Position numbers and translations under genes: made by a program
Part shown: piece by piece, positions 1 through 64,000 of the stretch
Layout: each line of letters opens with the position of its first letter
Position numbering within the stretch: position 1 is the first letter of the stretch
The notes under the pieces: generated by a model
The model's input: the letters and a program-made list of their open reading frames with translations, nothing else
What the model was told of the DNA's origin: nothing
The model's database searches: none
IMG/VR virus record: IMGVR_UViG_3300048796_000130
Source: an uncultured virus (IMG/VR IMGVR_UViG_3300048796_000130)
Lineage: Duplodnaviria; Heunggongvirae; Uroviricota; Caudoviricetes
DNA: 64,000 nucleotides
Reading direction: 5' to 3' (one strand)

Positions 1-455
1 CTGTTGAAAGAGAGCTGAAAAGGAAAAAATGACGCACAAGCCATCGGAATTTGAAAAGTCGACCGGGGACTGCCGCGCCAGGCGACGCGTCGGGCGAAAG
101 GCCGATGTAATGTCCGATAACAGGTATCGGGGTAAACTGCCGCATTGACAGGAGACGGGTAGACCTCGACTGGCCCGACGTGCTTTTCGTACATCCCGCT
201 TATCGACATCCCGAAGAGCGGGGCCGTCTCCGGACGGGCTTCTTTCACGCGCTTGGCGCTGACGGGCTGCTTGGGGAACAACCGCCGCTGTTTGCCACCT
301 CCGCCGCCATCGTCACCGCCGAATTTCTTTCGCGCACGGCAGAGCCGCACGTTGCGAACGTTCGTGTGTTCCGGAGTACAGCAGACTTGCCACTCAACGA
401 CGGGCGTGAACTTGATTTGGCAAACGGGGCAGGTTCGTTTGGTCAGGCCGCTCAT
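1..455 (-). CDS. Hypothetical protein with N-terminal Zn-finger-like motif; partial, runs off the window start
   Basis: Manual translation from ATG 455: MSGLTKRTCPVCQIKFTPVVEWQVCCTPEH..., open to position 1; a consensus promoter lies directly upstream. Confidence 0.55.
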   Translation of the reverse strand, partial: MSGLTKRTCPVCQIKFTPVVEWQVCCTPEHTNVRNVRLCRARKKFGGDDGGGGGKQRRLFPKQPVSAKRVKEARPETAPLFGMSISGMYEKHVGPVEVYPSPVNAAVYPDTCYRTLHRPFARRVAWRGSPRSTFQIPMACASFFPFQLSFN

Positions 456-492
456 GCGTCCAAAATGTAATAGCATCCTATTTCGTTGTCAA
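456..492 (-). promoter_or_regulatory. sigma70-type promoter, probably leaderless
   Basis: TTGACA (492-487), 17 nt, TACATT (469-464), 8 nt, ATG 455. Confidence 0.65.
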
Positions 493-563
493 GCCCTTTT
501 CTCGGTTCGCTTGTGCAAAAAGCGAAAATCGGCGCGGCGCGCAAATACAAAAAAGGCGAACAA

Positions 564-591
564 CAAATACAAATACAAATACAAATACAAA
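564..591 (+). repeat. (CAAATA)x4 tandem repeat in an A-rich intergenic region
   Basis: Read directly; extra single copies at 542 and 650. Confidence 0.9.
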
Positions 592-832
592 AGCAACGAA
601 GACAAGACCTTGTCGTAGTCGTTGTTGTTCCTCTCAACTACAACAGAAACAAATACGACAGGGGCAAACGCGGTTGCGCGCCAAAAACGCGCGCCCCCTT
701 TCGGAGAACCAAAAACGACAACAAAAAAAGCTTGCCTGAGGAGCGGCAAAGCAACCCAAAGGCCAAACCAGATGCAAAGCGGGAGGACGGCGGAGAGGAA
801 CGGCGGGCGGGGAAAAAGGCGAAGAGAAAATC

Positions 833-1249
833 TTACGGCAGACTGACTTCAACCGCGTAGGAGTACACGACGGGGGTTTCGGCTTTGATTCGAGCGGCGG
901 CAGTTTCGCCCATCTCGGCGGTGAACAGATCCAGCCAGCTCGGGTAGCAGCCCTGGTGGGTTTTCGCGAAGGTGAACTCAGGCGCGTTTTGAGCTGGGCG
1001 CCACTCCCCTGCTTCCAGCCGCTTCGCCATGCGCCGATTTACCTGGTCCGGCGTGAGCGCTTTCAATTCGTCTTCGGTTTTCACGCCAAGAACGGTTTCC
1101 GCGAGTTTCAACCGGCGGAACTTCACTTCCTTCTCGGCCGCGGCCTGCTTCTTTTTCGCGTCGGCGAACTTCCGCTCCCACTCGGCGATCTCCGTGAGTT
1201 CGTCTTTAGTGACGACGATGGGCGCGAGTTTGGCGGCGGTGGCGGGCAT
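833..1249 (-). CDS. Hypothetical phage protein (coiled-coil N-terminus)
   Basis: ORF 833..1324; likely ATG at 1249 (MPATAAKLAP); normal protein composition. Confidence 0.65.
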   Translation of the reverse strand: MPATAAKLAPIVVTKDELTEIAEWERKFADAKKKQAAAEKEVKFRRLKLAETVLGVKTEDELKALTPDQVNRRMAKRLEAGEWRPAQNAPEFTFAKTHQGCYPSWLDLFTAEMGETAAARIKAETPVVYSYAVEVSLP

Positions 1250-1384
1250 CAGGCTTTCAATGGTTCCTTGAGATAAAGTTTTTGCGGCTGGAGTGGGCCG
1301 CCGAACGTGAGTTGCTCCCACCAAACTTTTCCAGAAAATAAAAGTCGCAACCGCTCGGCAGAACTGGAGAGCAGGCTTCCATCG

Positions 1385-1585
1385 TTAAAAAATTCCGGCG
1401 CGGTTCAGCGTCTCGTGAATTTTCTCGGCGTCCGGGTTGCTGTACAGCAGGTGGAGCGCGGTCTCAACTTGCGCGAGTTGGCGGCTCAGGGAATTGCGCT
1501 GCGATTCCAGACGGTCACGGAAAGTTGATTGTTTATTAACCCTCGCATCGTTCCCAACTTGCTGCGTATTGCATTCATCGCACAT
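1385..1585 (-). CDS. Small coiled-coil hypothetical protein
   Basis: 66 aa, heptad pattern, GAGGG upstream. Confidence 0.6.
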   Translation of the reverse strand: MCDECNTQQVGNDARVNKQSTFRDRLESQRNSLSRQLAQVETALHLLYSNPDAEKIHETLNRAGIF

Positions 1586-1677
1586 GGGGCAATTCCCTCT
1601 CGCGCTTCACTCTGCTCTTCCCCGCTGTTGACTGTCTAGATTACCGAAGTGACCAGCCGTGGTAGAGTTGGGGCGTA

Positions 1678-2230
1678 CCGTTTCCAAAACGGTTTCCACA
1701 ATGATAAACACTGGAGAAAACGAAAATGCCCCTACGCCAAGCCGCGCCCTGCTTAAAGTGCTGCCAGATGATCGAACCCTCGAACGTCGCCTTCGTCGCC
1801 GACATCCGACTCCGCGCCGTGGGGATGGAAGACGCGCCCCGCTCCCCACAAGCCTCCGTCTCGATCTGCGTCACTTGCTCGAACCTGATGGCCAAGGGAG
1901 ACGAGCCGCCCCAGCGTACCCAACCGTTGAATCACATCGTCTACGAACTCTTGCGCGACATGATCGCCAACGATTTCACTTTCAGTCTGCATGACTGGAT
2001 CGCCATGCGGAAAGAGATGGGGCTGCCGGTGCCGGTTTTAATCGAGCCGAAAGTGTTGCGCGCCTGGAAGGAATTGCAGCGGACGATGGCTTTGCCGGCG
2101 ATACAGACCATCGACAACGGTGACGACGGGGAAGGGAAGACGGCTCTGGTGAAGGCAGGCTAGAGCGGAACCCGTTTCCAATACCGTTTCCACAACGATA
2201 AACACTGGCCTTAAAACCGTTTCCAAAACG
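1678..2230 (+). repeat. 37-bp direct repeat (1678-1714 and 2172-2208, 3 mismatches) built from 12-bp CCGTTTCCAAAA-like units, with a further unit at 2217-2230
   Basis: ccgtttccaaaacggtttccacaatgataaacactgg vs ccgtttccaataccgtttccacaacgataaacactgg. Confidence 0.9.
1726..2163 (+). CDS. Hypothetical protein with CxxC...CxxC Zn-binding motif
   Basis: CLKC and CVTC; GGAG RBS; TGgTAGAGT extended -10 at 1660-1668. Confidence 0.65.
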   Translation: MPLRQAAPCLKCCQMIEPSNVAFVADIRLRAVGMEDAPRSPQASVSICVTCSNLMAKGDEPPQRTQPLNHIVYELLRDMIANDFTFSLHDWIAMRKEMGLPVPVLIEPKVLRAWKELQRTMALPAIQTIDNGDDGEGKTALVKAG

Positions 2231-2233
2231 CGG

Positions 2234-3055
2234 CTAACGACGTCGACCATCGCCAGAAATAGCGAGTTCGCCGGCAGAATCGCCACTTCCGGCGATACTG
2301 GCGATCGCTTCGAGTAAGCACTGCTTTTCGAGCGCCGGCATCCTTTCCAGCCGCTTCACCCAGCGCAACTTTTTCCGCTTGATCCGCTCGCGCTCCCGGA
2401 AGTTCGATCCCAGATAGGAATAGTCGTGGAGCGCAACCGGGGCAGGGAAGTTGAACCAGAGGAATTCTGTAGCGGTGTGGCCGCCGCGCGTCATGGCTTC
2501 GTACTGGATCGAGTTCCACTTTTTCAGAAAGACTTCGTAGAGCTTGGTTGGGTAGCCTGAAATCATTACCCGGCAAGGCAGAGCGGTGATGGCCGTCAAG
2601 AGGCTGAAATGCTGCGCAACTCCCAGATCAAATTTGTAGCGTGATCGTGAGCGCAATGTCTCCGGCATATACGGCGGGTCACAGTACACCAGTTCATCCC
2701 CTGTGAATTTGTAGGACTTCAGGAAGGCAATCCCGTCTCCGCACTGGAAACGGAATTGTCGATCGGTTATCGCTGGATTCGGCGATGGAGGCCTCCGCCC
2801 TCGAGCACCGTCATTTTCGGCGGTGCGGACCGCACCGTCATTTCTAGCGTGGCGGGATCTCCCCCTGGCCCACTCGCGCATTCTGGCGATAGCGGCCGAG
2901 TCCAGATCGATTCCAATATTGAGCGCGGCGGGTTGCTTCAGCCGGAGGATGGCCCCGCCGCCCAGGAAGGGTTCGACATAGACTGAGTGCGGGGGCATCC
3001 GGTTGATGATGGTCTGGTAGACGCCCGCGCCGTTCTTTCCGCCGGGGTAGGACAT
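2234..3055 (-). CDS. DNA adenine methyltransferase, D12/Dam-like
   Basis: YPGGK, YVEPFLGGG (SAM binding), YCDPPY (catalytic), ISGY, TEFLWFN. Confidence 0.92.
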   Translation of the reverse strand: MSYPGGKNGAGVYQTIINRMPPHSVYVEPFLGGGAILRLKQPAALNIGIDLDSAAIARMREWARGRSRHARNDGAVRTAENDGARGRRPPSPNPAITDRQFRFQCGDGIAFLKSYKFTGDELVYCDPPYMPETLRSRSRYKFDLGVAQHFSLLTAITALPCRVMISGYPTKLYEVFLKKWNSIQYEAMTRGGHTATEFLWFNFPAPVALHDYSYLGSNFRERERIKRKKLRWVKRLERMPALEKQCLLEAIASIAGSGDSAGELAISGDGRRR

Positions 3056-3090
3056 TCCTGCAGCATCGCCGAAAGTGGAGATGCTGTCAA
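3056..3090 (-). promoter_or_regulatory. Leaderless promoter of the MTase gene, overlapped by an inverted repeat
   Basis: TTGACA-17-GATGCT-6-ATG; CAGCATCGCC/GGAGATGCTG inverted repeat at 3061-3086. Confidence 0.6.
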
Positions 3091-3187
3091 GCGCGGAGTT
3101 TTTCGGATCCCACCGGCGTTTCTGGCGAGGTCAGCTCGAGGAAAAACGGATATCGCATCGCCGGATCAAGCGAGGCTACCAGGTCAG

Positions 3188-3229
3188 AAACACAAAAGCT
3201 CTCCGGGCGTCACATTTCCCGGAGAGCTT
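3188..3229 (-). terminator. Rho-independent terminator ending the late/lysis operon
   Basis: 12-bp stem AAGCTCTCCGGG/CCCGGAGAGCTT followed by a T-rich tail on the minus strand. Confidence 0.8.
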
Positions 3230-3340
3230 CTGCTTTAGGCCGCGAATTGATAGTCGGCTGTTGATCGTTTTGCTCACGATCTAACCGAGTGCAAAATACA
3301 GCGACAATCACCCGCCAACAAATGAACAGCTTTGATTATC

Positions 3341-3883
3341 TCAGAAGTGGAAGTTCGGCCCGAACGCGATCAGGTACGTGTTATTCGCGTACCCCGGCAG
3401 CTTCGCGTACTGCGCTTCTACGCCTAATCCTACATTCCCATTCATGGCGTAATTGATTCCGCCGCCGATGGTCTCGCCCCAGTGTCCACCTGTGGGTCCG
3501 CCCAAAACTTTCACCGCACCGACTGTGCCCGTTAAATAGAACTGGAAGGCAAAGCCATTCAATGTTGGACTCGCATTGTTGAGAGCTTTCGAGATCCCCG
3601 GCAAAAAGTATTTCGCGCCCCCGGAGAAATAGTTGAAGCTGGTCGAGATGATGTTCAAGTTCTCCACGTCCAGATTCGGCGTGACGCTGATCGAGGCTCC
3701 GTTCATGGTTCCGGTGACGGAAGACTTTGTGCCCGGCAAGGTGGTCGGGGTCAGAGTCACCGAAAAGGTTGTGCTGGGGAATGCGCTGGGCTGCGGTGCG
3801 GGCGCGGCCGGTAGAGAGGTTTGGGCGAATCCCGCCAGAGAGAGCGCGAGACAGAGGACTGCAAGGGTAAACATTTTCTTCAT
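3341..3883 (-). CDS. Outer-membrane beta-barrel protein (Lom/Ail/OmpA-barrel-like)
   Basis: Signal peptide (AGFA|Q), amphipathic beta strands, GGGINY, C-terminal ...FGPNFHF ending in Phe. Confidence 0.75.
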   Translation of the reverse strand: MKKMFTLAVLCLALSLAGFAQTSLPAAPAPQPSAFPSTTFSVTLTPTTLPGTKSSVTGTMNGASISVTPNLDVENLNIISTSFNYFSGGAKYFLPGISKALNNASPTLNGFAFQFYLTGTVGAVKVLGGPTGGHWGETIGGGINYAMNGNVGLGVEAQYAKLPGYANNTYLIAFGPNFHF

Positions 3884-3910
3884 TGTGATTTTCTCCTTGA
3901 AAGTTTTTAG

Positions 3911-4084
3911 TTAGCGATTTCCCCCAAACAGACTTTCTCCAATCGCATTCCCCAACCCTCCCAGCATGGACTTGAACCATCCCGGCTTTCCTTTGCACTT
4001 ACACAGGGAACACTTCTCTCCCACCGGATGTACCGGGTGAGGGCAGTAGAGGCAGCAGGGAAGGGAAGGGGAGGGAGTGTTCAT
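3911..4084 (-). CDS. 57-aa Cys/His-rich peptide with an amphipathic C-terminal helix
   Basis: ATGA overlap with the upstream stop; CCLYCPHPVH...CSLCKC then GWFKSMLGGLGNAIGESLFGG. Confidence 0.6.
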   Translation of the reverse strand: MNTPSPSLPCCLYCPHPVHPVGEKCSLCKCKGKPGWFKSMLGGLGNAIGESLFGGNR

Positions 4085-4788
4085 TTCTGCGCAGCCACTT
4101 TCTTGGCGCACGCGATCCAGTCGGTGCGGATGCACTCTTGCGCGTCGGTGAGTTTCATCCTGCCCGTGCAGACCAGGCGGTGCAGGTCGTTTTCCAGTTT
4201 GTCTTTTACGTGGAAACCGGGAGATCCGTCCGGGTAAGTGGCGAGCTGGGGCCAAAGATTCGCGACTTCATCCGCGCCCCCGAGTTCGAGCGAGATCAGG
4301 TGATCGATCTCCATGACCTTCGCCTTGGGGCAGGCGGCGATTTTGTATTCCGCGCAGGCTTGCTTCTTCATCGCTTCGGTGGTGTTGCGGAATTGTTTGG
4401 TGGTGGTGGAGCAGACTTGTTTCGTGTTGGTGGTGCGCACCGCGCCGGGCGTGAGCTTCGGGTTCGGGAGCTGCGCGGTGGAGTGTGTGGCGGCGAATGC
4501 GAGGAAGGCGACCAGCAAGAGAATCTTGAGCGCCGGCGGATTCTGCGCGGGCAATTCGGCGAGAAGCTTTTGCCCGATGGGTGATTTAATCAGCCAGGCG
4601 CCGGCCGCCACACCGCCGACGTGCAAGGCGGCGAGCGCGAGCAGGCCGATGCAATGTAGCGACCAGCAGGGATTCGGGGCGTCGTAATATTTCTTGACCG
4701 CGCCCGATGCCGCGGCGCCGCCGATCAGGATTGCGCCCTTCGCCCAGGGGGGCAGGGAATTCCAGTAAGCGATGAGTTTCTGTTTCAT
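4081..4788 (-). CDS. Holin-like membrane N-terminus fused, via an internal signal-peptide-like segment, to an HNH-like domain
   Basis: Two hydrophobic segments, LKILLLVAFLAFAATHSTA|Q, then TPGA...EIDHLISLELGGADEVANLWPQ...KDKLEN; adjacent to lysozyme. Confidence 0.65.
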   Translation of the reverse strand: MKQKLIAYWNSLPPWAKGAILIGGAAASGAVKKYYDAPNPCWSLHCIGLLALAALHVGGVAAGAWLIKSPIGQKLLAELPAQNPPALKILLLVAFLAFAATHSTAQLPNPKLTPGAVRTTNTKQVCSTTTKQFRNTTEAMKKQACAEYKIAACPKAKVMEIDHLISLELGGADEVANLWPQLATYPDGSPGFHVKDKLENDLHRLVCTGRMKLTDAQECIRTDWIACAKKVAAQK

Positions 4789-4808
4789 GAGAGGGTTTCC
4801 TTTTCTAC

Positions 4809-5267
4809 CTACTGCCAGAATCCGGATTCGATTTGCAGGGCAAGTCTTGCGATGCGTTCCGGCTCTTCGTGATCGGCGGCGGAGTCAAGCAGTTGCGCTT
4901 TCGCTTCCGCCCAGTTGCCGTCTTTCATCGCGGCCAGGAAATTCACAAAGCCCGAGAGCTTGTGCGAGCCCATGTTGAAGACGAGATTCAGCATCGCCCC
5001 TTTTCTCGCGTCGTCGAGTTGCATCGCCCACGGCCAGTTGGCTTCGAGCGCGACTAGCGCGTCCGGAACGTCGTCTTGGATTAGGATGAAGTCGCGGGCT
5101 TTCTGGGAGAGCGGTTTCGCTGTGAGGTTGTGCCCCACGCCGATGGTCAGGTTGCCTTTCAGGGTTTGCCCGACGAGCAGCGGTTGCCCGGTTGCATCGT
5201 CATAAGCGAATCCGCGGTCGTCTTCGTCGCGGCGGAGTTGGTCGTAAATGTTGGTGATGGCGGCCAT
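4809..5267 (-). CDS. Endolysin, GH24/T4-lysozyme-like
   Basis: QLRRDE..YDD...LTIGVGHNL...NLVFNMG..L.GF.NFLAAM..GNW.EA..LLDS. Confidence 0.9.
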   Translation of the reverse strand: MAAITNIYDQLRRDEDDRGFAYDDATGQPLLVGQTLKGNLTIGVGHNLTAKPLSQKARDFILIQDDVPDALVALEANWPWAMQLDDARKGAMLNLVFNMGSHKLSGFVNFLAAMKDGNWAEAKAQLLDSAADHEEPERIARLALQIESGFWQ

Positions 5268-5280
5268 GAGAACAAACCTC

Positions 5281-8200
5281 CTAGTGAACTACCGGCACTA
5301 ACTGCACAATCAAAACATCTCCGCGCGACTTGTTCGCTCCCACGTAGGTGTATTGCACTCCGTTCGCATCGGTGACCACACAGCCCACGGTTCCGCTACA
5401 AGTTGACCAGGTAGGCTTTGTGGTCGAACTTGTTCCGGGCGTGGTGATCTGGAAAACCCCGTAGTTTGTGCCGCTGCCACCGGTCGAGCTGAAGGGGTTG
5501 ATATAGGCGTTGAGCGGGTAAGGCGTACTTGGCGCCCACGGCGGCCCACAGGGAGGATTCGTGCTGCCATCGGTTCCGCCAAAGGCACAATTGCCATCCG
5601 AGGTGAATGCTAAGAATTGACCGTCTCCGGACCACTGGCTGATGCAGAACTGCACGTCAAAGAAAATATTTCCGCCTGTGTTGAAGCAGTGCGCGAAACG
5701 ATACTGGATCTGCGCTGGGTTCGGGGTTGTTCCGTTTACCCAGGTCGGAGAGATTGAGAGGCAAACTTCTTCGCCCTGCCAGGGCGCTTCCGGCGGCGGC
5801 GCCAGCGTGCCGTTGTTATAGATGCTGCCGCAGACAGAGCCGGTATCTGTGCCGTTGGGGTTGAATGCTGGACTCATGTGCGAGTCGTAGGCCAAGGAGT
5901 AGAAGCAAGGCGGCAGCGCGCTGGGCGGAGGGACGGAGTAGGTTGTCGTGCAAGGCGGCTGCCAGTTGATCAGCGGCACAAGCGTCGGAGTCAGTGCGGA
6001 GAGCACCATCGAGAACGCGCCCGTCGTGTAATCGTCCGGCGGTCCCACGGTCTGTCCTCCCACGTTGACGAGGGTCTGATCAAGCATCATCCAATGGTCA
6101 GAGGGGGTGTCGTAGAGTTGCAGGGAAGTGAGGGGGCTGAAATTTGCCGCGAATGGCACCCAATCGTAGATGTCGCCGAGCGCTGGAGTGGGACAATTGA
6201 CGCCGGGACTGTAGGCCATGCCCTGCCGCGCGATCGCGGGATAGTCTTCTGTTCCGCTGCCTTTACTGTTGTGGATGAAGATCCCGCAGTTGTTGTTAAA
6301 GATCGAGTTCTGGCCCTGCGGCGCCAGGGTGAGTGTGCCGCCCGAGCAGTTGTAGCCTGTGCCTCCTGAGCAAGTTGTTTTCGATTGCCAGCCGGTAGCG
6401 GTATTCAGCAGTTCGAAGCTATTTGCGACGGAGTCGTAGGCAATCTCGAAGATTCCCGTGCCCTGGTCGCCGTTGTAAGTCGAGACGTTATCGTCCCAGC
6501 CGTACTGGTTATTCGAGAATGCGTCGACCACTCGGGTGCTGTTGCGCGAGATGCCGGCAAAACTCGACCAGGAGGGCGGGCTCATGGGGCCAACGTTCGT
6601 CCAGGCGCAATATCCAGGGGAGCCTTCCGTGACCACCGTCATCAGGTACGGGAATCCGCCAGAGGAGAAGTCCGGCGATGAGCCATTCGAGGTGCAATTC
6701 GACGTGGTGAGTTGGAAGACAAACGTAGGAGGGCCGCCGATGTTGCGCCACTTCACCTGATTATCCGTGATGGCGCCTTCGGATGCGGAATAGCAAGAGC
6801 TTCCCGTGTTGCCCTTATTCCAGTTGGGCTCCGAGCCGCTGGCGGAGGTCTCGCCGGCCGCCGTCAGTTTGAACGCGCAATTGAGCGGATTATTTACCGT
6901 GGGCTGGATCAACGTCCCGAGCTGCGATGTGGTGTAAGTGGTGCTCGCCGTCCAGTCTGGAATTCCAGGTAGTGCGGCGGAAATGTACTGTCCTGAGACG
7001 TAAGCCGTGTTCGCCGTCCAGGCCGGGGCGTTGGTCGCGCAGCTATTCATCGGCAGGCCGCAGGCCAAGTCGGTAAAGGGTGCCCCCACGGTGAAATCCA
7101 TGGTCGAGAGGTTGAAGTTGTAGGGGATCACTTGCGTGCCTGGGATACCGTAATAGACATTGGGGTTCGACCAGTCCCACGAGCCACCACTGAAGTTAAA
7201 GGGGGAACTCGAACTCCCTGGAGTCGTCAGATTTTGCGAGGCATTGACCGCCGTGCCGCAACCGATACCCAGATTCGATTTGTTGAGCGAGGTGATCAGC
7301 ACGCGGCCATCGAAGTCATTCAACCGGAGTGCGGTCGAGTTGGCATTGAACGTCTGCTCGCAATCTCCCGATCCGCCGCAGCCGGCGGAGAACATATTAT
7401 TTTGGAACCCGGGCTCAAAGTTCGCGTCGGTGCAGCGGATGATGGGACTGAGCTGTCCGGTAAAGTTTGCCGGCGGCAGCGTGTAGGAGTTGTCGGTCAG
7501 GACCGCGTTGTTCTTCGTGAGGTTGCCGAAGTTCGGAACCGTTGCCCATGGAACAAGTGCGGTGCCGCTGTAGGCGGTGTAGAAATTCGGTGAAGGCGGA
7601 GCTATGCCCAGCGTCCATGTGCCCGTCTCGCAGAGCCCGCCTCCCGACGTGGGGCAGCCCCCATAGACCGATTGCGCTCCGAGAAACAAAGCAAACGACG
7701 CATCGTAGGGCAACACTTGCGCCAGCACGGATGCTGAAGTTTGCGCGTAGGTGGTCGAGGAGTAATTCGGATCGAGCGCGAACAGGATGTCGCCCACGGG
7801 ATAAGCCGACGAGTCGTAGTGAGAGCAGAGCGCGCAACTGGCCGGCCCATTGGTGTAAATCTCGGCGTTGTTCACCGTGACTAAAAGACCGCCGGAAAAG
7901 TTCACCAGCCCCGTGGTGCGCAGACTCACCAATCCATTCAGCAGACCGATAAAACCTTCCGGGCAGTCGGTGGAAGCCGCCGCAGGGGCAAGCGGACCGG
8001 CAATCGCAAACGTAGAACTGACTTGGCAATTCGTGGGCTGGGAACCGTTTAAGGTCTGCAAGGAGAGTGTCGAGCGCTGTCCGGCCAGCGCGCCGCCGGT
8101 AAACGTTGGATAGGTCACCGCGTTGCGATACCAACCGCCCGAAGTGCAACCCAGAGTTGCAGAACTTGGAGGATCATCGCAGGGCGTGGGGGTCGAGATT

Positions 8201-11124
8201 GCCGAGCAGTAGGCCGAACTCACCCCTTGGCTGCAGATGATGTTGGTCAAATCGGTGAGTTCGAGGCCGTTGGTGCGCATCCCGATGCTGAGAGCTGTTT
8301 CTATCGCCGCTTCTTGATCGGTGTAGGTGTAATCTCCACCCACGGCATTCATATCGCCGAACAGTGGCATCGTGGGGGCTTGCGCCGATTCTGAGAGCAG
8401 CATGTCGTTGATGCCGGAGAGGAACAAACTCTTCGAGAAGCTGGGTTGCTGGCCGGTGTTGAAAGTGGAATATTCCCCGCCGCCTTCGTAGCCACAAACG
8501 ATGTAGCCGCCGCCCAACTGACCGGAGTTGTAGTGGTCGATCGTCTGATCGCAGAACCAATTTCGCCAGACCGCATAGGGCATCTCGTAGGCGACGGGAA
8601 GCGCAGAGGCGAGAACCGCGGTCGTGGCATTCGGAGTATTTAAGTTGAGCACATGGGTCTGCTCAACGACTGGCGATCCGCCCAGGCAGGAAGCGTTGCA
8701 ACTTGCGTAGCTGGGGCCGTCGGAGAAAGTGAGACTGGAAGCGCCGGGCTGCGCGCTCAACGACCAAGTATTGTTGAGCGCCGTGTAGCTAGAGTTGGTG
8801 ATGCCCGCAATGGTGATGCTGTCCGGATAGGTAAATGTTGGAGCCGCCGCAAGGGACACCGTCACCGTTCCGCCGCTCCCGACGATGTTGGTGATGGCGA
8901 TCGAGTAGCAGTTTGTTCCCGTAAAGCTGGGGCTGCAGCTCACATCTTGCGGCGGAGCGTGCGCTCCCACCTTGGTCCAGGTGCAAGGATAGGTCGCCGT
9001 TTCCGTGTAGGGTCCAGCGCCGGTAAAGGCTGGTTCGGTTGCCCCAGCCACGCAACCTTGCCCGTAATTCGCCGCCCCTGGATTTCCCGGCAAGGCCACG
9101 GTTCCCGTCATCTGCCAGTAGGTTCCGGTTCCGGGGCAAGTCCCCACGCAGATGTATTGCAGAGTGCGGTACATCTGGCCGGAGGTCCACACCAATCCGC
9201 GGTACTGGCCGCTTCCATCGGTGTCGAGCAAGTCCGCCCAGTTCTGAGTGAAGACGTAGGACGATGTTCCGTTATTCTGTCCTCCCTCAATCGACGCCGC
9301 CTGAATGATGTTCGCTTTCTTGCCTTGCGACGTATAGGTCGCAACCAGCGCGTCTTCCGCCGTCCAGGAGAGAATCGGGTAGCTGGTGCCCTGGTCGACA
9401 TAAGTGGACTGGCCGCAGGCCGAGGAGCATCCGTCGGAAACAATCGCCGTGGCCCCGGTGAATAAATTATTTCCGCTTGAAAGCACCGACTCCCAGGCCG
9501 CGTAGTTGGTGTTACTCGATGTGGTGGGAGGCTGCACCGCGTTCAAGGTGTAGGGAGTGGGCGCGATCTGGACGGGCGCATTCACCGTCAAGGTGAAATT
9601 CTGGAATATCCCGTAAGGATTGTCGAAGGCCTCGAAGACTAAGGCGGTTGTACCCGCGGCGGTGGGCGTGCCGCTGAGAATGCCCGTACCCGCTCCGTCG
9701 TTCGAGGTAAAAATCAACCCTGCGGGCAGAGTGCCGGCGTAAAGAAAAATTCCGGGCACAGGGTAGCCCGTAGCGGTCACATTAAACGAGTTGGGCTGGC
9801 CTTCGGTGAAGGTCGCGCTGGTCGCGGAAGTGAAAACCGGCAAAGAGTAGACAGTGAGGGTGAAGGTCTGGAAGGCGTTGGGCGAGACGCCATTCGAGGC
9901 CGTCAGGGTGAAGGAGTAGACTCCGCCAGTTCCGGGTGCTGGAGTGCCGGAAAGCGTGGCGGTCCCATTGCCATTGTTCACCAGCGTCACGCCGGAGGGC
10001 AGGGTTCCGGTTACGGTGAAAGTCGGAGCGGGCACGCCGAGGCCGGTAATAGTGACGGTTCCGGGAGTGCCCACCGTAAAACTTGCGCTCGGCGCTGGGC
10101 ACGGATTCGCCGATGGATTGCAGGTGAAGAATGGTGCTGCGGTAGCAACCGTGTAGAAGTTGAAGAGGTCCACCCACTCGGTTTGCTCGACCGTCTTCAC
10201 ATCCAACTGATCCTGCGTACCTGTCTGCTCGACCCAACCTGAGGGGAGCGGTCCCGCCGACTCGCTGAGGTTGAGATTGGTGAGCGTCCCGTCGATCACC
10301 ACATACGGAAAGTGCATGCAGGCGTAGCTTCCGGTGCAGGACGTATCTCCGGCGGTGTAGTAGCCCACGGTGATGAGGTGGTGCCAGGTCTCGATTGCCG
10401 GGCTGCAGGCGAGTGTCGTTGGAATCCAGGCGGCGGTATAGGAATTCCAAACGTCCCAGAGATGGTGATTCAGGTCGCACTGGCCGCCGAACATGAAGCG
10501 GGTATTCTGCGTGACTCCGCCGTCGCCAGCATGGACGTATTTCCATTGATCGTATTCAAGGGCGTTGCCGGTCGCACCGTTCGCATCGAGGTAAAACCAC
10601 TGATCGGAGTAAAAATAGTAAGCGTTGTTCTGCGCGCCGTTGTCGTAGAACCAGAGGACGTTCGATTCGGCCTCGCCGTAATTGTTGAACTGCATCGATT
10701 CGCCATCGAGTGAAGGGCTGGAGTTGTCGATGGTCTGGCGGAAGGACACAACAGGGACGCCGAGGGCGTGTGTCTTGGTGAAGATGGCCGAGAAACTCGA
10801 CCCGGGCAATTCGAGGATAGTGACAACTTCCTGATTCGTCCCGGTATCGACGACAACGAAATTGCCCAAAACCATCCCGGCATAGGAAGCGGCTGTAACC
10901 GCGACCTCTGAGCCAGTGGTCGTCACTGCCAGGGTCGTGGTGGTGTTGACCAGCACTCCACTTCCGCCCGCGCAGCTCGCTCCAAAGCACGGCGGATATG
11001 CCCAACCAATCGCGGGCGATCCCGAATTTGTCGGCGCATCGTCGTCGATGTTGAGCGCCTGATTCTGGGCGTGCACCAGGCCGCCGAAAGAGAGTAGCGC
11101 AAAAATCAGAGAGAGCTTTTTCAC
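5281..11124 (-). CDS. Giant multidomain fibre/adhesin-like protein with Sec signal peptide
   Basis: Probable GTG start 11124 (MKKLSLIFALLSFGGLVHA|Q; no clear SD); lectin-like N-domain, two Ig-like repeats (LPSGVTL...LSGTP), CBM-like W-x-A-x-T-x-Y modules, many Cys. Confidence 0.75.
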   Translation of the reverse strand: MKKLSLIFALLSFGGLVHAQNQALNIDDDAPTNSGSPAIGWAYPPCFGASCAGGSGVLVNTTTTLAVTTTGSEVAVTAASYAGMVLGNFVVVDTGTNQEVVTILELPGSSFSAIFTKTHALGVPVVSFRQTIDNSSPSLDGESMQFNNYGEAESNVLWFYDNGAQNNAYYFYSDQWFYLDANGATGNALEYDQWKYVHAGDGGVTQNTRFMFGGQCDLNHHLWDVWNSYTAAWIPTTLACSPAIETWHHLITVGYYTAGDTSCTGSYACMHFPYVVIDGTLTNLNLSESAGPLPSGWVEQTGTQDQLDVKTVEQTEWVDLFNFYTVATAAPFFTCNPSANPCPAPSASFTVGTPGTVTITGLGVPAPTFTVTGTLPSGVTLVNNGNGTATLSGTPAPGTGGVYSFTLTASNGVSPNAFQTFTLTVYSLPVFTSATSATFTEGQPNSFNVTATGYPVPGIFLYAGTLPAGLIFTSNDGAGTGILSGTPTAAGTTALVFEAFDNPYGIFQNFTLTVNAPVQIAPTPYTLNAVQPPTTSSNTNYAAWESVLSSGNNLFTGATAIVSDGCSSACGQSTYVDQGTSYPILSWTAEDALVATYTSQGKKANIIQAASIEGGQNNGTSSYVFTQNWADLLDTDGSGQYRGLVWTSGQMYRTLQYICVGTCPGTGTYWQMTGTVALPGNPGAANYGQGCVAGATEPAFTGAGPYTETATYPCTWTKVGAHAPPQDVSCSPSFTGTNCYSIAITNIVGSGGTVTVSLAAAPTFTYPDSITIAGITNSSYTALNNTWSLSAQPGASSLTFSDGPSYASCNASCLGGSPVVEQTHVLNLNTPNATTAVLASALPVAYEMPYAVWRNWFCDQTIDHYNSGQLGGGYIVCGYEGGGEYSTFNTGQQPSFSKSLFLSGINDMLLSESAQAPTMPLFGDMNAVGGDYTYTDQEAAIETALSIGMRTNGLELTDLTNIICSQGVSSAYCSAISTPTPCDDPPSSATLGCTSGGWYRNAVTYPTFTGGALAGQRSTLSLQTLNGSQPTNCQVSSTFAIAGPLAPAAASTDCPEGFIGLLNGLVSLRTTGLVNFSGGLLVTVNNAEIYTNGPASCALCSHYDSSAYPVGDILFALDPNYSSTTYAQTSASVLAQVLPYDASFALFLGAQSVYGGCPTSGGGLCETGTWTLGIAPPSPNFYTAYSGTALVPWATVPNFGNLTKNNAVLTDNSYTLPPANFTGQLSPIIRCTDANFEPGFQNNMFSAGCGGSGDCEQTFNANSTALRLNDFDGRVLITSLNKSNLGIGCGTAVNASQNLTTPGSSSSPFNFSGGSWDWSNPNVYYGIPGTQVIPYNFNLSTMDFTVGAPFTDLACGLPMNSCATNAPAWTANTAYVSGQYISAALPGIPDWTASTTYTTSQLGTLIQPTVNNPLNCAFKLTAAGETSASGSEPNWNKGNTGSSCYSASEGAITDNQVKWRNIGGPPTFVFQLTTSNCTSNGSSPDFSSGGFPYLMTVVTEGSPGYCAWTNVGPMSPPSWSSFAGISRNSTRVVDAFSNNQYGWDDNVSTYNGDQGTGIFEIAYDSVANSFELLNTATGWQSKTTCSGGTGYNCSGGTLTLAPQGQNSIFNNNCGIFIHNSKGSGTEDYPAIARQGMAYSPGVNCPTPALGDIYDWVPFAANFSPLTSLQLYDTPSDHWMMLDQTLVNVGGQTVGPPDDYTTGAFSMVLSALTPTLVPLINWQPPCTTTYSVPPPSALPPCFYSLAYDSHMSPAFNPNGTDTGSVCGSIYNNGTLAPPPEAPWQGEEVCLSISPTWVNGTTPNPAQIQYRFAHCFNTGGNIFFDVQFCISQWSGDGQFLAFTSDGNCAFGGTDGSTNPPCGPPWAPSTPYPLNAYINPFSSTGGSGTNYGVFQITTPGTSSTTKPTWSTCSGTVGCVVTDANGVQYTYVGANKSRGDVLIVQLVPVVH

Positions 11125-11143
11125 GGAAGGAAAGCGGCTGGCT

Positions 11144-14100
11144 TTAATCTCGAATGTGGTAGGAGTAGCACTCCGGAGTGGTGGAAACCGCAGAGGACAG
11201 CGCGACCGCGAAGCCCGGAACAATCTGCACCGTCCCGCCCGTGCCCGTGGTGTTTCCGAGAATCTGGGAATAGACGATGGTGGTCGCGGAGTTGCTTGTC
11301 ACCAGCCCGAGAACGTCTAGGTTTGCGTTCGAGTCTCCGGCGTGGCGAATGATGCTGCCCGCCGGGAAACTTGAGCCCAGCGGCGAGGCCACGGTCAGCG
11401 TCGTCACATCGCTGGTCAGGGAAGCACTCGTCACCGCGTCCACCGGGTACGCCGTGAAATTCGGGTACGGCGTGAGTGGCCCCTGTTTCGCGGTGATCTT
11501 CCAACCTAAGAACTGCGTTGTGTTGCAGGCTGCTGGAGTTCCGCCGTAAAGCGAGACTGACGCGGGATCGTCGTCGAGCAGGATGACGCTGCCTGGTCCT
11601 TGCACGGCATTCGAGGACACAACGATTTGCTGCCACGTTGCCGGGACGGTGAAGAACCCGTCTTTCGCAGGGGGCTGCGTAGAGCCTCCTGCTTGCCCAT
11701 CGCCGTGATTCGCAATCCCCTGATAGTCCGTCGTGTCGAGCTGCGTGGACATCTTCCACACGTCGGAGGCAACCTGCCCGGAAGTCGTGAGCAGATTCTC
11801 GCCCGCCCCCGCTCCCGGTTGGCGCGAGCCGGGCGCGCCCAGCGCGTAGAGCGAAAGATAAGACTCTTGCGCCGTGGGGATGTAGTTGCCGTTCAATTCG
11901 TCGTCGATCAGCAGCGCGGGCAGATTCGGTCCGGCGGCGGACAGGTTGGCAAAGAAAAGGCCGCCGGTCGACGTCGGATTATTGGCGGAGATTTTCACCA
12001 GCGAGTTTTGTACGCTGACCGTGCCACTCTGCCCGCTGATGGTGGACAAGCTTCCGGCGGTCAGCACGGCGGTAAAGGTTGTGCCGGTGCAAGTGGTCGC
12101 CACGGTGAAGGGAACAAGCTGCGAAGAGGTCTGATTATATCCGGTTTGTGTGGTCAGGCCGGTGATTGTGATGGGCTGTCCGGCGCTCAATCCTGCGCAA
12201 GAGGCCGACGTGGTGTAGGTTGCGGTGTTGCCCGATTCCGAAGCGCCGGTGATGGTGAAAGACAGCGGAACATTCAGGTTGCCGGCGTTGATGTTGATGA
12301 ACGATTCCGAGTTCGCGCCCTCATCGTAACCTACCGAGACCGCGGCGATCCCGGCATTCTCCCAGTGCATGTTGCGGAATGTGGTGTGCGAGCCGCCGAC
12401 CGACATCAAAACATTCGGAGGAGCCGACGCCGCGCCTTGCGCCGTGCACGTCGTATTCGCGATTTCCTTCGGCCCAGCATCCCCCGGCGAGCCCGTGTTG
12501 AGGTCGATGCACTTCGCCGCGCGTGTAATTGTCGTGCCCGAGCCGAGCGAGAAGTCGAGGCCTTCAAACCAGCCGTTCTGCGCCCCCGGCCCGTTATTTG
12601 TGCCGCTGGTGAAGGCCAGCGTGAACATCAACGTGTGGGCGGTGTTGGTCGAGACCCAGGGGGTGTCGTAGTTTCCGTCCGTGGTCTGGGTCTGATATTC
12701 GACGCCTGCGGTGCCGGTTGCGACCAGCGAGGTAAAGCCAGAACCCGCAGCCCATGTGCTCGAATTCGAACCGGTGAGCGCCATGCCGACGATCGAGTCG
12801 TCGGGGTTGACGGTCGAGGAGTTGGTGGTGGTGACGGTTGGCCCCGGTCCGTGGGTGGTGCTCACGGCGGCCGCGGCGGCATCGACTCCGTTGTCATTCG
12901 GGATCTCGATGGCGCCCACATAGAGGCTGTTGTTATTCACCGAACCGCTGAAGGTCAGGGTGATGGCGCCGGTTCCGGCGTTGACGTTCGAGTCATAGAC
13001 GCAGCCTCCGGCTTCGAGCGTGCCGTCGACAATGGCGGTATTGGCGATGGTGGTGTAGGAGTCCCGTGTGGTAGAGTTCGTGGCGCTGTTCAGGGTGACC
13101 GTGTAGGGCGTAAACCGGGCGCAAACGGCGATCAGATCGCCGGCGACTTGCGGATTCGCTAAGGTGATATTGCAGGTTGAGGAGTTGCAGGTGGTCGCCG
13201 AGCCGTAGGAGTTGACGGGAGTTCCCGGAGTGACGGCAACGTTCGCGCCACCGATGGCAAGGCCCTTCCCGCCGTTCCCAAAACCCAGAAGATTGGAGCG
13301 GAAAAGTCCCGAGCCTTCCTGCCCTACGTAGTCCGCGAAGCCGATACAACCTGCCACGCTCTGGCAGTCGAGCGTGACTTCGTCGACAGGTGAGTCGAAC
13401 ACTGCGCCAGCGTTGAAATTGAAAGTGATGCCGTCGTCGGTGAAGCCCATCAGCGGGGTGCTGGTCGGGATGTTATTCGCCTGGAAGACGGTCGAACCCA
13501 CGTAGGGCTGGCCCGAGCCGGTCTGCCAGCCCTGCCCGTGGAGCATGGATTTGCGCGGGATGCCGATGCCGTTCGTGGGTTTGATCTGCGCCGGCCCCAA
13601 GGTGAGTGCGCCCTGATAGCTCGCCGAGAACAACGACATGATGCTCGCGTTCGCACAGTCGTACAGACCCTGAAAGCCTCGGGCGTCCACTTCTGGGGAA
13701 TATGTGGTATTGGCGTTCTGGGCCGCCACGATCGAGGCGCAATCGTCGGTCGAGGTGAAGCCCGGCGCCACGGCATCGACGTAGGACACGTCGCCAAACA
13801 GGGTATTCGCCCCACTGGCGCTGACGTTGCCTCCGGTCGGGAACGTCGCGTACTGCATGGGGAATGGGTAGAAGGCCGTGCCGCCGCCGGGGTACTCCCC
13901 GAAGAGACAGGAGGGATAAAGAATCGCCAGTTCCGCGTGCCCGGAAGAGGGACTCGCGGGCGCGACCGAGGGGCAGGGCGTGGTGATGGCCGCCGGACCA
14001 TTCAGCACAAAGCTATTGATATTGAGCGTGCCGATGGTTGCCACGGTTGCGGTGAGGTTGTTGAGCGCAACCGTGGCCGGCCAGGTGATCCCGGTGAAGG

Positions 14101-14998
14101 ACGCCAGGTTCAGCGTCTCCGTGGCGCAGGCGTTGAAGATGCTCCCGCCCGATCCGGTGTTCGAATCGGCGAGACAGGAGTTGCCGCCGCCGGTCGTAGA
14201 ACTGAATAAGGGAATTCTTCCCACGCTCCCGCTGAAACTCGATCCGCTCGATCCGCCCCCAAGACTACAGGTCCATGCCCCCGCCACATAGAAGGCTACC
14301 GCCCCACTGCCGCCGCCGGTGCAGGGATTTGAGCCAAAGGTTCCATCCGAGACGACTACGGCATTGGTCAAGCCCCCCAGCGTGCTCAGTTGCGCGAAAA
14401 GCACGGGTCCGAGCAGCACGCCCTGATTAAACGTGAAGGTGCCCATGCCGGTGAACTGGGTTCCGGTGGGCTGATTGATCGTCTGGTTGTTCGTGGGGTT
14501 GCCGTAAAGTTCGACAAAGCCCGGAACTGGCGGCGGTTGGCTCATCGGGTCGGCGGTCACGATGTTGAAGCTTCCCAAGCTATTGCCGTTGCCGCAGGTG
14601 GTGATCATTGCCGAGGCCGAGCAGATCACGTAAGGGATGCCGTCGCGCAAGGGGTGCGAGGCGTCTTTCATGGCCGTCACTTCGTAGTAGGTGGAGACGA
14701 CGTTGCCGCAGGTGATCTGGTCGTTGCCGAGGATCTGGCCCACGATGGCCGAGCCGGGGGTCGCGGGGCGAAGGTCAAAGGAATCCTGCACGACGGCGTT
14801 AGGCTGGCCGGGAACGACGGGAACATTGTCGCCGCAGTTCACCAACTGGAAGTGCAGGTAGGCCGAGCGGTAGAGGTTCGCCACGTTGCTAGTCATCGTG
14901 CCCGTGGTCAGGTTGGTGTTGATCGAGACCTGGGCCGCAACAGGGAAGACCAACAATAAAATGGCCAGCACGCTTCGCATTGCAGTTTTGAATTTCAT
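11144..14998 (-). CDS. Tail spike/fibre-like protein with Sec signal peptide
   Basis: ATG 14998 overlaps the terminase stop (ATGA); MKFKTAMRSVLAILLLVFPVAA|Q; N-terminal anchor-like domain; beta-helix-like centre (DDCASIVAAQ..VDARG). Confidence 0.75.
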   Translation of the reverse strand: MKFKTAMRSVLAILLLVFPVAAQVSINTNLTTGTMTSNVANLYRSAYLHFQLVNCGDNVPVVPGQPNAVVQDSFDLRPATPGSAIVGQILGNDQITCGNVVSTYYEVTAMKDASHPLRDGIPYVICSASAMITTCGNGNSLGSFNIVTADPMSQPPPVPGFVELYGNPTNNQTINQPTGTQFTGMGTFTFNQGVLLGPVLFAQLSTLGGLTNAVVVSDGTFGSNPCTGGGSGAVAFYVAGAWTCSLGGGSSGSSFSGSVGRIPLFSSTTGGGNSCLADSNTGSGGSIFNACATETLNLASFTGITWPATVALNNLTATVATIGTLNINSFVLNGPAAITTPCPSVAPASPSSGHAELAILYPSCLFGEYPGGGTAFYPFPMQYATFPTGGNVSASGANTLFGDVSYVDAVAPGFTSTDDCASIVAAQNANTTYSPEVDARGFQGLYDCANASIMSLFSASYQGALTLGPAQIKPTNGIGIPRKSMLHGQGWQTGSGQPYVGSTVFQANNIPTSTPLMGFTDDGITFNFNAGAVFDSPVDEVTLDCQSVAGCIGFADYVGQEGSGLFRSNLLGFGNGGKGLAIGGANVAVTPGTPVNSYGSATTCNSSTCNITLANPQVAGDLIAVCARFTPYTVTLNSATNSTTRDSYTTIANTAIVDGTLEAGGCVYDSNVNAGTGAITLTFSGSVNNNSLYVGAIEIPNDNGVDAAAAAVSTTHGPGPTVTTTNSSTVNPDDSIVGMALTGSNSSTWAAGSGFTSLVATGTAGVEYQTQTTDGNYDTPWVSTNTAHTLMFTLAFTSGTNNGPGAQNGWFEGLDFSLGSGTTITRAAKCIDLNTGSPGDAGPKEIANTTCTAQGAASAPPNVLMSVGGSHTTFRNMHWENAGIAAVSVGYDEGANSESFININAGNLNVPLSFTITGASESGNTATYTTSASCAGLSAGQPITITGLTTQTGYNQTSSQLVPFTVATTCTGTTFTAVLTAGSLSTISGQSGTVSVQNSLVKISANNPTSTGGLFFANLSAAGPNLPALLIDDELNGNYIPTAQESYLSLYALGAPGSRQPGAGAGENLLTTSGQVASDVWKMSTQLDTTDYQGIANHGDGQAGGSTQPPAKDGFFTVPATWQQIVVSSNAVQGPGSVILLDDDPASVSLYGGTPAACNTTQFLGWKITAKQGPLTPYPNFTAYPVDAVTSASLTSDVTTLTVASPLGSSFPAGSIIRHAGDSNANLDVLGLVTSNSATTIVYSQILGNTTGTGGTVQIVPGFAVALSSAVSTTPECYSYHIRD

Positions 14999-16137
14999 CG
15001 GTTGCCTCGGTTGTTCTTGCGCGCCGCCTCCGCCAATCGCTGCCGGATATTGCCGCCGTAGTAGACCGACTGGCACTCTTCCTTCTCCTGCTCCTCTTCC
15101 TGAACCTTCGAGAGGCCGAGCATGGCGCGGGTCATGTCCCCGCCGCTGTCCTTGAGGAGCTTGTCTATGCGCTCGGAAACGCGCTTCTGGAGAGGCTTTC
15201 GCGTGGGCTCGGGGTAAGACAGCAGGAGATACTTGCAGGCATCGCGCGCGTGGTCGTCTTTCTGAACGATGGCTTCGGAGGCGTTTCTGGTGAGCAATTG
15301 CTGCGCGGTCAACGTCTCTCGCCGCGTCCGCATCAGCTCCCACAACAGATTCGGGCAATCCCAGCTATGCAGCCCGTACAAGGGCCGCTCCCAGGATTTC
15401 CGGCAAACGATCTTCACCGTGGGCTCGCGCTCCTCAAGATTCGCCCAGTGCGCCAGCAGGCGGCCGGCGAAGCTCACGTCGGAGTGGTCGCCGTGAAACG
15501 GGGAAAGGAAGTCGATGCCGTTCTCCTCGTAAATCTCGTTCAGAGATTTGGCGCGTTCGCCTTTGCGCGTCGGCACGTTGGCCTGCGCGTTGACCGGAAA
15601 AACCGAGGGATCGGCGTAGCAGGTTCCGGTTTCCAACTTTCGAAGATCGGGCATCTCCCGCAGAGCCGCCGCGTGCTCCCAGATTTCCAGTCCGGGCTGG
15701 TAGTACTCGCCGCAGAGGTAGTGCGTGCCTTCATAATCCGAGTAGCAGCGCAGCATCGCCGTGGGGCTGGCGCGCCCGTGGTCAAATCCCGCGTCCATCT
15801 TCCAGTCTGGGTCGGGACGCCAGCGCGGATCGGTGATGATGATCTTGTCCTGGTAGCGAGAGAGAATTTCGGCGAAGACGAGCTCTCCTCCGCCCGCCTC
15901 GTCCATGATGTCCTGCTCGCGGTCCCAGTCGGCCTGCGAGGTATATTTCTTACGCTCATCCGTTTTCCAGTCGGGACTGTCTTCCGGATTGCGCTCGGGG
16001 TGGACGGCGTAGTGCATGCGCACCACGGGAATTCCGCCCGAGGTGCGCTTGATGGTCTCGCCGGGGCGCACTTCGACCGTGCTCTGGGGAGGCATCTCCC
16101 TGGTCTGCTTCAGTGCTTCAAGCGCGGGATCGGTCAT
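14995..16137 (-). CDS. terL: Terminase large subunit, RNase H-like nuclease part
   Basis: W.REQDI, GFDHGRASPTA, YADPS, KDDHARDACKY. Confidence 0.85.
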   Translation of the reverse strand: MTDPALEALKQTREMPPQSTVEVRPGETIKRTSGGIPVVRMHYAVHPERNPEDSPDWKTDERKKYTSQADWDREQDIMDEAGGGELVFAEILSRYQDKIIITDPRWRPDPDWKMDAGFDHGRASPTAMLRCYSDYEGTHYLCGEYYQPGLEIWEHAAALREMPDLRKLETGTCYADPSVFPVNAQANVPTRKGERAKSLNEIYEENGIDFLSPFHGDHSDVSFAGRLLAHWANLEEREPTVKIVCRKSWERPLYGLHSWDCPNLLWELMRTRRETLTAQQLLTRNASEAIVQKDDHARDACKYLLLSYPEPTRKPLQKRVSERIDKLLKDSGGDMTRAMLGLSKVQEEEQEKEECQSVYYGGNIRQRLAEAARKNNRGNR

Positions 16138-16156
16138 GGGTTGCTACTTGGGGCTG

Positions 16157-16927
16157 CTACTTGGCGGTTCGTGAAATATCCCTGCGGGCATCGGCGTACC
16201 AGCCCGGCCCGGCGGAGGAGTTGAAAATGATCTTGCCGCGCACGGCGGAAATGGCCTCGTTGTAGCACTCGCCGGCGTCAGGCTGAAAACTCGATTCGTC
16301 GTTGAGGTAGCCCCAGGGGTGATAAGAGCGCACCTGGTCGGCGCCGCCGGGAATGCCCACGACGTAGCCGCCTCGGGCGAAGCTGAGAGAGTGTTCCGGC
16401 TGCTGATCGATTGGCTTGGTGAGCGGATAAGCGTCCTGCAACCATTGCTCCTGCGTCCGGTAGAGGCACTTCGCGTACTCGACCAACTGGATGACTTTGG
16501 CGTCTTTCTGGGTCTGGAAGAGCACGCCGCGGTGGGGCACGCGCATCGCATTCAGCGTCAGATAGGCCACACAGGCCCAGGAGATCATCAGGTCGCGGGA
16601 TTTCTCGATCCAGGTAATCTGCTCGGCATCGAAAATCTGGAACAAGTCTTTGAAATAGTCGTAGGGTGGAAAATACTCGTAAGGGTCCGGGCGCTTTTCC
16701 TCGACCCAGTGCTCGTTGTAGGTTTTGGCGTGCTGGGTCACCCAGATAAAGGGGTCGCGCGTGGCCTCTTCCGCTCTGGCATCGCGGTCGGCGACTTTCA
16801 CGCTCAAATCCTCGGGAGGCTTGTAGCGCGAATGTTCCGCGAGCTTCAGGCGCACCTGCGCATGGGCTTTCCAGAGATCGAGTTGGACGCGCCAGTCCAC
16901 GAGCTGCGGGATGGAGCTAACTTTCAT
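16157..16927 (-). CDS. terL: Terminase large subunit, ATPase part
   Basis: Deviant Walker A EKSRDLMISW, Walker B YLNDES, coupling motif NSS; ATG 16927 overlaps the terS end. Confidence 0.85.
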   Translation of the reverse strand: MKVSSIPQLVDWRVQLDLWKAHAQVRLKLAEHSRYKPPEDLSVKVADRDARAEEATRDPFIWVTQHAKTYNEHWVEEKRPDPYEYFPPYDYFKDLFQIFDAEQITWIEKSRDLMISWACVAYLTLNAMRVPHRGVLFQTQKDAKVIQLVEYAKCLYRTQEQWLQDAYPLTKPIDQQPEHSLSFARGGYVVGIPGGADQVRSYHPWGYLNDESSFQPDAGECYNEAISAVRGKIIFNSSAGPGWYADARRDISRTAK

Positions 16928-17450
16928 CGGCATCAGTACCAGCAGACTCATCCGGAGGAGCGGCATAACGAGCAGGCCACTTACCAGAGCGGTGAAATTC
17001 TTCGAGTTCCTCAATCGTCCAGCCGGCGAAGGGGTCATGGTCGGAGTACTTGCTTGACAGCCCAAAGATGTCTACCAGTTCGCGGAGCGCGCTGACCTTG
17101 GTGGAATCGTTCTCGGCATGTTGCGAGAGATCGTCGAGCCGGTTGATGATGTCGTTGCGGGTGACGGTGACGCCGCGTGCTTCTCTCTCGCCGACTTTCT
17201 TTACGAACGCGGCTTGCTTCGCCTCAATCGCCGCCCGCACCTGCGGACGGTTGAAGATGACGGAGGCGACTTTCTCCGGTTGCTTGAATCCCGCGAGCCT
17301 CGCCGCTTCGATCTGGTTCCCCCCGAAACACGCAACGAACTTGAGTTCTTGCTTCGAGAGCGGTTTCTTGGCGGGGTCTTTTACGCGACGGGCTTTTGGC
17401 TTTTTAACGTGCTTAGTCTTGCCCTTCTTTGCTGGTGCTTTGCGGGGCAT
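16917..17450 (-). CDS. terS: Terminase small subunit
   Basis: LSKQELKFV...GNQIEAARLAGF...RPQVRAAI HTH pattern; K..AL..L oligomerisation helix; AAGGAG RBS; directly upstream of terL. Confidence 0.85.
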   Translation of the reverse strand: MPRKAPAKKGKTKHVKKPKARRVKDPAKKPLSKQELKFVACFGGNQIEAARLAGFKQPEKVASVIFNRPQVRAAIEAKQAAFVKKVGEREARGVTVTRNDIINRLDDLSQHAENDSTKVSALRELVDIFGLSSKYSDHDPFAGWTIEELEEFHRSGKWPARYAAPPDESAGTDADES

Positions 17451-17549
17451 GGAGTCTCCTTGCTTTGACTCGGGAGTGCTTGAGAGATGGGGTGCATGGG
17501 AAAGAGGTGCTATTTACGGCGCGGGGAGGTGGGTGCTAGGATTCCGGGC

Positions 17550-17807
17550 GTGCGAAGGAAGATTGAATACGTTGCGGTCTTCATCCTCTTCTGCCTATGG
17601 TTCGACTGGAGAATTCTCCGAAACTTAGGGGTCGCCACTTTCGCGATTTTGTACTTTCCCGTTGATCTAGTCCTGCATCCAACGTGGAATTACTTGACCG
17701 CGGCCTTCGCCATGAATCTTGCGCTGGCTGCCTTATGGTTTCTGGTCGTCGCTTGCGCCCAACTCTTCGCTTGGGCGAAGCGAAAACTACTGCGCAGCTC
17801 CCACTAA
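17550..17807 (+). CDS. Small multi-TM membrane protein; antisense moron
   Basis: About three hydrophobic segments; TGcTAGGAT (17534-42), 7 nt, GTG 17550. Confidence 0.65.
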   Translation: MRRKIEYVAVFILFCLWFDWRILRNLGVATFAILYFPVDLVLHPTWNYLTAAFAMNLALAALWFLVVACAQLFAWAKRKLLRSSH

Positions 17808-20800
17808 CGATTGCGACTGCCACGAATGCGTTCGTGCTCTTTTCTGCCGCAGAATCTTTTCCAGCAGATCGATCTCTTTCTGGTTTTTGTCCGCTTTCGC
17901 CGCGTCGAGGACGCGCTGCACTTCCGCGACAGAAAACCCGTGGACCGTATCTTCGAGCGGTTGAAGCCGCGCCCGATGTTCGATGTCGAGAATCTGGCGG
18001 TGAGTGAGTTGATGTTTCTCGCGGGCGTCTTCGAAGGGCTTCGCGTTGCCCTTGCGAAGCTGGTCGAGAATCTCCCGGCGTTGAACGCGGTTCTCGTGAT
18101 CTTCCGGCAATTCGGCTTCTGTGCCAACCTTCGAGGCCGCGATGTCTGCGGCGGTCTTCTCCGCGCGGGTCTTGGCGAAGGTTACCCCTCCCTGACTCCA
18201 CCAGAACTTACGTTTCTGCTCACTGGTTTCGGCTTGTTCGAATTGCCCGATCTGTCCGATCTGGCTCTCCAGATATTTGCGGAGTTGCCGTCCCTCCGTC
18301 CACCAGTCCGCGTGGGGATCGTAAATCTGATGGCCGGAGAAAAATTCGCGGTTGGTGGCGAGCTCCGCGGCGCTCTTCAAAACCGGGGCGGGAGTCGCCA
18401 CGCGGGTCAAGGCTTGACTGGCGGACTGTTTGTGTTCCGCGACATCGATGGCCGCCTGCATCAGGCCGAACGGCCCTACACGCCAGAAGGTTGCGTGTTC
18501 ATCTTTGGTCAGCTTCTTGGTCAGTTCATCGAGACCATACTTCATCACCAAAAGGCCAAGCCCGAGCATGGCGATGCGATCCCAGCCTTTGGCAATCTCT
18601 TGGGCCTTAGTGCGTCCCGGCGCTGGCTCTTGCGCGCCCAGGGCCGACTTGGCGGTTTCCGCGAAGGCTTTCAGTAGTCCGTAGCGGTAACCTCCGAAGA
18701 TGGTCGCCCACTTCTCGCCCATGACCTTCGCAATCAGGGTGCTGTCGAAGATTCGCGTCGGAACGCGGTACTCGGGGATGATACGACCCACCTCCTTGAG
18801 CGCGTCCTTCAATTCGACGTCGGGATGCTTCGCCTGATACTCGTAAGCGGCTTGCAGCATCATGATGTCGCTGCTAGTCCAGGCAATCTTCGAGGATGGT
18901 TCGTGAATCAGGTTTAAAAGGTTGCCATGCTCGATACCCAGTGCCTCCGCCAACTTCACCGCCCACGGCTCTTTCTTCTCCAGTCCTTCTGCGACCTGGT
19001 GCAGGAATAAGTCGCCGATTTCTTTGACCGCATCGCGGTGAGATTGCAGCGCGCCGCCCGCGTCCAGCGCATCCAGCAAATCCTGATTCTGCCCGAGAAC
19101 GGCCTTGGTCGCCCGGTTTGAGGTGCGCCACAGCACTCCCCAATTGTGCGGCAGGAAGCCGGTCACGCCTTTTTCAAAAGCCCACGACGCGGCCACGTTG
19201 AGCGGATGCCGGATGGGATTCAGGAGCATCGAGATGCGCAGGAATTTCCCCACTTCGTCCATCACGTTCGGCCCTTTCGACTGCATCCGGGCATCGTATT
19301 TATTCAGGACTTCAGCGGTGCGCGGAGCGAAATAGTAGTCCTTAAACTGCGCCATCGTGGTCGGTTTCCAGCCCTCGGGCGGATTGCCCGAACCTTTCGA
19401 CGCGATCTCGTGGAACTCCGGCGAGGATTTGAATGCCTCCAGAAAGTGCAGGTTGTCGAGGGCGTCGCCGAGTTGAATGCTGGAGGCCAGCGCCGACGCG
19501 ATGGCCGAGTGGTAGTAACTGACGTTGCTGTGAAACTCGATTTCTTTTTTGGTCGCCTGCTTGACGGTCCAGATTTGCCCGTCATTATCCTCGAATACGC
19601 GCCCTTCTTCGGTGTGTGAAATTCCGCCGATGTTCTCCGGCTCCCCGTTTTTCCAGGCCGTGACTTGGCCGTTTTTGATGGAGACGACCTTGCGCTCCCC
19701 CGAAGGGCTTTCCAGCGCCATCATGACGCGATGTTTCAGTTGCGGAGCGCCCTTCGAGAGCATGCCGCCGGTCCCGCTGGACTTCACGCCTTGCGCCATG
19801 CGGTCTACCAGTCCGCGCTTGCCTTTGACCATGCGGTGAGAGTAGTTCTCGATGGTGACCCCACCCTGATTGAGTTCCCCGAACATCTCGTCGTTGTGCT
19901 CAAGGATGGGCAACACTACATCGTCGAGAACCTTATCCTGCACCGGAGTCAGCGGTTCGTTCTCGGGATCGTCCAGGTGGGCATCGACAGCCACGTCATC
20001 TGTACGGGGGATGTTGAGTTTCCGCATGGTCTGGACGGCGGCCAGGCGACGGGACTGCTTTCGGGTGGCAAGGGTTTCGAAGCCTCGTTCGAGATCGCGG
20101 GCGAGGCCGGTGGCGCGTTTTACGTCGCGCAAATATTCTCCAACCGTGCCGGCGGCTTCCGCTACGTTCTTTGCTAACTCTCCGGGGCGGAGTTCGCCGG
20201 ACTCGCCGGCAAGCAGTGATTCGGGCTCACTTTTTTCTCCAGGCTCTTTTGGGCCAAAGCCTTTCGCCTCTTCCGCCATGCTGGGCGAAGCGTAGAGCGC
20301 GGACTTCTTCATCAACTGCTCGATGACCTTCGTCTCTTTGCCTTTGGGGATCGCCGCTCTCATCGTGTTCTGCTGGGAGACAAAATCGCCCGTCAAATCA
20401 GTGATGCCGTGATCAAGGAAGTATTTGCCGCCACGGGCTTTGGCTTTCGGAGTGACCACTTCCAGTTTGCCAGCGTTATTCACTACGCGGACGTTCCCAT
20501 CGCGGCTGGCGATGCCCATGTCCTCGATGCGGGGATTGACGCTCTTGCGCAGGAATTTCAGCGCATGCGCGGCATCTCGCAAACGATAGTCGCCTCGGGT
20601 GTTCTTGCTGAAGTCGAATTTCTTCGGCAAGAGAATTCCTTGCTCGGTCGTTCCGTCGGCTTTACTGAAGTTGATGATCGTGCCACGCGTGTCCTTCAGT
20701 TCGCCGTAGGCCGCCAGTAAATTGCCGGTGATGATCTTGGCGGTTTCGCGGGTCTCCGCTTTTCTGCCCCGGAAAATGTCTTCCGGCTTATCGTAAAGTT

Positions 20801-23800
20801 TTGCGACTTCGATGCGTTCCAGTTGCGTGGCGGGCACCGCGAGCGTGCGCAGTGAGCCGTTGGTCGCGAGCGTGACGTTGATCTTGCTCATGGCGAACGG
20901 GTTGCCGCTGCTTTTGTGGGTGCTGCGGATGTTCGCCACGGCTGCGCTGTACACGTCGCCGTTAATTTCCACGCGCAGGGTTGAGCCGATCTGATGGTCG
21001 CGAATAAAGGCTCGCGCGGTTCGCGCGACCGTCTCCGCTTGCCCCACCATCGGACTCTCCGGATCGAGCGATTGCTTGTAGTAAGTTAATTCGCCTTCCA
21101 GTTTGTCGATCAACTCGTTCGCGTGGGCCGCTGGCGTCTTTCCGTCGAGGTGAGTTTTGATGGCTTCCGTCGCTTCGTCCGGAGTGAGTGGCTTGCCTTG
21201 CGATTTAATCGAGTACTCGCCGTAGATGGCGCTGTCTCCAAACGGCGTGTTCGGGTTGGTCGCTTCGACCAACGTGTCGCTGCGGGTTTCCCTAGCGTCG
21301 TAGTCGAAGGTCTTCGGCTCTAACTCGTTCTGATTGGTGGAGTCGAGATACGCGATGTAGTCGTTGTACTGCTGCTCGACGTCGCGGTAGAACTCTTCCT
21401 GCACTTTGACCGGCAGGATCGCGAGCCGCCCCGTCGCCTTGCGCGCGATATCCGGCGTGGGGCTGCCGTCGTCGTTGACCGGGGAGACGTGCAGCATCGC
21501 CGTGAGCTGCGGATTGTCCGCCAAATAATTCCCGACGATCTGGTCGCCATACTGGTTCAGCATGTCCGCCGCTTTTACGGAGGTCGCCGATTCGGTGTTG
21601 CTGGAAGTGTTGGCGTTCAGAGACTTCATTTTCTTCGAAAGCAGGGCGCTGGGCCGCTTCTCGGCTGGAAGATCGGCGTTCAGGATGGTGTAGCCAGGAA
21701 GCTTCACCTGGCCGGTGCGGTGAATGCGGCCCAGCATCTGCATGAAGATATTGATGTCCTGCGCGGCTTGGGCCACGATCATGTGGCGCGGCTTCTGGTC
21801 GGCGAATTTCTCCGAGGCGTGCAGGCTGATGCCGGTCGATCCTGCAACGTTGATAATCAAGGAGTCGAGCCGCCCATCGTTAAAGCGGCGCGTGGTCTCT
21901 ACTTTGTCGTTCTGTTCCTGGGTGGGAACGCGGGAGACGGTGGGCGCTTCCGGAGTTGAGTAATCAACCGAGAGATCGCGCCCTGTGATTTCCGCAACGC
22001 TGTATCCTTCCGCCTCGATGCGCTGGCGAATCCAGTCAATCGGCGAGACCGGCAGATCGATCTTTAATTTGTCGATGGTCTTTTGCGCGTCTTTATAAGC
22101 CCGCAAGGTTTCCGGGTCCAGTTCGCTGAGGGGAACAAACCTCTTCGACACATCGCCCTGGGCGTTTTTAATTTGCAGATAGCGGCTGCGCTCCAAAGCT
22201 CGCGACAGGACCGTTCGATAGTCGAAGTTCTCCAGCGCGTCTCCGTCCCGCAGGTTGTTATCCCCCACGTAAGTCGAGAGGAAAGACCCCATGGTGTTAT
22301 CCACGGCGATGATTGGCTTCTCGCCGCGCCGAATGGAGGCAATCGCATCGTCGGCGGCGGTGTTGGCCTTGATGCCGAGAAGCATCTGGCGAACGAAGTT
22401 GTGGACTACGGAAGAGAACTCGGTGTGGTGGACGGCTTTCCCCGCTTGGTTGCCGCCGCCCGTAATCTGGTTCGCTTTGTTTTCCTTTTGCGCTTGCTTC
22501 TGCGCCTCCGCCACATAGGTGGTGTGGAAGGCTTTGTCCGCATCCACGATGGCGCGCAAGGCTTCGGTCGCGCCATTGGCAATCTTGGTGTGCTCCGCGC
22601 GGTGATCGGTGTCGACCTTGGTCGCCATCTTCACGCCGTCGTAAGAACGTTCCCGGCGGAACATCTGCCCGGCCTTCACCAGATTATTCGAGACCACGGT
22701 TTGCAGCGGGAGGCCGCCGTCTTTCATGGCTTGCACCAGTGTGCCGCTGTCGCCGATGGCTTCGCCCATGTCCGTCTTGAAATACAGCGGCATGTTATCC
22801 GGACGCTTGGCGTAGGTTGCGGAGAGATAAGTCACGCCTTTTGCGTTCTGCAATACGCTGCGCAGGAAATCTCCGGTGTTTGAGTCGCCTCCGGCATTGT
22901 GGGACTCGTCGAGAACGAACACCGCCTTCGAGGAGAGGGAAGCGAGCATCTGCTGCTGGGTGTTGGGGACGTTGATCTGAGAGTAGGTGAGAAAGACCGC
23001 GTTGCGGCCCTCGGGCAGCGTGCCGGTGTTGCGGATGTTCTCGATAGCCTTGCGATGCAGCCCCGGTTTGTTCACGAAGGCGCGGCTTCCGTCGGGGCGC
23101 GTGATCCACTCGTCTGAGTTCACGATGAAGGGGTTCACGTCGCTGGTTCCGATGTCGGCGAGGTCGCCGTACATATCGGTAAACAGCGATGGGGTCTTGG
23201 TGATGAAAACCGGAATGTCGCCACGCTTCGCCGCCCAGCGGATGATGGCTGCAGCCTGACGGCCTTTGCCGATGCCGGTTTGATCGGCGATCACGACCGC
23301 TTTCCCCTGCTGCATCTCGTGGATCGCGGCGGCTACGGAATCGACCTGCAATCCCATGAAGGCATCATGCAGATCGTTGACGGATTTGTATCCCAGTTCT
23401 TTCGCGGCGAACTTATCGAGGTCTCCGACCTCATCTTCCAGGACGCTCATCGCCTGTTCGAGCGGAGACTTCATGTTGACGGGAATGAGCACGCCAACAT
23501 CTTTTTTGCCGGAAGCAGGAGCGTAGGAAGTTTGAAAATCGTTTGACTGGGGACTTATTGCGGGAGGGCTTCGGTGATCTGTTCCAGTGTCGGGAGTTCG
23601 CTCGGGCTCAGATTCAGGCTTGTGCCCTTGCTCCAATCGATCTGATCGAGCAACGTCCGCATCTGGTCGCAGGCTAGTATCTGCGGGGGCCAGTCCTCCG
23701 GATCGTTCTGCAACGCGATCTGATACAGGTCGGGCAGGAGTTCCGGGCTGCTGGTGAGGACCGACTTCGCTTGTTCCGGGTTTTTCCCGATCAGCTTTTT

Positions 23801-26800
23801 CAACTGCTGGCGCTGCAGGAGTTCGTAGAGTTCCCGGCTCATCGGTTGCGGGGCGCTGTAGGGAACTGTCAGCCCCTCGCTCCCGTGCCGGTCGGGAAGA
23901 TTGGGACGCCAGGATTTGATCGAATCGGTCATAGACATCTTTCCATGAGCCTACTCGTTCGATGCTCGCAACCGGCGGCGCGATTCCAGAAGAAGCTTCG
24001 CGTCCGTCGATGGCGATAACTCGAACCGGCCATGCGGCACCTTGACGCCCGTACAGCTTGCCGTCCAGCTCAAAGTGCCCAGCGACATTATAGTGCGAAT
24101 ACAGCCAGTTGAAGAAGATTTTATCGTCCGCGCTTTGGCCGCCTGCGGTGAACTTCGAGGCTCCCAGGATGAGGGTCGCTTTACCCTTGTCCTTCATGGC
24201 CTCCAGCGCGCGAGCCGCAATCAGGTGGTCGATCTGGCCGATTTTGTAGCCGTCCACACGCTCTTTCGTTGCGTTGCCCTGCGCGTCTTTGACGGAGCCA
24301 AATGGCGGGTTGGTGACTACGGCATCGTAACTCTTGCCGAGCGTCGCCTCCATGGCCTTATCCCACTTCTCCGCAGCATCGTAGCTCGTGGTCTCGCTAA
24401 ACCCCTGCTTCCTGAGGGCTGCGGTGCGGTCGGGATTCAGTTCGTTCACTCGGACGTTCTTGGGATTCGCCGCGATGGTGAGCATCCCGTTGCCAGCGGT
24501 AGGCTCGTACAGAGTGGTCAGTTCATTCACGCCAGCCAATTTGTCTGCGAGGTAGGCCAGCGGTGCGGGAGTTGAGTACGCCTGGTTCTCGATGCTGGTC
24601 GACGTCCGAACATTGAGGTTTGGTTGCGAGTCGTAGAGCTTTACCAGTTCGTCGAACGTTTGGCGTGTGCTCGCGCCGACGGCGACAATCTCTCGCGCGT
24701 GCTGCACGATGGCAACTTCGAGCGCTTCTTGTGCCTGCTTCATCCGGGCTGGGTCGGCAGGTTTGCCGTCGAAGGCGTCTACGATCTTCTTGAGCCCCGG
24801 ATTATCTTTGGGCATTTCTCCGTCGGTGATCTTGTCGGCGAGGTGTGAGGTGAGGTCGGCGGCTTCAGGGGCGTGCGGGACAGCGACGATTCCGCCCTCT
24901 TTGGTGGGAATGATGTCGTGCTTCTGCCAGGAGAATTTCGGCTTCGCGGGCGCGGCTTCCGCCTTCTTGCCTTCCAGCTTCACCACTTCCTGCGATCCGT
25001 CTTTCTTTGAGATCGCAATTTCCGAGACAGTGAACTTCTTTCCCTCGGTGACGTTCATTCCTACGTAGCGGTCGGCTTTGGCGGGATCGACGTAAGCAAC
25101 CGTGGCGTGCGGCTTGTATGCCTTGAAGGAGGGTTCGGCGAAGTCGCCGTGCTTTTCTAATTCTGCGTTCAGGCGATGCAACTCCGGGGCTTCAATCGGC
25201 GCGATGATGGGCGCAGAGCCTTCGGAGTGTTCGCTGACGGGAAATTTCTCGGTCTTGCCAAGAGAGGCTTCAAAGGGAGACTGTGCGGAAAGAAATGATT
25301 TAATTTTTTCCGTGTCCTCGCCTTTGATGCCGTAGCGGACGGTGACGTGATTGCCACCGTCCCCAATTTCTTTTCCTTTGCCGGCGAGATCCGCGTTGGA
25401 GATTCTGGTGCGTGCGGATTCTAAGGCTTTCGCGGCATCGGACGAGGCGGGGATGTTGGCTTGAGTGGAACCGAACTTGTACTTCGGCTTCTCTTCTAGT
25501 GCTCCAGACTGAACTCCGGAAACAGCGCCTCCGGTTCTTCCTTCATCGCGCGGACCAGTTCCTTGTCCGAGATGGTCAATTGGTCCACCCGCACCCCCAA
25601 CCGAATCGCCAGATCGCGGCGGAGTCGCGGCAGGTGCGCTTCCAGTGTCAGATCGGTCATTTGCTGATAGGTGAGTTTTGCCATGGCCGGATTCTACCCC
25701 CTTCGTCGGTTCGGTCGTCCCGCCTTTTTCTCTTCCTGTGCGGGTGATAAATCCCCCCGGCTTCGGCCTCTCTCCTAACTCCATTTCCAGATTGCGCGAG
25801 TGGGTGATGACCACAGGGCGCTCTCCGGCCGCAACCTTCGCTTCCACATCTTTCAGGGCTGCATCTTGCCGGGTGCGCGCTTCGTTCCAGCTCTCGCCGT
25901 CTTTCGGCTTCTTGTCCGGGTTCTGCTCGTAGCTATTCCAAATGGGCTTCGCTTCGCCGACTTTCAAGCCTTCGGTTTCGGGAACGTGCTGGGGACGGAG
26001 GCGGGAATCTTCTTGGACGGGGATGCCGAGTTTCTTGCCGACAATGTCTGCGGTTTGCTTGGCGCGCGCTAAATCGCTGGTGACGATGACGGTCGGCTTC
26101 TGCGCCTTGATGTCGTCGGCGAGTTTGTTGGCGGCTTTTACTCCGCGATCGTCTAGCGGCTCTTGCGTCCAGCCCGCGACGGTTTCGTTCGCCCCGGCCT
26201 GGTCGAGTTTGGTTTCGCCGTGGCGGGCGAAGATGATCTGGCCTTTGGAGGAGTCTTGCTTGGCTTTGGTCTCGATCTCACGCACCCGATCCATCGCCGC
26301 ACGCATGCGGTCGTTGTGCCCGGAGTTGCGTTCAGCCATCGCCTGCGCTTCTTCCGGCGTATCGGCATGGCCCTTCTGAAGCAGTACGTCGGGGTCGCCT
26401 TCCAGTAATCCAGCGCGGCCTTCGAGACTCTGCCGGACCTCAGAGGGGTTGTCTCCTCTGGCGATCAGCGCCCGCGCGATCTCCTCATAGGTTTTGGGAT
26501 CGTTGATCTGTTCGGCGGAGCGCGGGTACATCCATCGCCGAAAGTCTTTGTCGGAAAGTTTGGCGGCGTCTTCCGGCCCAAGCGATTGGATCGCGGCATC
26601 GCGCGTCTTCTGGCGCTCTCCGATGGCCTTCTCGTCCGGAGTTAACTCTTCGCCTGCTTGCAGTTTTCGGAGCGCTTCTCGGGCCGCTGGCGTACTGGAT
26701 TCGTCGGCGGGGATGCGCTGCTGCGCGGTTCGTTCGACGGGGGCTTCACTCCCACCAGCCGGACGTGAGGTAGGACTGCTTCCTGAAACGCCATGCCCGC

Positions 26801-28256
26801 TTGAAACAGGGCTTGCATTGCCGACTTCTTGAGGTGCCGCCGCCGCTTCGCGTTCATCTCCCGATTCTACCTTCTGCACCTTCCCCCACTGCTCCGCAGG
26901 TACGCTGGCCATACCTCCACCGTCGAGCTTCACTCGAATTAACCGTGAGTTGATGTGCGCCACTGTGCCGGTATCGCCTTTCGGCAAGGTGACGCGGTCG
27001 CCTTTCTGGAAGGCGGGGGCTTCGGATTTCTTCTCTCCCGGAGTTTCTTCAATCGTAAATCCCGGCGGCGGGGCAGGGACGGGTTCCTTGGCGGATTGCT
27101 TCGCCTGCGCGTCCCTCCGTCCAATTTCTTCGTTCACAAATTTCTGCGCGAGCTTGTCTGCCTGCCCTTTGTTCGCAACCTGGTGAAGCTGCCCATCCGG
27201 CCCCATAAACTTCCCTTGGTTGAGCATTTCGGTCGAGAGCGCGGTGTGTGCGGCCAAGGTGGCTTGCGGACGCTCTTCGTGGGGCAGGGAAGCTATCTTG
27301 TCGCCGATCTCTTGAATCTCTTCTGCAGAGATCGAGTGCATCGGGGGAACCTGGCCGGGAAGGGCGAGAGGTGGCTCCCCGGGTTGGCGCGGTGGAGCTG
27401 GCGGCGGGGTGGGCGAGAATCTTCCCGATTGTTTCAGGACTCCCCAGGCGTCATTCAAGTTCCTCGCATCTTCGATATGAGACGCATTTACGTCGGGGTG
27501 GAGATTCGACATCGCGGCCCGGTACGCCGCGTTGGCTTGCTCAAGGGTGGGTTCTTCCGGAAGAGTTTGGCCGGCCCGGTAAACCAGGTTGCGGAACAAG
27601 GCCTCGGCACGCGGAATTCCTTCGGGCGGGAGGCCTTCGTAGGGACTGCTCATCGCGGCATGAGCGACCATCGGAGCTATCTGAGCCAAGCTGGTAGCTT
27701 CTTGTTGCACCTCTGGGCTCGCGCCTAAAGCTTTCGTACCGAGTTCGGTCGCTTTGCCGGCGGCGGCCCCTTCAGCCAGTCCACGCACCATTGGACTCTT
27801 CGCTGCAGCGAGCACAGCTTTGCCGACGGTGGGCGCGGCCTCGATGCCCGCGCCCGCTTCGAGTGCCGCAGGACCCACGAGCGGCGTTGCGCCCTCTGCC
27901 GCCACGTTCGCCAATTGCAGAGCGCCCAATGTTCGCTTGCCCGGAGTGGTTACGTTCTCCAGCCCCGTTGTGGTTTTGACGGCGGGAGTTTCGGCGACGG
28001 GCGTCCCGCTTTCATAGCCAAGATCGCCCGTGACCGCTCCCGCAACTGTTCCGGCGGCGCGTTTCCAGAGTGAAGGAGTAGGCGGGGGTGCGGCGGGCAG
28101 GCTTCCGCTCCAACTGGGCCGTCGCTGGTTCAGAGTGACCGGCCCAGACGACTGATCCGCATCGAGCGCGAAGCCTTTGGGTGGCGGAGGGATTTCCCCT
28201 TCGTCGTCGAGCGTAAACCCCTTAGGCGGCGCAGGGATTGTGCTGGTGAGACCCAC
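17787..28256 (-). CDS. 3489-aa polyvalent DarB-like internal virion protein (J-domain, His-phosphatase, 2H phosphoesterase, N6-MTase, SNO-type SF2 helicase)
   Basis: LHPD; ARHGET..TSDLARAKQTA..ITHS; HVT/HAT; YSTP..EPTAGNG..NPPF; DQTGIGKGRQ, DESH, SAT, QMLGRIHRTGQ; located after the ejection genes. Confidence 0.9.
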   Translation of the reverse strand: MGLTSTIPAPPKGFTLDDEGEIPPPPKGFALDADQSSGPVTLNQRRPSWSGSLPAAPPPTPSLWKRAAGTVAGAVTGDLGYESGTPVAETPAVKTTTGLENVTTPGKRTLGALQLANVAAEGATPLVGPAALEAGAGIEAAPTVGKAVLAAAKSPMVRGLAEGAAAGKATELGTKALGASPEVQQEATSLAQIAPMVAHAAMSSPYEGLPPEGIPRAEALFRNLVYRAGQTLPEEPTLEQANAAYRAAMSNLHPDVNASHIEDARNLNDAWGVLKQSGRFSPTPPPAPPRQPGEPPLALPGQVPPMHSISAEEIQEIGDKIASLPHEERPQATLAAHTALSTEMLNQGKFMGPDGQLHQVANKGQADKLAQKFVNEEIGRRDAQAKQSAKEPVPAPPPGFTIEETPGEKKSEAPAFQKGDRVTLPKGDTGTVAHINSRLIRVKLDGGGMASVPAEQWGKVQKVESGDEREAAAAPQEVGNASPVSSGHGVSGSSPTSRPAGGSEAPVERTAQQRIPADESSTPAAREALRKLQAGEELTPDEKAIGERQKTRDAAIQSLGPEDAAKLSDKDFRRWMYPRSAEQINDPKTYEEIARALIARGDNPSEVRQSLEGRAGLLEGDPDVLLQKGHADTPEEAQAMAERNSGHNDRMRAAMDRVREIETKAKQDSSKGQIIFARHGETKLDQAGANETVAGWTQEPLDDRGVKAANKLADDIKAQKPTVIVTSDLARAKQTADIVGKKLGIPVQEDSRLRPQHVPETEGLKVGEAKPIWNSYEQNPDKKPKDGESWNEARTRQDAALKDVEAKVAAGERPVVITHSRNLEMELGERPKPGGFITRTGREKGGTTEPTKGVESGHGKTHLSANDRSDTGSAPAATPPRSGDSVGGAGGPIDHLGQGTGPRDEGRTGGAVSGVQSGALEEKPKYKFGSTQANIPASSDAAKALESARTRISNADLAGKGKEIGDGGNHVTVRYGIKGEDTEKIKSFLSAQSPFEASLGKTEKFPVSEHSEGSAPIIAPIEAPELHRLNAELEKHGDFAEPSFKAYKPHATVAYVDPAKADRYVGMNVTEGKKFTVSEIAISKKDGSQEVVKLEGKKAEAAPAKPKFSWQKHDIIPTKEGGIVAVPHAPEAADLTSHLADKITDGEMPKDNPGLKKIVDAFDGKPADPARMKQAQEALEVAIVQHAREIVAVGASTRQTFDELVKLYDSQPNLNVRTSTSIENQAYSTPAPLAYLADKLAGVNELTTLYEPTAGNGMLTIAANPKNVRVNELNPDRTAALRKQGFSETTSYDAAEKWDKAMEATLGKSYDAVVTNPPFGSVKDAQGNATKERVDGYKIGQIDHLIAARALEAMKDKGKATLILGASKFTAGGQSADDKIFFNWLYSHYNVAGHFELDGKLYGRQGAAWPVRVIAIDGREASSGIAPPVASIERVGSWKDVYDRFDQILASQSSRPARERGADSSLQRPATDEPGTLRTPAAPAVEKADREKPGTSEVGPHQQPGTPARPVSDRVAERSGGLAPADTSLRPDADVARSDRLEQGHKPESEPERTPDTGTDHRSPPAISPQSNDFQTSYAPASGKKDVGVLIPVNMKSPLEQAMSVLEDEVGDLDKFAAKELGYKSVNDLHDAFMGLQVDSVAAAIHEMQQGKAVVIADQTGIGKGRQAAAIIRWAAKRGDIPVFITKTPSLFTDMYGDLADIGTSDVNPFIVNSDEWITRPDGSRAFVNKPGLHRKAIENIRNTGTLPEGRNAVFLTYSQINVPNTQQQMLASLSSKAVFVLDESHNAGGDSNTGDFLRSVLQNAKGVTYLSATYAKRPDNMPLYFKTDMGEAIGDSGTLVQAMKDGGLPLQTVVSNNLVKAGQMFRRERSYDGVKMATKVDTDHRAEHTKIANGATEALRAIVDADKAFHTTYVAEAQKQAQKENKANQITGGGNQAGKAVHHTEFSSVVHNFVRQMLLGIKANTAADDAIASIRRGEKPIIAVDNTMGSFLSTYVGDNNLRDGDALENFDYRTVLSRALERSRYLQIKNAQGDVSKRFVPLSELDPETLRAYKDAQKTIDKLKIDLPVSPIDWIRQRIEAEGYSVAEITGRDLSVDYSTPEAPTVSRVPTQEQNDKVETTRRFNDGRLDSLIINVAGSTGISLHASEKFADQKPRHMIVAQAAQDINIFMQMLGRIHRTGQVKLPGYTILNADLPAEKRPSALLSKKMKSLNANTSSNTESATSVKAADMLNQYGDQIVGNYLADNPQLTAMLHVSPVNDDGSPTPDIARKATGRLAILPVKVQEEFYRDVEQQYNDYIAYLDSTNQNELEPKTFDYDARETRSDTLVEATNPNTPFGDSAIYGEYSIKSQGKPLTPDEATEAIKTHLDGKTPAAHANELIDKLEGELTYYKQSLDPESPMVGQAETVARTARAFIRDHQIGSTLRVEINGDVYSAAVANIRSTHKSSGNPFAMSKINVTLATNGSLRTLAVPATQLERIEVAKLYDKPEDIFRGRKAETRETAKIITGNLLAAYGELKDTRGTIINFSKADGTTEQGILLPKKFDFSKNTRGDYRLRDAAHALKFLRKSVNPRIEDMGIASRDGNVRVVNNAGKLEVVTPKAKARGGKYFLDHGITDLTGDFVSQQNTMRAAIPKGKETKVIEQLMKKSALYASPSMAEEAKGFGPKEPGEKSEPESLLAGESGELRPGELAKNVAEAAGTVGEYLRDVKRATGLARDLERGFETLATRKQSRRLAAVQTMRKLNIPRTDDVAVDAHLDDPENEPLTPVQDKVLDDVVLPILEHNDEMFGELNQGGVTIENYSHRMVKGKRGLVDRMAQGVKSSGTGGMLSKGAPQLKHRVMMALESPSGERKVVSIKNGQVTAWKNGEPENIGGISHTEEGRVFEDNDGQIWTVKQATKKEIEFHSNVSYYHSAIASALASSIQLGDALDNLHFLEAFKSSPEFHEIASKGSGNPPEGWKPTTMAQFKDYYFAPRTAEVLNKYDARMQSKGPNVMDEVGKFLRISMLLNPIRHPLNVAASWAFEKGVTGFLPHNWGVLWRTSNRATKAVLGQNQDLLDALDAGGALQSHRDAVKEIGDLFLHQVAEGLEKKEPWAVKLAEALGIEHGNLLNLIHEPSSKIAWTSSDIMMLQAAYEYQAKHPDVELKDALKEVGRIIPEYRVPTRIFDSTLIAKVMGEKWATIFGGYRYGLLKAFAETAKSALGAQEPAPGRTKAQEIAKGWDRIAMLGLGLLVMKYGLDELTKKLTKDEHATFWRVGPFGLMQAAIDVAEHKQSASQALTRVATPAPVLKSAAELATNREFFSGHQIYDPHADWWTEGRQLRKYLESQIGQIGQFEQAETSEQKRKFWWSQGGVTFAKTRAEKTAADIAASKVGTEAELPEDHENRVQRREILDQLRKGNAKPFEDAREKHQLTHRQILDIEHRARLQPLEDTVHGFSVAEVQRVLDAAKADKNQKEIDLLEKILRQKRARTHSWQSQSLVGAAQ
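23555..23938 (-). CDS. Putative overprinted gene (+1 frame) in the MTase-helicase linker
   Basis: Helical, protein-like sequence (RELYELLQRQQLKKLIG...) where the host frame is R/P/D-rich and disordered; exact start uncertain. Confidence 0.5.
   Translation of the reverse strand: MSMTDSIKSWRPNLPDRHGSEGLTVPYSAPQPMSRELYELLQRQQLKKLIGKNPEQAKSVLTSSPELLPDLYQIALQNDPEDWPPQILACDQMRTLLDQIDWSKGTSLNLSPSELPTLEQITEALPQ
25496..25684 (-). CDS. Putative overprinted gene (+1 frame) in the phosphatase-2H linker
   Basis: TAGAAT (25696-25691), 6 nt, ATG; protein-like 62 aa. Confidence 0.6.
   Translation of the reverse strand: MAKLTYQQMTDLTLEAHLPRLRRDLAIRLGVRVDQLTISDKELVRAMKEEPEALFPEFSLEH
26642..26857 (-). CDS. 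Putative overprinted gene (+1 frame) in an N-terminal linker
   Basis: TAGAAT (26869-26864), 6 nt, ATG; basic helical N-terminal half. Confidence 0.45.
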   Translation of the reverse strand: MNAKRRRHLKKSAMQALFQAGMAFQEAVLPHVRLVGVKPPSNEPRSSASPPTNPVRQRPEKRSENCKQAKS

Positions 28257-28259
28257 GGC

Positions 28260-29036
28260 TTAGTCGGCGGAGGAAGGACCGCTTTCCTGCGGCGGTTCTG
28301 GCGCAGCGGGCGCGGCGTCGAGAAGCGTAGCGACATCGGGCTCGGCGGCTGCCGCGGCGGCGGCCTCCTGTTGCGCGGGCGATTGATCGGGCAAGGGGGC
28401 TACCCCGGTTGCGCTCGATCCGTCGGTGTACTGCTTGGTCTCCGTCGTGATCAGCGATGGTCCGGGCTGCGTCGATACAGGGCCAGCGGAAATCCTGACT
28501 CCCGTACTATCCGCAATTGCTTGCAGCGCTGCATCTTTGCCTTCGGTGGTCTGGGCCAATTCCATCTTAAGCAATCCGTTCTCAATCGCGAGGTCACGGA
28601 TGCGTACACTCTGGGCCGCGCTGCGCTTCTCCGATCCCTCGACCCAAGAGGCGAGGTCTTCGTTCGGATCGAAATAGAATCTCTCGTTCTCTTCCGCTCC
28701 CTCGTGTTCGCGGTGCGGAACGTCCACTTCCACTGAGATTGCGTTGTGCCAGTCGGCTCCGACCAGAGGGTTGCCGTTGGGATAGATCAACAGAACGCGG
28801 GGGGCCGAGCCGTCTGGCGTAGGCGGCGCTGCAAGCACGAGCGCGTCGTCAACTACGAGCGCCGTGGGGACTGGCGTTTGCTGGCGAAACTGCTGCTTGA
28901 CGGTTTTGCTGCTGGCTGGGTCGTTAGGTGTGTATAACGGGTTCGCGCTCTCGACCGTGAAGGACTTGCCGAGAACGGAATGTCCGGTCGCAACCCGGTG
29001 CTGGAACTTGACTGCTTTGCCGATGTAGTCGTTCAT
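28260..29036 (-). CDS. Hypothetical late protein
   Basis: AGGAGG RBS before ATG 29036 (MNDYIGKAV). Confidence 0.7.
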   Translation of the reverse strand: MNDYIGKAVKFQHRVATGHSVLGKSFTVESANPLYTPNDPASSKTVKQQFRQQTPVPTALVVDDALVLAAPPTPDGSAPRVLLIYPNGNPLVGADWHNAISVEVDVPHREHEGAEENERFYFDPNEDLASWVEGSEKRSAAQSVRIRDLAIENGLLKMELAQTTEGKDAALQAIADSTGVRISAGPVSTQPGPSLITTETKQYTDGSSATGVAPLPDQSPAQQEAAAAAAAEPDVATLLDAAPAAPEPPQESGPSSAD

Positions 29037-29037
29037 T

Positions 29038-30468
29038 TTATTTTCCTCCTGAAGTTGAAGCTTCGGGCACCAGCATCCACTGCCCAGTGCTCTTATAGAA
29101 TCCAATCTTTGCTTTGCCGTCTGACGCCGTCTTTACTGGGGTCTCGCCTTTCGGTCCCATCGCAGAGGGGGCGGCGTTCGCGGAAGATGTGTCCGTCGCG
29201 GGTTTCGCGCTACTAGCAGGTGCGGCGCTTGAAGTCGCCGCGGGTTTACCGCGCCAGGATTCAACGTCTTGATGCTCGACCGGAGCGCCTTTCAGTTCTG
29301 ATGATTTCGCTTCGTAGGCATCTTGGGCGCGTTGCAGATCGGTTGTGTGCTCATCCTCGATGGCGGAGCGCCCTCGGTTGTATTCGTCCGTTCCCGGCGT
29401 CTTGTCGAGGTCTAACTGCTTAAGCGCTTTCCGGTACTTGTCTTCGGCGGCCGTGAGCGCGTTTGCCTTTGTGGTTTCCGCGCCCACTGTCTGAGAGGTG
29501 TGATCTTTTCCTTTTTCCGCGATCTTTTCTTTTAAGTCGAGCAGTGCGTGCTGCATCTGGAACCACTCGGCATCGTGATCTTTCTTCTCTTCCAAAACCT
29601 TCTGCTGTTGGTCGAGTTGGTTTTGCGCTTTCTCGATATTCCCCTTCGCGACTTCGTCCCGGATGCTGGCGAGAGAGTCTTTGTATTCGGAATTCGAGAT
29701 GGCGGTGTAGCGCTCGCGATTTTCTGCCGCCGTCTTCAGCCCTAACTCACCTTGTTGATACGCGGTTCTGGCCGCCGATTCCGCGAGCGGTACACCTTCT
29801 TTATCCATCTGCAAGCGTTGCGTCCACGGGGCGAGTGCAGTCGAACGGTTCTGTTCTGCCGCGGTCCGCCTGCGGTTCACCACTTCACTCGCGACGTTGC
29901 CTGCATTCTCCGGATTCTTGAGCTGCGTCATGCCAAGGCCGAATCCGACCAAGCGTTCCCAGAGTTTCGGTTTAACTTTCTGCGGATCGATGCGGTTGGC
30001 CTGGTCGGCTTGCTGATAGCCCGAGAGATCGCTTTGATATTGCTTGAGCGCGGGATTTAAGTAGGAGCCGAGATCGGGCGTCTTTGGCATCGCCCCCATA
30101 TCGACTGCGCCTGCATTGTTGCCCACGACTGCGGGATCGTCCGTCACTGGCGGCAGTTTTGCCCCCGTCGGGGCTGGAGCCGAAGGAACTCCCATCGCAT
30201 TCACGCCCGGGGGATTCGGTTCGGCGAGGTTCGTTCCGCCCGGGCCCATGCGAATCGGAGACAGCGACGCTGCGGCAGGTTGCGGAGAAGGAGAACTTAT
30301 AGGCAACGGCCCCGGCATCTGTCCCGGCGGCGCCGTCATTCCCGGTCGCGCATTCAGCGGCGCTGCTCCCGGAGGCACAACTCCGCCCGGCATGGCATTC
30401 GCCATCGTCGAACGTTTCAGTGCCTCCACTAACTGCGGAGGCATCGGAGGAACTTGGAATCCACCCAT
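29038..30468 (-). CDS. Putative internal virion/ejection protein
   Basis: Pro-rich N-terminus, coiled-coil; position between nozzle and giant internal protein. Confidence 0.6.
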   Translation of the reverse strand: MGGFQVPPMPPQLVEALKRSTMANAMPGGVVPPGAAPLNARPGMTAPPGQMPGPLPISSPSPQPAAASLSPIRMGPGGTNLAEPNPPGVNAMGVPSAPAPTGAKLPPVTDDPAVVGNNAGAVDMGAMPKTPDLGSYLNPALKQYQSDLSGYQQADQANRIDPQKVKPKLWERLVGFGLGMTQLKNPENAGNVASEVVNRRRTAAEQNRSTALAPWTQRLQMDKEGVPLAESAARTAYQQGELGLKTAAENRERYTAISNSEYKDSLASIRDEVAKGNIEKAQNQLDQQQKVLEEKKDHDAEWFQMQHALLDLKEKIAEKGKDHTSQTVGAETTKANALTAAEDKYRKALKQLDLDKTPGTDEYNRGRSAIEDEHTTDLQRAQDAYEAKSSELKGAPVEHQDVESWRGKPAATSSAAPASSAKPATDTSSANAAPSAMGPKGETPVKTASDGKAKIGFYKSTGQWMLVPEASTSGGK

Positions 30469-31308
30469 TTACGAAATGCCTCGTGCTTTCTTGAGCGCCT
30501 TGTTGAACAGGGGCCGGAAGAGGCTCCGGAGAAGGGAACTGCGGCGCACCAACCACGCTACCTGCCTTCCGACTGTTAGATAAATCGCCATCGTGATTGT
30601 GCCGATCAGCGTCTTGGTGAATTCTTCATTCAACCAGCGCCGCACGTCGATGGTACGGGGATCGTCCCAGCCGTCGTACACGGCCGCCGCAATCCAGCAA
30701 CCTCCATTTTGACCTGCATTTTTCGCCAACTGAGTCCCAAGGCTGAGCGCCCCTGCCCCAGCGCCCCCGGCTGCCGTGATCGCATCCATCCACGGCGCGT
30801 AAGAAGCAAGTCCGAACTGCGAGAGGTTATTGTTAGCCGCGTTCAGTCCGCTGGTCGCGGTGCTGTAGAGACCGCCCTGCGCCTTCGCCGATTCGAGAGG
30901 CTGCTGCGCCAGGTTCAACTGATAGCCGACGTTCTTCGCCCAATCTCCGGCGGTTTGTTCCGCGCCCAACTGGTTGCCCAGGCGCATCTTTTGTCCGGCG
31001 AGCGTGCCAATCGCCCCCGTCGTTGCGGTCGAGTTCATCCCTCCGGTGCGCGCGTTGTTGGCTCGCAGTTGAGCATCGGCTGCGTTATTCTGCTGGTCGA
31101 GCGATCCGGAACGAAGTTGATTGACGGCTGCAAGGTACTGCGGATTGAGGTAGGGATCGGCTCCCACCATCTTGCCGGAGCGAAGGTTGGTCTGGTCCTG
31201 ACTGGCTTGCGAAAGATCGGCCTGCGCGTCGGTGTTCGCGGTCGTGGCCTCATTGTTGTAAGTTGTGCTCGCGTTCTGGGCTTGCTGTTGGCCTGGTCGG
31301 GTCGGCAT
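30469..31308 (-). CDS. Putative ejection/pilot protein with C-terminal CFI-box-CTERM-like domain
   Basis: Q/A/N/G-rich helical body; GGCWIAAAVYDGWDDPRT..VRRW...IG...IY...G. Confidence 0.7.
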   Translation of the reverse strand: MPTRPGQQQAQNASTTYNNEATTANTDAQADLSQASQDQTNLRSGKMVGADPYLNPQYLAAVNQLRSGSLDQQNNAADAQLRANNARTGGMNSTATTGAIGTLAGQKMRLGNQLGAEQTAGDWAKNVGYQLNLAQQPLESAKAQGGLYSTATSGLNAANNNLSQFGLASYAPWMDAITAAGGAGAGALSLGTQLAKNAGQNGGCWIAAAVYDGWDDPRTIDVRRWLNEEFTKTLIGTITMAIYLTVGRQVAWLVRRSSLLRSLFRPLFNKALKKARGIS

Positions 31309-31312
31309 CGGC

Positions 31313-31771
31313 TTATCCCTTCTCCGTCTTCACGCACAAATCCAGCGCCATGTGCCGCAACCCAAGGCGGGGTTCAAAATGACGAATCTCTTCACCGACG
31401 GGCACCTCGACGCTCCGCAGTGCGCGGGTGATCGTGTCGGTGTCGGCTCCCAGCCACTCTGGGACAAAGCAGCGGATGGTGCGGAATCCGTGTTCTCCCA
31501 GCAGGTGTGCGACTTTTGGGGCACGCGCGATGGCCGCCTTCGTGAATCTTGGGTCGCGCGAGAACACGCAATACTCCGGAACGGCTTCGAGGGTGTGCAG
31601 CCCGATAATCTCGCCTTCCAGTTCTCCCACTTCGGCGACCAACACGGGATGCTGGGTCAGGTCGCAGAAGTCCATAGGTTGGCCGAGCACCTGGTCCTGC
31701 TCGACTTTCAGGCGAAGCGCCGCCGCCCGGTCGTTCAGGTCGTAACGCCGCCAGGTGATTTCGTGGCTCAT
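31313..31771 (-). CDS. Putative GNAT-like virion assembly protein
   Basis: ITWRRYD..D, VLVAE..GEIIG pattern; position typical of podoviral gp13-like genes. Confidence 0.45.
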   Translation of the reverse strand: MSHEITWRRYDLNDRAAALRLKVEQDQVLGQPMDFCDLTQHPVLVAEVGELEGEIIGLHTLEAVPEYCVFSRDPRFTKAAIARAPKVAHLLGEHGFRTIRCFVPEWLGADTDTITRALRSVEVPVGEEIRHFEPRLGLRHMALDLCVKTEKG

Positions 31772-31785
31772 GCTAGATTTGTCTT

Positions 31786-31992
31786 GTGGAGTTTCCTGAA
31801 CAAGTGTGGCTAGAAAGGTTCCGACTAAAGTACGGAATAGTCCCCACGAAGCTATGGGTTGACCAATCTACCTATGACAAATGGTTTAACGATTGCATAA
31901 AGCGGCATTGCCAAGTCGCGGCACGTGATTCGCTCCCCACTCCTACTCCGCTGCTCTTGACCTTCGCAAACATCCCCGTGTATCCGCGTTAA
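31786..31992 (+). CDS. Small hypothetical protein; antisense moron
   Basis: TGcTAGATT (31771-79), 6 nt, GTG; locally lower GC. Confidence 0.55.
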   Translation: MEFPEQVWLERFRLKYGIVPTKLWVDQSTYDKWFNDCIKRHCQVAARDSLPTPTPLLLTFANIPVYPR

Positions 31993-32486
31993 GCCGTCAA
32001 CGGTCCAAAAATCTGCGGAGAGTTAAACGTCTTCCCGTCATAAGACGAACTGGCCTCAATCCACTTCCGCACTCCCGTGCCGTACTTTGAAACTTCGTAG
32101 TAAGTCTGCGGTCCAATCGGCAGCGTGTCCGAGGTCGAGAAATTCTGCGTCGAAGAAAAGCGGAACTTGTGCTGGATCGGGGTGTGGGGCAGGTTCCCCG
32201 GATTCTGTTTGAACTGCGGATTGGTGGCCTGGATAATAAACACTCCCGGCTGTGAGGAGACGTTGAACTCGGCGGCCGGCGGTGGCGTGCTCACCGGAGA
32301 ATTCGAGGCGAGATCGATCGAGCCGCCGCCCACGCGGGTTTCCAGTTGCGTCATCCGCGCCCCGAGTCCGACCAGCGCGCGCAGGAGTTCGTTCTTGTTG
32401 CCGTGCGCCGCTGCCTGCACGCTCGGGCTGGGGCGGGTGTAGCTCGACCGCTGGCGGCTGGTGAAGTAAGGGGTGCTGCTCATCAA
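31989..32486 (-). CDS. Hypothetical tail-associated protein
   Basis: Overlaps the nozzle stop; short coiled coil followed by a beta-rich domain. Confidence 0.6.
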   Translation of the reverse strand: MMSSTPYFTSRQRSSYTRPSPSVQAAAHGNKNELLRALVGLGARMTQLETRVGGGSIDLASNSPVSTPPPAAEFNVSSQPGVFIIQATNPQFKQNPGNLPHTPIQHKFRFSSTQNFSTSDTLPIGPQTYYEVSKYGTGVRKWIEASSSYDGKTFNSPQIFGPLTA

Positions 32487-35400
32487 TTCGACCCCTGATC
32501 TTCCGGCGTCCCCGAGCTGCGCACCTTGCCGTACTTCACGCTTCTGTGCAGTTCAAATCCCGCTCCCGGAATCGGCACGCCGGTGTCCGGGTCTTCGTTC
32601 GAGTACAGCACGCTGAATAACTCGTTCACTTCTTGCGAAAATCCCAGCGTGCGCGAGTCCGCGAGTCCGTCCGAAAGATCAAGGGTCACCGGGGCAAGAT
32701 CGGAGTTCGGGTCTTCGGTCACCGGCTGGATACAGACCGGCGAAAGATTTCCCAGGCCGAGCACGCGCGCCTTCATCTTGTCCCAGACCAGGGTTTCGAG
32801 CGTCGGGGATTGCGCAAACGCCGGTTGATACTGCGGCGCGATGGCGGCTCCGTTGTCGCTCATCTGTTCGGGCACGCTCATGTCAATGAATCCGCCCGGT
32901 GTTCCCGTGACTCCACTCAAACAGAAAACCACTTGGCGGTGCACAATGATGGGGCTCGGCGGCGTTGGCAACGTCCGTTGAATCACCTTGACCAGCCGGA
33001 AGTTCCCCCCCGAAGTCGCGCCATCATTGTCCGACCATCTTCGCCCGTGCGGGTTCGGCATCATCTCCCCGGTCATGGTCAGCATCAGCGGCTCTTCCCA
33101 GCCATTGAAGTAATTCAGCACCAGATCGTGATTGGGAACGGTCGAGCCGTCGAGCGGCAGCGCGATGTGGATTTCTTTGCGCACGTTGTCGATCGCCACA
33201 CACACTTGCGCGCTCGAAGTCTTGGTGAGCCGGTCCCACGTCCCTTGCTTTTCCTGCCCCACCTGCATGGCTACCCCTTGGTGATAGCGGTAGAGTCCGG
33301 AGTCCTCGTCGAAATAAACGATGAAATCGTCCGCCGCATCGAAGGCTCTTGGTCCGCAAGGTCCATGCCCAAACCAGCGCCGCGACACTCCGTACTCATT
33401 GGGAGTCGAAGAGCCGACGGTGATCTCATAGCCGGATTTTTCCTTCAACGAAATCAGTTCGCCCGAGATGGTCTCGACAAAGCCGCGCGTGCGCTCGCCA
33501 TTTGATTCATTCACGCCCAGGATGCCACCGGGGCTTGCGATGTTCGCCGGATCGCCGGGATTCGAGAAGTAGTGGCTGGAATCCTGCCCGATGGTGTACA
33601 CCATCATGTTCAGTCCGGCGCAGAAATAAACGTTCACACAGCTTGGGGCCGGGATGGTATTCAGTTGCGGCGTGACATCGTCGGCGTTGGCTAAATCGTT
33701 GTCGATGGCGTTGAGGATGATTCCCGGCAGTCCGCCCAGGTATCCGCCCGTGGTCGATGCTGCTGTCAGTGACGCGCTCTGCCAGGTGGCCGTCCCCGCG
33801 AGCGGCGTGGTCGAGCCGGGCAATTGATTCTGGCTCACCGAGAGCACTACGAATTGCCCGTTGAACGTGTTGTTGGCCGCACCCACAACCTGAATGCGCA
33901 TGCCGGCTTCGAGATTCGACACATCGTTCAATTGCGCCGATACGATGCCCGAGGCGGCCCGCGTCATCGAAGTGATCGACTGCGGATTGTTTTGCCCCAT
34001 GGCGGAGGTGGGTTGCGTGGGGACCAGGCTTAAAGTTCCGCCCGCAAAACCGGTACCCGGCCCCTGGCCCAAAAACTCGACACTGTTACCGGAAACTTGC
34101 GCCAACACGAACACGCCGTTAAACCACTGGCCGGTGACCGTCGCTCCATCCACTGGTCCAGTCTGGTTGCCGCTGATCTGAACGGTATCCCCTGGTACAA
34201 GGCCACTGGCAGATGAGAGCAGCGCGGTCACCGTGCCATTCTGGTTGCTGATGGAGATAATTTGCGCGGAGAAAGGCGTGACCGGGTCTTGCTCCGGGAT
34301 GAAGGTAAACGGTCCTTGCTGGGTTCCTCCCTCCACACTCCAGGCCGCAATGTCTTCGGCAACAAAGGGGCCGCCTGGCGGCAGGATCGCGACCGGGGTC
34401 GGTTGCTGCACCCCGCTCGCACCTTCCGAGACTTCGCCGCCCGAGGAGGTGCTGTTCGGGCCGGGCTGGTTCCAGACCAATTCCTTGGCGCTACTGTTGA
34501 CCGACGTCAGAATGAAAGCGCCGTTGTAGGTGGGATCGGTGACCTGGATGACGTTGATGGGAGTTCCCGCAACAAAACCCGCAACCGAGTCGAGCGTGGC
34601 TGTCACCACGCCGCCAGTGCGCGAAATCGCGGTGACATTACCTTGGCCTTGCACCGGAGCCGCGCCAGAGACCAGCGTTACAGTTCCGCCATCCCCGCCC
34701 TCCGCCGATCCCACTTGCGCCCAACTGCAGTACCATCCAGGGCCGTACAACTGCGCCAATATTCCGATAGCGGATCCAGCGGCGGTCAGGGTGTACGTGC
34801 CATCCAGATCCGAATCCGCCGCTCCGGCGACCACAACCGAAGCCCCTGGCACAAACCCAGGAAGAGGAGTCGATGGGGCTCCATTGCCGAAAAAGTAGGC
34901 AGTCACTTGATTGAGTTGGGAAGCAGGCTCCGTGGACCGTGAGATAAAAGTAGCCGGCTGTGCCGCGTTGGTGCCCACACCGGCGCCCGTGGGTGAAATC
35001 GTTCCGCCGGTTCCAGAAGAGTTCGTGGCCGTCTGATCCCACTGGACCGTTCCGCCGCCGTCGAGGTTCGGGGTAATCTCAGTGATCTCGATGTTGTTGC
35101 CATCAAAAGATGGATCCGACACTCCCGTGACTGAGATGATGGTGCCAACGCTCAAGCCTTGCAGGGAATTAACAATCGCCGAGACCACATCGGTGGTGCG
35201 GGTGATTTCCAAAATCAGGATGTTGGGCACGATGAAAGCCGCCGCGGCGCTGGCACTTTGCGCCGTGCCACCCGTGGAAGCTCCGTTATCCCCGGTCTGC
35301 GCCCAGATCAAAGTGGCGCCGCCGAACTGGTTGGGAGACGCACCCGTCAGGACGAAGCTGCCGTCAAATGACGTATCATCGACCCCGCTGATGATGACCG

Positions 35401-37081
35401 CTGCGCCTTGCGCGAATCCGGCAAGCTCGTCGACGGTGCAAGTGACGACATCGTTCGAGCGCTGGATAAACAGGACATTCGCCGTACCCGTGGCGGAAAT
35501 CGAACTGAGAAAAGTGAACAGCAGCGGACTGTCGGGATCGATCGGGACCAGGGAGTCATTGAGATCCAGCCGTTCTACGGCCAGGTAGCGCGGGCCTCCC
35601 GAGCCCACGAAAGGAAGTTTGGTCAAGGCCGCGGTAGGCGTGCCGCGAGGCGTGTATAAGGTTCCGCTCGCAGGAATCGACGAGATAATGACCGGTTCAT
35701 AAACCGGCGCACCGCTCGCGTATTGGTAGAAACTGATTGGTCCGGAAGCGCCGTGCGCGACCGCCGCGACGTAGACATTGAGGCACTTCAGAGTAGGCCA
35801 CGCGATGACCGGATCGGTGAGCCCGAGCACCGAGATTAACCACTGCGGCATGCGCGGGCCGCCGTAGCCGGGGGCTCCATATCCCGGTAGCCCAGCCGGA
35901 CCCGGTACTTCACCGGCCCGCTGAAAAAATATCTCAAACACGCTGTTCGCCGGAGTGTTGAAATACCAAATCGGCGAAGTCCAGGCGCTCTCTCCGTTCG
36001 CATTCTGATAGGCGAAGCAGACATACAAGTCTTGCCCAGCCGGAACCGAGCCGGAGGGCGCGCCACCCTGCCCCGTGATGTTGATGAGGGTGTCGGGAGC
36101 TTCCGGAGCGGGAAGAAATTGTTGCGCGGTGGGCGTCCACTCCACCCATACACTGGCTCCGTTGGGATCTGAGGCTTGCGCCGAGGTGTTGCTGTTTTCA
36201 ACCGCAGCGACACTTACCGTCCCGCCCGTGCCGGTCGCATGAAACGACAGCGGGGCGCTGTAAAGGATGGAGTTAGTCCCAATAATCGCTACAGGATAGG
36301 TGCCGTTGAATTGAGGGTTGCTGACTCCTGCCACAACGATGGTCTCACCCACAGTCACGCCAAAGGTCGAGGCGACGACAATCTCGGCGTAGAAAGTTAC
36401 CAGCCTTCCGTTGGTGACAGAGGTTTGAGTGGCGGAGATGATGGGCTCGGTGAAGGAACTGGGATTTATGTAGCCGTCAAGCGTGGGCCACGTCGGCTCC
36501 ACATTTCCCGCCTGCCCCGGAACGATGCAACGGAACCAGCGATTGGGATTCTGCGACGTCCGGACAACATCCCCAACTAGATAGTTCCGCCCCGGCGTCC
36601 AGATCGCCCCAATCGGGTTTTGCGAAACCGGGCCGACCACACCGGTAGGCCCATCCATCACCAGCGGCGGAGTTAGGGCATTCATCAGGTTCGAAAACGC
36701 CAGGTGGATGCGGTTGTAGGCCTTCGCCGTCTGCATCGAGACGCCGGCCGGCAGAGTGAAGGGCGCACTGAGCGGAACCATCGTCCCCGAGCCGGTGGGC
36801 ACTTCCTGCAACAGATCGCCGTTCGAGTCGGACGCGATGACGATCTGCTGGGGATTGTTGACCAGCACATCGAGCGCTTCCACTCCCGTGAAGTCCAGCG
36901 GCGCTTCCATGCCATAGGACATGGTGTGCTGGTAGCCGTCGCGCACCCGCACCGAGCGGCGGCGGAAGCGCATGTTGCGGCACACCACCGCGAGCCCCAT
37001 GGGAATGCACGTGGCGTCGTCATAATCCGCACCCCCGCCTAGTTCTTTGTCGGGGAAGGGGAGATAGCCGGAGAAGTCCAA
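32483..37081 (-). CDS. Tail nozzle/stabilisation protein (P22 gp10/T7 gp12-like) with seven inserted beta-repeat modules
   Basis: N-terminal CRNMRF....VRVRDGY; C-terminal propeller motifs (YFSNPGDP, LISLKE, GPCGP); repeats G..D.SF.G.F. Confidence 0.75.
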   Translation of the reverse strand: MDFSGYLPFPDKELGGGADYDDATCIPMGLAVVCRNMRFRRRSVRVRDGYQHTMSYGMEAPLDFTGVEALDVLVNNPQQIVIASDSNGDLLQEVPTGSGTMVPLSAPFTLPAGVSMQTAKAYNRIHLAFSNLMNALTPPLVMDGPTGVVGPVSQNPIGAIWTPGRNYLVGDVVRTSQNPNRWFRCIVPGQAGNVEPTWPTLDGYINPSSFTEPIISATQTSVTNGRLVTFYAEIVVASTFGVTVGETIVVAGVSNPQFNGTYPVAIIGTNSILYSAPLSFHATGTGGTVSVAAVENSNTSAQASDPNGASVWVEWTPTAQQFLPAPEAPDTLINITGQGGAPSGSVPAGQDLYVCFAYQNANGESAWTSPIWYFNTPANSVFEIFFQRAGEVPGPAGLPGYGAPGYGGPRMPQWLISVLGLTDPVIAWPTLKCLNVYVAAVAHGASGPISFYQYASGAPVYEPVIISSIPASGTLYTPRGTPTAALTKLPFVGSGGPRYLAVERLDLNDSLVPIDPDSPLLFTFLSSISATGTANVLFIQRSNDVVTCTVDELAGFAQGAAVIISGVDDTSFDGSFVLTGASPNQFGGATLIWAQTGDNGASTGGTAQSASAAAAFIVPNILILEITRTTDVVSAIVNSLQGLSVGTIISVTGVSDPSFDGNNIEITEITPNLDGGGTVQWDQTATNSSGTGGTISPTGAGVGTNAAQPATFISRSTEPASQLNQVTAYFFGNGAPSTPLPGFVPGASVVVAGAADSDLDGTYTLTAAGSAIGILAQLYGPGWYCSWAQVGSAEGGDGGTVTLVSGAAPVQGQGNVTAISRTGGVVTATLDSVAGFVAGTPINVIQVTDPTYNGAFILTSVNSSAKELVWNQPGPNSTSSGGEVSEGASGVQQPTPVAILPPGGPFVAEDIAAWSVEGGTQQGPFTFIPEQDPVTPFSAQIISISNQNGTVTALLSSASGLVPGDTVQISGNQTGPVDGATVTGQWFNGVFVLAQVSGNSVEFLGQGPGTGFAGGTLSLVPTQPTSAMGQNNPQSITSMTRAASGIVSAQLNDVSNLEAGMRIQVVGAANNTFNGQFVVLSVSQNQLPGSTTPLAGTATWQSASLTAASTTGGYLGGLPGIILNAIDNDLANADDVTPQLNTIPAPSCVNVYFCAGLNMMVYTIGQDSSHYFSNPGDPANIASPGGILGVNESNGERTRGFVETISGELISLKEKSGYEITVGSSTPNEYGVSRRWFGHGPCGPRAFDAADDFIVYFDEDSGLYRYHQGVAMQVGQEKQGTWDRLTKTSSAQVCVAIDNVRKEIHIALPLDGSTVPNHDLVLNYFNGWEEPLMLTMTGEMMPNPHGRRWSDNDGATSGGNFRLVKVIQRTLPTPPSPIIVHRQVVFCLSGVTGTPGGFIDMSVPEQMSDNGAAIAPQYQPAFAQSPTLETLVWDKMKARVLGLGNLSPVCIQPVTEDPNSDLAPVTLDLSDGLADSRTLGFSQEVNELFSVLYSNEDPDTGVPIPGAGFELHRSVKYGKVRSSGTPEDQGSN

Positions 37082-37108
37082 GAGAGGAAGGTCCTTAGAC
37101 CGTCGGCG

Positions 37109-37657
37109 TTAGTTGTACTTCGCCGGGACGCGGCACTTGACGATGATGGGCTGCGCACCCGCCGCAACCAAATCGGCTGCCACGCTCGCGTAGGTGCCCG
37201 AAGCCAGTTCCGTGCCGCCCGTCGAGAAGATGCGCATGATGTAATTCGCGGTCGTCGGCGCAGTCGCGTTCTGCTCAATCTGAAATTCGTAGCCGTAGAC
37301 CGACGGAACTTCAAATTGCGAAGCCGTGGGCAGGGCATCGTTCGAGCCGTTGATGACGCCGGGCAGCTTGGTGCGCGCGCCGTAGCCGGGATTCAGCGGC
37401 GTTTGGAAGTTGAGCACTTCCCCTTTGACGCCAATGGCTCCGCCCTGGGTGTAGCTGCCGGAGAGCACGACGCTGTAAATCTTCCAGATGATGTTTTCGC
37501 CCGCCGCGCGCTGATTGGAAATCCAGGTGAGGGTGTTGGCGCCCTTCACGAAGAGACCGAGAATCGCGCGCACAAACCAGAGGTTCAAGAGGAACGCAAA
37601 GCGCACACCGTGCGGCTTTTCGATCTGCTCGCCGAGGTAAGTCAGTTCTGTTGCCAT
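37109..37657 (-). CDS. Hypothetical structural protein
   Basis: AAAGGAG RBS, ATG 37657; beta-rich. Confidence 0.65.
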   Translation of the reverse strand: MATELTYLGEQIEKPHGVRFAFLLNLWFVRAILGLFVKGANTLTWISNQRAAGENIIWKIYSVVLSGSYTQGGAIGVKGEVLNFQTPLNPGYGARTKLPGVINGSNDALPTASQFEVPSVYGYEFQIEQNATAPTTANYIMRIFSTGGTELASGTYASVAADLVAAGAQPIIVKCRVPAKYN

Positions 37658-37685
37658 GTGTGATTCTCCTTTTGAAACGAATTCT

Positions 37686-38450
37686 TTAGCCGACAATCGG
37701 CAGAGTGAAACCTCCGCCGCTATTCCCTCCCGGCCACTGGGTTCTGCGTCCGCCCAACTGCAAAGGCGCGCTCATCTGCGCTTTCGCCAGCATGCAAGCG
37801 AAATCATCCTTCGCGTTCTCGAAGTCAGAGAGGAACGCGGTGTGAATCTGCGCGCTTTCATCACCCGGCCCGTACTTCGAAATCGACTCACACGTCCAGT
37901 AGGCGAGTAAGTTGATGGCGCCCTTGACGTAGCTGGCGGCGTCATCCCCCGAGAAGCTGGGCAGGAAATCTCCGCGCACCCGCAGATCGACAATCTGATT
38001 GCACGGGCTGATCCAGACGGTGCCGCCGCGCCACTCGTAGGATTCGACGATGCCGGTATCGCTCGTGACCGTGCCGGGAATGGTGGAGGTATTGGTGTCG
38101 ATGACCTTGCCGACCATCGGCACCGGTTGCCAGCTCTCATCGTCCTGCCCGGTGACCCGCCACTCGATGGCAGAGCTTCCGTCGGTCGAGTCCGGGATGA
38201 CGAGATTCGCCAGCAGTCCGCCATCCGCCTGATACGTCGCTAAATTGACGGTGTTGGCGGGGACGCCGATCAAAACCACCACTTGGGTATCGAAGTTGAG
38301 CCCCAGCGCCTGAAAGCAATTATTCAGGTCGCGGTTGCGGATGTTGATCCACTTGATGATGTAGTCATAATCCGCGTAGTTCGACTTCGAGCCGAAGGCC
38401 GCGGTCAGCATGACTTGCGCGGTCGTCGCGGCGGTTTTGATCAGCCCCAT
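37686..38450 (-). CDS. Putative head-tail adaptor/tail tubular protein A
   Basis: Helix-beta-helix layout, YEWRGGTVWISP motif; position. Confidence 0.55.
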   Translation of the reverse strand: MGLIKTAATTAQVMLTAAFGSKSNYADYDYIIKWINIRNRDLNNCFQALGLNFDTQVVVLIGVPANTVNLATYQADGGLLANLVIPDSTDGSSAIEWRVTGQDDESWQPVPMVGKVIDTNTSTIPGTVTSDTGIVESYEWRGGTVWISPCNQIVDLRVRGDFLPSFSGDDAASYVKGAINLLAYWTCESISKYGPGDESAQIHTAFLSDFENAKDDFACMLAKAQMSAPLQLGGRRTQWPGGNSGGGFTLPIVG

Positions 38451-39521
38451 TTACTTGTTCCCGTCTTTCTCTTTCTCTTTCTTCTCTTTCGTGTTCTCTT
38501 TGGCGGCGGCCCGGTTCAAATCGGCGACGTGCTCTTCGAGCGGCTTGATGCGCGGGTAGAGGCCAAGTTCCTGTAGCTGTGCTTTGGTCATGCGCCGCGC
38601 GGTCATCAGGCCGCCCGGCATCTCCTCGTCGTAGGCTGTGCCGTAGCCCGCAAAGGGGTCCACGATGTAGCCGCACTGGCAGCGCACCGTTCCCGCCTCG
38701 ATGCGGCGCGGACAGATCGGGCACTTCGAGTGCTTCGATCCGGTGGCGGCTCCCCCGTGTTCGAGAAACCAGGCCGGAGGATCGGTCAGGGCGCCGACAT
38801 TCAGCAGATAGTGAATGCACTGGTTCTTGCGGTTGCCCTTCACTTCGCGGAGCGCGACCTTATCGCCGGAGCGGTGCGCGTCGGTGGCGGTCGAGGCGAT
38901 GTCCTTCATGTGGACGAGCATGCGGGCGAAGGCTTGCTCGGCGGCCTGGGGCAACGGCATGTACTCGTTCCAGCCCACGGCTGCTTTAAGTTCCGGGTGG
39001 AACCATTTCCCATCGGCGTTCTGCGGCAACTCCGCCCCTTCGTAGCAAAAGATTCCGCCCTGGGTGTTGAACATATTTTGCTGCCGCACCATGTCGCAGC
39101 CGAGTCCCATGGGCAGATCGACGGAAGCTTTCAGTTCGGCGTAGGAGTCGGTCTTGCCGGTGCCGCGGAATTTCGTCCCGGCGGTGATGCAGGGCGCGGT
39201 GATGACGTGGTGGGTGATCGGAATGCTGAGACCGTTCGCGAGCACGAGCCGGGGAAAATGCGCATCCCACAAGTCGCGTTCGCTGGGAACTCCGATCAGG
39301 CGCTTGCTCTGGTGCGCCGCCCCATCGAGCGTCAAAGTCCAGGGGCAAAACCGAATGACTGAGGCAGGCTTGAATCCTCTTGTTTCGGCATCGCGATAAG
39401 CTTCGTTGTAAACTTCGACCCGCTCCCGTTCGGCGGGAGCCATCAAGGGATCGGTGGTGATCGACCCGTGGGCAAATTCGCCGCGTCCGGCGGTGTGACC
39501 AATCGCAGAGGGTGCTGGCAT
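38451..39521 (-). CDS. Hypothetical protein with C-terminal Zn ribbon
   Basis: AAGGAG RBS before ATG 39521; CPIC...CQCG. Confidence 0.7.
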   Translation of the reverse strand: MPAPSAIGHTAGRGEFAHGSITTDPLMAPAERERVEVYNEAYRDAETRGFKPASVIRFCPWTLTLDGAAHQSKRLIGVPSERDLWDAHFPRLVLANGLSIPITHHVITAPCITAGTKFRGTGKTDSYAELKASVDLPMGLGCDMVRQQNMFNTQGGIFCYEGAELPQNADGKWFHPELKAAVGWNEYMPLPQAAEQAFARMLVHMKDIASTATDAHRSGDKVALREVKGNRKNQCIHYLLNVGALTDPPAWFLEHGGAATGSKHSKCPICPRRIEAGTVRCQCGYIVDPFAGYGTAYDEEMPGGLMTARRMTKAQLQELGLYPRIKPLEEHVADLNRAAAKENTKEKKEKEKDGNK

Positions 39522-39605
39522 GGTGTTCTCCTTAGTGGTGGTGCTTAGAGCCTGCCCCCGGAAGTTACTTTGAGGGTCAGGCCGGGTGGTGCTAAAGTCG
39601 TTGGC

Positions 39606-39890
39606 ATGGACGGCGAATTCACGGTGACCGCTTCGGGCTTTTACGGGTTCGGCGTCGGCGATCTCATCGAAATTCAGGGCGCGGTCAACGATCAATTCAA
39701 TACGCAAGCTGAAATCGTGGCCGTTTGCAGCGGGGGCTTGCTGGTAATGCGTCGGCCTTCACACTGGTCGTTCCTGCGCTCCCACTTCCGGCGCGCGTGG
39801 CTCGAATTCCGCTGGAAAGTCGGCGATGCATACTTGGAACTATGTGACATCTGGGACGAGGCGAAAACCGATTGGAGGTCAACGTTTTGA
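39606..39890 (+). CDS. Antisense moron protein containing one nozzle-type beta repeat
   Basis: TGcTAAAGT (39590-98), 7 nt, ATG; GFGVGDLIEIQGAVNDQFN. Confidence 0.6.
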   Translation: MDGEFTVTASGFYGFGVGDLIEIQGAVNDQFNTQAEIVAVCSGGLLVMRRPSHWSFLRSHFRRAWLEFRWKVGDAYLELCDIWDEAKTDWRSTF

Positions 39891-40378
39891 ACCGCCGCAA
39901 CTTTCTCCGCTCCCTCATCGTTGGCGGTGTCGCCACTGCCGCCGCGAGAACCTTTCCGTTCCGGGTGTTCAACTTCCCGAAGGAAGTAAAGCCGGTCAAC
40001 GTTGCGCCGCGTCTCTCAAAAGAAGTTCTCGACCTGTGGCGACAGCGCCTCGAAGTGATGAATCTTTACGGCAGCGACGTGGAAGCAGAGTGGTGGATGC
40101 ATCCCAAACAGTTGGCCGCGCTAAAAGAGCTTGGATTTGGGTCTCGACACATAGAAGTGCGAGTGGTCGAGCCTCCTATGCTTCTCTTCGGCTCTTCCGC
40201 GAGCACGTTGTTTGGGATTCCGATCAAAGAATGCCCGTACTTCAGGCCGGACGCCAAACCCGTGCTGATGGCGCCGTTTACCCACGACATCCGTGTCTCA
40301 GTTGCCGACATGGCCGATTTCTATTCCTTGACTTCGGAGCGTCCGCGCAATCCCTTCCCGCACTCTCCCGGCTTCTAA
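39887..40378 (+). CDS. Protein with twin-arginine-like N-terminus
   Basis: GGAGG then TTG 39887; NRRNFLRSLIVGGVATAAA. Confidence 0.6.
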   Translation: MNRRNFLRSLIVGGVATAAARTFPFRVFNFPKEVKPVNVAPRLSKEVLDLWRQRLEVMNLYGSDVEAEWWMHPKQLAALKELGFGSRHIEVRVVEPPMLLFGSSASTLFGIPIKECPYFRPDAKPVLMAPFTHDIRVSVADMADFYSLTSERPRNPFPHSPGF

Positions 40379-41155
40379 AGAACTTGAGAACACAAAACTG
40401 ATGTCGTCTTTGTATTCCTTCGCCAGCTCGTCGCGTTCTTTCTTTTCGAGGGCCTGTTCTCGCGCGTGCGCTTCGCTCAATGCGGCCAGCGCGCGGAATT
40501 CCGGATCGGGAATCGTGTCCGGCTGATTGCGGTGATGCTCGAACTGCGTGATCGCCAACTCCATCAGAGAATACGGAGGCAACTGATCAAAGGTTGGGTA
40601 GTTCATCTGTTTTTGCGTCGGGTCGAAGAATTCACAGAACGTCCAGTACAACCCGCGCTCCGGCCACGGCCCAAGAATCTGCAAGGTGGTGCCGGGAACC
40701 TTCCACTGCTCCCACCACTGCCGCGAGCATCCTCCCGCTCCAGCTTCCCAGTGGACAATGACCCAGCCTTTCAGTTGCGGCCAGCGCCGCACCCAGCGCA
40801 TTTCCTTCACTACGCGGAAAGCCTTATTGGTGACGTGCATCCCGGCGGGCATTTCCACCTGCACGGTGGTCTTGTGGGAAGTTCCTTCCTGCTTGAGCGA
40901 GACCGGGACGGTGACCAGCTCTTCGTCGAACTCCAGTTTGTTCTGTTCGAGACCTTTCACTCCGGGGAGGTGGTCTTCGAAGGCGCCGCCGGAAAGGTAG
41001 CGGACCTCGTGGGCGAGAACCGCCAGATAGTTGTTCTCGCCGTAGGGGTTCACTCCGCCGACGCGACGAAGGAATTGGTAGACCTCTTCGGTCGAGCGGC
41101 AGTTCGGCGGGAATTCGTTGTCGCGCCAGAGGGGACGTTTGATTGAAGTTTTCAT
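40298..41155 (-). CDS. Hypothetical late protein
   Basis: 285-aa ORF downstream of the capsid gene; GGVNPYGENNY motif. Confidence 0.7.
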   Translation of the reverse strand: MKTSIKRPLWRDNEFPPNCRSTEEVYQFLRRVGGVNPYGENNYLAVLAHEVRYLSGGAFEDHLPGVKGLEQNKLEFDEELVTVPVSLKQEGTSHKTTVQVEMPAGMHVTNKAFRVVKEMRWVRRWPQLKGWVIVHWEAGAGGCSRQWWEQWKVPGTTLQILGPWPERGLYWTFCEFFDPTQKQMNYPTFDQLPPYSLMELAITQFEHHRNQPDTIPDPEFRALAALSEAHAREQALEKKERDELAKEYKDDISFVFSSSLEAGRVREGIARTLRSQGIEIGHVGN

Positions 41156-41218
41156 TTCAATGGATGAAGCAGGCGAGCAAGAGAATCGCCGCGAAGCAGT
41201 AGAGTGAGAAGCGGTCGG

Positions 41219-41452
41219 TCATTCCGTTTCCGCCGGCAGTACCTCACCTGTCTGCGGATCAAGGGCGACGAATGCGTCGAGTTGGCCGTACTCGACTGTC
41301 GCCTCAATGGTGACGGTGGCGACTTGACAGTTGCAAGCTGTCGCTGCGGGATTGGCAAAAATCAGAAGCCCCACGATCTCGTGCTTGATGTTGTAACCCT
41401 TGCCGCGAACCAGATCACCGGCTTTCGCGGCGCGTCCATTTGCGTAGTGCAT
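41219..41452 (-). CDS. Small phage protein (MHYxNGRxAKxGD type)
   Basis: GAGG RBS, ATG 41452. Confidence 0.65.
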   Translation of the reverse strand: MHYANGRAAKAGDLVRGKGYNIKHEIVGLLIFANPAATACNCQVATVTIEATVEYGQLDAFVALDPQTGEVLPAETE

Positions 41453-41473
41453 TGCGTGTTCCTCTTTCTTTGG

Positions 41474-41518
41474 AAAAAACGGATGGAGCAAGTCATCGTG
41501 CTTCGACTCACTCCATCC
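41474..41518 (-). terminator. Terminator/attenuator after the major capsid gene
   Basis: GGATGGAG...CTCCATCC stem extended by G-U pairs, followed by GTTTTTT. Confidence 0.7.
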
Positions 41519-41546
41519 CGAAGGGAGTACGAACCAATCGAGAAAC

Positions 41547-42821
41547 TTAGTACCCGAACGCGCTTCCCGCGGGCACTCCGCATCCGGTGATGACTCCCTG
41601 CGCTGCCGCGTTGTCGAGGTAGACCTGCGAGAAGTCCACCATGCAGCTTGCGTATTGCAGGTTGGGCGTTCCCCCGGAGTTGTAGGTGTTGTAGACGCGG
41701 CTGCCGAAGAACTGGAGCCAGTACGGATCGGCAAACTTCACCCAACCGAAAGCGTCGGGCACGATCATGTACCAGGCTTGCTGGTCGGCGTGCTGGCCTT
41801 TGACGATGATTTCTCCTTCGAGCGTGCAAGCTCCCCGGAAAAATGGGTCGAAGCCTTCCGCCTTCCCGCCGGTCATGGGAATAAATTCCATGTCGTAGCC
41901 GATTTCCTTCAGCGAGTTGATCTGGGTTTCGTGGGTGTACCAGAACGTGCCTTTCAGATCGTCTTCGCTGATGCGGGCGTTGCGCTGCAGCTTCAGCAGC
42001 ATGATCGCCGAGCGGGTGATCGGGTTGCCGCCCATGTCGAATCCATTGCTGACGACCTGGGGCGTGGTGGCGCGCGGAATCCCATGGAGATTTGAGGTTG
42101 CCGAATAAGAAATCAGCGCGCGCAGTCCGTTGATCCAGACTGGGCTGCCGTCGGTCAGGCCGCCGTAGCGCACGATGTCGTTGGTGGCGGAGCCGGCGGG
42201 CGCGTTTCCGGCGTACTGGAAGCTGTTCTGGCTGCCCATGAACGCCGTTTTGTTGGTGATGGTGAGCGAGCCGCGGGTCACGTTGCCCGTGGGGTTGACG
42301 ATGTCCGGGTTTTGCCCGATTTCGATGTTGCGGGCGCCGAAGGGCATGGTCGAGACGTTCGCCGTTCCGTTCGCCGGTGCTGCCGAGAGCGTAGCCAGGT
42401 TGCCGGTGCCGTCGGTGTGCAGACCGATGTCCAGCCAGTTCTTGTGCATGACGGTCAGGTCCGCGAGTGCTTCGGACACGACGTTGGCGACGGCGACCTG
42501 GTCGACCTTCTGGCCGATCAATGCCACTTCTTCGGTCCAGTTGGTGGAGACAGAAATGCCGGCGGGAGTGACGCCGCCGGCAATCCACGAAGGGGCGCTG
42601 CCGAGTGGGGCCGCGCCGCCGTCGGGATTCACGTAGCGGGAATCGCCGCCCGCGTTGGCAATCTTTTCCACGATGCGGAACAGGCGGTTCGAAACCCGGT
42701 CGGCGCGTATGTTGGTAAAGCGGCTGGCCAGGGCTTTCGAGGTAATCAAAACTTTGGGAATGCGCGTGGTCACCCGTTCGAGGGTGAGGTTGAGCATTTG
42801 AAAAACATCTAAGGTAGACAT
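41547..42821 (-). CDS. Major capsid protein (probable HK97 fold)
   Basis: 424 aa directly after the scaffold; GLHTDGTGNLA, INGLRALI, LHGIPR, C-terminal QGVITG; strong codon bias. Confidence 0.8.
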   Translation of the reverse strand: MSTLDVFQMLNLTLERVTTRIPKVLITSKALASRFTNIRADRVSNRLFRIVEKIANAGGDSRYVNPDGGAAPLGSAPSWIAGGVTPAGISVSTNWTEEVALIGQKVDQVAVANVVSEALADLTVMHKNWLDIGLHTDGTGNLATLSAAPANGTANVSTMPFGARNIEIGQNPDIVNPTGNVTRGSLTITNKTAFMGSQNSFQYAGNAPAGSATNDIVRYGGLTDGSPVWINGLRALISYSATSNLHGIPRATTPQVVSNGFDMGGNPITRSAIMLLKLQRNARISEDDLKGTFWYTHETQINSLKEIGYDMEFIPMTGGKAEGFDPFFRGACTLEGEIIVKGQHADQQAWYMIVPDAFGWVKFADPYWLQFFGSRVYNTYNSGGTPNLQYASCMVDFSQVYLDNAAAQGVITGCGVPAGSAFGY

Positions 42822-42891
42822 GGGTTAGGTTCTCCGTTGAGGTTGGGCGGGGGGCAGTTTCGCCCGCGCAGTGGTTTGCCTCTCGCAGTCT

Positions 42892-44436
42892 TTAGAGCGG
42901 GTCGAGCTTCATGACCGCTTTCCAGTACTCCGGGCCGCCTTCGCGGGCGTTGGGGTTTTCCGCCTTCGCCATTTCCATGGCCTTGGCGTGAACCTGATCC
43001 TGAGTGGCTGGAGCGGGATGACTCTGCGGGGTGGTTCCGGTGGTCTTCGGATCCATCCGCGCCGCGTCTAACTGTGAGTCGAGTTTTTCGTGACGTGCTT
43101 TACTCGCGTCGACCATGGGACCGCCGAGGTCGCCAACGATCGATTCGATGATTTTCACCACACGCTCTTGCATGTAGCTTTTGTTGAGGGCCACTCGCCG
43201 CTGCTCATAATCGGGAGCAGTGGGAGACAGTTGGTCGCGTTCCCGCCGATAGAGATCGTTCTTCAGCACCTGGTCGGTCAGTTCGTTCCAGACCATTTTG
43301 GTGATGCGGGTCTTCAGGGTGTCGTTCAGTGCGGTTTTGTCGAGGAAGGTTTTGATCGTCGGCTCGATGGCTTTCGTCGTCTGGTCGATGATGCGGTCTT
43401 CCTTTTGGTTCAAAGCTTGCGTCTGGGTGTTCGAGTCGCGCTCGCGGCTTTCCCGCTCGATACGATCGGCGCGGTCGAGGCGCTCCTGCACCTCGGGAGG
43501 TAATTTGGTAGGTTCGGTCTTCGGCCCCGGCATCTTGTAACCGTTCTTGACGAAGTTGCCGAGGAATTCAATCGCACCCTTTAGATCGGTGGCGTAGCTT
43601 TTCGCTTCGTCAGTCTGGGCCGCCTTCAGCATCATCTCGGCAAGCTCGCCAATCTTCGAGTCGCGGAATCCGGAGACGTTGTCGATCAGTTTTGCAATCG
43701 AGCCGTCGTTCTTGAAGGCTCCGGGGTTCGCGGGGTCGGGAATCGGCTTGCCTTGAGCATCACGCTCAAAAGAGAGTTCCGCCAGGTGCGCCATGAAGTT
43801 GTTGAAGTTGGCGGGATCGTTGCCGGATTGGATGGCGCCGAATTTGTCTTCAATCGCGAAGAAGTTCTTCGCCCCATCTAAAGCGGTGTCGGCGGCTTCG
43901 AGCGTGGGGAAGCGTTCTTTGTACTGGACGCCTTCTGCGGCCATGCGTGCGTTGGCAGTGAGGGTCTCAACCGACAAGCCTTTGTCTTTCAGGAAGGCCT
44001 GCACTTCCGGCGGGGCTTCGGCGAGCGCGGCGGTGATCTTCTCGGCGGGCAGTGGGCCGAGCTTATCGAGAGGATTGACTTCGGCGGCGGGTTTCGCTGC
44101 CTCTGCGGCTGGGTTGGCGGCTTCCGCGGCGGGCTTCGCCGGTTCTGCTGCGGGCTTCGCTGGCTCGGCGGCAGGCTTCGCAGCTTCTACCGCGGGCTGA
44201 GTCGTGTCGGCAGGCTTGGTGAGTTCCGCTGCGGCTTCGCTGGTCGCGTCTTTGACGATGTCGGCAATCGAAGGCTCGGCGGCGGGCTGCGAAGTCGTTT
44301 CCGGCGCGGCCGCGCTCGTCGAACTTGACGATGCTGCAGGCGCGGCGGCTTCCGGGGCGGCTACGGCTCCGGCGGCGAAAAACATCGTGCCGCCGAAAAC
44401 AAACCAGTCCAGCAACTTGCTGATCAGTAAGTTCAT
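42892..44436 (-). CDS. Scaffolding protein
   Basis: Ala/Pro/Glu-rich N-terminus, helical; lies between portal and capsid. Confidence 0.65.
   Translation of the reverse strand: MNLLISKLLDWFVFGGTMFFAAGAVAAPEAAAPAASSSSTSAAAPETTSQPAAEPSIADIVKDATSEAAAELTKPADTTQPAVEAAKPAAEPAKPAAEPAKPAAEAANPAAEAAKPAAEVNPLDKLGPLPAEKITAALAEAPPEVQAFLKDKGLSVETLTANARMAAEGVQYKERFPTLEAADTALDGAKNFFAIEDKFGAIQSGNDPANFNNFMAHLAELSFERDAQGKPIPDPANPGAFKNDGSIAKLIDNVSGFRDSKIGELAEMMLKAAQTDEAKSYATDLKGAIEFLGNFVKNGYKMPGPKTEPTKLPPEVQERLDRADRIERESRERDSNTQTQALNQKEDRIIDQTTKAIEPTIKTFLDKTALNDTLKTRITKMVWNELTDQVLKNDLYRRERDQLSPTAPDYEQRRVALNKSYMQERVVKIIESIVGDLGGPMVDASKARHEKLDSQLDAARMDPKTTGTTPQSHPAPATQDQVHAKAMEMAKAENPNAREGGPEYWKAVMKLDPL
44085..44198 (-). 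repeat. Degenerate 21-bp coding repeat (PAAEPAK-like, about 5 copies)
   Basis: PAVEAAKPAAEPAKPAAEPAKPAAEAANPAAEAAKPAAE. Confidence 0.85.
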
Positions 44437-44481
44437 GGGATTGTCCTTTGGGTTGTGCTTGAGGATGGGTGGTGCTTGGGG

Positions 44482-44703
44482 TTACTTCACGGGCTTCGGT
44501 TCCAACTGCTCTGCACTCCACGCATCGAGCGCGGGATGGGTGATAAACCCGACTGGCAGCGGCGGTCCGGGCAGGCCCACGATCTCGACCTGGCCATAGG
44601 TGCGGAGGATCGAGTGGGCCATGTCGCGCGCTGCAGGAGTCCAGCGCTGTCCGTTCATATTTAAGCGCGAGCCGCTCTTCGGAGATGTCTTCTTGTTGGT
44701 CAC
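44482..44703 (-). CDS. Small hypothetical protein
   Basis: GTGA overlap with the portal stop. Confidence 0.55.
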   Translation of the reverse strand: MTNKKTSPKSGSRLNMNGQRWTPAARDMAHSILRTYGQVEIVGLPGPPLPVGFITHPALDAWSAEQLEPKPVK

Positions 44704-47192
44704 TGAATCGTCAACGGACTCGGCGTAGCTCCCGGCATCGGCGGCGCGGGCGTCGATTGCACCGCACCGGCAGGCAACGCCGGCGCTCCCGGCGGCTCCG
44801 GAGCCGGCGGACCATTCGGCGCACTTCCTGGACCCGGCATGGGCGGAGCCATCTGCATTTGCTGCAACATGCGCAGCTTTTCGAGATAGAGCATCAGGTT
44901 GTCGAAGCCGTCGGGGAATTCCTGCAACAACTGGCCGCCATTGCGTAATCCGTAGACCACCACCGCCTCAATTGATTCTTCCCAGTACTCTCGCAGCAGA
45001 TCGGCGTTCGGCTGCACCGAACATTGCTTGATGGGCAGTCCGGTGACCGGATCGGCCACGGTAAGCGGGGCTTGCTCGATGAGTTTCGTGACGTCGCGCT
45101 GCACCCAGCGCCGGGCGTCCTCTTCCGGCAATTGCATATCCGGCGGCCCGAGGTAGCGGATCATCTGCCGGCGGTTCTGATAGTTATTCAGGATCTCCAT
45201 CAGCACCGGGTTTTCTTTGCCGCGGGAGAGCACAAACTCGATCATCTTCATGTAGAGATCGCGCTGCTGCTCGAATCCCATGGGGTACGCCTGGTCCGCT
45301 TCGGGATGGGCGTGGGCTTTGCCGGCGAGATCGGCGAGGCGAATCGCTTCGTTCTTGAAGTCGGGGCTGTCTTCGTCCTGGACGACGTCGTACACATCAT
45401 CGACCGCGTTTGCGGCGAAGCAATCCACGCTCTGCTCCGAGGAGCGCGCGGTTTCCTGCCGGAGTTGGTCCCAATCGCCCCAGAGCACGCCCATGGCGAC
45501 TCGCAGCGCTTGCTCCTGGCCTTTGGCGGTGTCGATGTCTTTCTGCGTCCCGCCGTAGGTTTGGGGCACGATGCGGGTGAGCAACTGAATCGTCATCTTC
45601 AGATCGGCCGAACGCTTGAAGACCTGCTCGGAGATTTCGGTCTTGAATTGTTTGAACACATCGTCCATCGAGCGCGTCCCATCTTTCATGGGGATGCCGA
45701 CCATGCGGCCCGGCTTCATGTGCTGGTTATTCAACTGCTGCCCCACCAGCTTCATGTTGTAGATGGTCACGCCCATCGAGGCCCGGTCGCAGTACTCCTG
45801 CAGCATGTTCTCGTTGTCGTTGATCTCGTCCTGGATGGGCATCGCCGGAGCTACGCGCGCCGGAGGGAAGAGTCCCAGATCGGTGCGCACCCCGGCCCAC
45901 TCCCATTCTTTCCACATGGCGCATTTGCGGCCATCGAGCGGGTCGTCGCCGAGCGTTGCTAAACAAAGCCCTTCAGGGAATAAATCGTGAAGCTTGTGCG
46001 CGTCCTCGCGCTTGTCGAGGTAGTCAAAGGCGTCGGGTTGGTAGAACGTGCGGTGGTAGGTGGGCAACGTCTGCGGCGTGATCAGGCCGCGCTGAATACT
46101 GGGGGAAAGAGCGCGCATACGCGCAATCCGCTCAATTTCCCCGTCCGGGGAAGAGGTATCACTGCCTCGCTTCACCAGATCCCAGGCGTCCGGGTACATC
46201 CCGCGCAGGGCGCCGGAAAAGATTTCCGCTTCGAGATCGATCAGCGGAGTATTCAAGAGCGGCTTCGGCGAATCCGCCCGCGCGTAGGGCATGGCATCGA
46301 TCTGCAGGCAGTTGTAGATGGCTTGCTGCACTTGCCCTTTCACGACTTTCTTCTTTCCCGTGACCATCGGCATCTTGGCGGTGATGCCGGGAAAGAAATG
46401 CTGCGAGCTTAAACGCAGGCCGCAGTTCATACACCAGGTCCCCTGGGGCTCGTTCGTTGGCGAGGTGATTTGCGCCGGATTATCGGTGCCGCAGTTGGGG
46501 CAGGAATAGCGGTGCGGGATGACCTGCTGAGACTGCCACTCGATCACGTCTTCGTAGGCGGGCTCGCACAGCCGTTCATCCATCGTCCAGCGGGTGTGGC
46601 GGAAGTAGCTGCCGGCGTAGAAGAAAGCCTTGAGCTGCTGTTCGAGCATCTGGCTTTCGTTGTTCTGCCGCCCGATGAGGCGCGCGGCCCGGCTGCGAGT
46701 CTCGGCCGCCCGGTTGTCGAGATCGTCCTCGGCGTTGTCCGGCCACCACTGGACTCTTGGGACGGAGGCTTTCAGGACGGAGACGTACACCCCTTCGAGA
46801 AACTGAATGTAGTTGTGGGCGTACTGGTAGAGGTTCGCGAGATCCGCCGCGTCCGATGCGCCCCCCAGTCCGCCGCCCGATTCCATGAACGGGTTGTAGT
46901 AGGAGTTGGTGTAGGCATCGAGCACGCAAAACTGGTTGTCCTTGGAATACTCGATGGCCTTCAGGGTGCCGCGAATCTTCAACCGGCGCTGGATGGCCCA
47001 GCTTTCCTTCAGCTCGCGCCGGATGTTCATCAGATTGCGGCAGATGTCCGGAGTCAGGCCTTTCTGGGTGAGCCGGTCCTGAATCTTCCCGAGAGCGGGA
47101 CTCGAACGCGCAGGCTCGGCACCCTGTTTGTACTGGGAGGCGTCGATCGGCGGCTTCGAGAATAAACCGCTGGGTTGTGGGGTGAGGCCCAT
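44700..47192 (-). CDS. Portal protein with Zn-ribbon insertion
   Basis: 830 aa; PRVQWWPDNAED..D..AA, MPIQDEIND, TYGG...TAKGQEQ, Q/P-rich tail; upstream of scaffold and capsid. Confidence 0.85.
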   Translation of the reverse strand: MGLTPQPSGLFSKPPIDASQYKQGAEPARSSPALGKIQDRLTQKGLTPDICRNLMNIRRELKESWAIQRRLKIRGTLKAIEYSKDNQFCVLDAYTNSYYNPFMESGGGLGGASDAADLANLYQYAHNYIQFLEGVYVSVLKASVPRVQWWPDNAEDDLDNRAAETRSRAARLIGRQNNESQMLEQQLKAFFYAGSYFRHTRWTMDERLCEPAYEDVIEWQSQQVIPHRYSCPNCGTDNPAQITSPTNEPQGTWCMNCGLRLSSQHFFPGITAKMPMVTGKKKVVKGQVQQAIYNCLQIDAMPYARADSPKPLLNTPLIDLEAEIFSGALRGMYPDAWDLVKRGSDTSSPDGEIERIARMRALSPSIQRGLITPQTLPTYHRTFYQPDAFDYLDKREDAHKLHDLFPEGLCLATLGDDPLDGRKCAMWKEWEWAGVRTDLGLFPPARVAPAMPIQDEINDNENMLQEYCDRASMGVTIYNMKLVGQQLNNQHMKPGRMVGIPMKDGTRSMDDVFKQFKTEISEQVFKRSADLKMTIQLLTRIVPQTYGGTQKDIDTAKGQEQALRVAMGVLWGDWDQLRQETARSSEQSVDCFAANAVDDVYDVVQDEDSPDFKNEAIRLADLAGKAHAHPEADQAYPMGFEQQRDLYMKMIEFVLSRGKENPVLMEILNNYQNRRQMIRYLGPPDMQLPEEDARRWVQRDVTKLIEQAPLTVADPVTGLPIKQCSVQPNADLLREYWEESIEAVVVYGLRNGGQLLQEFPDGFDNLMLYLEKLRMLQQMQMAPPMPGPGSAPNGPPAPEPPGAPALPAGAVQSTPAPPMPGATPSPLTIQ

Positions 47193-48296
47193 TTAGTGTT
47201 TCAGAGCGGCGACTTGATCCTTGAGTAGTTCGATTTCGGCCTGCTGCTGGTGAATCGCGTTCACCAAAGCCGCGACGATGGGGCGGTCGCCATTCGAGAG
47301 CGCGAGATATTCCTTCTCGTGGGGATGGTTGCAGGGAACTTTGTCGTAAATGGTTTTCGATTCGGGATCGGGGTTGGTGCTGAAGCATTCCTTGGTGACC
47401 GCTTCCGGCAGAACTGTTTGCAGATTGCGGGCGTTGAATCCGATCTGCTCCGGATTCGGCTCGCCGTCGTGAATGCTGTTGACCCTCTGGCCTTCCTCGT
47501 TCCAGTGGAAGTGGATGGGCTCGATAGCCATGATGGTGTCGAGGCCGCCGCGGTAGCGACTGAAAACTTTAAGCAGCGGATCGGACGAGGCGGTACAGAC
47601 GGTGATAAGTCCCTGTGTGTAGGTTTGGGTCGCGGTGCACAGCGTCGTGCCGGAGATTCCAGCGGTTCCGCTGGCGCTGAAATTAGTGTTCGCGCGCACC
47701 GTCGCTGACGCCGTGAGATTAGCCAACTGCATGGTGCCAGTAGTCGTTCCCTGCGAAGCGCTTCCGCAATCAATGACCAGAGCCGAGGCGCGAGAGCATC
47801 CCGTGTCGCCATTCCAGGAGAGCGGGCTGCCGCTGGTCATGCTGAGAGTGGTGAATGCGCCTGCGGCGGGAGTAGTTCCGCCGATGGCTGCCGGAGAAGC
47901 GAGATAGGTGGCGAGAGAATTAAAAGATGGGCTGCCAGTCGAACCTGAAACATTGCCGAGAAATGTTCCCGTCGCAACGTTGGGCGCTAAACTTGCGGTC
48001 ACGGTTCCTGATGTCGTAACGGCGGAGCTTGGCGTCGAACTGAGAACCGTACCATCTCCCGTGAACGTGACGCTGGTGACGGTGCCACTGCCACCACTCG
48101 CCGTCATCGTCACCGTCGATCCCGACGCCGTACAGGTCATCCCGGTGGAGCAGTTGAGCTTCGCGTAGCCCAGCCACGTCCCAATGGTCGTGCCTGCATT
48201 CTGGACCTGCAGGATGAATTGTTGCGGGCTGGCGGCCATGAGGATCACAGCCGCACAACAGAGCAGGGTAAGGGTGGCGAGTAATTTGCGTTTCAT
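47193..48296 (-). CDS. Tail-fibre-like protein with signal peptide and C-terminal peptidase S74 intramolecular chaperone
   Basis: MKRKLLATLTLLCCAAVILMA; GSGTVTSV, IGGTTPAAG fibre motifs; SSDPLLK, IGFNARNLQTVLPEAV, LVNAIHQQQAEI. Confidence 0.85.
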   Translation of the reverse strand: MKRKLLATLTLLCCAAVILMAASPQQFILQVQNAGTTIGTWLGYAKLNCSTGMTCTASGSTVTMTASGGSGTVTSVTFTGDGTVLSSTPSSAVTTSGTVTASLAPNVATGTFLGNVSGSTGSPSFNSLATYLASPAAIGGTTPAAGAFTTLSMTSGSPLSWNGDTGCSRASALVIDCGSASQGTTTGTMQLANLTASATVRANTNFSASGTAGISGTTLCTATQTYTQGLITVCTASSDPLLKVFSRYRGGLDTIMAIEPIHFHWNEEGQRVNSIHDGEPNPEQIGFNARNLQTVLPEAVTKECFSTNPDPESKTIYDKVPCNHPHEKEYLALSNGDRPIVAALVNAIHQQQAEIELLKDQVAALKH

Positions 48297-48328
48297 TTGC
48301 AGGGGTGTTCGCGTGAGGAAAAGCCGGA

Positions 48329-48625
48329 CTACATCTTCCGTCGGAGTTTATTCGCCGGATGATCGGACGGAGGCATATCGTCGGCGTCGGGTTCGCCTCC
48401 ACCACTCTTGCCTTCGTGCGCGTCCATCAAGGCGTCGAGATGTTGGTGGAGTTGGGCGCGCTCGCCGTGGGCGAAGAGCTTTTCGTTCTTCTGATCGTCG
48501 CCGCCCATCATCATCGGAGCATCTTTGCCTTCCGATTCGCGCACCGGCTCGTGACGCACTTCGTAGTGCGTGCCCGCTTTTGGGGTGATGTGGATGCCGT
48601 GCAACTTCTTTTGCTTCTTCGCCAT
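48329..48625 (-). CDS. Small His-rich late protein
   Basis: AGGAG RBS; ends DHPANKLRRKM. Confidence 0.7.
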   Translation of the reverse strand: MAKKQKKLHGIHITPKAGTHYEVRHEPVRESEGKDAPMMMGGDDQKNEKLFAHGERAQLHQHLDALMDAHEGKSGGGEPDADDMPPSDHPANKLRRKM

Positions 48626-48633
48626 AAATTCTC

Positions 48634-49032
48634 CTACGCAGTCGCCGCCGGGGCTTTAGTCTTCTCCAGAATCTGCGCCATCCGTTCCGCCGCTTCTGTT
48701 TGTCGCGCACGATCGCGCGCCGTCCGCGCTTCCGCTTCGGCTTTTTCTAGGTTCGAGGAGGTGGCGATTTCCAACTGCCTTCGCCGCGCCGACATGTTGG
48801 GGGCGGTGTCTACCGGGTTCGGCTCTTCTTGCTTCACCTCGGGCTGGGGAGCTGCAGCGGATTCTTTGCCGATAAAGCGTTCGTCGATATGGAAGCCGGT
48901 CGAGCGGAAGCTGATCTCATCCACCACACGGGCGTGGGCGTACTTCAGCTCTGCCAATTCGCGTTTCAGTTCGAGGATCTCGCGCTCGCGATCGGCGTAG
49001 CGGGAATTCCAAACAAAGGGACACCAATTCAT
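48634..49032 (-). CDS. Coiled-coil hypothetical protein
   Basis: ATGA coupling at 49032; GGAGG upstream region. Confidence 0.65.
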   Translation of the reverse strand: MNWCPFVWNSRYADREREILELKRELAELKYAHARVVDEISFRSTGFHIDERFIGKESAAAPQPEVKQEEPNPVDTAPNMSARRRQLEIATSSNLEKAEAEARTARDRARQTEAAERMAQILEKTKAPAATA

Positions 49033-49193
49033 TGCGCTCTCGCTTTCCGCGCCGCTTCCCAAGCCTGCCCATGGAGGCTGCAGCTCCAATCGCGGGCGTA
49101 GCGGTTCTGGGTCTCCATGACGGCGTCGATAGCTTCAGTCGCGAGATCGGCCAGTTCTTGCGGATTAGCTGCGTTCGACTCCGCGCAACTCAT
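49029..49193 (-). CDS. Small hypothetical protein
   Basis: Fills the operon gap; stop coupled to the next start. Confidence 0.5.
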   Translation of the reverse strand: MSCAESNAANPQELADLATEAIDAVMETQNRYARDWSCSLHGQAWEAARKARAQ

Positions 49194-49207
49194 ATCGGCA
49201 ACCTGCT

Positions 49208-49588
49208 TCACGACCACTCCGTCACCATGACCTGGGTTGCCGTCCCCGTGGCCGAAATCACCTTCATGTAGGGCGTAGCGGCAATCGTGTTGTTCGCCGG
49301 ATCCGTCATCGCCGGAATTGCGAAGCCCAGCTTCGCTCGATAGGTGTCGTCACCGCCCGACCAGATTTGTCCCGGCAGGAGCGGGTATTCGTACACGTAG
49401 CCATCGTCGGGCAAGGTGATAATCAGACCTTGTGGGGCATAGGTCACACTGTCTTCCGGCGGGCACTCCTGAATCTCCACGTACTTGGCGAACTTGCTGG
49501 CGCTGATCAGGACCAGGGCGCCGCCGCTGGCGTTGACGTCGACGAGGGTCCGCTTGGGGTTGGTTTGGCGGGTTGTGGGTTCGGTCAT
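49208..49588 (-). CDS. Hypothetical beta-rich structural protein
   Basis: 126 aa, beta-sandwich-like pattern. Confidence 0.65.
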   Translation of the reverse strand: MTEPTTRQTNPKRTLVDVNASGGALVLISASKFAKYVEIQECPPEDSVTYAPQGLIITLPDDGYVYEYPLLPGQIWSGGDDTYRAKLGFAIPAMTDPANNTIAATPYMKVISATGTATQVMVTEWS

Positions 49589-49592
49589 GGGG

Positions 49593-49772
49593 TTACGCTC
49601 TTTTCGGGTGGGCGCGGAGTTTGTGGAGTGGATGGTCTTTGTTCGCGGCGACGTGCCCGGGGAGCTTCGAGAAATCCGTGGAGGCTTCCCACTCTTTCAA
49701 CTTCTCGGGGCCGCCGATCTTCTCGGGGTGCGCCTCAAGAAAGCCTTGCTGGGCCGTGGACTTGAACGGCAT
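49593..49772 (-). CDS. Small phage protein of the MPFKSxAQ type
   Basis: GAGGAG RBS; MPFKSTAQQGFLEAHPE...KEWE..T...KLP; ends DHPLHKLRAHPKRA. Confidence 0.75.
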   Translation of the reverse strand: MPFKSTAQQGFLEAHPEKIGGPEKLKEWEASTDFSKLPGHVAANKDHPLHKLRAHPKRA

Positions 49773-49947
49773 AACGCTCCTCACTGAATGGGGCCATGCG
49801 TCTACGAGGTTGCCCGGTGTCCAGCCCGAACGGGTCTTGCCGCTCCTGCACTTTCTTGTAGGGGCACAGTTCGCTGTCTTCGCGATGGCCGGTGGCTCCG
49901 CACGTCGCGCAGGGACGGAAGCGCGGGTTGGAGTTGACGTAACTCAT
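49735..49947 (-). CDS. Zn-knuckle-like small protein
   Basis: ATGA coupling; CATCGATGHREDSELC. Confidence 0.5.
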   Translation of the reverse strand: MSYVNSNPRFRPCATCGATGHREDSELCPYKKVQERQDPFGLDTGQPRRRMAPFSEERYAVQVHGPARLS

Positions 49948-50321
49948 CCCATCCGTTTCGGTTTCGCCCGCAACTGCTGCAGGGGATGATCCGCACCAGC
50001 ACTCTCTGGCATGCTGCCGCCAGGTTCGCCGCCGCTTTGTGATTCGGAGCCGAACTGGCAATTGCCGCAACTAAACGCTTGGGTCGATTGATCCTGTGGC
50101 TCGAACTCGTTGCAGCAACCGAGATCGAGCGAGACTCCGCCTTCGACGTCGACCTTCGAGCAGTCGCCGTCCTTCTGAGCGCCGGCCAATTCCATGTAGC
50201 CGGCTTGCTCTTGGGGAATCTTTGCGGTGTTGTTGGGAGGCGCGGACGGACCCGTGCCTGCCGCTGTGGTTGCAGCGGAAGGGGCGGACCCGCCCGGCAT
50301 TCCAGGGAAAGAAGAAGCCAT
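49944..50321 (-). CDS. Small Cys-containing late protein
   Basis: GCCNEF..CGNC; ends DHPLQQLRAKPKRMG. Confidence 0.7.
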   Translation of the reverse strand: MASSFPGMPGGSAPSAATTAAGTGPSAPPNNTAKIPQEQAGYMELAGAQKDGDCSKVDVEGGVSLDLGCCNEFEPQDQSTQAFSCGNCQFGSESQSGGEPGGSMPESAGADHPLQQLRAKPKRMG

Positions 50322-50336
50322 CGGAGACCGCCTTTT

Positions 50337-52016
50337 TTAGAGAACTTCGATGTGGAGGTCGATTAACTGCGGAGGCGTGGTCGATTCTGCCGCCGTGGTC
50401 TGCAGGAATTCGACGAAGATCAAATCCTGATCGAGCACGTCGGCAGTGATCGCTGCGGTCGCTGATTCCACTGCCAGGTTGCCGGTGGTGGTTCCAGCCT
50501 GCAACTGCTCAAGCATGAAACCGCCGGGCATAATGGAGCCGGTCGTTCCTGTGCCATTCACGGTCATGGTGCAATCGAGATGGAGTTTGATCGCAGCCGT
50601 GCCTGTGGCCGTGGTTTCGGTATCGGTGCAGACGGCTTTCGGCGTTCCTGTGGTGAAATCGGTAGTGTCGCCGATCCCGGTCAGGAGTTGGATGGTGCCG
50701 CCGGTCGAGGGCGTCAGGGTGACGTTGCCGGTGATGTGGAGTGTCGCCGGGATGAAATTGAGATACCCGGGCGGCAAAGCCACTGTACCCAGCACCACCG
50801 CCTGTCCCGCAGTCAAAGCCGGGGCGACGGTGAACGGCCCGTAGTTCTGCTCAAAACCCACGAAAGGCCGCGGCGAGGGCGCGTAGGCGTAGGTGGTATG
50901 AGTCTCGAAGTTCGGGTTGTAAGCCGCTGCCACGCCTCCTGGGAAGGGATACAGCGCAAAGGTGGTCAGTGGCTTTGGAACAAAGGCGTTCGACCCCGTC
51001 TGGCCATAGGTGGCGTTGGTCACGGCGCAGGCCGGCACGATTGTTTCAATCGGGGTCAAGGTGCAATAGGTCGAGCTGGCCGGGAACCAGTAGGCCGTGG
51101 CATACGAGAGCCCGATGCCGAAGACGTAACCCACCGCACCGGTAGAAGCTGCGGGCGCGACGATCTCGATCTGCACGGCGCCGGCCGAGGTGTAGTTCGC
51201 GGTGGCCGATGCCTTGCCCACGTTGCCCAGGGCATCGACATATGCGACCCAGCCATACTGCGCGGCGTTGGTGAAGCCGCCGGAAGCGACGGCAATCGAG
51301 GTATCGCAAAAGGTGTGTGTGCTGGTGCAGTTCGAGGCGGAGCCCACCAAGGTCGTGGGCTGTGCGAGAGCCGTCAGTCCGGAGGGTTGCGGATTCCAGT
51401 ATTGCACTCCACTCCAGGACGTCGCGGTCGCACCGGGGCCAGCCGGGGCGCGTAAGTCAACGAGTTGGACGCCTGGATAGACCAGGGCCGCGGTCAACTG
51501 CGCGTTGGTGATCTGCGAGGTTGACTCGATCACCACATCGCCGATGCCTTTCGCCATGGCGTAGTTCATCGCTTCTTCGAGTCCGCCGTCGTTCGAGCTG
51601 ACCGAGAACCCAGGGTTCGAATGCGTGTTCGCGAAGGTTGCGGTGAAGGTGCAGTTGTACGGGCTCACCGTCGAAGGACCGGTAACGACTGTCGGCTGCG
51701 TCACGGAGGTTGGCGTGACCGCTTCCGAGTTGGTTCCGTCGGTGATGTAGAGCGGCACGTTCACTGCGATGGGATAGAACTCCTCGTAGCCGGTGCCGAC
51801 TTTGATGTAGCAGCCGTTGAGCGTGACCGTCTGCGCGCCGGACGAGATGCCGGTCTGCGACTGAAACGCCCACTTGCCGAATTCGTCCGCCATCACCGCA
51901 CCGTTGGCGTTGGCGGGGAATTTCGCATTCGCGAAGCTCTGGCCGAACGCAAGGCTGGTTGCGAGCAGCAGGAGTATTGAAACGACCGCGTGAATAGTGG
52001 GTTTGAGCGACTTCAT
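50337..52016 (-). CDS. Signal-peptide-bearing beta-rich protein, first gene of the late operon
   Basis: GGAGG RBS, ATG 52016; MKSLKPTIHAVVSILLLLATSLAFG|Q; T/G/A-rich with Cys pairs. Confidence 0.75.
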   Translation of the reverse strand: MKSLKPTIHAVVSILLLLATSLAFGQSFANAKFPANANGAVMADEFGKWAFQSQTGISSGAQTVTLNGCYIKVGTGYEEFYPIAVNVPLYITDGTNSEAVTPTSVTQPTVVTGPSTVSPYNCTFTATFANTHSNPGFSVSSNDGGLEEAMNYAMAKGIGDVVIESTSQITNAQLTAALVYPGVQLVDLRAPAGPGATATSWSGVQYWNPQPSGLTALAQPTTLVGSASNCTSTHTFCDTSIAVASGGFTNAAQYGWVAYVDALGNVGKASATANYTSAGAVQIEIVAPAASTGAVGYVFGIGLSYATAYWFPASSTYCTLTPIETIVPACAVTNATYGQTGSNAFVPKPLTTFALYPFPGGVAAAYNPNFETHTTYAYAPSPRPFVGFEQNYGPFTVAPALTAGQAVVLGTVALPPGYLNFIPATLHITGNVTLTPSTGGTIQLLTGIGDTTDFTTGTPKAVCTDTETTATGTAAIKLHLDCTMTVNGTGTTGSIMPGGFMLEQLQAGTTTGNLAVESATAAITADVLDQDLIFVEFLQTTAAESTTPPQLIDLHIEVL

Positions 52017-52051
52017 GTTGCCTCCGAATGGGTTTTTTGTGAGCTTTTTGT

Positions 52052-52084
52052 ACCTAGTGAAAACCAAGCGAAAACCTAGTTGCC
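52052..52084 (-). promoter_or_regulatory. Three 11-bp direct repeats upstream of the late operon (candidate activator boxes)
   Basis: + strand ACCTAGTGAAA / ACCAAGCGAAA / ACCTAGTTGCC; TACAAA -10-like on the minus strand. Confidence 0.45.
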
Positions 52085-52741
52085 GGATTGCGTCGAAATC
52101 GATGCGGAATGCTGCGAACGCCGCCACAGTGTTGTGCGCGATGGGCCTTGTTCGCCGATTTTGGGGCCGGGACGTTTTGCGCCTCGTTTGCGCATGCCGG
52201 CGCAGATGCGCTCGGCGATCAGGCTGCGTTCAAACTCTGCGACGGCACCGAGGATGGTGAACACGAGTTTGCCGTACAGCGTTGAGGTATCCACCGATTC
52301 GGTGAGAGAAATGAAAGCGATTCCGTCCGACTGGAAACTTTCGAGAGCTGCGAGCAGGTGCTTCGTGGATCTCGCGAAGCGGTCAAACTTCCAAACCACC
52401 ACGGCATCGAAATCCTGCCGGCCGCGTTTGGCGTCGGCCATGAGCTGATCCAGCTCGGGCCGCGATTCGGTGGCGCCGCTCCATCCTTTGTCGACGTACT
52501 CTTTCGTAACCACCCAGCCGCGGGAAGCACACATTTGCCGGAGCGGTTGGAGTTGGGCTTCCGGATCCTGGCCCTTGAATGCATGATCGAGTCGGCCGGT
52601 CTCGCCATTTGCGTCGAGGTCAGCTCGAGGATGCAGCCGTTCGCTCTTGCCGCAGACCTGGCAAATATCCTTGGAAACCCTTGCATATAAAGCCACTTGG
52701 CGGATGACCGCCGCTACCGTCTCTTTGCTATTGCGTTGCAT
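52076..52741 (-). CDS. Small serine recombinase (resolvase/invertase family)
   Basis: LYARVS, D.G.SG....RPELDQL, WKFDRFARS, ESVDTST..GKL, AEFERSLI.ER, SRTTLWR. Confidence 0.93.
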   Translation of the reverse strand: MQRNSKETVAAVIRQVALYARVSKDICQVCGKSERLHPRADLDANGETGRLDHAFKGQDPEAQLQPLRQMCASRGWVVTKEYVDKGWSGATESRPELDQLMADAKRGRQDFDAVVVWKFDRFARSTKHLLAALESFQSDGIAFISLTESVDTSTLYGKLVFTILGAVAEFERSLIAERICAGMRKRGAKRPGPKIGEQGPSRTTLWRRSQHSASISTQSGN

Positions 52742-52783
52742 TGAAAGGGGTTAGCTGTGTTTACTAAGTAGTACAATGGCGTG

Positions 52784-52796
52784 TAAGTCGTTGATT
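52784..52796 (-). promoter_or_regulatory. IHF consensus site upstream of the resolvase
   Basis: AATCAAcgacTTA matches WATCAANNNNTTR. Confidence 0.5.
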
Positions 52797-53204
52797 TTCC
52801 AATTCACGTGAATTGGAACGGGCGTGCAACAATTGAAACAGGGAAACCCCCCCGAAACGAGGGTTCGCGGTCCTCTTCGCCGCTTCCGGAGCTGGCTAGA
52901 ACCGGGTCTTGTGACTCGCTTTGCTGGCGCGAGGAGCAGAGCTGCTTCACGCCACCACGCTCTCGCTCCGCGACACCCGCAGCGACGAACTTAAGGAATT
53001 CAGGAAGAGCCGGCGGGATTCGACGCGCCAGGCGTCGAAGGCTAAAGGGGGCGTTTCGAGGATCCCGCAATAAGCTCGGTAGGTTTCGTAGGCCTGGGCT
53101 TCGTTGCGGTCGGGAGAGGTGACGCGGACGAGAACAGCGGTCGGGGTTTTAATCGAGGAGGGCGGAATCGACCGGACCGCGTTGGCAGAGGATCTCATTC
53201 GAAA

Positions 53205-53402
53205 TCAGGCGGCTTTCGGGATCTCGCGGTCTTCGCGCCGGCGCCGGGCCGGGGAAGGGAACTTGATGGGCTTCGAAACCAGTTCCCAGAGAGTTTCGAT
53301 GTGGCGGAGTTGGCCCACGTAAGCCTCGTACCGTTCAACCCATGGGCTAACTGGCGGGTAATGCCCTCTGCCGGATTTCGGAGGACGACCGAGGCGCTTC
53401 AT
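53205..53402 (-). CDS. Small hypothetical protein
   Basis: ATGA-coupled; GRP AT-hook-like start. Confidence 0.55.
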   Translation of the reverse strand: MKRLGRPPKSGRGHYPPVSPWVERYEAYVGQLRHIETLWELVSKPIKFPSPARRRREDREIPKAA

Positions 53403-53629
53403 GCGTACAGTCCTGCCAGTGTATCCAGTCGCTTGCGGTCAACCGGGCGGAGAGAGTCGCTGCCTCTTCCCAGTTTGCGGTCGAGAAGCCTCTCCCAGAT
53501 GAAGTCAACCGCGTTCTGCACGTAGCGCGGATCGGCGGTGAGGCGGGCGCGGGCCAGGCGGCGCAATTCAACCTCTCTATTGGCGCGTAGCTCTAATCGC
53601 TTCTCTCGTTCGTATTGCTGTTCGGTCAT
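53399..53629 (-). CDS. Small hypothetical protein
   Basis: ATGA-coupled operon member. Confidence 0.6.
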   Translation of the reverse strand: MTEQQYEREKRLELRANREVELRRLARARLTADPRYVQNAVDFIWERLLDRKLGRGSDSLRPVDRKRLDTLAGLYA

Positions 53630-53946
53630 CGGAATAGCTGATAGAGGTAGGCGGCGATCTCTGGGGCTCGCATCAGAACTGCGGTCACGATAGCCACCAC
53701 AATCGAGTTCCGGAGCTTCAGGTTGTAGACATCGTGCTGCACCTGTCCCACGGAAGCCTGGACGCCGCGGATGTGATTGCCCTGGACGTTCACGGCTTCG
53801 AGCAGCGCTTCCGGCCGGGCATGTTGGGGAGTCATGTACTGGGCGCGGCGGTCGATCTGCTTATAGGTGCCGATTCGCTTGGCCCGTTCGATGGCTTCGC
53901 GGTCGCAGTCGGAGATGGGGGGATCGGTGGGCAAGGTGAAGCTCAC
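53626..53946 (-). CDS. Coiled-coil protein with C-terminal TM helix
   Basis: SIVVAIVTAVLM; coupled start and stop. Confidence 0.6.
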   Translation of the reverse strand: MSFTLPTDPPISDCDREAIERAKRIGTYKQIDRRAQYMTPQHARPEALLEAVNVQGNHIRGVQASVGQVQHDVYNLKLRNSIVVAIVTAVLMRAPEIAAYLYQLFR

Positions 53947-54323
53947 GCTTGAGAGAATTCCTCGAACTCGTCCGAGAGCCTGTAGCCAAAGGCTCGGATG
54001 GTAAGAATGCGCCGAGCGCCGATTTTCTCCCGCACCAGGTTGACTAGAACGGCCAAGCGGTTTGTGCCCGGATCGAAGTCAATCTTCCACACGCCCAGCA
54101 TCAGCACGTCTTCAGCGACGCCGCGCGGGGCGTTGCGCATCAGGATCTCCAGTAATCGAAACTCGTTGCGCGAGAGTTCCGCGATCTTCCCGTCAGGCAA
54201 CTGCACTTCATGGTCGTAGCGGTCCAGGCGGAGGCGGGCGATCTCCACGAAGCGTCCGCACTCGCCGCCGCGCAAGCAGGCGCGAGTCTCGGAAACTGTT
54301 TCGCCGCTCTTGGTCAGTAGCAT
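53943..54323 (-). CDS. Stand-alone OmpR/PhoB-type winged-helix DNA-binding protein (no receiver domain)
   Basis: LSRNEFRLLEILMRN...LMLGVW..DFDPGTNRLAVLVNLVREKIG...ILTIRAFGYRL. Confidence 0.85.
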   Translation of the reverse strand: MLLTKSGETVSETRACLRGGECGRFVEIARLRLDRYDHEVQLPDGKIAELSRNEFRLLEILMRNAPRGVAEDVLMLGVWKIDFDPGTNRLAVLVNLVREKIGARRILTIRAFGYRLSDEFEEFSQA

Positions 54324-54865
54324 GGAGTTTACGCGATGGCTGAAGCGGGTACGGGACGCACGGGGAGAACCTGGTGCAGGAAGAAGCTGCGCGAAGAGGG
54401 ATGGAGCAGCTTGCGGTGGTGACGGGCGAAAATCGATCGATCTCCGGCCATCGGGGTTTCGTAGTGCAGCTTGTCTCCGTAGCAGTGGGGCTTTGAAAAG
54501 GGGAGTAAGTTGCCGACGCCGAGGGGTCCGTCAAGAAATCCGATGCGACCGAGACCTGGCTCCCGCAGGAATATTTCGTCGAACCCGCCGTCTGGACGCG
54601 GACGCAGCCCGGTACTTTCACGGGCGATGGAGAGCTTCAGGAAATGATGGAAGCGATTGTTGCGAAAGATGGGAGCTTGTTGAGACACGTGTCCGAGGGT
54701 AGCTCGATTGAGCTGTAGCCCGACTTGTAGCGCGCGGGTTGCGCAGAAGCAGGGCGGCGGGACAATAGCGAGAAGACGTTGGGCGTCAGAGACGCGGCGC
54801 TTAGGGTCACTGGTCCGCCGCCCATGTCAGGGGTTAAGGTATGGTCAAAACAGGACAGAGACAAG

Positions 54866-55105
54866 TTACCGACGTGCTGTGTCGTTCGGAAGCAGATCGG
54901 ATTCGCGGCTGGAGGCGCGGATGTCATAACGCTTCGAAAGTCCGGCGATGGCGTACTCCATCAGGGCGGCGATGGTGGGTTCGCAGCCTTCCCGCCGGAA
55001 ACATTCGAGCACCGGGTCAGTCATGTTGGTGACCGCAGAGGCCAACTGCACCCCTCCAGCGGAAGTTACGAGACTGTTCTTCCAAGTATCGAAGGCCTTG
55101 GACAT
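54866..55105 (-). CDS. Small hypothetical protein
   Basis: AGGAGG RBS. Confidence 0.5.
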   Translation of the reverse strand: MSKAFDTWKNSLVTSAGGVQLASAVTNMTDPVLECFRREGCEPTIAALMEYAIAGLSKRYDIRASSRESDLLPNDTARR

Positions 55106-55296
55106 AGATCGACCCTCCTGTCGGCTGTGGGATCAAGTTTGGCCGATCCAGGGGGGCCGAGTCTGAGCAAAATTGATCATGGGGAAAGCCTCCGTTGATG
55201 AGGCCATGGTTGCGTAATTGGGATAGGAGAGGGAAGTGACGAGGGTGGTTCCTTATATTTTATGAAGTTCGGCCCGAGCGGGAGCAGCAGGGGTCC

Positions 55297-55479
55297 CTAC
55301 CCGCGATCAGCGCTGGTCGTGGCGAGGCACCGACCGATCCACCACCGATTAAGTGAAATGGAGACCGCTGCTGTCAGCGCTCCCGCCAGCGCACAAAGCC
55401 AGTCACCCAGCATCCGTCCTATGAGGCCGATCAACGCGGAAGCGGCGAGGATGATGAGCCAGGTTGAGAGACGATTCAC
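55297..55479 (-). CDS. Small two-TM membrane protein
   Basis: Two hydrophobic helices; GTGA overlap. Confidence 0.55.
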   Translation of the reverse strand: MNRLSTWLIILAASALIGLIGRMLGDWLCALAGALTAAVSISLNRWWIGRCLATTSADRG

Positions 55480-55709
55480 AGAGTAGCCTTGGTGTCTTTC
55501 TTCGCCAGTTTGCCGGCGGCTTTCCGGGCTTTAGCGAGCAGATTCTTCGCACCTTCGTTTAACTCTTTCAGTTCGGCGCGTTGTTTCGCCCAGCGGGCTT
55601 CGGCGGCATTGCGGGCGGAGTCTTTACGTTGCTGTGCGGTTTGGTTTTGCACGCGCGCCTTTCCACCACGCCTCCCGAGTGATACGGCTGCAGGATTCTT
55701 AGGCGACAT
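55476..55709 (-). CDS. Small basic protein (KNPAAVxLGRxGG...ARW type), probably nucleic-acid binding
   Basis: KNPAAVSLGRRGGKAR...RKDSARNAAEARWAK. Confidence 0.75.
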   Translation of the reverse strand: MSPKNPAAVSLGRRGGKARVQNQTAQQRKDSARNAAEARWAKQRAELKELNEGAKNLLAKARKAAGKLAKKDTKATL

Positions 55710-55742
55710 TCTTATCTTTTATCACACGCGTTTAGCCTTGGA

Positions 55743-55822
55743 TGCGAAGCGGTTCGTAAGCTATAGAAACAAGGGCGAATATAGTCCTTGACATTGCGAA
55801 GCGCTTCGCATACAGTGAGGAC
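55743..55822 (+). promoter_or_regulatory. Early promoter with palindromic operators at the divergent switch
   Basis: TTGACA (55788), 17 nt, TACAGT, 6 nt, ATG; perfect palindrome TGCGAAGCGCTTCGCA at 55795-55810; 2-mismatch copy at 55743-55758. Confidence 0.8.
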
Positions 55823-56011
55823 ATGAACATCGATGAGCGCCTTCACCGATTAACCGAGCGACACGAAGCCCTCACGCAAACCGTGGAGATGCTTACACAG
55901 GACATTCGCGAACTCAAGGAAGCGGCTGCGAGTTTACTGCGGGTTGCGGAGATTCACGAAACGCGGATTTCCCGTCTCGAAGGACAGGACGGGGACGAAT
56001 TAACGCAGTAA
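55823..56011 (+). CDS. Small coiled-coil protein
   Basis: MNIDERLHRLTERHEALTQTVE...HETRISRLEG; leaderless start. Confidence 0.75.
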   Translation: MNIDERLHRLTERHEALTQTVEMLTQDIRELKEAAASLLRVAEIHETRISRLEGQDGDELTQ

Positions 56012-56087
56012 AAAACACCCCGCGTGCGTGCTTGCAACACAGCACGCGAGGCTAAACACCATCAGCTCACCAATGGAGGGCAAGACG

Positions 56088-56297
56088 ATGACAGGCCAGT
56101 TTCCCGAAATCGAAGTACGAATGCAGACCGCGCTAATGGCGCTCAAGGACGCTCACGAGAAGGCCAACGCACGCTTTAAATTTTCCAATCTGGCCGATGA
56201 ACTCGATCAGCTAGTCGAGCACGCCGAACATTTCCACGGAATGCTCACTCGCAACGGATACAACGATATAGGAATGGAAACAGGCGAACTAATTTAA
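56088..56297 (+). CDS. Hypothetical early protein
   Basis: GGAGG RBS before ATG 56088. Confidence 0.6.
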   Translation: MTGQFPEIEVRMQTALMALKDAHEKANARFKFSNLADELDQLVEHAEHFHGMLTRNGYNDIGMETGELI

Positions 56298-56365
56298 CCG
56301 CCTCCGAGTAGGTATTCGACGTACCGGCTCGGAGGCTAAACAAATCCGACCACCCGAGGCCGAAA

Positions 56366-56626
56366 ATGTCTGCCAGCACTTTAGCACGTCCCGAGTCCGA
56401 TCTCTCCGCGGTCCTCAATTCCTTCATTGAACGAATTCTCGCCAAACCAGTCTTAGGCACCTGCTGCTATGTCCGGGTCCACTCCCATGGGTTAACCGGA
56501 GAAGACGCGGAAATCTTCGAGTGCCCGGAAGCGGCCATTGTCCACGATCTGGTGTCCGACGAAGAGTATTGCGCGGCGCACTTCCGGGCGGTGTCGATTC
56601 TGAGGGCGTTAGAGGCGGTGCGCTGA
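56366..56626 (+). CDS. Hypothetical early protein (Cys/His motif)
   Basis: GAGG RBS; C...C...C..H. Confidence 0.6.
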   Translation: MSASTLARPESDLSAVLNSFIERILAKPVLGTCCYVRVHSHGLTGEDAEIFECPEAAIVHDLVSDEEYCAAHFRAVSILRALEAVR

Positions 56627-56880
56627 TGGCTAAGAAACTCTCCGAGCGCAAGAGCCGTCTCGCGTTCACCACCGACGCCGAAGTCCGCTACCGGGGCAAG
56701 CTTCGAGCCGTGGTCATCGAAGTCGATAATCCGTACACCGCCAGCGTCCGTCTGGCAGGCACCCGGCAGCGCTATCCCTTCTCCTGGCACTGGCTCCATG
56801 ACCAGGCCGCTGAACTCTTTGCCCGCAACGAGCGCGAGCGCCGCAAGAAGGAACGCGCAGAACGGAAGGCGAGCCGATGA
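56626..56880 (+). CDS. Hypothetical basic early protein
   Basis: TGATG coupling. Confidence 0.65.
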   Translation: MAKKLSERKSRLAFTTDAEVRYRGKLRAVVIEVDNPYTASVRLAGTRQRYPFSWHWLHDQAAELFARNERERRKKERAERKASR

Positions 56881-57230
56881 AAAAATCCATCTGCAGACAC
56901 TGCCTAGAGGAAATCGGGGAATGGCAAACCATCGAATTTCAAGACGGCCGGCATGTGGACGCGGGCCACTGGATGCACGCGCCCGACGATGGACCCGACG
57001 CCTACGCGGAGTGCCATTGCAAATGCTATGCCTGCAAACCGGACACAACTCTGGGCATTCACGATCCCTGCCCAGCCGATTGCTGCGATGGGGAAGAAGC
57101 AGAGCCCCTTGACCCTTTTCTCTTCCTCGCCAAAGCCAAGCAGCACCTGGCCAATCACCAGCCGATGACCTGGGGCGACGAGCTGGCCTGGATCATCTGC
57201 GACGAATTGCAGAACGGGGTGAAACAATGA
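56877..57230 (+). CDS. Cys/His-rich early protein
   Basis: CRHC..WMH..C; ATGA coupling. Confidence 0.65.
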   Translation: MKKSICRHCLEEIGEWQTIEFQDGRHVDAGHWMHAPDDGPDAYAECHCKCYACKPDTTLGIHDPCPADCCDGEEAEPLDPFLFLAKAKQHLANHQPMTWGDELAWIICDELQNGVKQ

Positions 57231-57409
57231 CCGACCCCCGCCAGCTCGCCTACCTCAACCTCTACGGCGTGGTGCTTCACGCCATCGGCAACTTGAACTT
57301 AAACGATCCCCCGGCCGCCCTGAGAACCCTGATGGAAGGGCTGGAGTTTTTCAACCGAGTCCCCCAATCGCAAAACAATTCGCAGTCTGCGGCTAAGGAG
57401 GCCGCGTAA
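57227..57409 (+). CDS. Small hypothetical protein
   Basis: ATGA coupling; ends ...KEAA. Confidence 0.6.
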   Translation: MTDPRQLAYLNLYGVVLHAIGNLNLNDPPAALRTLMEGLEFFNRVPQSQNNSQSAAKEAA

Positions 57410-57411
57410 TT

Positions 57412-58722
57412 ATGCCGTTCAAACTAGCAACCAAGGAAATCGGTTTCGTGAAAGCCAGCATGTTCGGGCCGAAGGGCACGGGCAAAACCACCATGATGGC
57501 CATGTTTCTCATCCACCTGTCAAAGACCTACCACAACTCCGCGCCTGTCGCCTGGTTGGCGTCGGAAAAGGGCGTCGATTTCGTGCTCGACATCTTCAAG
57601 GCAGAGGGAGTGCCGCTGCTGCTCAATCGTTCGCGCTCATTTCTCGATCTGCGGAACGCATCGAGGGATGCCGTGAGTGAAGGGGCGTGCGCGATCGGCG
57701 TCGATTCAGTGTCGCATTTCTGGCAAGACTTGTTCACGGCAGGGATGAAATCAAGCGGACCGCGTCTGGCTCGGATCGGCAAGATTAAGGAAGAGTGGGC
57801 GCCGTTCGCCCAGGACTATCAAGACTCCGCGATTCACTGGATCGTGACCGGACGCATGGGCTTCGTGTGGGATGAAATCGAAATGCCCGACGATCAAGGC
57901 AACATGCAGAAAGAAATCTCCAAGGCAGGGACGAAGATCAAGGCGGAGGGCGACTTCGGCCACGAGCCCGACCTTGAAATCGAGACCGCACAGATGGACG
58001 ATCCGGACCTGGTCAGGTTCGACAAGGTGCACGGACGGGCGCGGCGCAACTTCAAGAGCCAGATGATCCACGTCGCCACCGTAAAAAAGTGCCGCGTGTG
58101 GTCACTCAATGGCCGAGCATTTACCTGGAAGGATCAAACAGCCTACAAAGTCGGTTACTACCAGAAAGTCGCGGAGCCGTTCAAAGAGTACTTCGATTCT
58201 CTTGGCGTCGGCGGCGCTCACGCGGTCACGAAATCAGAGCGCACCGGCAACTCCAGCGCCGTACTGTTCAATTCCGGCTCGGAACACAGCGCCCACGAAG
58301 CCAGCATTCAGCGCAAGTGCTTCCTGGAGGAGCTCGACAACCTGCTCTCCCACTGCTTCCCCGGCGGCGAGAAACGCTCAAAGCTGGACGCCATGTACCG
58401 CAACCTGACCTTGGAATTCCTGAACGGCTACACGTCCTGGTCCCGCATGGAAGAGGAAGTCCCCACCATCAACCTGAAACGCAACGTGGAAATCATCAAG
58501 GCTCTGCGCGCACGGCTCGATAAGGGCGAGAAGATCACAGACCAAGCTTCCCTCGCCGGACTGCTTCATCTCTCCTCCGATGATGTTCTCAAACCGGGGC
58601 ACGGCGTCACGCTGCTCGAACTGATGACAGCGAAGAGTCTCGAACAGGTTCAACCTAAGGGACCGCAACCCATCGTGCCGGAACTCGACCGCTGGCCGGA
58701 GCGGGAGATGGCTGGAGACTAG
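57412..58722 (+). CDS. AAA_24/Sak4-like ATPase (recombination function)
   Basis: Walker A GPKGTGKT, IGVDSVSHFW, EGDFGHEPDL. Confidence 0.8.
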   Translation: MPFKLATKEIGFVKASMFGPKGTGKTTMMAMFLIHLSKTYHNSAPVAWLASEKGVDFVLDIFKAEGVPLLLNRSRSFLDLRNASRDAVSEGACAIGVDSVSHFWQDLFTAGMKSSGPRLARIGKIKEEWAPFAQDYQDSAIHWIVTGRMGFVWDEIEMPDDQGNMQKEISKAGTKIKAEGDFGHEPDLEIETAQMDDPDLVRFDKVHGRARRNFKSQMIHVATVKKCRVWSLNGRAFTWKDQTAYKVGYYQKVAEPFKEYFDSLGVGGAHAVTKSERTGNSSAVLFNSGSEHSAHEASIQRKCFLEELDNLLSHCFPGGEKRSKLDAMYRNLTLEFLNGYTSWSRMEEEVPTINLKRNVEIIKALRARLDKGEKITDQASLAGLLHLSSDDVLKPGHGVTLLELMTAKSLEQVQPKGPQPIVPELDRWPEREMAGD

Positions 58723-58831
58723 CAGGCTTCCCGGCCCTTCGAACGGCTTGCGGACACCGGGGACAAACCAGAAGGCTTGAGGGAGGGGCAAGCCTTCGAT
58801 ATAACAAATTTCTTATACGAGGAGAAACTTC

Positions 58832-59047
58832 ATGCCCTGCGAAACCGAAATCTGGAAACACGCCAAGAACTCAACCACCGAATGCGCCCGACCGCCCATC
58901 GTTCACTGCGTCGAATGCCGGGGCGGAATCTGCTCGGCGCATATCATCGAATGCGAAGTGTGCAACCTGTTTTTACATCAACACTGCGCCTTCGAGCACT
59001 ATAAAGAACATGAGCGGCTTACCCGGCAGATGGGGAATGCAGCGTAA
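58832..59047 (+). CDS. Zn-finger small protein
   Basis: GAGGAG RBS; CVEC..IC..H...CEVC...H..C...H. Confidence 0.65.
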   Translation: MPCETEIWKHAKNSTTECARPPIVHCVECRGGICSAHIIECEVCNLFLHQHCAFEHYKEHERLTRQMGNAA

Positions 59048-59057
59048 GGAGACCAAC

Positions 59058-59135
59058 ATGGAACTGCACATCGAAACATCAGGGCTGGTCGGAGATCGGC
59101 TCTTAAGGAAGGAGAAAAATCCAAGATGGCCCTAG
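59058..59135 (+). pseudogene. Truncated duplicate of the 5' end of gene 59503..59820
   Basis: 59046-59104 is nearly identical to 59490-59549; reads MELHIETSGLVGDRL then stops at codon 26. Confidence 0.7.
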
Positions 59136-59167
59136 AATCTGCTGGAGATGGTGGAGAGGATGAACCG

Positions 59168-59449
59168 ATGACCATCAAGATTTTTGAAGTCGCCGAAGAC
59201 GAATGGGTAGCAGCCGAGACGCCAGAACAGGCCGCGAACTTTTATCGGCACTTGGTAAGCGAGTCCACTTACACCGAAATACTCGAAGAATTCGGCCAAC
59301 CAGTCGAAGTGACGCCGGAGCAAATGAGCAGAATGAAATGGTGTGATCACGACGCGGATCCGCCGCACTGCGTCACGTTCGCCGACCGGCTAAACGAACT
59401 ACTCACGGAGAGCGGGCGATTTCCCCAAGCTTTTGCGAGTGTTGTATGA
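59168..59449 (+). CDS. Hypothetical early protein
   Basis: GAGGA RBS; IFEV.EDEWVAAET.EQA..FY. Confidence 0.7.
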   Translation: MTIKIFEVAEDEWVAAETPEQAANFYRHLVSESTYTEILEEFGQPVEVTPEQMSRMKWCDHDADPPHCVTFADRLNELLTESGRFPQAFASVV

Positions 59450-59502
59450 CCCTCCCTCCCAACATCGCCGCCTGGCCCGCTCCCCAAGGAAGGAGACCAA
59501 TT

Positions 59503-59820
59503 ATGGAACTGCACATCGAAACATCAGGGCTGGTCGGGGATCGGCTCTTCATCAACGATAAGCACGGCGTCACCGTGGCGGAGGTACACGTTCTGGCACG
59601 GGACGCCGCGCCACTCATCACCAACGCGGTGAATACTCACGCGGAGCTGGTCCAAGCACTTGAATACCAACTGTGTCCCATCTGCCAGCACACCTTAGCC
59701 ATGCACGCCACAACCAAAGACGGGTGTCAGGCCGTTCCCCACAACGAGCCATGCGGTTGCGATGGTAGTCAATCCATCTCGGCAATCGCCGCGCTCAGGA
59801 AAGCAACGTTGGTTAGTTAA
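59503..59820 (+). CDS. Early protein (AVNxHxELxxAL family) with Zn motif
   Basis: AAGGAG RBS; NAVNTHAELVQAL; CPIC.H...H..C..CGC. Confidence 0.7.
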   Translation: MELHIETSGLVGDRLFINDKHGVTVAEVHVLARDAAPLITNAVNTHAELVQALEYQLCPICQHTLAMHATTKDGCQAVPHNEPCGCDGSQSISAIAALRKATLVS

Positions 59821-59895
59821 TCCCGCGCTCCCCAAGGAAGGAACGCACAACGAAGTTCTAGCAAGCGCGTTAGGCGCGCACTGAGGAGACCAACG

Positions 59896-60408
59896 ATGGA
59901 AAAAGGAATGACGCAATTGCAAACAAATCATCTGGAGATTGCGGCACAAACTTGGGTCAACGAAAAAGGCAGAGAGATCGGCGGGATCGTCGTGGGGGAC
60001 GCACTCAGTAAGGCTGGTGCGGACATTCAGGCTCTCGACTTGAAATCCATCAGCGAAGCCGAAAATTATGCCCGTCGCTTTCTCGCTGCATGGCTGAAGA
60101 ACTGCGTCATTGAATTCGTGCGCGGCTACGTCTCGGACGTTGAGGAACAGGCCCTCCAGATCGAGAAATTGCTGCGCGATCATCTAGATACAAGCCTGAC
60201 ATCACCGTTCGTCTGCGGCCAGCCGGAACGCGATGCGAAACTGCTCGCCGAAGCACAGACGGAGATGCTTGCGGCCATCGAAGCCGTATTGCCCTACCTG
60301 CCCGACAGAAACGACGCCAAAGACTATGCCTCCACAAACGAAGGACGCGCCAGCAGCTTTCAAGTCGCAGCAATCAAACTTCGCGAAGTCTATGACCGCA
60401 ACAAATGA
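59896..60408 (+). CDS. Hypothetical early protein
   Basis: GAGGAG RBS; DAKLLAEA..EMLAAIE. Confidence 0.65.
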   Translation: MEKGMTQLQTNHLEIAAQTWVNEKGREIGGIVVGDALSKAGADIQALDLKSISEAENYARRFLAAWLKNCVIEFVRGYVSDVEEQALQIEKLLRDHLDTSLTSPFVCGQPERDAKLLAEAQTEMLAAIEAVLPYLPDRNDAKDYASTNEGRASSFQVAAIKLREVYDRNK

Positions 60409-60426
60409 AGGAATAGGAGACCAACG

Positions 60427-60711
60427 ATGGAAACGAAGCATACACCGGGGCCGTGGCACCTCGACGACGAAGCGCAACCCGATTACGTTTTCTCTCGCGA
60501 CATGAAGATGATTGCGACGCTGCGCGGTGAGGGTGATGAACTTCCGTTAATTGCCAATGCCCGTCTAATCGCCGCCGCGCCGGACCTGCTCGAAGCACTG
60601 GAGCACATGGTAGCGGTTTCGAATTGGGCAACGACCATCCAGAGCGAAGAACAGTACGACGCAATGATCACCAAAGCCGAGGCTGCAATCCGCAAAGCCA
60701 AAGGGGAGTGA
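60427..60711 (+). CDS. Phage protein of the HTPGPW...ANARLIAAAPDLLEAL family
   Basis: Motifs read directly. Confidence 0.85.
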   Translation: METKHTPGPWHLDDEAQPDYVFSRDMKMIATLRGEGDELPLIANARLIAAAPDLLEALEHMVAVSNWATTIQSEEQYDAMITKAEAAIRKAKGE

Positions 60712-60763
60712 TCCCCCGCGTAAATAAATTCTGCGGATTCGAGATTCCGCACTGAGGAGAACA

Positions 60764-61075
60764 ATGATGCCAAAACCGCGAAAAGAATGGCGAGTAGACG
60801 AACGAGAGGATGTAATGATTGCTCGCGTGTACGGGCCATCTCATGCCGATGGCTATGAGTATGCTTCACTTTTTGAGACCGCCGATAAATCAATGGCTAG
60901 AATGGTCGTCCGGGCCGTTAATTCGCACGCGGACCTGCTCGAAGCAGTGAAAGCCGCACTGCCTTTATTGGACTACCCGCGCCATTTGATGGGCCACGAG
61001 GACTGCCCCGGTTGCCGGGCCCAAGAAGTAGCGAAACAGATCAAAACCGCCCTTGCGAAAGTCAAAGGGGAGTGA
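60764..61075 (+). CDS. Paralogous early protein (RAVNSHADLLEAV)
   Basis: GAGGAG RBS; shares ...KGE stop context with the previous gene. Confidence 0.75.
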   Translation: MMPKPRKEWRVDEREDVMIARVYGPSHADGYEYASLFETADKSMARMVVRAVNSHADLLEAVKAALPLLDYPRHLMGHEDCPGCRAQEVAKQIKTALAKVKGE

Positions 61076-61107
61076 TCCCGCGCTCCCCAAGAAAGGAGAA
61101 AAGTCGA

Positions 61108-61332
61108 ATGCACTTCAACACCTGCCGATTCTGTAAAGACAATGATCTTAACCGAACCGTGTTCCGCTATGGCATTCGTCACTACTGCCACGCCGAATGC
61201 GGCTTCCAGCGCTGGGGCAATGAGTTTCTACAAAAGATTCCCGCTCACGAAATCGGCAACATTCCATTTCGCTTGATCCTGAGCAGTCCTGAGCGTCGAG
61301 CACTTGCCCAAGAAAGAACACAATGCCTGTGA
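61108..61332 (+). CDS. Small Zn-binding early protein
   Basis: CRFC...RHYCHAEC; AAGGAG RBS within the repeat. Confidence 0.7.
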   Translation: MHFNTCRFCKDNDLNRTVFRYGIRHYCHAECGFQRWGNEFLQKIPAHEIGNIPFRLILSSPERRALAQERTQCL

Positions 61333-61529
61333 TTGCGAAAATTCCGCTCGGCTCCCGAATCCTGCTTTTTCGGACCGTGACACCAACCAACTCTTTCATC
61401 GCCTCGCCGGAATATTTTACGCGCTTCGGTCGAATTATTCCGGCGCTGAAACGCGGACCGTTTTATTTTACCGGCCTCATTTCTTGGAAGTGGGGCGAAA
61501 TTGAATTATCACTGAAACGCTGGTTGTGA
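61323..61529 (+). CDS. Small hypothetical protein
   Basis: Ends at the TGA of a repeat copy. Confidence 0.5.
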   Translation: MPVIAKIPLGSRILLFRTVTPTNSFIASPEYFTRFGRIIPALKRGPFYFTGLISWKWGEIELSLKRWL

Positions 61530-61560
61530 TCCCGCGCTCCCCAAGGAAGGAGAACCAACG

Positions 61561-61743
61561 ATGATTTTGAACCATAAACAGCGCCAAGCTATTCTCGCCC
61601 GAGTCGGCGACTTAGAAGACGATATATACCGCTGCAAGATGGGACTAGGGCGTGGAGGGCAGTCAGCGTCAGAAAAAGCCTCACTGGCGGAGAGAATTGC
61701 ACGCGCCGAAAACCTTATCGCCAAGCTGAAGGAAGGACTGTGA
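61561..61743 (+). CDS. Small helical protein
   Basis: RBS supplied by the repeat. Confidence 0.65.
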   Translation: MILNHKQRQAILARVGDLEDDIYRCKMGLGRGGQSASEKASLAERIARAENLIAKLKEGL

Positions 61744-62090
61744 ATTTGCGCCGCCGCCCCATCCCGCGCTCCAAACCCAAACCAGAATTCTCCCAGCACT
61801 ACGAGACCATTCTGGACGGAGCCGTTCTTCGCTACTTCGCCGACGGCAGGGAAGTGTGCGTAGACAACAAAGCCGGCTGGATCGAATACAAGCGCAGAGT
61901 TTCCGTGATGGTCCAGCGCCAAGGACGCCGTTGCTGCCTCTGTGAGAAGCCCCTGGCGCTGGGAAATGCCACTTTTGAGCACCAACGCCGCCGCGGCATG
62001 GGAGCGGCGTGGAGAGACGACCGGATTACAAAGGACGGGGAGGACTGGAACGGGGCGGCGCACTGGGTGTGCAATGGGGAGAGGGGCTAG
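61740..62090 (+). CDS. HNH-like endonuclease
   Basis: QGRRCCLC...ATFEH..RGMG...N.AAHWVCN. Confidence 0.7.
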   Translation: MNLRRRPIPRSKPKPEFSQHYETILDGAVLRYFADGREVCVDNKAGWIEYKRRVSVMVQRQGRRCCLCEKPLALGNATFEHQRRRGMGAAWRDDRITKDGEDWNGAAHWVCNGERG

Positions 62091-62365
62091 ATGAACTTTC
62101 CGCGCTGCCGAATAAACATCTGCGCTTTTTCAATCGTGGCCCATGCTTCGGAACATTCCATTAACTCGCTGATTTCAGGAGCCGTCGCTTGCCGGAGCGT
62201 TAGATCAGCACGGTAAATCAGTACCTGTCCGCAGTTTATGCAAATGCTGTAATCCCCCAACTCCGGTATATGATCCGCCCCACGTGCAATCGTTGCCGCA
62301 TCGAGTTTGTAATCACACTGCGGACAATGCGATTCAACTAATTTGTAAGATGGAAATTGGCTCAC
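62087..62365 (-). CDS. Zn-ribbon small protein
   Basis: CPQC...P..GD.SICINCG. Confidence 0.7.
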   Translation of the reverse strand: MSQFPSYKLVESHCPQCDYKLDAATIARGADHIPELGDYSICINCGQVLIYRADLTLRQATAPEISELMECSEAWATIEKAQMFIRQRGKFI

Positions 62366-62592
62366 CCTTCCTCCCTCCCTATCTTCTCCCGCTCCCCAAC
62401 TTCCGAAATTTCATAAGGCGTGTAAGACAGATTGCCTTCGTTGAGGCGGTTCAGCAGAGACAGCAACCGCACACCTTTCTTCTCTTTGTCCCACGTCATA
62501 GCCGTGAACGCACCAAGCGCCATTAAAACGATGTCGTAATCTTTCCGGCTCATCGTGAGGATTACTTGGCCGTTCTCTTCGGAGTAGCTCAT
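62362..62592 (-). CDS. Small hypothetical protein
   Basis: ATGA coupling to the MTase stop. Confidence 0.65.
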   Translation of the reverse strand: MSYSEENGQVILTMSRKDYDIVLMALGAFTAMTWDKEKKGVRLLSLLNRLNEGNLSYTPYEISEVGEREKIGREEG

Positions 62593-63971
62593 CGGCAGGC
62601 CTCCAGACATACTCTTATGAACTCCGCCGCAACTTGCGGAACGATTGCATCGCCGTATCCGCGCAGACAGAGAACTCGATGGGAAGCCCCATGAGCCAGC
62701 GGGAATATTCCGGGTTCAATTGGCCGGTACTTTTCGTCGCGGGCGTGCCACCAGTCGCAGTCGCCCCAGAATCCGCGAGTTGCGCCTGCCTCGGCAACTG
62801 ATCGAGCCGTGAGCGGATCGAGCCATCCGGGTCCACGCCAGTCTCGGATAAGGTTACTTGTGCGCTCAGAGCTTTGCCCCGTTTGTGATTCCAGCGGGCT
62901 TCGTTGTATTCGTCCGTTGCGCTCTCCGAACGGTAATCCCTGGCCGTAGGGCTGGCTACCGAACAGAGATTCGTCGCGCTCTGCAACGTGAAGTGGAATC
63001 CCGTCCTGCCTCCCGGTCCCCCGTCCGCATTCTGAGCTGCGGGTGTCGGTATCGTCGCCAGTTCCACTATCTTCCGCGAGTAGTCGTTGTTCCCCGCTGC
63101 GTTGTAGGTCTCCGTGGCTGGGGAGCCTGCCATTGGAGTTGGGACTGAGGCCAGTCTCGCGGTGTCGCACAATGCCAGACCATAATCCCTCCCTTCCGCC
63201 GTCACCATTCGCCCGCGTTCGTTCAGTACATTGTGACCCATCAGCGTCGGATGATCGTCCTGCTTGCGCGGTATCGGCACACTGCTTAGTTCCGCCACGT
63301 TCGATAGATCGTGCGGGAAGTAGTGGTGATCCGCTTCGGTGTTCCCCCGTGTCCGTTCGTCGTGCTTCTGGGGAGTCGGGACTGCGCTCAACATCGCTAT
63401 TCCATCCAAATCCATCCCGCCCGTATGCGTCTCTGTCGATTTCGCGTTCGGGCCGCCGCTCGGCGTGTTGGGCGTGGGCACAGAAGTACAGCCTTTGCCG
63501 GATGTGCGGCGCACCGACGCTGCACGCTCCAAGTACCGCCGCCCCAACGGAGTACGCCGCCGCTTCCAGGTCAACGTAAACAAGGTCGAGCCAGCCGTGT
63601 CCAATCGCGCTAGCAACCTGCTCTCCAAAGATTGTTGCAGGGCGGCACTCCCCGATGAGGCGTGACCAATGTGGCCAGAGGTGGCGAGGGTCTGCAAACC
63701 CTTTGCCTTTTCCTGCGGCGCTGAAGCTGGGACAGGGGCAACTTCCCGTCCAAACAGGTCGGTCATCGGGCCATCCCGCGAGACGCAGGGCGTAGCTCCA
63801 GACTCCAATGCCGGCGAAGAAATGGCACTGCCTGAATCCCCGTAACTCTTCGGCTCGAATTTCTGCGATGCTTCGCTCATCCACTTCTCCCGGTGCCACG
63901 ATGTTACGGCGAATTAATTCTCGAAGCCATGCGGCTTTCTGCGGATCGTTTTCGTTGTAATAGACACTCAC
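62589..63971 (-). CDS. DNA cytosine-C5 methyltransferase, catalytic polypeptide
   Basis: HFFAGIG (I), GSCPCPSFS (IV), GEQV (VI), PHIRQRLY (VIII), LRGYGDAIV (X); motif IX absent. Confidence 0.9.
   Translation of the reverse strand: MSVYYNENDPQKAAWLRELIRRNIVAPGEVDERSIAEIRAEELRGFRQCHFFAGIGVWSYALRLAGWPDDRPVWTGSCPCPSFSAAGKGKGFADPRHLWPHWSRLIGECRPATIFGEQVASAIGHGWLDLVYVDLEAAAYSVGAAVLGACSVGAPHIRQRLYFCAHAQHAERRPEREIDRDAYGRDGFGWNSDVERSPDSPEARRTDTGEHRSGSPLLPARSIERGGTKQCADTAQAGRSSDADGSQCTERTRANGDGGREGLWSGIVRHRETGLSPNSNGRLPSHGDLQRSGEQRLLAEDSGTGDDTDTRSSECGRGTGRQDGIPLHVAERDESLFGSQPYGQGLPFGERNGRIQRSPLESQTGQSSERTSNLIRDWRGPGWLDPLTARSVAEAGATRGFWGDCDWWHARDEKYRPIEPGIFPLAHGASHRVLCLRGYGDAIVPQVAAEFIRVCLEACR
62615..63880 (-). 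CDS. Overprinted second polypeptide of the C5-MTase (TRD-like repeats plus motif IX); start uncertain
   Basis: Six xPTP-type repeats and LNPEYSRWLMGLP in an alternative frame. Confidence 0.75.
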   Translation of the reverse strand: MSEASQKFEPKSYGDSGSAISSPALESGATPCVSRDGPMTDLFGREVAPVPASAPQEKAKGLQTLATSGHIGHASSGSAALQQSLESRLLARLDTAGSTLFTLTWKRRRTPLGRRYLERAASVRRTSGKGCTSVPTPNTPSGGPNAKSTETHTGGMDLDGIAMLSAVPTPQKHDERTRGNTEADHHYFPHDLSNVAELSSVPIPRKQDDHPTLMGHNVLNERGRMVTAEGRDYGLALCDTARLASVPTPMAGSPATETYNAAGNNDYSRKIVELATIPTPAAQNADGGPGGRTGFHFTLQSATNLCSVASPTARDYRSESATDEYNEARWNHKRGKALSAQVTLSETGVDPDGSIRSRLDQLPRQAQLADSGATATGGTPATKSTGQLNPEYSRWLMGLPIEFSVCADTAMQSFRKLRRSS

Positions 63972-64000
63972 TCAACCCTCCTCGACGGGACACTCGCAAA

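What the first reader, a model, noticed from the sequence alone, without database searches (positions are those of the whole stretch)
5281..52016. Fibre/spike-type late proteins carry Sec signal peptides: a candidate system of periplasm-folded phage appendages
Seen: four proteins in the structural operon start with classic signal peptides: 5281-11124 (LVHA|Q), 11144-14998 (PVAA|Q), 47193-48296 (basic-hydrophobic-A) and 50337-52016 (LAFG|Q). The OMP (AGFA|Q) and the holin-HNH fusion (HSTA|Q) also have Gln at the predicted +1. These proteins are rich in paired Cys, while capsid, portal, nozzle and adaptor have no signal peptide. Known: tailed-phage virions assemble in the cytoplasm and their fibres normally lack signal peptides; Gln at +1 is the pyroglutamate 'Q-rule' of some diderm secretomes. 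Inference: these proteins are exported, disulfide-folded in the periplasm, and either dock onto virions at lysis or are displayed on the infected cell.
Basis: partly seen in the sequence, partly recalled or inferred. Interest (0 to 1): 0.88.

Follow-up and report, generated by a model that had tools for sequence, protein, structure and literature searches.

The report
Phage tail fibres carrying secretion signals
A roughly 70-kb phage of soil Acidobacteria puts ordinary bacterial export signals and paired cysteines on all four of its fibre- or spike-like late proteins, so its host-recognition gear very probably folds in the periplasm and not in the cytoplasm, where tailed-phage particles are built.

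Summary
Four late-operon proteins (559, 367, 1284 and 1947 aa) and a small outer-membrane protein begin with n-h-c leaders. Three of the four, and the OMP, have Gln at the predicted +1.

Relatives keep the leaders: 110 of 120, 13 of 13 and 3 of 3. In the 1284-aa family the leader varies while the mature end is invariant from Gln23. Cysteines are even in number and are gained and lost in pairs. In the fibre family, members with a leader have three times the cysteine of members without. Export and disulfide folding are therefore well supported (about 0.9).

The proteins look like receptor-binding proteins. They show a conserved N-domain with swapped distal parts, an S74 chaperone and a lectin-like head modelled as a trimer. 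Their genes are fused into the late operon, and the window holds no leaderless copies.

Whether they join the virion is not shown (about 0.5). The nearest precedent is Cellulophaga phage phi18:3. Its three leader-bearing fibre-type proteins are annotated as structural from MS/MS.

Earlier agents of this scan noted the same pattern on other DNA (110 findings in at least 101 genomes). My four searches for it found it described in no paper.

The parts
50337..52016 (-). 559-aa leader-bearing protein. Leader = residues 1-25 (nt 51942-52016), Gln26 at +1. Beta-rich N-terminal domain and a C-terminal jelly-roll/lectin-like head (about residues 385-559). 8 Cys.
   Evidence: Gln26 nearly invariant; 110 of 120 relatives have a leader. 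AF2 model pLDDT 84.8. Fold matches. Trimer model. Paired Cys. Position conserved next to the recombinase and upstream of the portal-position gene in 3 relatives.
47193..48296 (-). 367-aa tail-fibre-type protein with a leader or signal anchor (residues 1-22, nt 48231-48296), a short conserved N-domain holding a Cys pair, a repeat shaft and a C-terminal S74 intramolecular chaperone. Its stop abuts the start of the portal-position gene.
   Evidence: Pfam PF13884 at 23.0 bits, cut-off 22. phrog_1980 tail fiber, E 2.8e-10. 657 relatives, with and without leaders. The L001 counterpart has a leader ending ..AVA before Gln.
11144..14998 (-). 1284-aa leader-bearing protein. Leader = residues 1-22 (nt 14933-14998), Gln23 at +1. 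Conserved N-domain (about residues 23-245, 4 invariant Cys) and a variable distal part. 24 Cys. Its ATG overlaps the stop of the TerL C-part (ATGA).
   Evidence: The nearest named Atlas clusters are tailspike or fibre types at 0.75-0.80, a lead only.
5281..11124 (-). 1947-aa leader-bearing protein with a GTG start. Leader = residues 1-19 (nt 11068-11124), Gln20 at +1. He_PIG Ig-like domain at 429-515. 54 Cys in near-neighbour pairs. It lies 13 nt upstream of the endolysin gene.
3341..3883 (-). 180-aa OMP-like protein with a leader (residues 1-20), Gln21 at +1 and a C-terminal aromatic beta-signal. It is the last gene of the late operon.
   Evidence: Weak Pfam OMP_b-brl hit, E 0.0029, below the cut-off. 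A terminator-like hairpin at 3317-3299 lies just downstream.
4081..4788 (-). 235-aa membrane protein with three hydrophobic segments. The third ends ..STA before Gln and is followed by an HNH-like, Cys-rich domain.
   Evidence: sequence read directly. No Pfam or PHROG family.
4809..5267 (-). 152-aa endolysin with no leader and no SAR segment. It therefore depends on a holin.
   Evidence: Pfam Phage_lysozyme and phrog_7. Hydropathy maximum 0.67.
14995..17450 (-). Terminase genes: TerS (16917-17450) and TerL in two ORFs (16157-17065 and 14995-16137). They sit directly upstream of, and are coupled to, the 1284-aa gene.
   Evidence: phrog_51 and phrog_2. The same split occurs in two relatives.
44700..47192 (-). 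830-aa portal-position gene with no leader. The label is by position and size only.
   Evidence: 81% identity in close relatives, 33% in the distant prophage L009. No PDB or Pfam match.

Best explanation
The window is most of a roughly 70-kb tailed phage or prophage of Acidobacteriota.

Well supported: four proteins are genuine Sec/signal-peptidase-I substrates. They are 50337-52016, 47193-48296, 11144-14998 and 5281-11124. They are made late, from the same operon as terminase and the lysis genes. They are threaded unfolded through SecYEG and lose their leader. Their disulfides are then formed in the periplasm.

Inferred: in three of the four, the new N-terminal Gln is probably cyclised to pyroglutamate by the host.

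Inferred, about even odds: these are the phage's receptor-binding appendages. DNA-filled, fibreless particles are built in the cytoplasm. The appendages wait in the periplasm. The two pools meet when the holin opens the inner membrane for the leaderless endolysin, or at the burst itself. The conserved mature N-domains then dock on the tail as the last assembly step, much as P22 tailspikes can be added to tailless heads in vitro (recalled).
For: Leaders are real.
- They show n-h-c anatomy.
- They are kept in 110 of 120 listed relatives of the 559-aa protein. The 10 misses are 6 N-terminally short entries and 4 with a longer hydrophobic start.
- They are kept in 13 of 13 relatives of the 1284-aa protein and in 3 of 3 full-length relatives of the 1947-aa protein.
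- In the 1284-aa family the leader's mean majority-residue share is 0.49, against 0.85 for the first 40 mature residues. Invariant columns start at Gln23. One relative is 98% identical in the mature part but has an unrelated leader.

Folding in an oxidising compartment.
- Mature Cys counts are 54, 24, 8 and 8.
- In alignment A1, five column pairs hold Cys in both columns or in neither, never in only one: 16, 25, 11, 6 and 6 sequences have both. 35 of 36 sequences have an even count.
- 107 of 112 full-length relatives of the 559-aa protein, and 13 of 13 of the 1284-aa protein, have even counts.
- Among 92 fibre-family hits, the 22 with a leader have 1.70% median Cys and 19 are even. The 70 without have 0.55% and 38 are even. 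Mann-Whitney p = 1.1e-6.

Match to the host secretome.
- Gln is the top +1 residue in 400 kb of an acidobacterial genome that carries a related prophage (11 of 39 picked sites). In 200 kb of E. coli it is 0 of 7.
- That genome has a Glu_cyclase_2 gene, E 4.9e-97.

Late-operon membership.
- The 1284-aa gene starts in an ATGA overlap with TerL. Gaps to the following genes are 19 nt and 13 nt. The fibre gene abuts the portal-position gene.
- No promoter-like or terminator-like site lies at these gene boundaries. The one terminator-like hairpin at a gene end follows the last gene.

Receptor-binding character.
- 47193-48296 hits the S74 chaperone and tail-fibre PHROGs.
- Nine of 13 relatives of the 1284-aa protein share only the first 165-309 residues and then differ; their lengths run from 716 to 1559 aa.
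- Relatives carry other leader-bearing large genes at the same two loci.
- The head of the 559-aa protein resembles lectin/TNF-like jelly rolls and the heads of phage receptor-binding proteins. Foldseek gives prob 0.96-0.97 for lectins and the phage J-1 CBM2. VIA gives Z 7.2-8.9, including a cyanophage short-fibre CBD and the lactococcal phage 1358 RBP.
- Three copies of the head model as a trimer. Score 0.89, best of 3 controls 0.00. That mark was reached by 20 of 30 proteins solved as pairs of one chain and by 1 of 23 solved as single chains. The runs agree in at least 80% of contacts and the partner's pLDDT is at least 82. I used my own alignment and three copies, unlike the calibration. 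TNF-like trimers are solved, so the pass may come from likeness.
- The window holds no paralogue of any of the four, with or without a leader.

Precedent for virion content. In the cultured Cellulophaga phage phi18:3, gp085, gp086 and gp087 are annotated 'structural protein, experimental MS/MS'. All three start with a leader followed by Gln.

The endolysin has no leader, so a holin lesion that passes folded protein is implied.
Against: - Nothing here measures cleavage, pyroglutamate, disulfides or virion content.
- SignalP was not available. My leader and site pickers are crude and gave evident false positives and misses.
- For the 559-aa family the first 40 mature residues are as variable as the leader (0.41 against 0.40). 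The sharp-boundary argument holds only for the 1284-aa family.
- 47193-48296 has no Gln at +1, and its long hydrophobic stretch could be an uncleaved anchor.
- No docking partner was found. The AF2 model of the 1284-aa N-domain failed (pLDDT 33.5), so its likeness to known particle-binding domains is untested.
- The 1947-aa protein resembles giant bacterial surface proteins through its He_PIG repeats.
- The conserved 1532-aa tail-position protein could itself recognise the host.
- The window lacks roughly 6 kb of the genome, where a leaderless fibre could lie.
- The phi18:3 proteins are unrelated in host and hold few Cys (0, 1, 3). An MS/MS hit on a phage preparation can also come from co-purifying debris.
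- The host Gln preference is partial: 11 of 39, and only 2 of 12 in the second genome.
Confidence: 0.5

Rival explanations
1. The proteins are exported but never join the virion. Late in infection they act in the envelope or outside the cell. They might bind or cut the host's surface glycans so that progeny are not lost on debris or slime. They might make the infected cell stick to neighbours. They might sit on the cell surface, perhaps through the phage's small outer-membrane protein.
For: - The export evidence is the same as for the best explanation.
- The lectin-like head and the Ig-like He_PIG domain shared with bacterial surface proteins suit a surface or glycan role.
- The phage encodes its own leader-bearing OMP at the end of the operon.
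- No docking partner or particle-binding fold was found.
- P. gingivalis phages also encode proteins of unknown function with leaders that obey the Q-rule. Their authors read them as envelope modifiers (PMC10367356, passages read).
Against: - A strictly conserved 220-aa N-domain with swapped distal parts is the pattern of appendages that must fit a fixed socket.
- The fibre modules and the S74 chaperone are shared with ordinary leaderless tail fibres.
- The window has no leaderless paralogue whose receptor a decoy could mask.
- No other fibre-type gene has profile support, so the phage would be left without an evident receptor-binding protein.
- No TPS, T9SS-CTD or PEP-CTERM feature marks a route across or onto the outer membrane.
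- The phi18:3 counterparts are annotated as found in particles.
Confidence: 0.3
2. They are lysogenic-conversion cargo. On this reading they are host-type surface adhesins or enzymes carried by a prophage and expressed in the lysogen for the bacterium's benefit.
For: - An identical copy of the 1947-aa protein occurs on a contig of 166 kb, larger than the phage.
- A distant relative of the phage lies in a 156-kb acidobacterial contig.
- The He_PIG repeats match about 1700 large bacterial proteins.
Against: - The genes have no promoter-like or terminator-like sites of their own. They are packed against TerL, the endolysin and the portal-position gene, by an overlap, 19 nt, 13 nt and 0 nt.
- G+C is that of the neighbours, 0.59-0.63.
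- The 559-aa gene keeps its place in the structural module down to relatives whose portal-position gene is 33% identical. This is not the pattern of a moron.
Confidence: 0.1
3. The hydrophobic N-termini are not cleaved export signals. They could come from mis-called starts. They could be membrane anchors that hold the fibres at the cytoplasmic face of the inner membrane until assembly.
For: - 47193-48296 has an 18-residue hydrophobic stretch and no Gln at +1.
- 5281-11124 starts with GTG, and few of the genes have a clear ribosome-binding site.
- No experimental data exist.
Against: - Independent gene calls in 110 of 120, 13 of 13 and 3 of 3 relatives start at the same leader.
- A basic n-region and small residues at -3/-1 are kept, and Gln23 and Gln26 are invariant or nearly so.
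- Cysteines in pairs and even counts are not expected for proteins that stay in a reducing cytoplasm.
Confidence: 0.05

Closest known systems
Cellulophaga phage phi18:3 (Pachyviridae, KC821620) gp085, gp086, gp087, with counterparts in phi46:3 (KC821622)
   Same: This is a cultured tailed phage. Its three neighbouring fibre-type proteins each start with a Sec-type leader followed by Gln. GenBank annotates them 'structural protein, experimental MS/MS proteomics'. RefSeq names the matched gene or its homologues 'tail protein' or 'tail fiber protein'. phi46:3 gp082 and gp083 also start with such leaders.
   Different: The host is Bacteroidota, not Acidobacteriota. I found no sequence relation to the window's proteins, and tblastn with the capsid-position protein found nothing in the phage collection. 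They hold few cysteines (0, 1, 3), so they have no disulfide signature. I did not see the paper behind the record, so whether it comments on the leaders is unknown to me.
Podovirus tailspikes and fibres with a conserved N-terminal particle-binding domain and exchangeable distal part (P22 gp9, T7 gp17; recalled from general knowledge)
   Same: The 1284-aa family has a conserved N-domain and a swapped distal part. The genes lie beside terminase and lysis genes. Such appendages are added last and can be added in vitro. The nearest named Atlas clusters are of this kind, at scores of 0.75-0.80, a lead only.
   Different: The known ones have no leader and fold in the cytoplasm. No Pfam Head_binding or Phage_T7_tail hit was found here. 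The fold of the N-domain could not be modelled.
Tail fibres and endosialidase tailspikes with a C-terminal S74 intramolecular chaperone (Pfam PF13884)
   Same: 47193-48296 matches PF13884 above its cut-off, and it matches tail-fibre PHROGs. About three quarters of its full-length relatives are ordinary leaderless fibres.
   Different: This member, and 22 of 92 relatives, carry a leader and three times the cysteine.
Bacteroidetes Q-rule substrates (PMC5837995, PMC10653852) and the Q-rule proteins of P. gingivalis phages (PMC10367356)
   Same: Signal-peptidase-I sites expose Gln, which a glutaminyl cyclase turns into pyroglutamate. Phage genes copy the host's habit (passages read).
   Different: The rule is described as specific to Bacteroidetes. 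'Acidobacteria' occurs nowhere in PMC5837995. Here the host lineage is Acidobacteriota and the preference is partial. The P. gingivalis phage proteins have unknown function and are not fibre-like as described. Of PMC10653852 I saw only the search listing.
Sec-routed phage lysis proteins: secreted endolysin Lys44 of fOg44, SAR endolysins, T4 antiholin RI (PMC6116005 passages; PMC8385771 listing only)
   Same: Tailed phages use the host Sec system late in infection.
   Different: Those are lysis proteins, not structural or receptor-binding proteins. In the passages of that review that hold the term, signal peptides are discussed only for endolysins.

Membership tests
Sec / signal peptidase I substrates | Basic n-region, uncharged hydrophobic h-region and small residues at -3/-1 | tested here: met
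   Read directly for all four proteins and the OMP. SignalP was not available.
Sec / signal peptidase I substrates | The leader is kept in homologues as a property while its sequence drifts | tested here: met
   Kept in 110 of 120, 13 of 13 and 3 of 3 relatives. Leader identity 0.49 against mature 0.85 in the 1284-aa family. There is no such contrast in the 559-aa family (0.40 against 0.41).
Sec / signal peptidase I substrates | Cleavage and export demonstrated | not testable with these tools
   Needs N-terminal MS or reporter fusions.
Disulfide-bonded extracytoplasmic proteins | Cysteines conserved and gained or lost in pairs, with even counts | tested here: met
   Five column pairs never hold Cys in only one column, and 35 of 36 sequences are even. 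Even counts in 107 of 112 and 13 of 13 relatives. Mature counts are 54, 24, 8 and 8.
Q-rule (pyroglutamate N-termini) | Gln at +1 of the phage proteins | tested here: met
   Three of four, plus the OMP. 102 of 120 and 13 of 13 relatives have a compliant site followed by Gln. 47193-48296 has Ser.
Q-rule (pyroglutamate N-termini) | Gln at +1 in most host SPase I substrates, and a glutaminyl cyclase in the host | tested here: inconclusive
   Gln is the top residue but not the majority: 11 of 39 and 2 of 12, against 0 of 7 in E. coli, with a crude picker. Glu_cyclase_2 is present in one of two genomes. The true host genome is not held.
Tail fibre with S74 intramolecular chaperone | Match to PF13884 at the C-terminus and to tail-fibre families | tested here: met
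   47193-48296 scores 23.0 bits against a cut-off of 22. phrog_1980, E 2.8e-10.
Podovirus tailspike or fibre with an N-terminal particle-binding domain | Recognisable Head_binding or T7-tail N-domain, or its fold | tested here: inconclusive
   No Pfam hit. Atlas lead at 0.75-0.80. AF2 model unusable at pLDDT 33.5.
Podovirus tailspike or fibre with an N-terminal particle-binding domain | Conserved N-domain with exchangeable distal domain | tested here: met
   Nine of 13 relatives share only residues 1 to 165-309. Other cassettes sit at the same locus in relatives.
Virion structural protein | Presence in purified particles | not testable with these tools
   There is only an analogy to phi18:3 gp085-087, annotated from MS/MS.
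Two-partner secretion, T9SS or PEP-CTERM cargo | TPS domain, C-terminal sorting domain or PEP-CTERM tail; a partner transporter gene | tested here: not met
   Pfam lists no such family for any of the four at E up to 0.01, nor for the 1284-aa and 1947-aa proteins at E up to 1. The C-termini lack a PEP motif or anchor. The only OMP is 180 aa.

The most novel reading that the evidence does not exclude
Tailed phages of Acidobacteriota assemble in two compartments. By the scan's other notes, phages of several other diderm phyla do the same. Heads and tails are built in the cytoplasm. The whole host-recognition apparatus goes through Sec, is trimmed by signal peptidase I, is capped with pyroglutamate and is cross-linked by the Dsb system in the periplasm. 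The halves are joined only when the holin breaches the inner membrane. Infectivity would then depend on the host's secretion and oxidative-folding machinery.
Probability: 0.45. Interest if true: 0.9.

Novelty: new variant of a known kind. Interest (0 to 1): 0.78.

Why it matters
Textbook tailed-phage assembly is wholly cytoplasmic. Receptor-binding proteins that mature in the periplasm would add a compartment and a timing step to that pathway.

Host factors such as SecA/SecYEG, LepB, DsbA and glutaminyl cyclase would become determinants of phage infectivity, and possibly of resistance. It would also explain how soil phages obtain disulfide-stabilised, protease-resistant fibres.

There is a practical consequence. 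Such fibres would misfold if expressed in the cytoplasm, and virome annotation pipelines would mis-file them as 'secreted host-like proteins' or auxiliary genes.

The question is directly testable in a cultured system, the Cellulophaga phages.

Separately, a Gln(+1) preference in Acidobacteriota would widen a rule now described as specific to Bacteroidetes.

Tried and rejected
- No genome is held for the window. The host was therefore inferred from relatives in three Terracidiphilus MAG contigs, one Ca. Angelobacter contig and one Elusimicrobia MAG contig.
- tblastn of the capsid-position protein against 50,697 phage records found nothing. No tRNA genes were found.
- I looked for an invertible fibre segment beside the small serine recombinase. 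Only short, imperfect inverted repeats of 27 nt or less and 71-89% identity turned up, none flanking a gene sensibly. I rejected this idea.
- The AF2 model of residues 1-420 of the 1284-aa protein, from 14 sequences, reached pLDDT 33.5. It was unusable, so no fold search was run on it.
- phmmer against PDB sequences gave nothing useful for the portal-position protein, the 1532-aa protein or the fibre.
- The Atlas search with the 1947-aa protein, leaving out He_PIG clusters, gave no usable hit.
- My first two tallies of host leaders were either biased by splitting at polar residues or diluted by sites inside the h-region (Gln 7%, 7% and 9%, no contrast with E. coli). I replaced them with a site picker that ignores the +1 residue.
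- The TonB-receptor loci were mostly cut before the N-terminus. A leader was found in 14 of 30, and Gln was at the picked +1 in 4 of the 14.
- The strict picker recovers only 2 of the 4 proteins in the window and gives 1 false hit. I used it for contrasts, not for calling.
- Whole-model Foldseek TM-scores for the 559-aa protein are low (0.07-0.24). Only single-domain matches are meaningful, and VIA Z of 7-9 is in the range the tool calls common.
- Literature: four searches for leader-bearing fibres or receptor-binding proteins listed no paper describing the pattern. One search on Acidobacteria with glutaminyl cyclase or pyroglutamate listed 10 of 375 papers, none holding 'Acidobacteria'. The library lacks most subscription journals.
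- Accession numbers guessed from memory to reach phi18:3 gave other Cellulophaga phages and phi46:3. The right record came from a tblastn search.

Full report
WHAT THE WINDOW IS

All late genes lie on the minus strand, at a G+C of about 0.60. Profile matches identify these genes:
- a small terminase subunit at 16917-17450;
- a large terminase subunit in two ORFs, 16157-17065 and 14995-16137;
- an endolysin at 4809-5267;
- a tail-fibre-type protein at 47193-48296;
- a small serine recombinase at 52076-52741;
- a Dam-type methylase at 2234-3055.

The remaining 'capsid, portal, nozzle, adaptor' labels rest on position and size only. Pfam, PHROGs and PDB sequence searches gave nothing for those ORFs.

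No genome is held for the window. Relatives of the 559-aa protein lie on contigs of about 69-71 kb. In genome collections they lie in three contigs of Terracidiphilus MAGs, one 156-kb contig of Ca. Angelobacter and one contig of an Elusimicrobia MAG. The host is therefore most probably a member of Acidobacteriota, and the phage is temperate or has temperate relatives.

THE OBSERVATION

Gln follows in four of the five. The exception is the 367-aa fibre. It has Ser at +1 and a long h-region that holds two Cys, so an uncleaved anchor is possible there. None of the other 23 ORFs examined has such a start. The coordinates are right.

ARE THE LEADERS REAL?

559-aa protein. The search scored 7999 candidates and found 145 proteins at E up to 0.001. 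Of the 120 listed, 110 have a leader by my rule. In 102 a -3/-1-compliant site is followed by Gln. The 10 misses are 6 N-terminally short entries and 4 with a longer hydrophobic start interrupted by Asp.

1284-aa protein. All 13 relatives have a leader followed by Gln. All 3 full-length relatives of the 1947-aa protein do too.

The boundary in the 1284-aa family. The leader is poorly conserved, with a mean majority share of 0.49. The mature chain is invariant from Gln23 on, at 0.85 over the first 40 residues. Four invariant Cys lie in the N-domain. One relative is 98% identical in the mature part yet has an unrelated leader. This is how a cleaved signal behaves. For the 559-aa family the same measure shows no contrast (0.40 against 0.41). 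There the argument rests on retention of the n-h-c property and on the nearly invariant Gln26.

CYSTEINES

The mature parts hold 54, 24, 8 and 8 Cys, mostly as near neighbours.

I chose 36 relatives of the 559-aa protein to span the range of identity and aligned them. Five column pairs hold Cys in both columns or in neither, and never in only one. The numbers of sequences with both are 16, 25, 11, 6 and 6. Thirty-five of the 36 sequences have an even count.

Even counts hold for 107 of 112 full-length relatives of the 559-aa protein and for 13 of 13 relatives of the 1284-aa protein.

The fibre family offers a natural experiment. Of the 150 listed hits I left out the query's own entry and 57 entries that are short or do not start with M. 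That leaves 92.
- The 22 with a leader have a median of 1.70% Cys. Nineteen are even and none lacks Cys.
- The 70 without a leader have 0.55% Cys. Thirty-eight are even and 9 have no Cys.
- Mann-Whitney p = 1.1e-6.

Leader and paired cysteines thus travel together, as expected if the leader takes the protein to an oxidising compartment.

THE GLN AT +1

I wrote a site picker that ignores the +1 residue.
- In 400 kb of the Ca. Angelobacter genome that carries a related prophage, Gln was the commonest +1 residue (11 of 39 sites).
- In 117 kb of a Terracidiphilus MAG it was 2 of 12.
- In 200 kb of E. coli K-12 it was 0 of 7.

The picks include evident false positives, so these are lower bounds on a partial preference, not a rule. 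The Angelobacter genome has a Glu_cyclase_2 gene (E 4.9e-97). The incomplete Terracidiphilus MAG shows none. The published Q-rule is described as specific to Bacteroidetes, and the founding paper never mentions Acidobacteria (PMC5837995, abstract and term search).

WHAT KIND OF PROTEINS ARE THEY?

They are late proteins.
- The 1284-aa gene starts in an ATGA overlap with the terminase gene.
- The next gaps are 19 nt and 13 nt.
- The fibre gene abuts the portal-position gene.
- There are fewer promoter-like and terminator-like sites than in shuffles, and none at these boundaries.
- The one terminator-like hairpin at a gene end follows the last gene of the operon.

They look like receptor-binding proteins.
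- The 367-aa protein has the S74 intramolecular chaperone and matches tail-fibre PHROGs.
- Nine of 13 relatives of the 1284-aa protein share only the first 165-309 residues and then diverge. Their lengths run from 716 to 1559 aa.
- A 71-kb relative carries three leader-bearing genes after terminase, of 803, 982 and 937 aa.
- A 43-kb fragment carries a fibre of the 367-aa type at that locus.
- Another relative has a 546-aa leader-bearing fibre with the same short N-domain upstream of its portal-position gene.
- The distant Angelobacter prophage has at least three leader-bearing genes there.

The 559-aa protein gave a good model (pLDDT 84.8).
- Its C-terminal 175 residues form a jelly roll like lectins, TNF-like lectins and the heads of phage receptor-binding proteins.
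- Its N-terminal beta domain resembles small domains of phage tail proteins.
- All these matches are at scores the tools call middling.
- Three copies of the head model as a trimer. The score is 0.89 and the best of 3 controls is 0.00. That mark was reached by 20 of 30 proteins solved as pairs of one chain and by 1 of 23 solved as single chains. The runs agree in at least 80% of contacts and the partner's pLDDT is at least 82.
- I used my own alignment and three copies, unlike the calibration. The pass may reflect likeness to solved TNF-like trimers.

The window holds no paralogue of any of the four proteins. No other gene has fibre-type profile support.

DO THEY JOIN THE VIRION?

This is inference. 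Four points favour it:
- the fixed N-domain with an exchangeable distal part;
- the sharing of fibre modules with ordinary leaderless fibres;
- the lack of any alternative receptor-binding gene in the 64 kb seen;
- one precedent that I checked after a lead from earlier notes of this scan.

The precedent is the cultured Cellulophaga phage phi18:3. Its gp085, gp086 and gp087 are annotated 'structural protein, annotation based on experimental MS/MS proteomics analysis'. All three start with a leader followed by Gln.

A plausible meeting point also exists. The endolysin here has no leader, so the holin must open lesions that pass folded protein. In the lambda paradigm, as I recall it, such lesions are far larger than a capsid. 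That would merge cytoplasm and periplasm before the outer membrane goes.

Against it:
- no docking partner was found, and the N-domain model failed;
- the 1947-aa protein shares He_PIG repeats with giant bacterial surface proteins;
- the phage has its own OMP, which could serve display on the cell;
- about 6 kb of the genome lie outside the window;
- the conserved 1532-aa tail-position protein might recognise the host by itself.

VERDICT

Export and periplasmic disulfide folding are very probable, about 0.9. Virion appendages added at or after holin action stand at about 0.5. An envelope or extracellular role without virion incorporation stands at about 0.3. Lysogenic-conversion cargo stands at about 0.1. 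Artefact or uncleaved cytoplasmic-face anchor stands at about 0.05.

PRIOR KNOWLEDGE

Four searches for signal peptides on tail fibres, tailspikes or receptor-binding proteins listed no paper that describes this pattern. The passages I read discuss signal peptides on phage proteins in three contexts:
- for endolysins (PMC6116005);
- for unknown-function Q-rule proteins of P. gingivalis phages (PMC10367356);
- for prophage CAZymes (PMC13507307).

The library lacks most subscription journals, and I did not see the paper behind the phi18:3 record.

Earlier agents of this scan noted the same pattern on other DNA: 110 findings in at least 101 genomes. Those are unchecked AI notes. I used them only for the phi18:3 and phi46:3 lead, which held.

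Noticed in passing
17787-28256 (-): A 3489-aa protein with no cysteine that combines four domains: a histidine phosphatase (674-823), a 2H/2'-5' RNA-ligase-like domain with weak Acb1 likeness (967-1087), an Eco57I-like methylase (1273-1377) and a Strawberry-notch-type helicase (1650-2245). It sits where podoviruses keep ejected internal proteins, so it is a candidate injected multi-anti-defence protein, DarB-like.
   Followed up: no
14995-17065 (-): The large terminase lies in two ORFs in different frames, separated by 19 nt. The ATPase part is 16157-17065 and the nuclease part is 14995-16137. The same split is seen in two relatives (G003, G004), so it is not a sequencing error. It is either a two-gene terminase or a programmed frameshift.
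   Followed up: partly
4081-4788 (-): A lysis-cassette ORF with three hydrophobic segments. The third looks like a cleavable leader ending before Gln and is followed by a Cys-rich HNH-like domain. That domain would face the periplasm, making it a possible periplasmic nuclease. No family match.
   Followed up: no
loci L040-L059 (G001) and L066-L085 (G002): Acidobacteriota genomes show a preference for Gln at +1 of predicted signal-peptidase-I sites: 11 of 39 and 2 of 12, against 0 of 7 in E. coli. One of them encodes a Glu_cyclase_2 homologue. The Q-rule is published as specific to Bacteroidetes.
   Followed up: partly
3341-3883 (-) and 3299-3317: A 180-aa OMP-like protein with a leader and a C-terminal aromatic beta-signal sits at the end of the lysis cassette, where spanins usually lie. 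A terminator-like hairpin follows it. No spanin-like gene was recognised.
   Followed up: no
42892-44436 (-): The scaffold-position protein (514 aa, no Cys) starts with a hydrophobic segment that lacks a basic n-region. Ala/Pro/Glu/Lys-rich repeats follow. In relatives only residues 123-514 are conserved.
   Followed up: no
52076-52741 (-): A small serine recombinase (resolvase/invertase type, 221 aa) keeps its place beside the 559-aa gene in two relatives. No convincing inverted repeats for a fibre switch were found.
   Followed up: partly
P0271 against 11144-14998: A relative is 98% identical over the whole mature 1284-aa protein but has an unrelated leader of different length. Leaders appear to be exchanged independently of the mature protein.
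   Followed up: no
L009 6705-14776: A distant prophage in a 156-kb Ca. Angelobacter contig has a portal-position gene 33% identical to the window's. It carries at least three leader-bearing genes upstream of that gene: 922 aa, 526 aa and one of about 310 aa. The trait is therefore old in this lineage.
   Followed up: partly

Follow-up and report, generated by a model that had tools for sequence, protein, structure and literature searches.

In phage lambda, the gene Rz1 lies inside the gene Rz in the +1 frame. The lambda spanins are described as embedded two-component genes whose products form one complex (PMC5295617, PMC6139136). Viral overprinting is described more generally as the coding of two proteins by one DNA stretch in different frames (PMC8227390, PMC3494269). 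The methylase-helicase dyad of polyvalent proteins has been described with DarB of phage P1 as its archetype (Iyer et al. 2017, PMC5512222), and the main text of that paper describes no second gene at the junction and does not contain the words "linker", "overlapping", "frameshift" or "disordered". No pertinent report of a gene nested in a polyvalent protein turned up in a literature search.

The window, which is the whole stretch of DNA analysed (64,000 nucleotides from an uncultured virus of the Caudoviricetes, IMG/VR record IMGVR_UViG_3300048796_000130), contains a giant gene with a dyad of this kind. The reading frame of the giant gene is referred to as the host frame, and the following features make up the dyad region:

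17787..28256, minus strand: gene of the giant polyvalent protein (ORF and translation, 3489 aa)
24126..24497, minus strand: methylase domain of the giant protein (Pfam Eco57I/MTS match, aa 1254-1377)
23555..23933, minus strand: methylase-helicase linker in the host frame (about aa 1442-1567, stop-free)
21522..23309, minus strand: Sno/SNF2-type helicase of the giant protein (aa 1650-2245, Pfam)

Pfam analysis showed that the giant protein consists of an N-terminal region, His_Phos_1 (aa 674-823), a 2H phosphoesterase (aa 967-1087), an Eco57I-type methylase, a Sno/SNF2-type helicase and a long C-terminal part. The helicase was matched by the models AAA_34, ResIII and Helicase_C_4 (together aa 1641-2245), and alignment showed that the conserved methylase domain extends past its Pfam match to about aa 1447. 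The likeness to the DarB-type dyad lies in a methylase with a C-terminally fused SF2 (SWI2/SNF2/strawberry-notch) helicase, found here in a multi-domain giant phage protein. The methylase-helicase region had 1528 homologues at E<=1e-10, and no LPD36 model matched the giant protein N-terminal to the methylase at E<=0.1 in the Pfam scan. A PHROG scan of 23 large window ORFs gave a weak terminase large subunit match (16157-17065) and a tail-fibre match (47193-48296), and 18 of the 23 had no PHROG match. Relatives sit on IMG/VR contigs.

A sequence-only reading of the window had proposed three small genes nested in the linkers of the giant protein, in a single +1 frame and with leaderless starts. 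The three ORFs were found as described, each beginning 1 mod 3 from the giant start at 28256 on the minus strand, and all of them fell between Pfam domains of the host protein. ORF1 precedes His_Phos_1, ORF2 falls after it and before the 2H phosphoesterase, and ORF3, which was first listed as 23555-23938 (127 aa), lies between the methylase and the helicase:

26642..26857, minus strand: ORF1, a 71-aa +1-frame ORF in the N-terminal linker with a marginal codon-usage signal
25496..25684, minus strand: ORF2, a candidate nested gene, a 62-aa +1-frame ORF in the His_Phos-to-2H linker
23555..23932, minus strand: ORF3, a putative nested +1-frame gene (125 aa, stop included) with a conserved start ATG at 23932-23930

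When the host protein was held fixed, the +1 frame was open over the ORF1, ORF2 and ORF3 stretches in 39-54% of synonymous randomisations, so ORF length alone does not go beyond chance. A codon-usage scan of the whole giant ORF revealed just four stretches in which another frame scored above the host frame. Three of the four were the nested ORFs, with a strong signal for ORF3, a moderate one for ORF2 (over aa 840-920) and a marginal one for ORF1. The host-frame GC1/2/3 was about 0.78/0.66/0.38 in the ORF2 stretch and 0.82/0.64/0.30 in the ORF3 stretch, compared with 0.63/0.45/0.70 overall, and the +1 frame in these two stretches therefore has the GC3-rich pattern usual for the genome. Searches of Pfam, PHROGs, NCBIfam and PADLOC gave no match above threshold for any of the three ORFs; a CSTF2_hinge (PF14327) match reached 20.9 bits against a gathering cut-off of 27 (E=0.0005) and covered residues 35-76 only. 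Four read runs showed no informative variants in the ORFs, with only two differences (26175 and 26178), both on one contig. The proposal of nested genes that would be expressed independently was strongly supported for ORF3 (conserved, with a conserved ATG and stop, selected in its own frame and predicted to fold well), while ORF1 and ORF2 were without comparative support.

ORF3 was unbroken and kept both its start and its stop in all four independent diverged relatives that cover it fully, namely L001, L003 (to which L007 is nearly identical), L008 and L010; together with the window these make five independent loci. Their ORF3 showed 69%, 59%, 54% and 47% identity to that of the window, respectively, and again occupied this linker within a giant ORF. 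Frequent +1-frame stops in close homologues had been named beforehand as evidence against nested genes, and the ORF3 frame was open in all fully covering relatives. The differences between the window and L001 numbered 23/24/47 at ORF3 codon positions 1/2/3. The suggested check of whether dN/dS follows the +1 frame gave an omega for ORF3 of 0.27-0.56 in 10 of 10 pairs against 0.82-1.70 for the host frame and 0.78-1.44 for the third frame of the same stretch; these are simple Nei-Gojobori counts, made with no overlap-aware model, and the values in overlapping frames are interdependent. Constraint on the second positions of ORF3 lowers the apparent dS of the host, and a host omega near 1 therefore overstates host neutrality.

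As a rule, the older frame of an overlapping pair keeps the codon usage of the genome. In the ORF3 stretch, the ORF3 frame shows this usage and the host frame does not. The host linker had no invariant residue between Y1442 and Q1575 (alignment A8, 21 homologues). The host frame was nonetheless open across ORF3 in five of five loci, with P=0.011-0.032 for each when the ORF3 protein was fixed and the codon usage of the genome was applied; when ORF3's own codon set served as the null, the host frame was open in 1.3-46% of shuffles, the value of 46% coming from L010. Since the host frame is open in all five loci despite a chance of 1-3% each under genome codon usage, both frames are kept. Selection probably acts on the protein sequence of ORF3, and on the host frame mainly by keeping it open. 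The comparison of loci strongly supports ORF3 as a gene overprinted on the host linker, one that would be expressed independently.

The same data bear on the idea that ORF3 is an untranslated fossil domain or gene, conserved only because the host linker, the DNA or the RNA is under constraint. Some stretches are indeed conserved in both frames; the window and L001, for instance, share a block of 40 nt that is nearly identical. However, the start, the stop, the open frame and the omega of 0.27-0.56 are kept where pS reaches 0.38-0.66, the third-position excess lies in the frame of ORF3 and not in that of the host, and the host frame is without an invariant residue across the stretch. Codon compatibility with family members also holds across giants of about 50% identity, and a fossil is extremely improbable.

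Two other candidates were tried and rejected. A division of the giant ORF into several separate genes was set aside because the host frame has 3489 codons without a stop in the window and is open across the ORF3 stretch in five loci. L005 and L009 were considered as natural frameshift variants and discarded; both are short contigs with several frame breaks.

The region in front of ORF3 contained two features that concern its start:

23956..23958, minus strand: +1-frame TAG stop, 8 codons before the conserved ORF3 ATG (upstream bound)
23939..23944, minus strand: purine-rich stretch GGAAAG, ahead of the ORF3 ATG by 6 nt (candidate for a weak Shine-Dalgarno site)

The ORF3 ATG was formed by host Tyr-Glu/Asp codons (TAT-GAx) in five of five loci, TAT being 28% of Tyr codons. 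The window has an extra in-frame ATG at 23938-23936, two codons upstream of the conserved start, which is missing from the relatives. A GGRAAG-like stretch was found upstream of the ATG in all five loci, where the same bases encode host residues, and the GGAAAG or GGGAAG of ORF3 is weaker than the GGAG/AGGA-type sites 6-10 nt upstream of other window genes. As previously noted from the sequence, ORF3 has no TAGAAT box; a TAGGCT stands 15 nt upstream of its conserved ATG. The leaderless start once suggested for the nested ORFs probably does not apply to ORF3, because an RNA-library contig (23886-24061) crosses its start; the RNA libraries consist of contigs only, which carry no 5' ends, strand or level and possibly some DNA content, and their uncovered bins are no evidence. 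ORF3 would most likely be translated separately, by internal initiation on the mRNA of the giant gene, with its ATG placed on the host TAT-GAx behind a purine-rich Shine-Dalgarno-like stretch and not from a leaderless transcript.

A different route to the ORF3 domain would be a programmed +1 frameshift, or slippage during transcription, towards the end of the methylase, giving a truncated giant that ends in the ORF3 domain beside the full-length protein. In all fusion proteins of the family the domain is C-terminal or nearly so, which would agree with this route, and an A5 run (GGGAAAAAC) occurs within ORF3 of the window, at which the low-quality metagenome contig L005 joins the frames. The A5 run is, however, not conserved and reads GAGGACGAC in L001. 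The upstream +1-frame stop was found in the same place, 6-8 codons before the ATG, in four of five loci (L010 is without it), and a shift would therefore be confined to a few codons without a conserved slippery motif. The ORF3 ATG is conserved against codon preference, and the small family members nearly all begin at the ORF3 Met, which makes a frameshift very unlikely. Among the three fusion proteins read at the ORF3 start position, P0048 and P0069 had no Met and P0050 had one; the fold can therefore do without this Met.

The ORF3 family comprised 44 proteins in a 90%-clustered database and, among 1.84 billion representatives, 204 clusters at E<=1e-3, with 140 at E<=1e-10. Most members are 115-130 aa long and share the first Met and the C-terminal end. 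The domain also occurs in ordinary non-nested proteins, always at or near the C-terminus, where it is preceded by Sel1/TPR repeats, by N-terminal stretches that appear hydrophobic by eye, or by another domain, one that is found in-frame in giant polyvalent proteins as well. To our knowledge, same-strand genes nested in a larger gene are not called by gene finders, and for this reason the family turns up on short contigs only, with no link made to its host gene.

The AlphaFold2 model of ORF3, built from 40 sequences, had a pLDDT of 89.5 and a pTM of 0.81. No match to the model was obtained with Foldseek at E<=1e-3 in the PDB, nor at E<=1e-3 in BFVD, and the best Z in VIA-align against 48,161 chains was 3.1. 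In the ESM Atlas the nearest clusters were viral hypothetical proteins of 116 aa (score 0.92). No relative was detected in two ORF3-alignment scans of the contigs of GTDB species representatives, or in scans of viral contigs with P0029, P0025 and P0199, and the scan with A5 returned the known contig only. ORF3 had no tblastn match in 50,697 phage records. ORF3 was also co-folded, without controls, with residues 1150-1900 of the giant protein, using alignments of 40 and 21 rows, respectively; the score was 0.00 in both runs, which counts neither way on binding. The ORF3 product is probably a globular alpha/beta protein of 125 aa, and it belongs to a large uncharacterised family from viruses and metagenomes.

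The explanation that we consider probable is that the giant is a polyvalent protein built around a DarB-like dyad, in which a linker of about 130 residues is dual-coding and holds ORF3 as a complete gene. The methylase and the helicase would then remain parts of one polypeptide, connected by a tether of low conservation whose host frame is kept open. As to its origin, we infer that a pre-existing small gene most likely became embedded in the dyad, the host linker being the younger reading. The best guess for its role, and the weakest step, is that ORF3 may serve the DarB-like methylase-helicase dyad as an accessory subunit produced along with it, perhaps as a chaperone in assembly or packaging or as a modulator of dyad activity.

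Compared with lambda Rz/Rz1, the proposed arrangement is alike in that a complete small gene, equipped with a start and a stop of its own, is contained on the same strand in a larger tailed-phage gene, with both products kept. It differs in that the outer gene encodes a polyvalent protein of 3489 aa, the outer frame is almost without amino-acid constraint, and ORF3 fills an inter-domain tether and not a structured region. ORF3 is also soluble-looking, has no lipoprotein signal by eye and is unrelated in sequence. The locus agrees with other overprinted genes in that one of the two frames looks disordered and is compositionally odd. In usual overprinting, the nested ORF is the young and disordered one, whereas here the nested ORF3 has genome-typical codons, a confident fold and free-standing relatives, and it is the outer frame that looks like the newcomer. 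If ORF3 is real, a large class of DarB-like giants of the anti-restriction type has an overlooked component, which functional and structural studies would need to take in. If the explanation is true, what looks like a "disordered linker" can be a shadow cast by a different gene, which changes how the linkers of giant phage proteins are to be read, and the locus is a clean natural example of an outer frame, not a nested one, appearing as the evolutionary newcomer.

For ORF1 and ORF2, the evidence centred on two boxes in front of their starts:

26864..26869, minus strand: TAGAAT upstream of ORF1, 6 nt before its ATG, -10-like, without a -35
25691..25696, minus strand: TAGAAT upstream of ORF2, 6 nt before its ATG, -10-like, without a -35

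The sequence-only reading had pointed to an identical TAGAAT-N6-ATG at two ORF starts, and exactly two such arrangements exist in the window, those of ORF1 and ORF2, against 0.10 expected (at least two in 0 of 100 shuffles). TAGAAT by itself was not enriched (7 against 8.9 expected). The boxes read V-E-S-G-D/H in the host frame, as had been stated, and at both the host uses the rare GTA for Val (6.9% of Val codons), with GAA as the next codon. In each box the TAG doubles as the +1-frame stop delimiting the ORF, and because this stop sets the beginning of the ORF, part of the pattern follows from the ORF listing itself. The layout was said to be shared by six ordinary genes; at least two textbook cases were found, at 455 (minus) and 55823 (plus), with TTGACA-N17-TAnnnT-N6/8-ATG. 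Neither TAGAAT has a -35, in agreement with the earlier remark that no good one is present, and neither has an extended -10; the promoter scan of 23300-27100 gave 0 promoter-like sites.

ORF2 had only two database matches, which were near-identical, and no diverged homologue; none was found in the related loci, and tblastn against 50,697 phage records gave no match. Its best library rows were below threshold (phrog_6076, E=0.21; PDC-M40C, E=0.0024), its language-model recognition score of 2069 was under the 2300 mark, and no usable ESM Atlas match was obtained. RNA-library contigs from two studies end at 25645 and 25654, which is 30-40 nt inside ORF2, while a DNA run crosses the place, giving a weak hint of a transcript boundary. 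Tentatively, ORF2 could be regarded as a nested gene of recent, lineage-specific origin that has a weak promoter of its own. ORF1 had no homologue in the related loci and its C-terminal half is low-complexity in look (by eye); it is probably a chance ORF with a slim prospect of being real. The linkers that hold ORF1 and ORF2 were missing from the eight closest giant homologues listed and from the related loci, and on this comparison they are lineage-specific.

These results can be set against the fuller proposal that all three ORFs are transcribed independently, those of ORF1 and ORF2 as leaderless mRNAs that begin 6-7 nt after a TAGAAT -10 box. The excess of TAGAAT-N6-ATG, the rare GTA followed by GAA at both boxes, the leaderless promoters of such geometry at 455 and 55823, the codon-usage scan that points to these very stretches and, as a weak hint, the RNA-library ends inside ORF2 are in its favour. 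They are opposed by the missing promoter elements, by the double role of the box TAG as an ORF-bounding stop, by an ORF1 and ORF2 length that is not significant (P=0.54 each), by the lack of diverged homologues, which for ORF1 were sought in family libraries and related loci, by the absence of the two linkers from the eight closest giants listed, and by the marginal signal and low-complexity half of ORF1. Three independently transcribed genes are considered unlikely.

The nested frame was followed across other giant proteins. The methylase-helicase linker was 145-180 aa long in all 120 of the best giant homologues. For 100 of them the +1 frame was able to code for the final 60 residues of a known ORF3 family member, with a mismatch count below that of every reversed control (median 21 against 32). 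Four pairs of a giant and a small protein, one of them that of L001 itself, were codon-compatible over the entire small protein with 0 mismatches, and Met1 of the small protein fell on a host Tyr in all four. This wider claim concerns codon compatibility at the protein level, the DNA loci with close ORF3 family being five. Among more distant dyads, the +1 ORF of L014 had a borderline similarity to ORF3 (HMM E of about 1e-4, hhalign E of 0.0028), and no homology to ORF3 was found for the +1 ORFs of L013 and L015. The +1 ORF of L013, which is from Bacteroides phage BS-TP4, runs over 1877-2233 of that locus. Four other dyads, from Xanthomonas, Yersinia and Pseudomonas plasmids and an Acinetobacter phage, had shorter junctions and no such +1 ORF.

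It is conceivable, though doubtful, that the linker is a captured small gene throughout a whole clade of phage and prophage giants (over a hundred giants examined, perhaps over a thousand), with a product that is made from the shared mRNA and serves the dyad as an obligatory partner. Such a product might act as a chaperone or packaging adaptor for loading the giant into the capsid, or might restrain the methylase-helicase in the producing cell.

Unrelated-looking +1 ORFs were also observed at the same junction in a Bacteroides phage and in cyanobacterial and alphaproteobacterial plasmids; these would be further cases if the captured-gene reading is true.

A PHROG match was found in 5 of the 23 large ORFs scanned in the window: two matched DNA methylases, one a family of unknown function, one a tail fibre and one, weakly, a terminase large subunit. 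The window appears to be a segment of a tailed phage that is poorly characterised, and its closest relatives were on IMG/VR contigs. The giant ORF and its Pfam domains were as follows:

17787-28256, (-) strand: giant ORF, 3489 residues with no stop
Giant aa 674-823: His_Phos_1
Giant aa 967-1087 (window 24996-25358): 2H phosphoesterase
Giant aa 1254-1377: Eco57I-type methylase
Giant aa 1641-2245: strawberry-notch/SNF2-type helicase

These domains make the giant a polyvalent protein built round the methylase-helicase dyad described by Iyer et al., of which phage P1 DarB is the archetype (PMC5512222). The 2H phosphoesterase domain also matched the anti-CBASS Acb1 family, weakly and below the cut-off (E=0.066), and may degrade cyclic-nucleotide signals. 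Nearly exact copies of the 23450-26950 stretch occurred in metagenomes from peat and permafrost in many studies, with at least half of its words in 11 runs; in the four runs examined, the only variants were two letters in one contig.

The sequence-only reading had placed three nested genes, two of them with a box suited to a leaderless start, in linkers of this protein. Three ORFs were indeed found there, all in the +1 frame and each between Pfam domains:

26642-26857, (-) strand: ORF1
25496-25684, (-) strand: ORF2
23555-23938, (-) strand: ORF3, in the methylase-helicase junction; 23555-23932 (125 aa) from the conserved ATG

TAGAAT-N6-ATG stood at the starts of ORF1 and ORF2, as had been read, and occurred exactly twice in the 64 kb (expected 0.10; two or more copies in 0 of 100 shuffles); TAGAAT on its own was not enriched in the window. 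Upstream sequences and a promoter scan agreed with the reading that the boxes have no -35. The TAG of both boxes doubles as the +1-frame stop bounding the ORF, and both sites use GTA, a rare valine codon (6.9% of Val codons). Two textbook leaderless promoters were found, TTGACA-N17-TACATT-N8-ATG at 455 (-), before a 151-aa ORF that is cut off at the window start, and TTGACA-N17-TACAGT-N6-ATG at 55823 (+), before a 62-aa ORF; leaderless starts are therefore in use in the phage or its host.

Synonymous randomisations that kept the host protein constant left the +1 frame open over the ORF stretches in 39-54% of cases, so ORF length alone means little in DNA of 60% G+C. When codon usage was scanned along the entire giant ORF, another frame outscored the host frame in only four stretches; the signal was strong for ORF3, moderate for ORF2, and marginal for ORF1 and for a fourth stretch near the C-terminus. 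Host-frame GC3 in the ORF2 and ORF3 stretches was 0.30-0.40, compared with 0.70 overall, and the oddity thus lies where it had been placed. The fourth stretch (17966-18116, host aa 3380-3430; 0.04-0.08 per codon in the +1 frame against -0.03 to 0.02 in the host frame) overlaps a 107-aa TTG ORF at 17804-18127 and is probably noise.

Comparison with related loci indicated that ORF3 is a real nested gene, widely conserved. Locus L001 (62% protein identity) contained an intact 124-aa ORF in the same place, 69% identical to ORF3, and the +1 frame was likewise intact in L003, L008 and L010 (59, 54 and 47% identity, respectively), L007 being nearly the same as L003. Each of these homologues lay inside a giant ORF, at its methylase-helicase junction. 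Differences between the window and L001 at ORF3 codon positions 1, 2 and 3 numbered 23, 24 and 47. Nei-Gojobori omega in the ORF3 frame was 0.27-0.56 in 10 of 10 pairs, whereas the host frame gave 0.82-1.70 and the third frame 0.78-1.44; such simple estimates are interdependent in overlapping frames, so the host omega near 1 overstates host neutrality. Amino-acid identity in the host frame (0.30-0.56) was no better than in the non-coding third frame (0.33-0.55). Conservation and dN/dS at ORF3 thus followed the +1 frame, and the proposal of independent nested genes was strongly supported for ORF3, while ORF1 and ORF2, the two TAGAAT ORFs, are unproven as genes.

L006 is the same sequence as L003, with an ORF3 homologue 60% identical; this relative, on a 313,385-base metagenome contig and a 48-kb IMG/VR record, may be a prophage. 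L005, L009 and L011 were set aside from the comparison. L005 and L009, both short metagenome contigs, come from the window's own phage and are broken in frame at several points; one base missing near the A5 run (GGGAAAAAC) at L005:987-1360 makes the host and ORF3 frames continuous, which looks like an assembly or sequencing error, not biology. L011 begins within the ORF3 homologue (L011:1-200; last 40 residues only, 58% identical), after which the host frame is broken and the helicase missing, possibly because this copy has degraded or been rearranged.

The ORF3 ATG is formed by host Tyr-Glu/Asp codons (TAT-GAx), with TAT used in 5 of 5 loci though it makes up 28% of Tyr codons. The purine-rich GGRAAG lies 4-9 nt upstream of it; GGAG/AGGA sites serve other window genes. 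ORF3 is not leaderless: no TAnnnT was found at leaderless distance before the ATG, and an RNA-library contig crosses the start. A programmed frameshift from the host frame is an unlikely source of ORF3: A5 is the sole slippery-looking run and is not conserved, and two of the three fusion proteins examined at the Met1 position have no Met there, an indication that the nested genes keep this Met because it is their start codon. A +1-frame stop also lies 6-8 codons ahead of this start codon in 4 of 5 loci.

When the ORF3 protein was kept constant and its codons followed genome usage, the host frame was stop-free in only 1.1-3.2% of trials; it was open in 5 of 5 loci, and the giant is therefore genuinely read across ORF3. 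With ORF3's own codon set as null the range was 1.3-46%, a conservative figure because that set may itself be shaped by selection for an open host frame. Comparison of 21 giant homologues showed no invariant host residue between Y1442 and Q1575.

The ORF1 and ORF2 linkers are specific to the window's phage: they were not alignable with L001, were absent from the 8 closest giants among the matches listed, and gave no tblastn match either elsewhere in the window or in the related loci. ORF2 is a doubtful, though possible, nested gene. Its codon usage, -10-like box and balanced sequence, helical-looking by eye, are in its favour; its database matches were two only (97% and 96% identity), with none in phage records, and its language-model recognition score was 2069, below the usual mark of 2300. 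RNA-library contigs from two studies end at 25645 and 25654 where a DNA run continues, a weak hint for ORF2, and one small metatranscriptome contained only the ORF2 and ORF3 regions of the 3.5-kb stretch; such contigs are uninformative on ends, strand and level, and the libraries may contain DNA. ORF1, with its marginal codon-usage signal and a tail that looks low-complexity by eye, is improbable as a gene.

In a profile search against 1.84 billion representative proteins, 204 clusters joined the ORF3 family at E<=1e-3, of which 140 reached E<=1e-10, most members having 115-130 aa, a common first Met and a common end. AlphaFold2 with 40 sequences predicted a helical core packed on two strands (pLDDT 89.5, pTM 0.81); with 5 sequences pLDDT was 65 only. 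The fold resembled nothing in PDB or BFVD (best Z 3.1 among 48,161 chains), and no family match was found in Pfam, PHROG, NCBIfam or PADLOC. The domain also occurred in ordinary proteins, always C-terminal or nearly so, behind Sel1/TPR repeats in P0069 and, in other carriers, behind apparently hydrophobic N-terminal stretches (by eye). In P0048, P0050 and P0185 (322-376 aa), the C-terminal ORF3-type domain is preceded by an N-terminal domain of about 60 residues whose counterpart is present in frame within giant polyvalent proteins (identity to P0290 up to 61%); with its partner domain common to giants, the ORF3 domain seems part of the polyvalent-protein toolkit.

ORF3 codon usage was genome-typical. 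Together with the ordinary-protein occurrences and the confident fold, this suggests that a pre-existing small gene became embedded in the dyad, and the host linker would be the younger reading. In layout, the nearest parallel is lambda Rz1, which lies inside Rz; the two gene products make up one complex (PMC5295617, PMC6139136). By this analogy, and as ORF3 stays linked to the dyad over wide divergence, our preferred role for it is that of an accessory subunit of this protein, the weakest step of the argument. Full-text literature searches found no gene nested in a polyvalent protein, and the main text of Iyer et al. (PMC5512222) does not use "linker", "overlapping", "frameshift" or "disordered".

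The nesting is more general than had been supposed. A search with the giant junction region gave 1528 proteins at E<=1e-10 among 1659 candidates scored, and in all of the best 120 the junction had 145-180 aa (median 160) and low conservation. For each of these 120, the test was whether some choice of codons would let the junction +1 frame specify the final 60 residues of a known family member. Mismatches in the best real match had a median of 21, compared with 32 (minimum 27) for reversed controls, and in 100 of the 120 this match was better than every reversed control. Four giant/small pairs had 0 mismatches over the full length (P0201/P0002, which is L001, P0216/P0108, P0253/P0140 and P0311/P0159) and the window's own pair had 1; Met1 was always on a host Tyr in full-length compatible pairs. 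This compatibility suggests that distant family members are also nested in giants only about 50% identical to the window's.

Seven loci with more distant dyads (about 31-34% identity) were examined. No such +1 ORF was found in four, where junctions were shorter (Xanthomonas, Yersinia and Pseudomonas plasmids and an Acinetobacter phage). The other three had protein-like +1 ORFs of 119-147 aa at the junction:

L013:1877-2233, Bacteroides phage BS-TP4: open by chance P=0.045
L014:1841-2281, Chroococcidiopsis sp. CCNUC1 plasmid pB: open by chance P=0.029
L015:1841-2224, Thalassospira lucentensis plasmid: open by chance P=0.56

These ORFs are annotated in none of their records, and the Chroococcidiopsis ORF alone among them showed borderline similarity to the ORF3 family.
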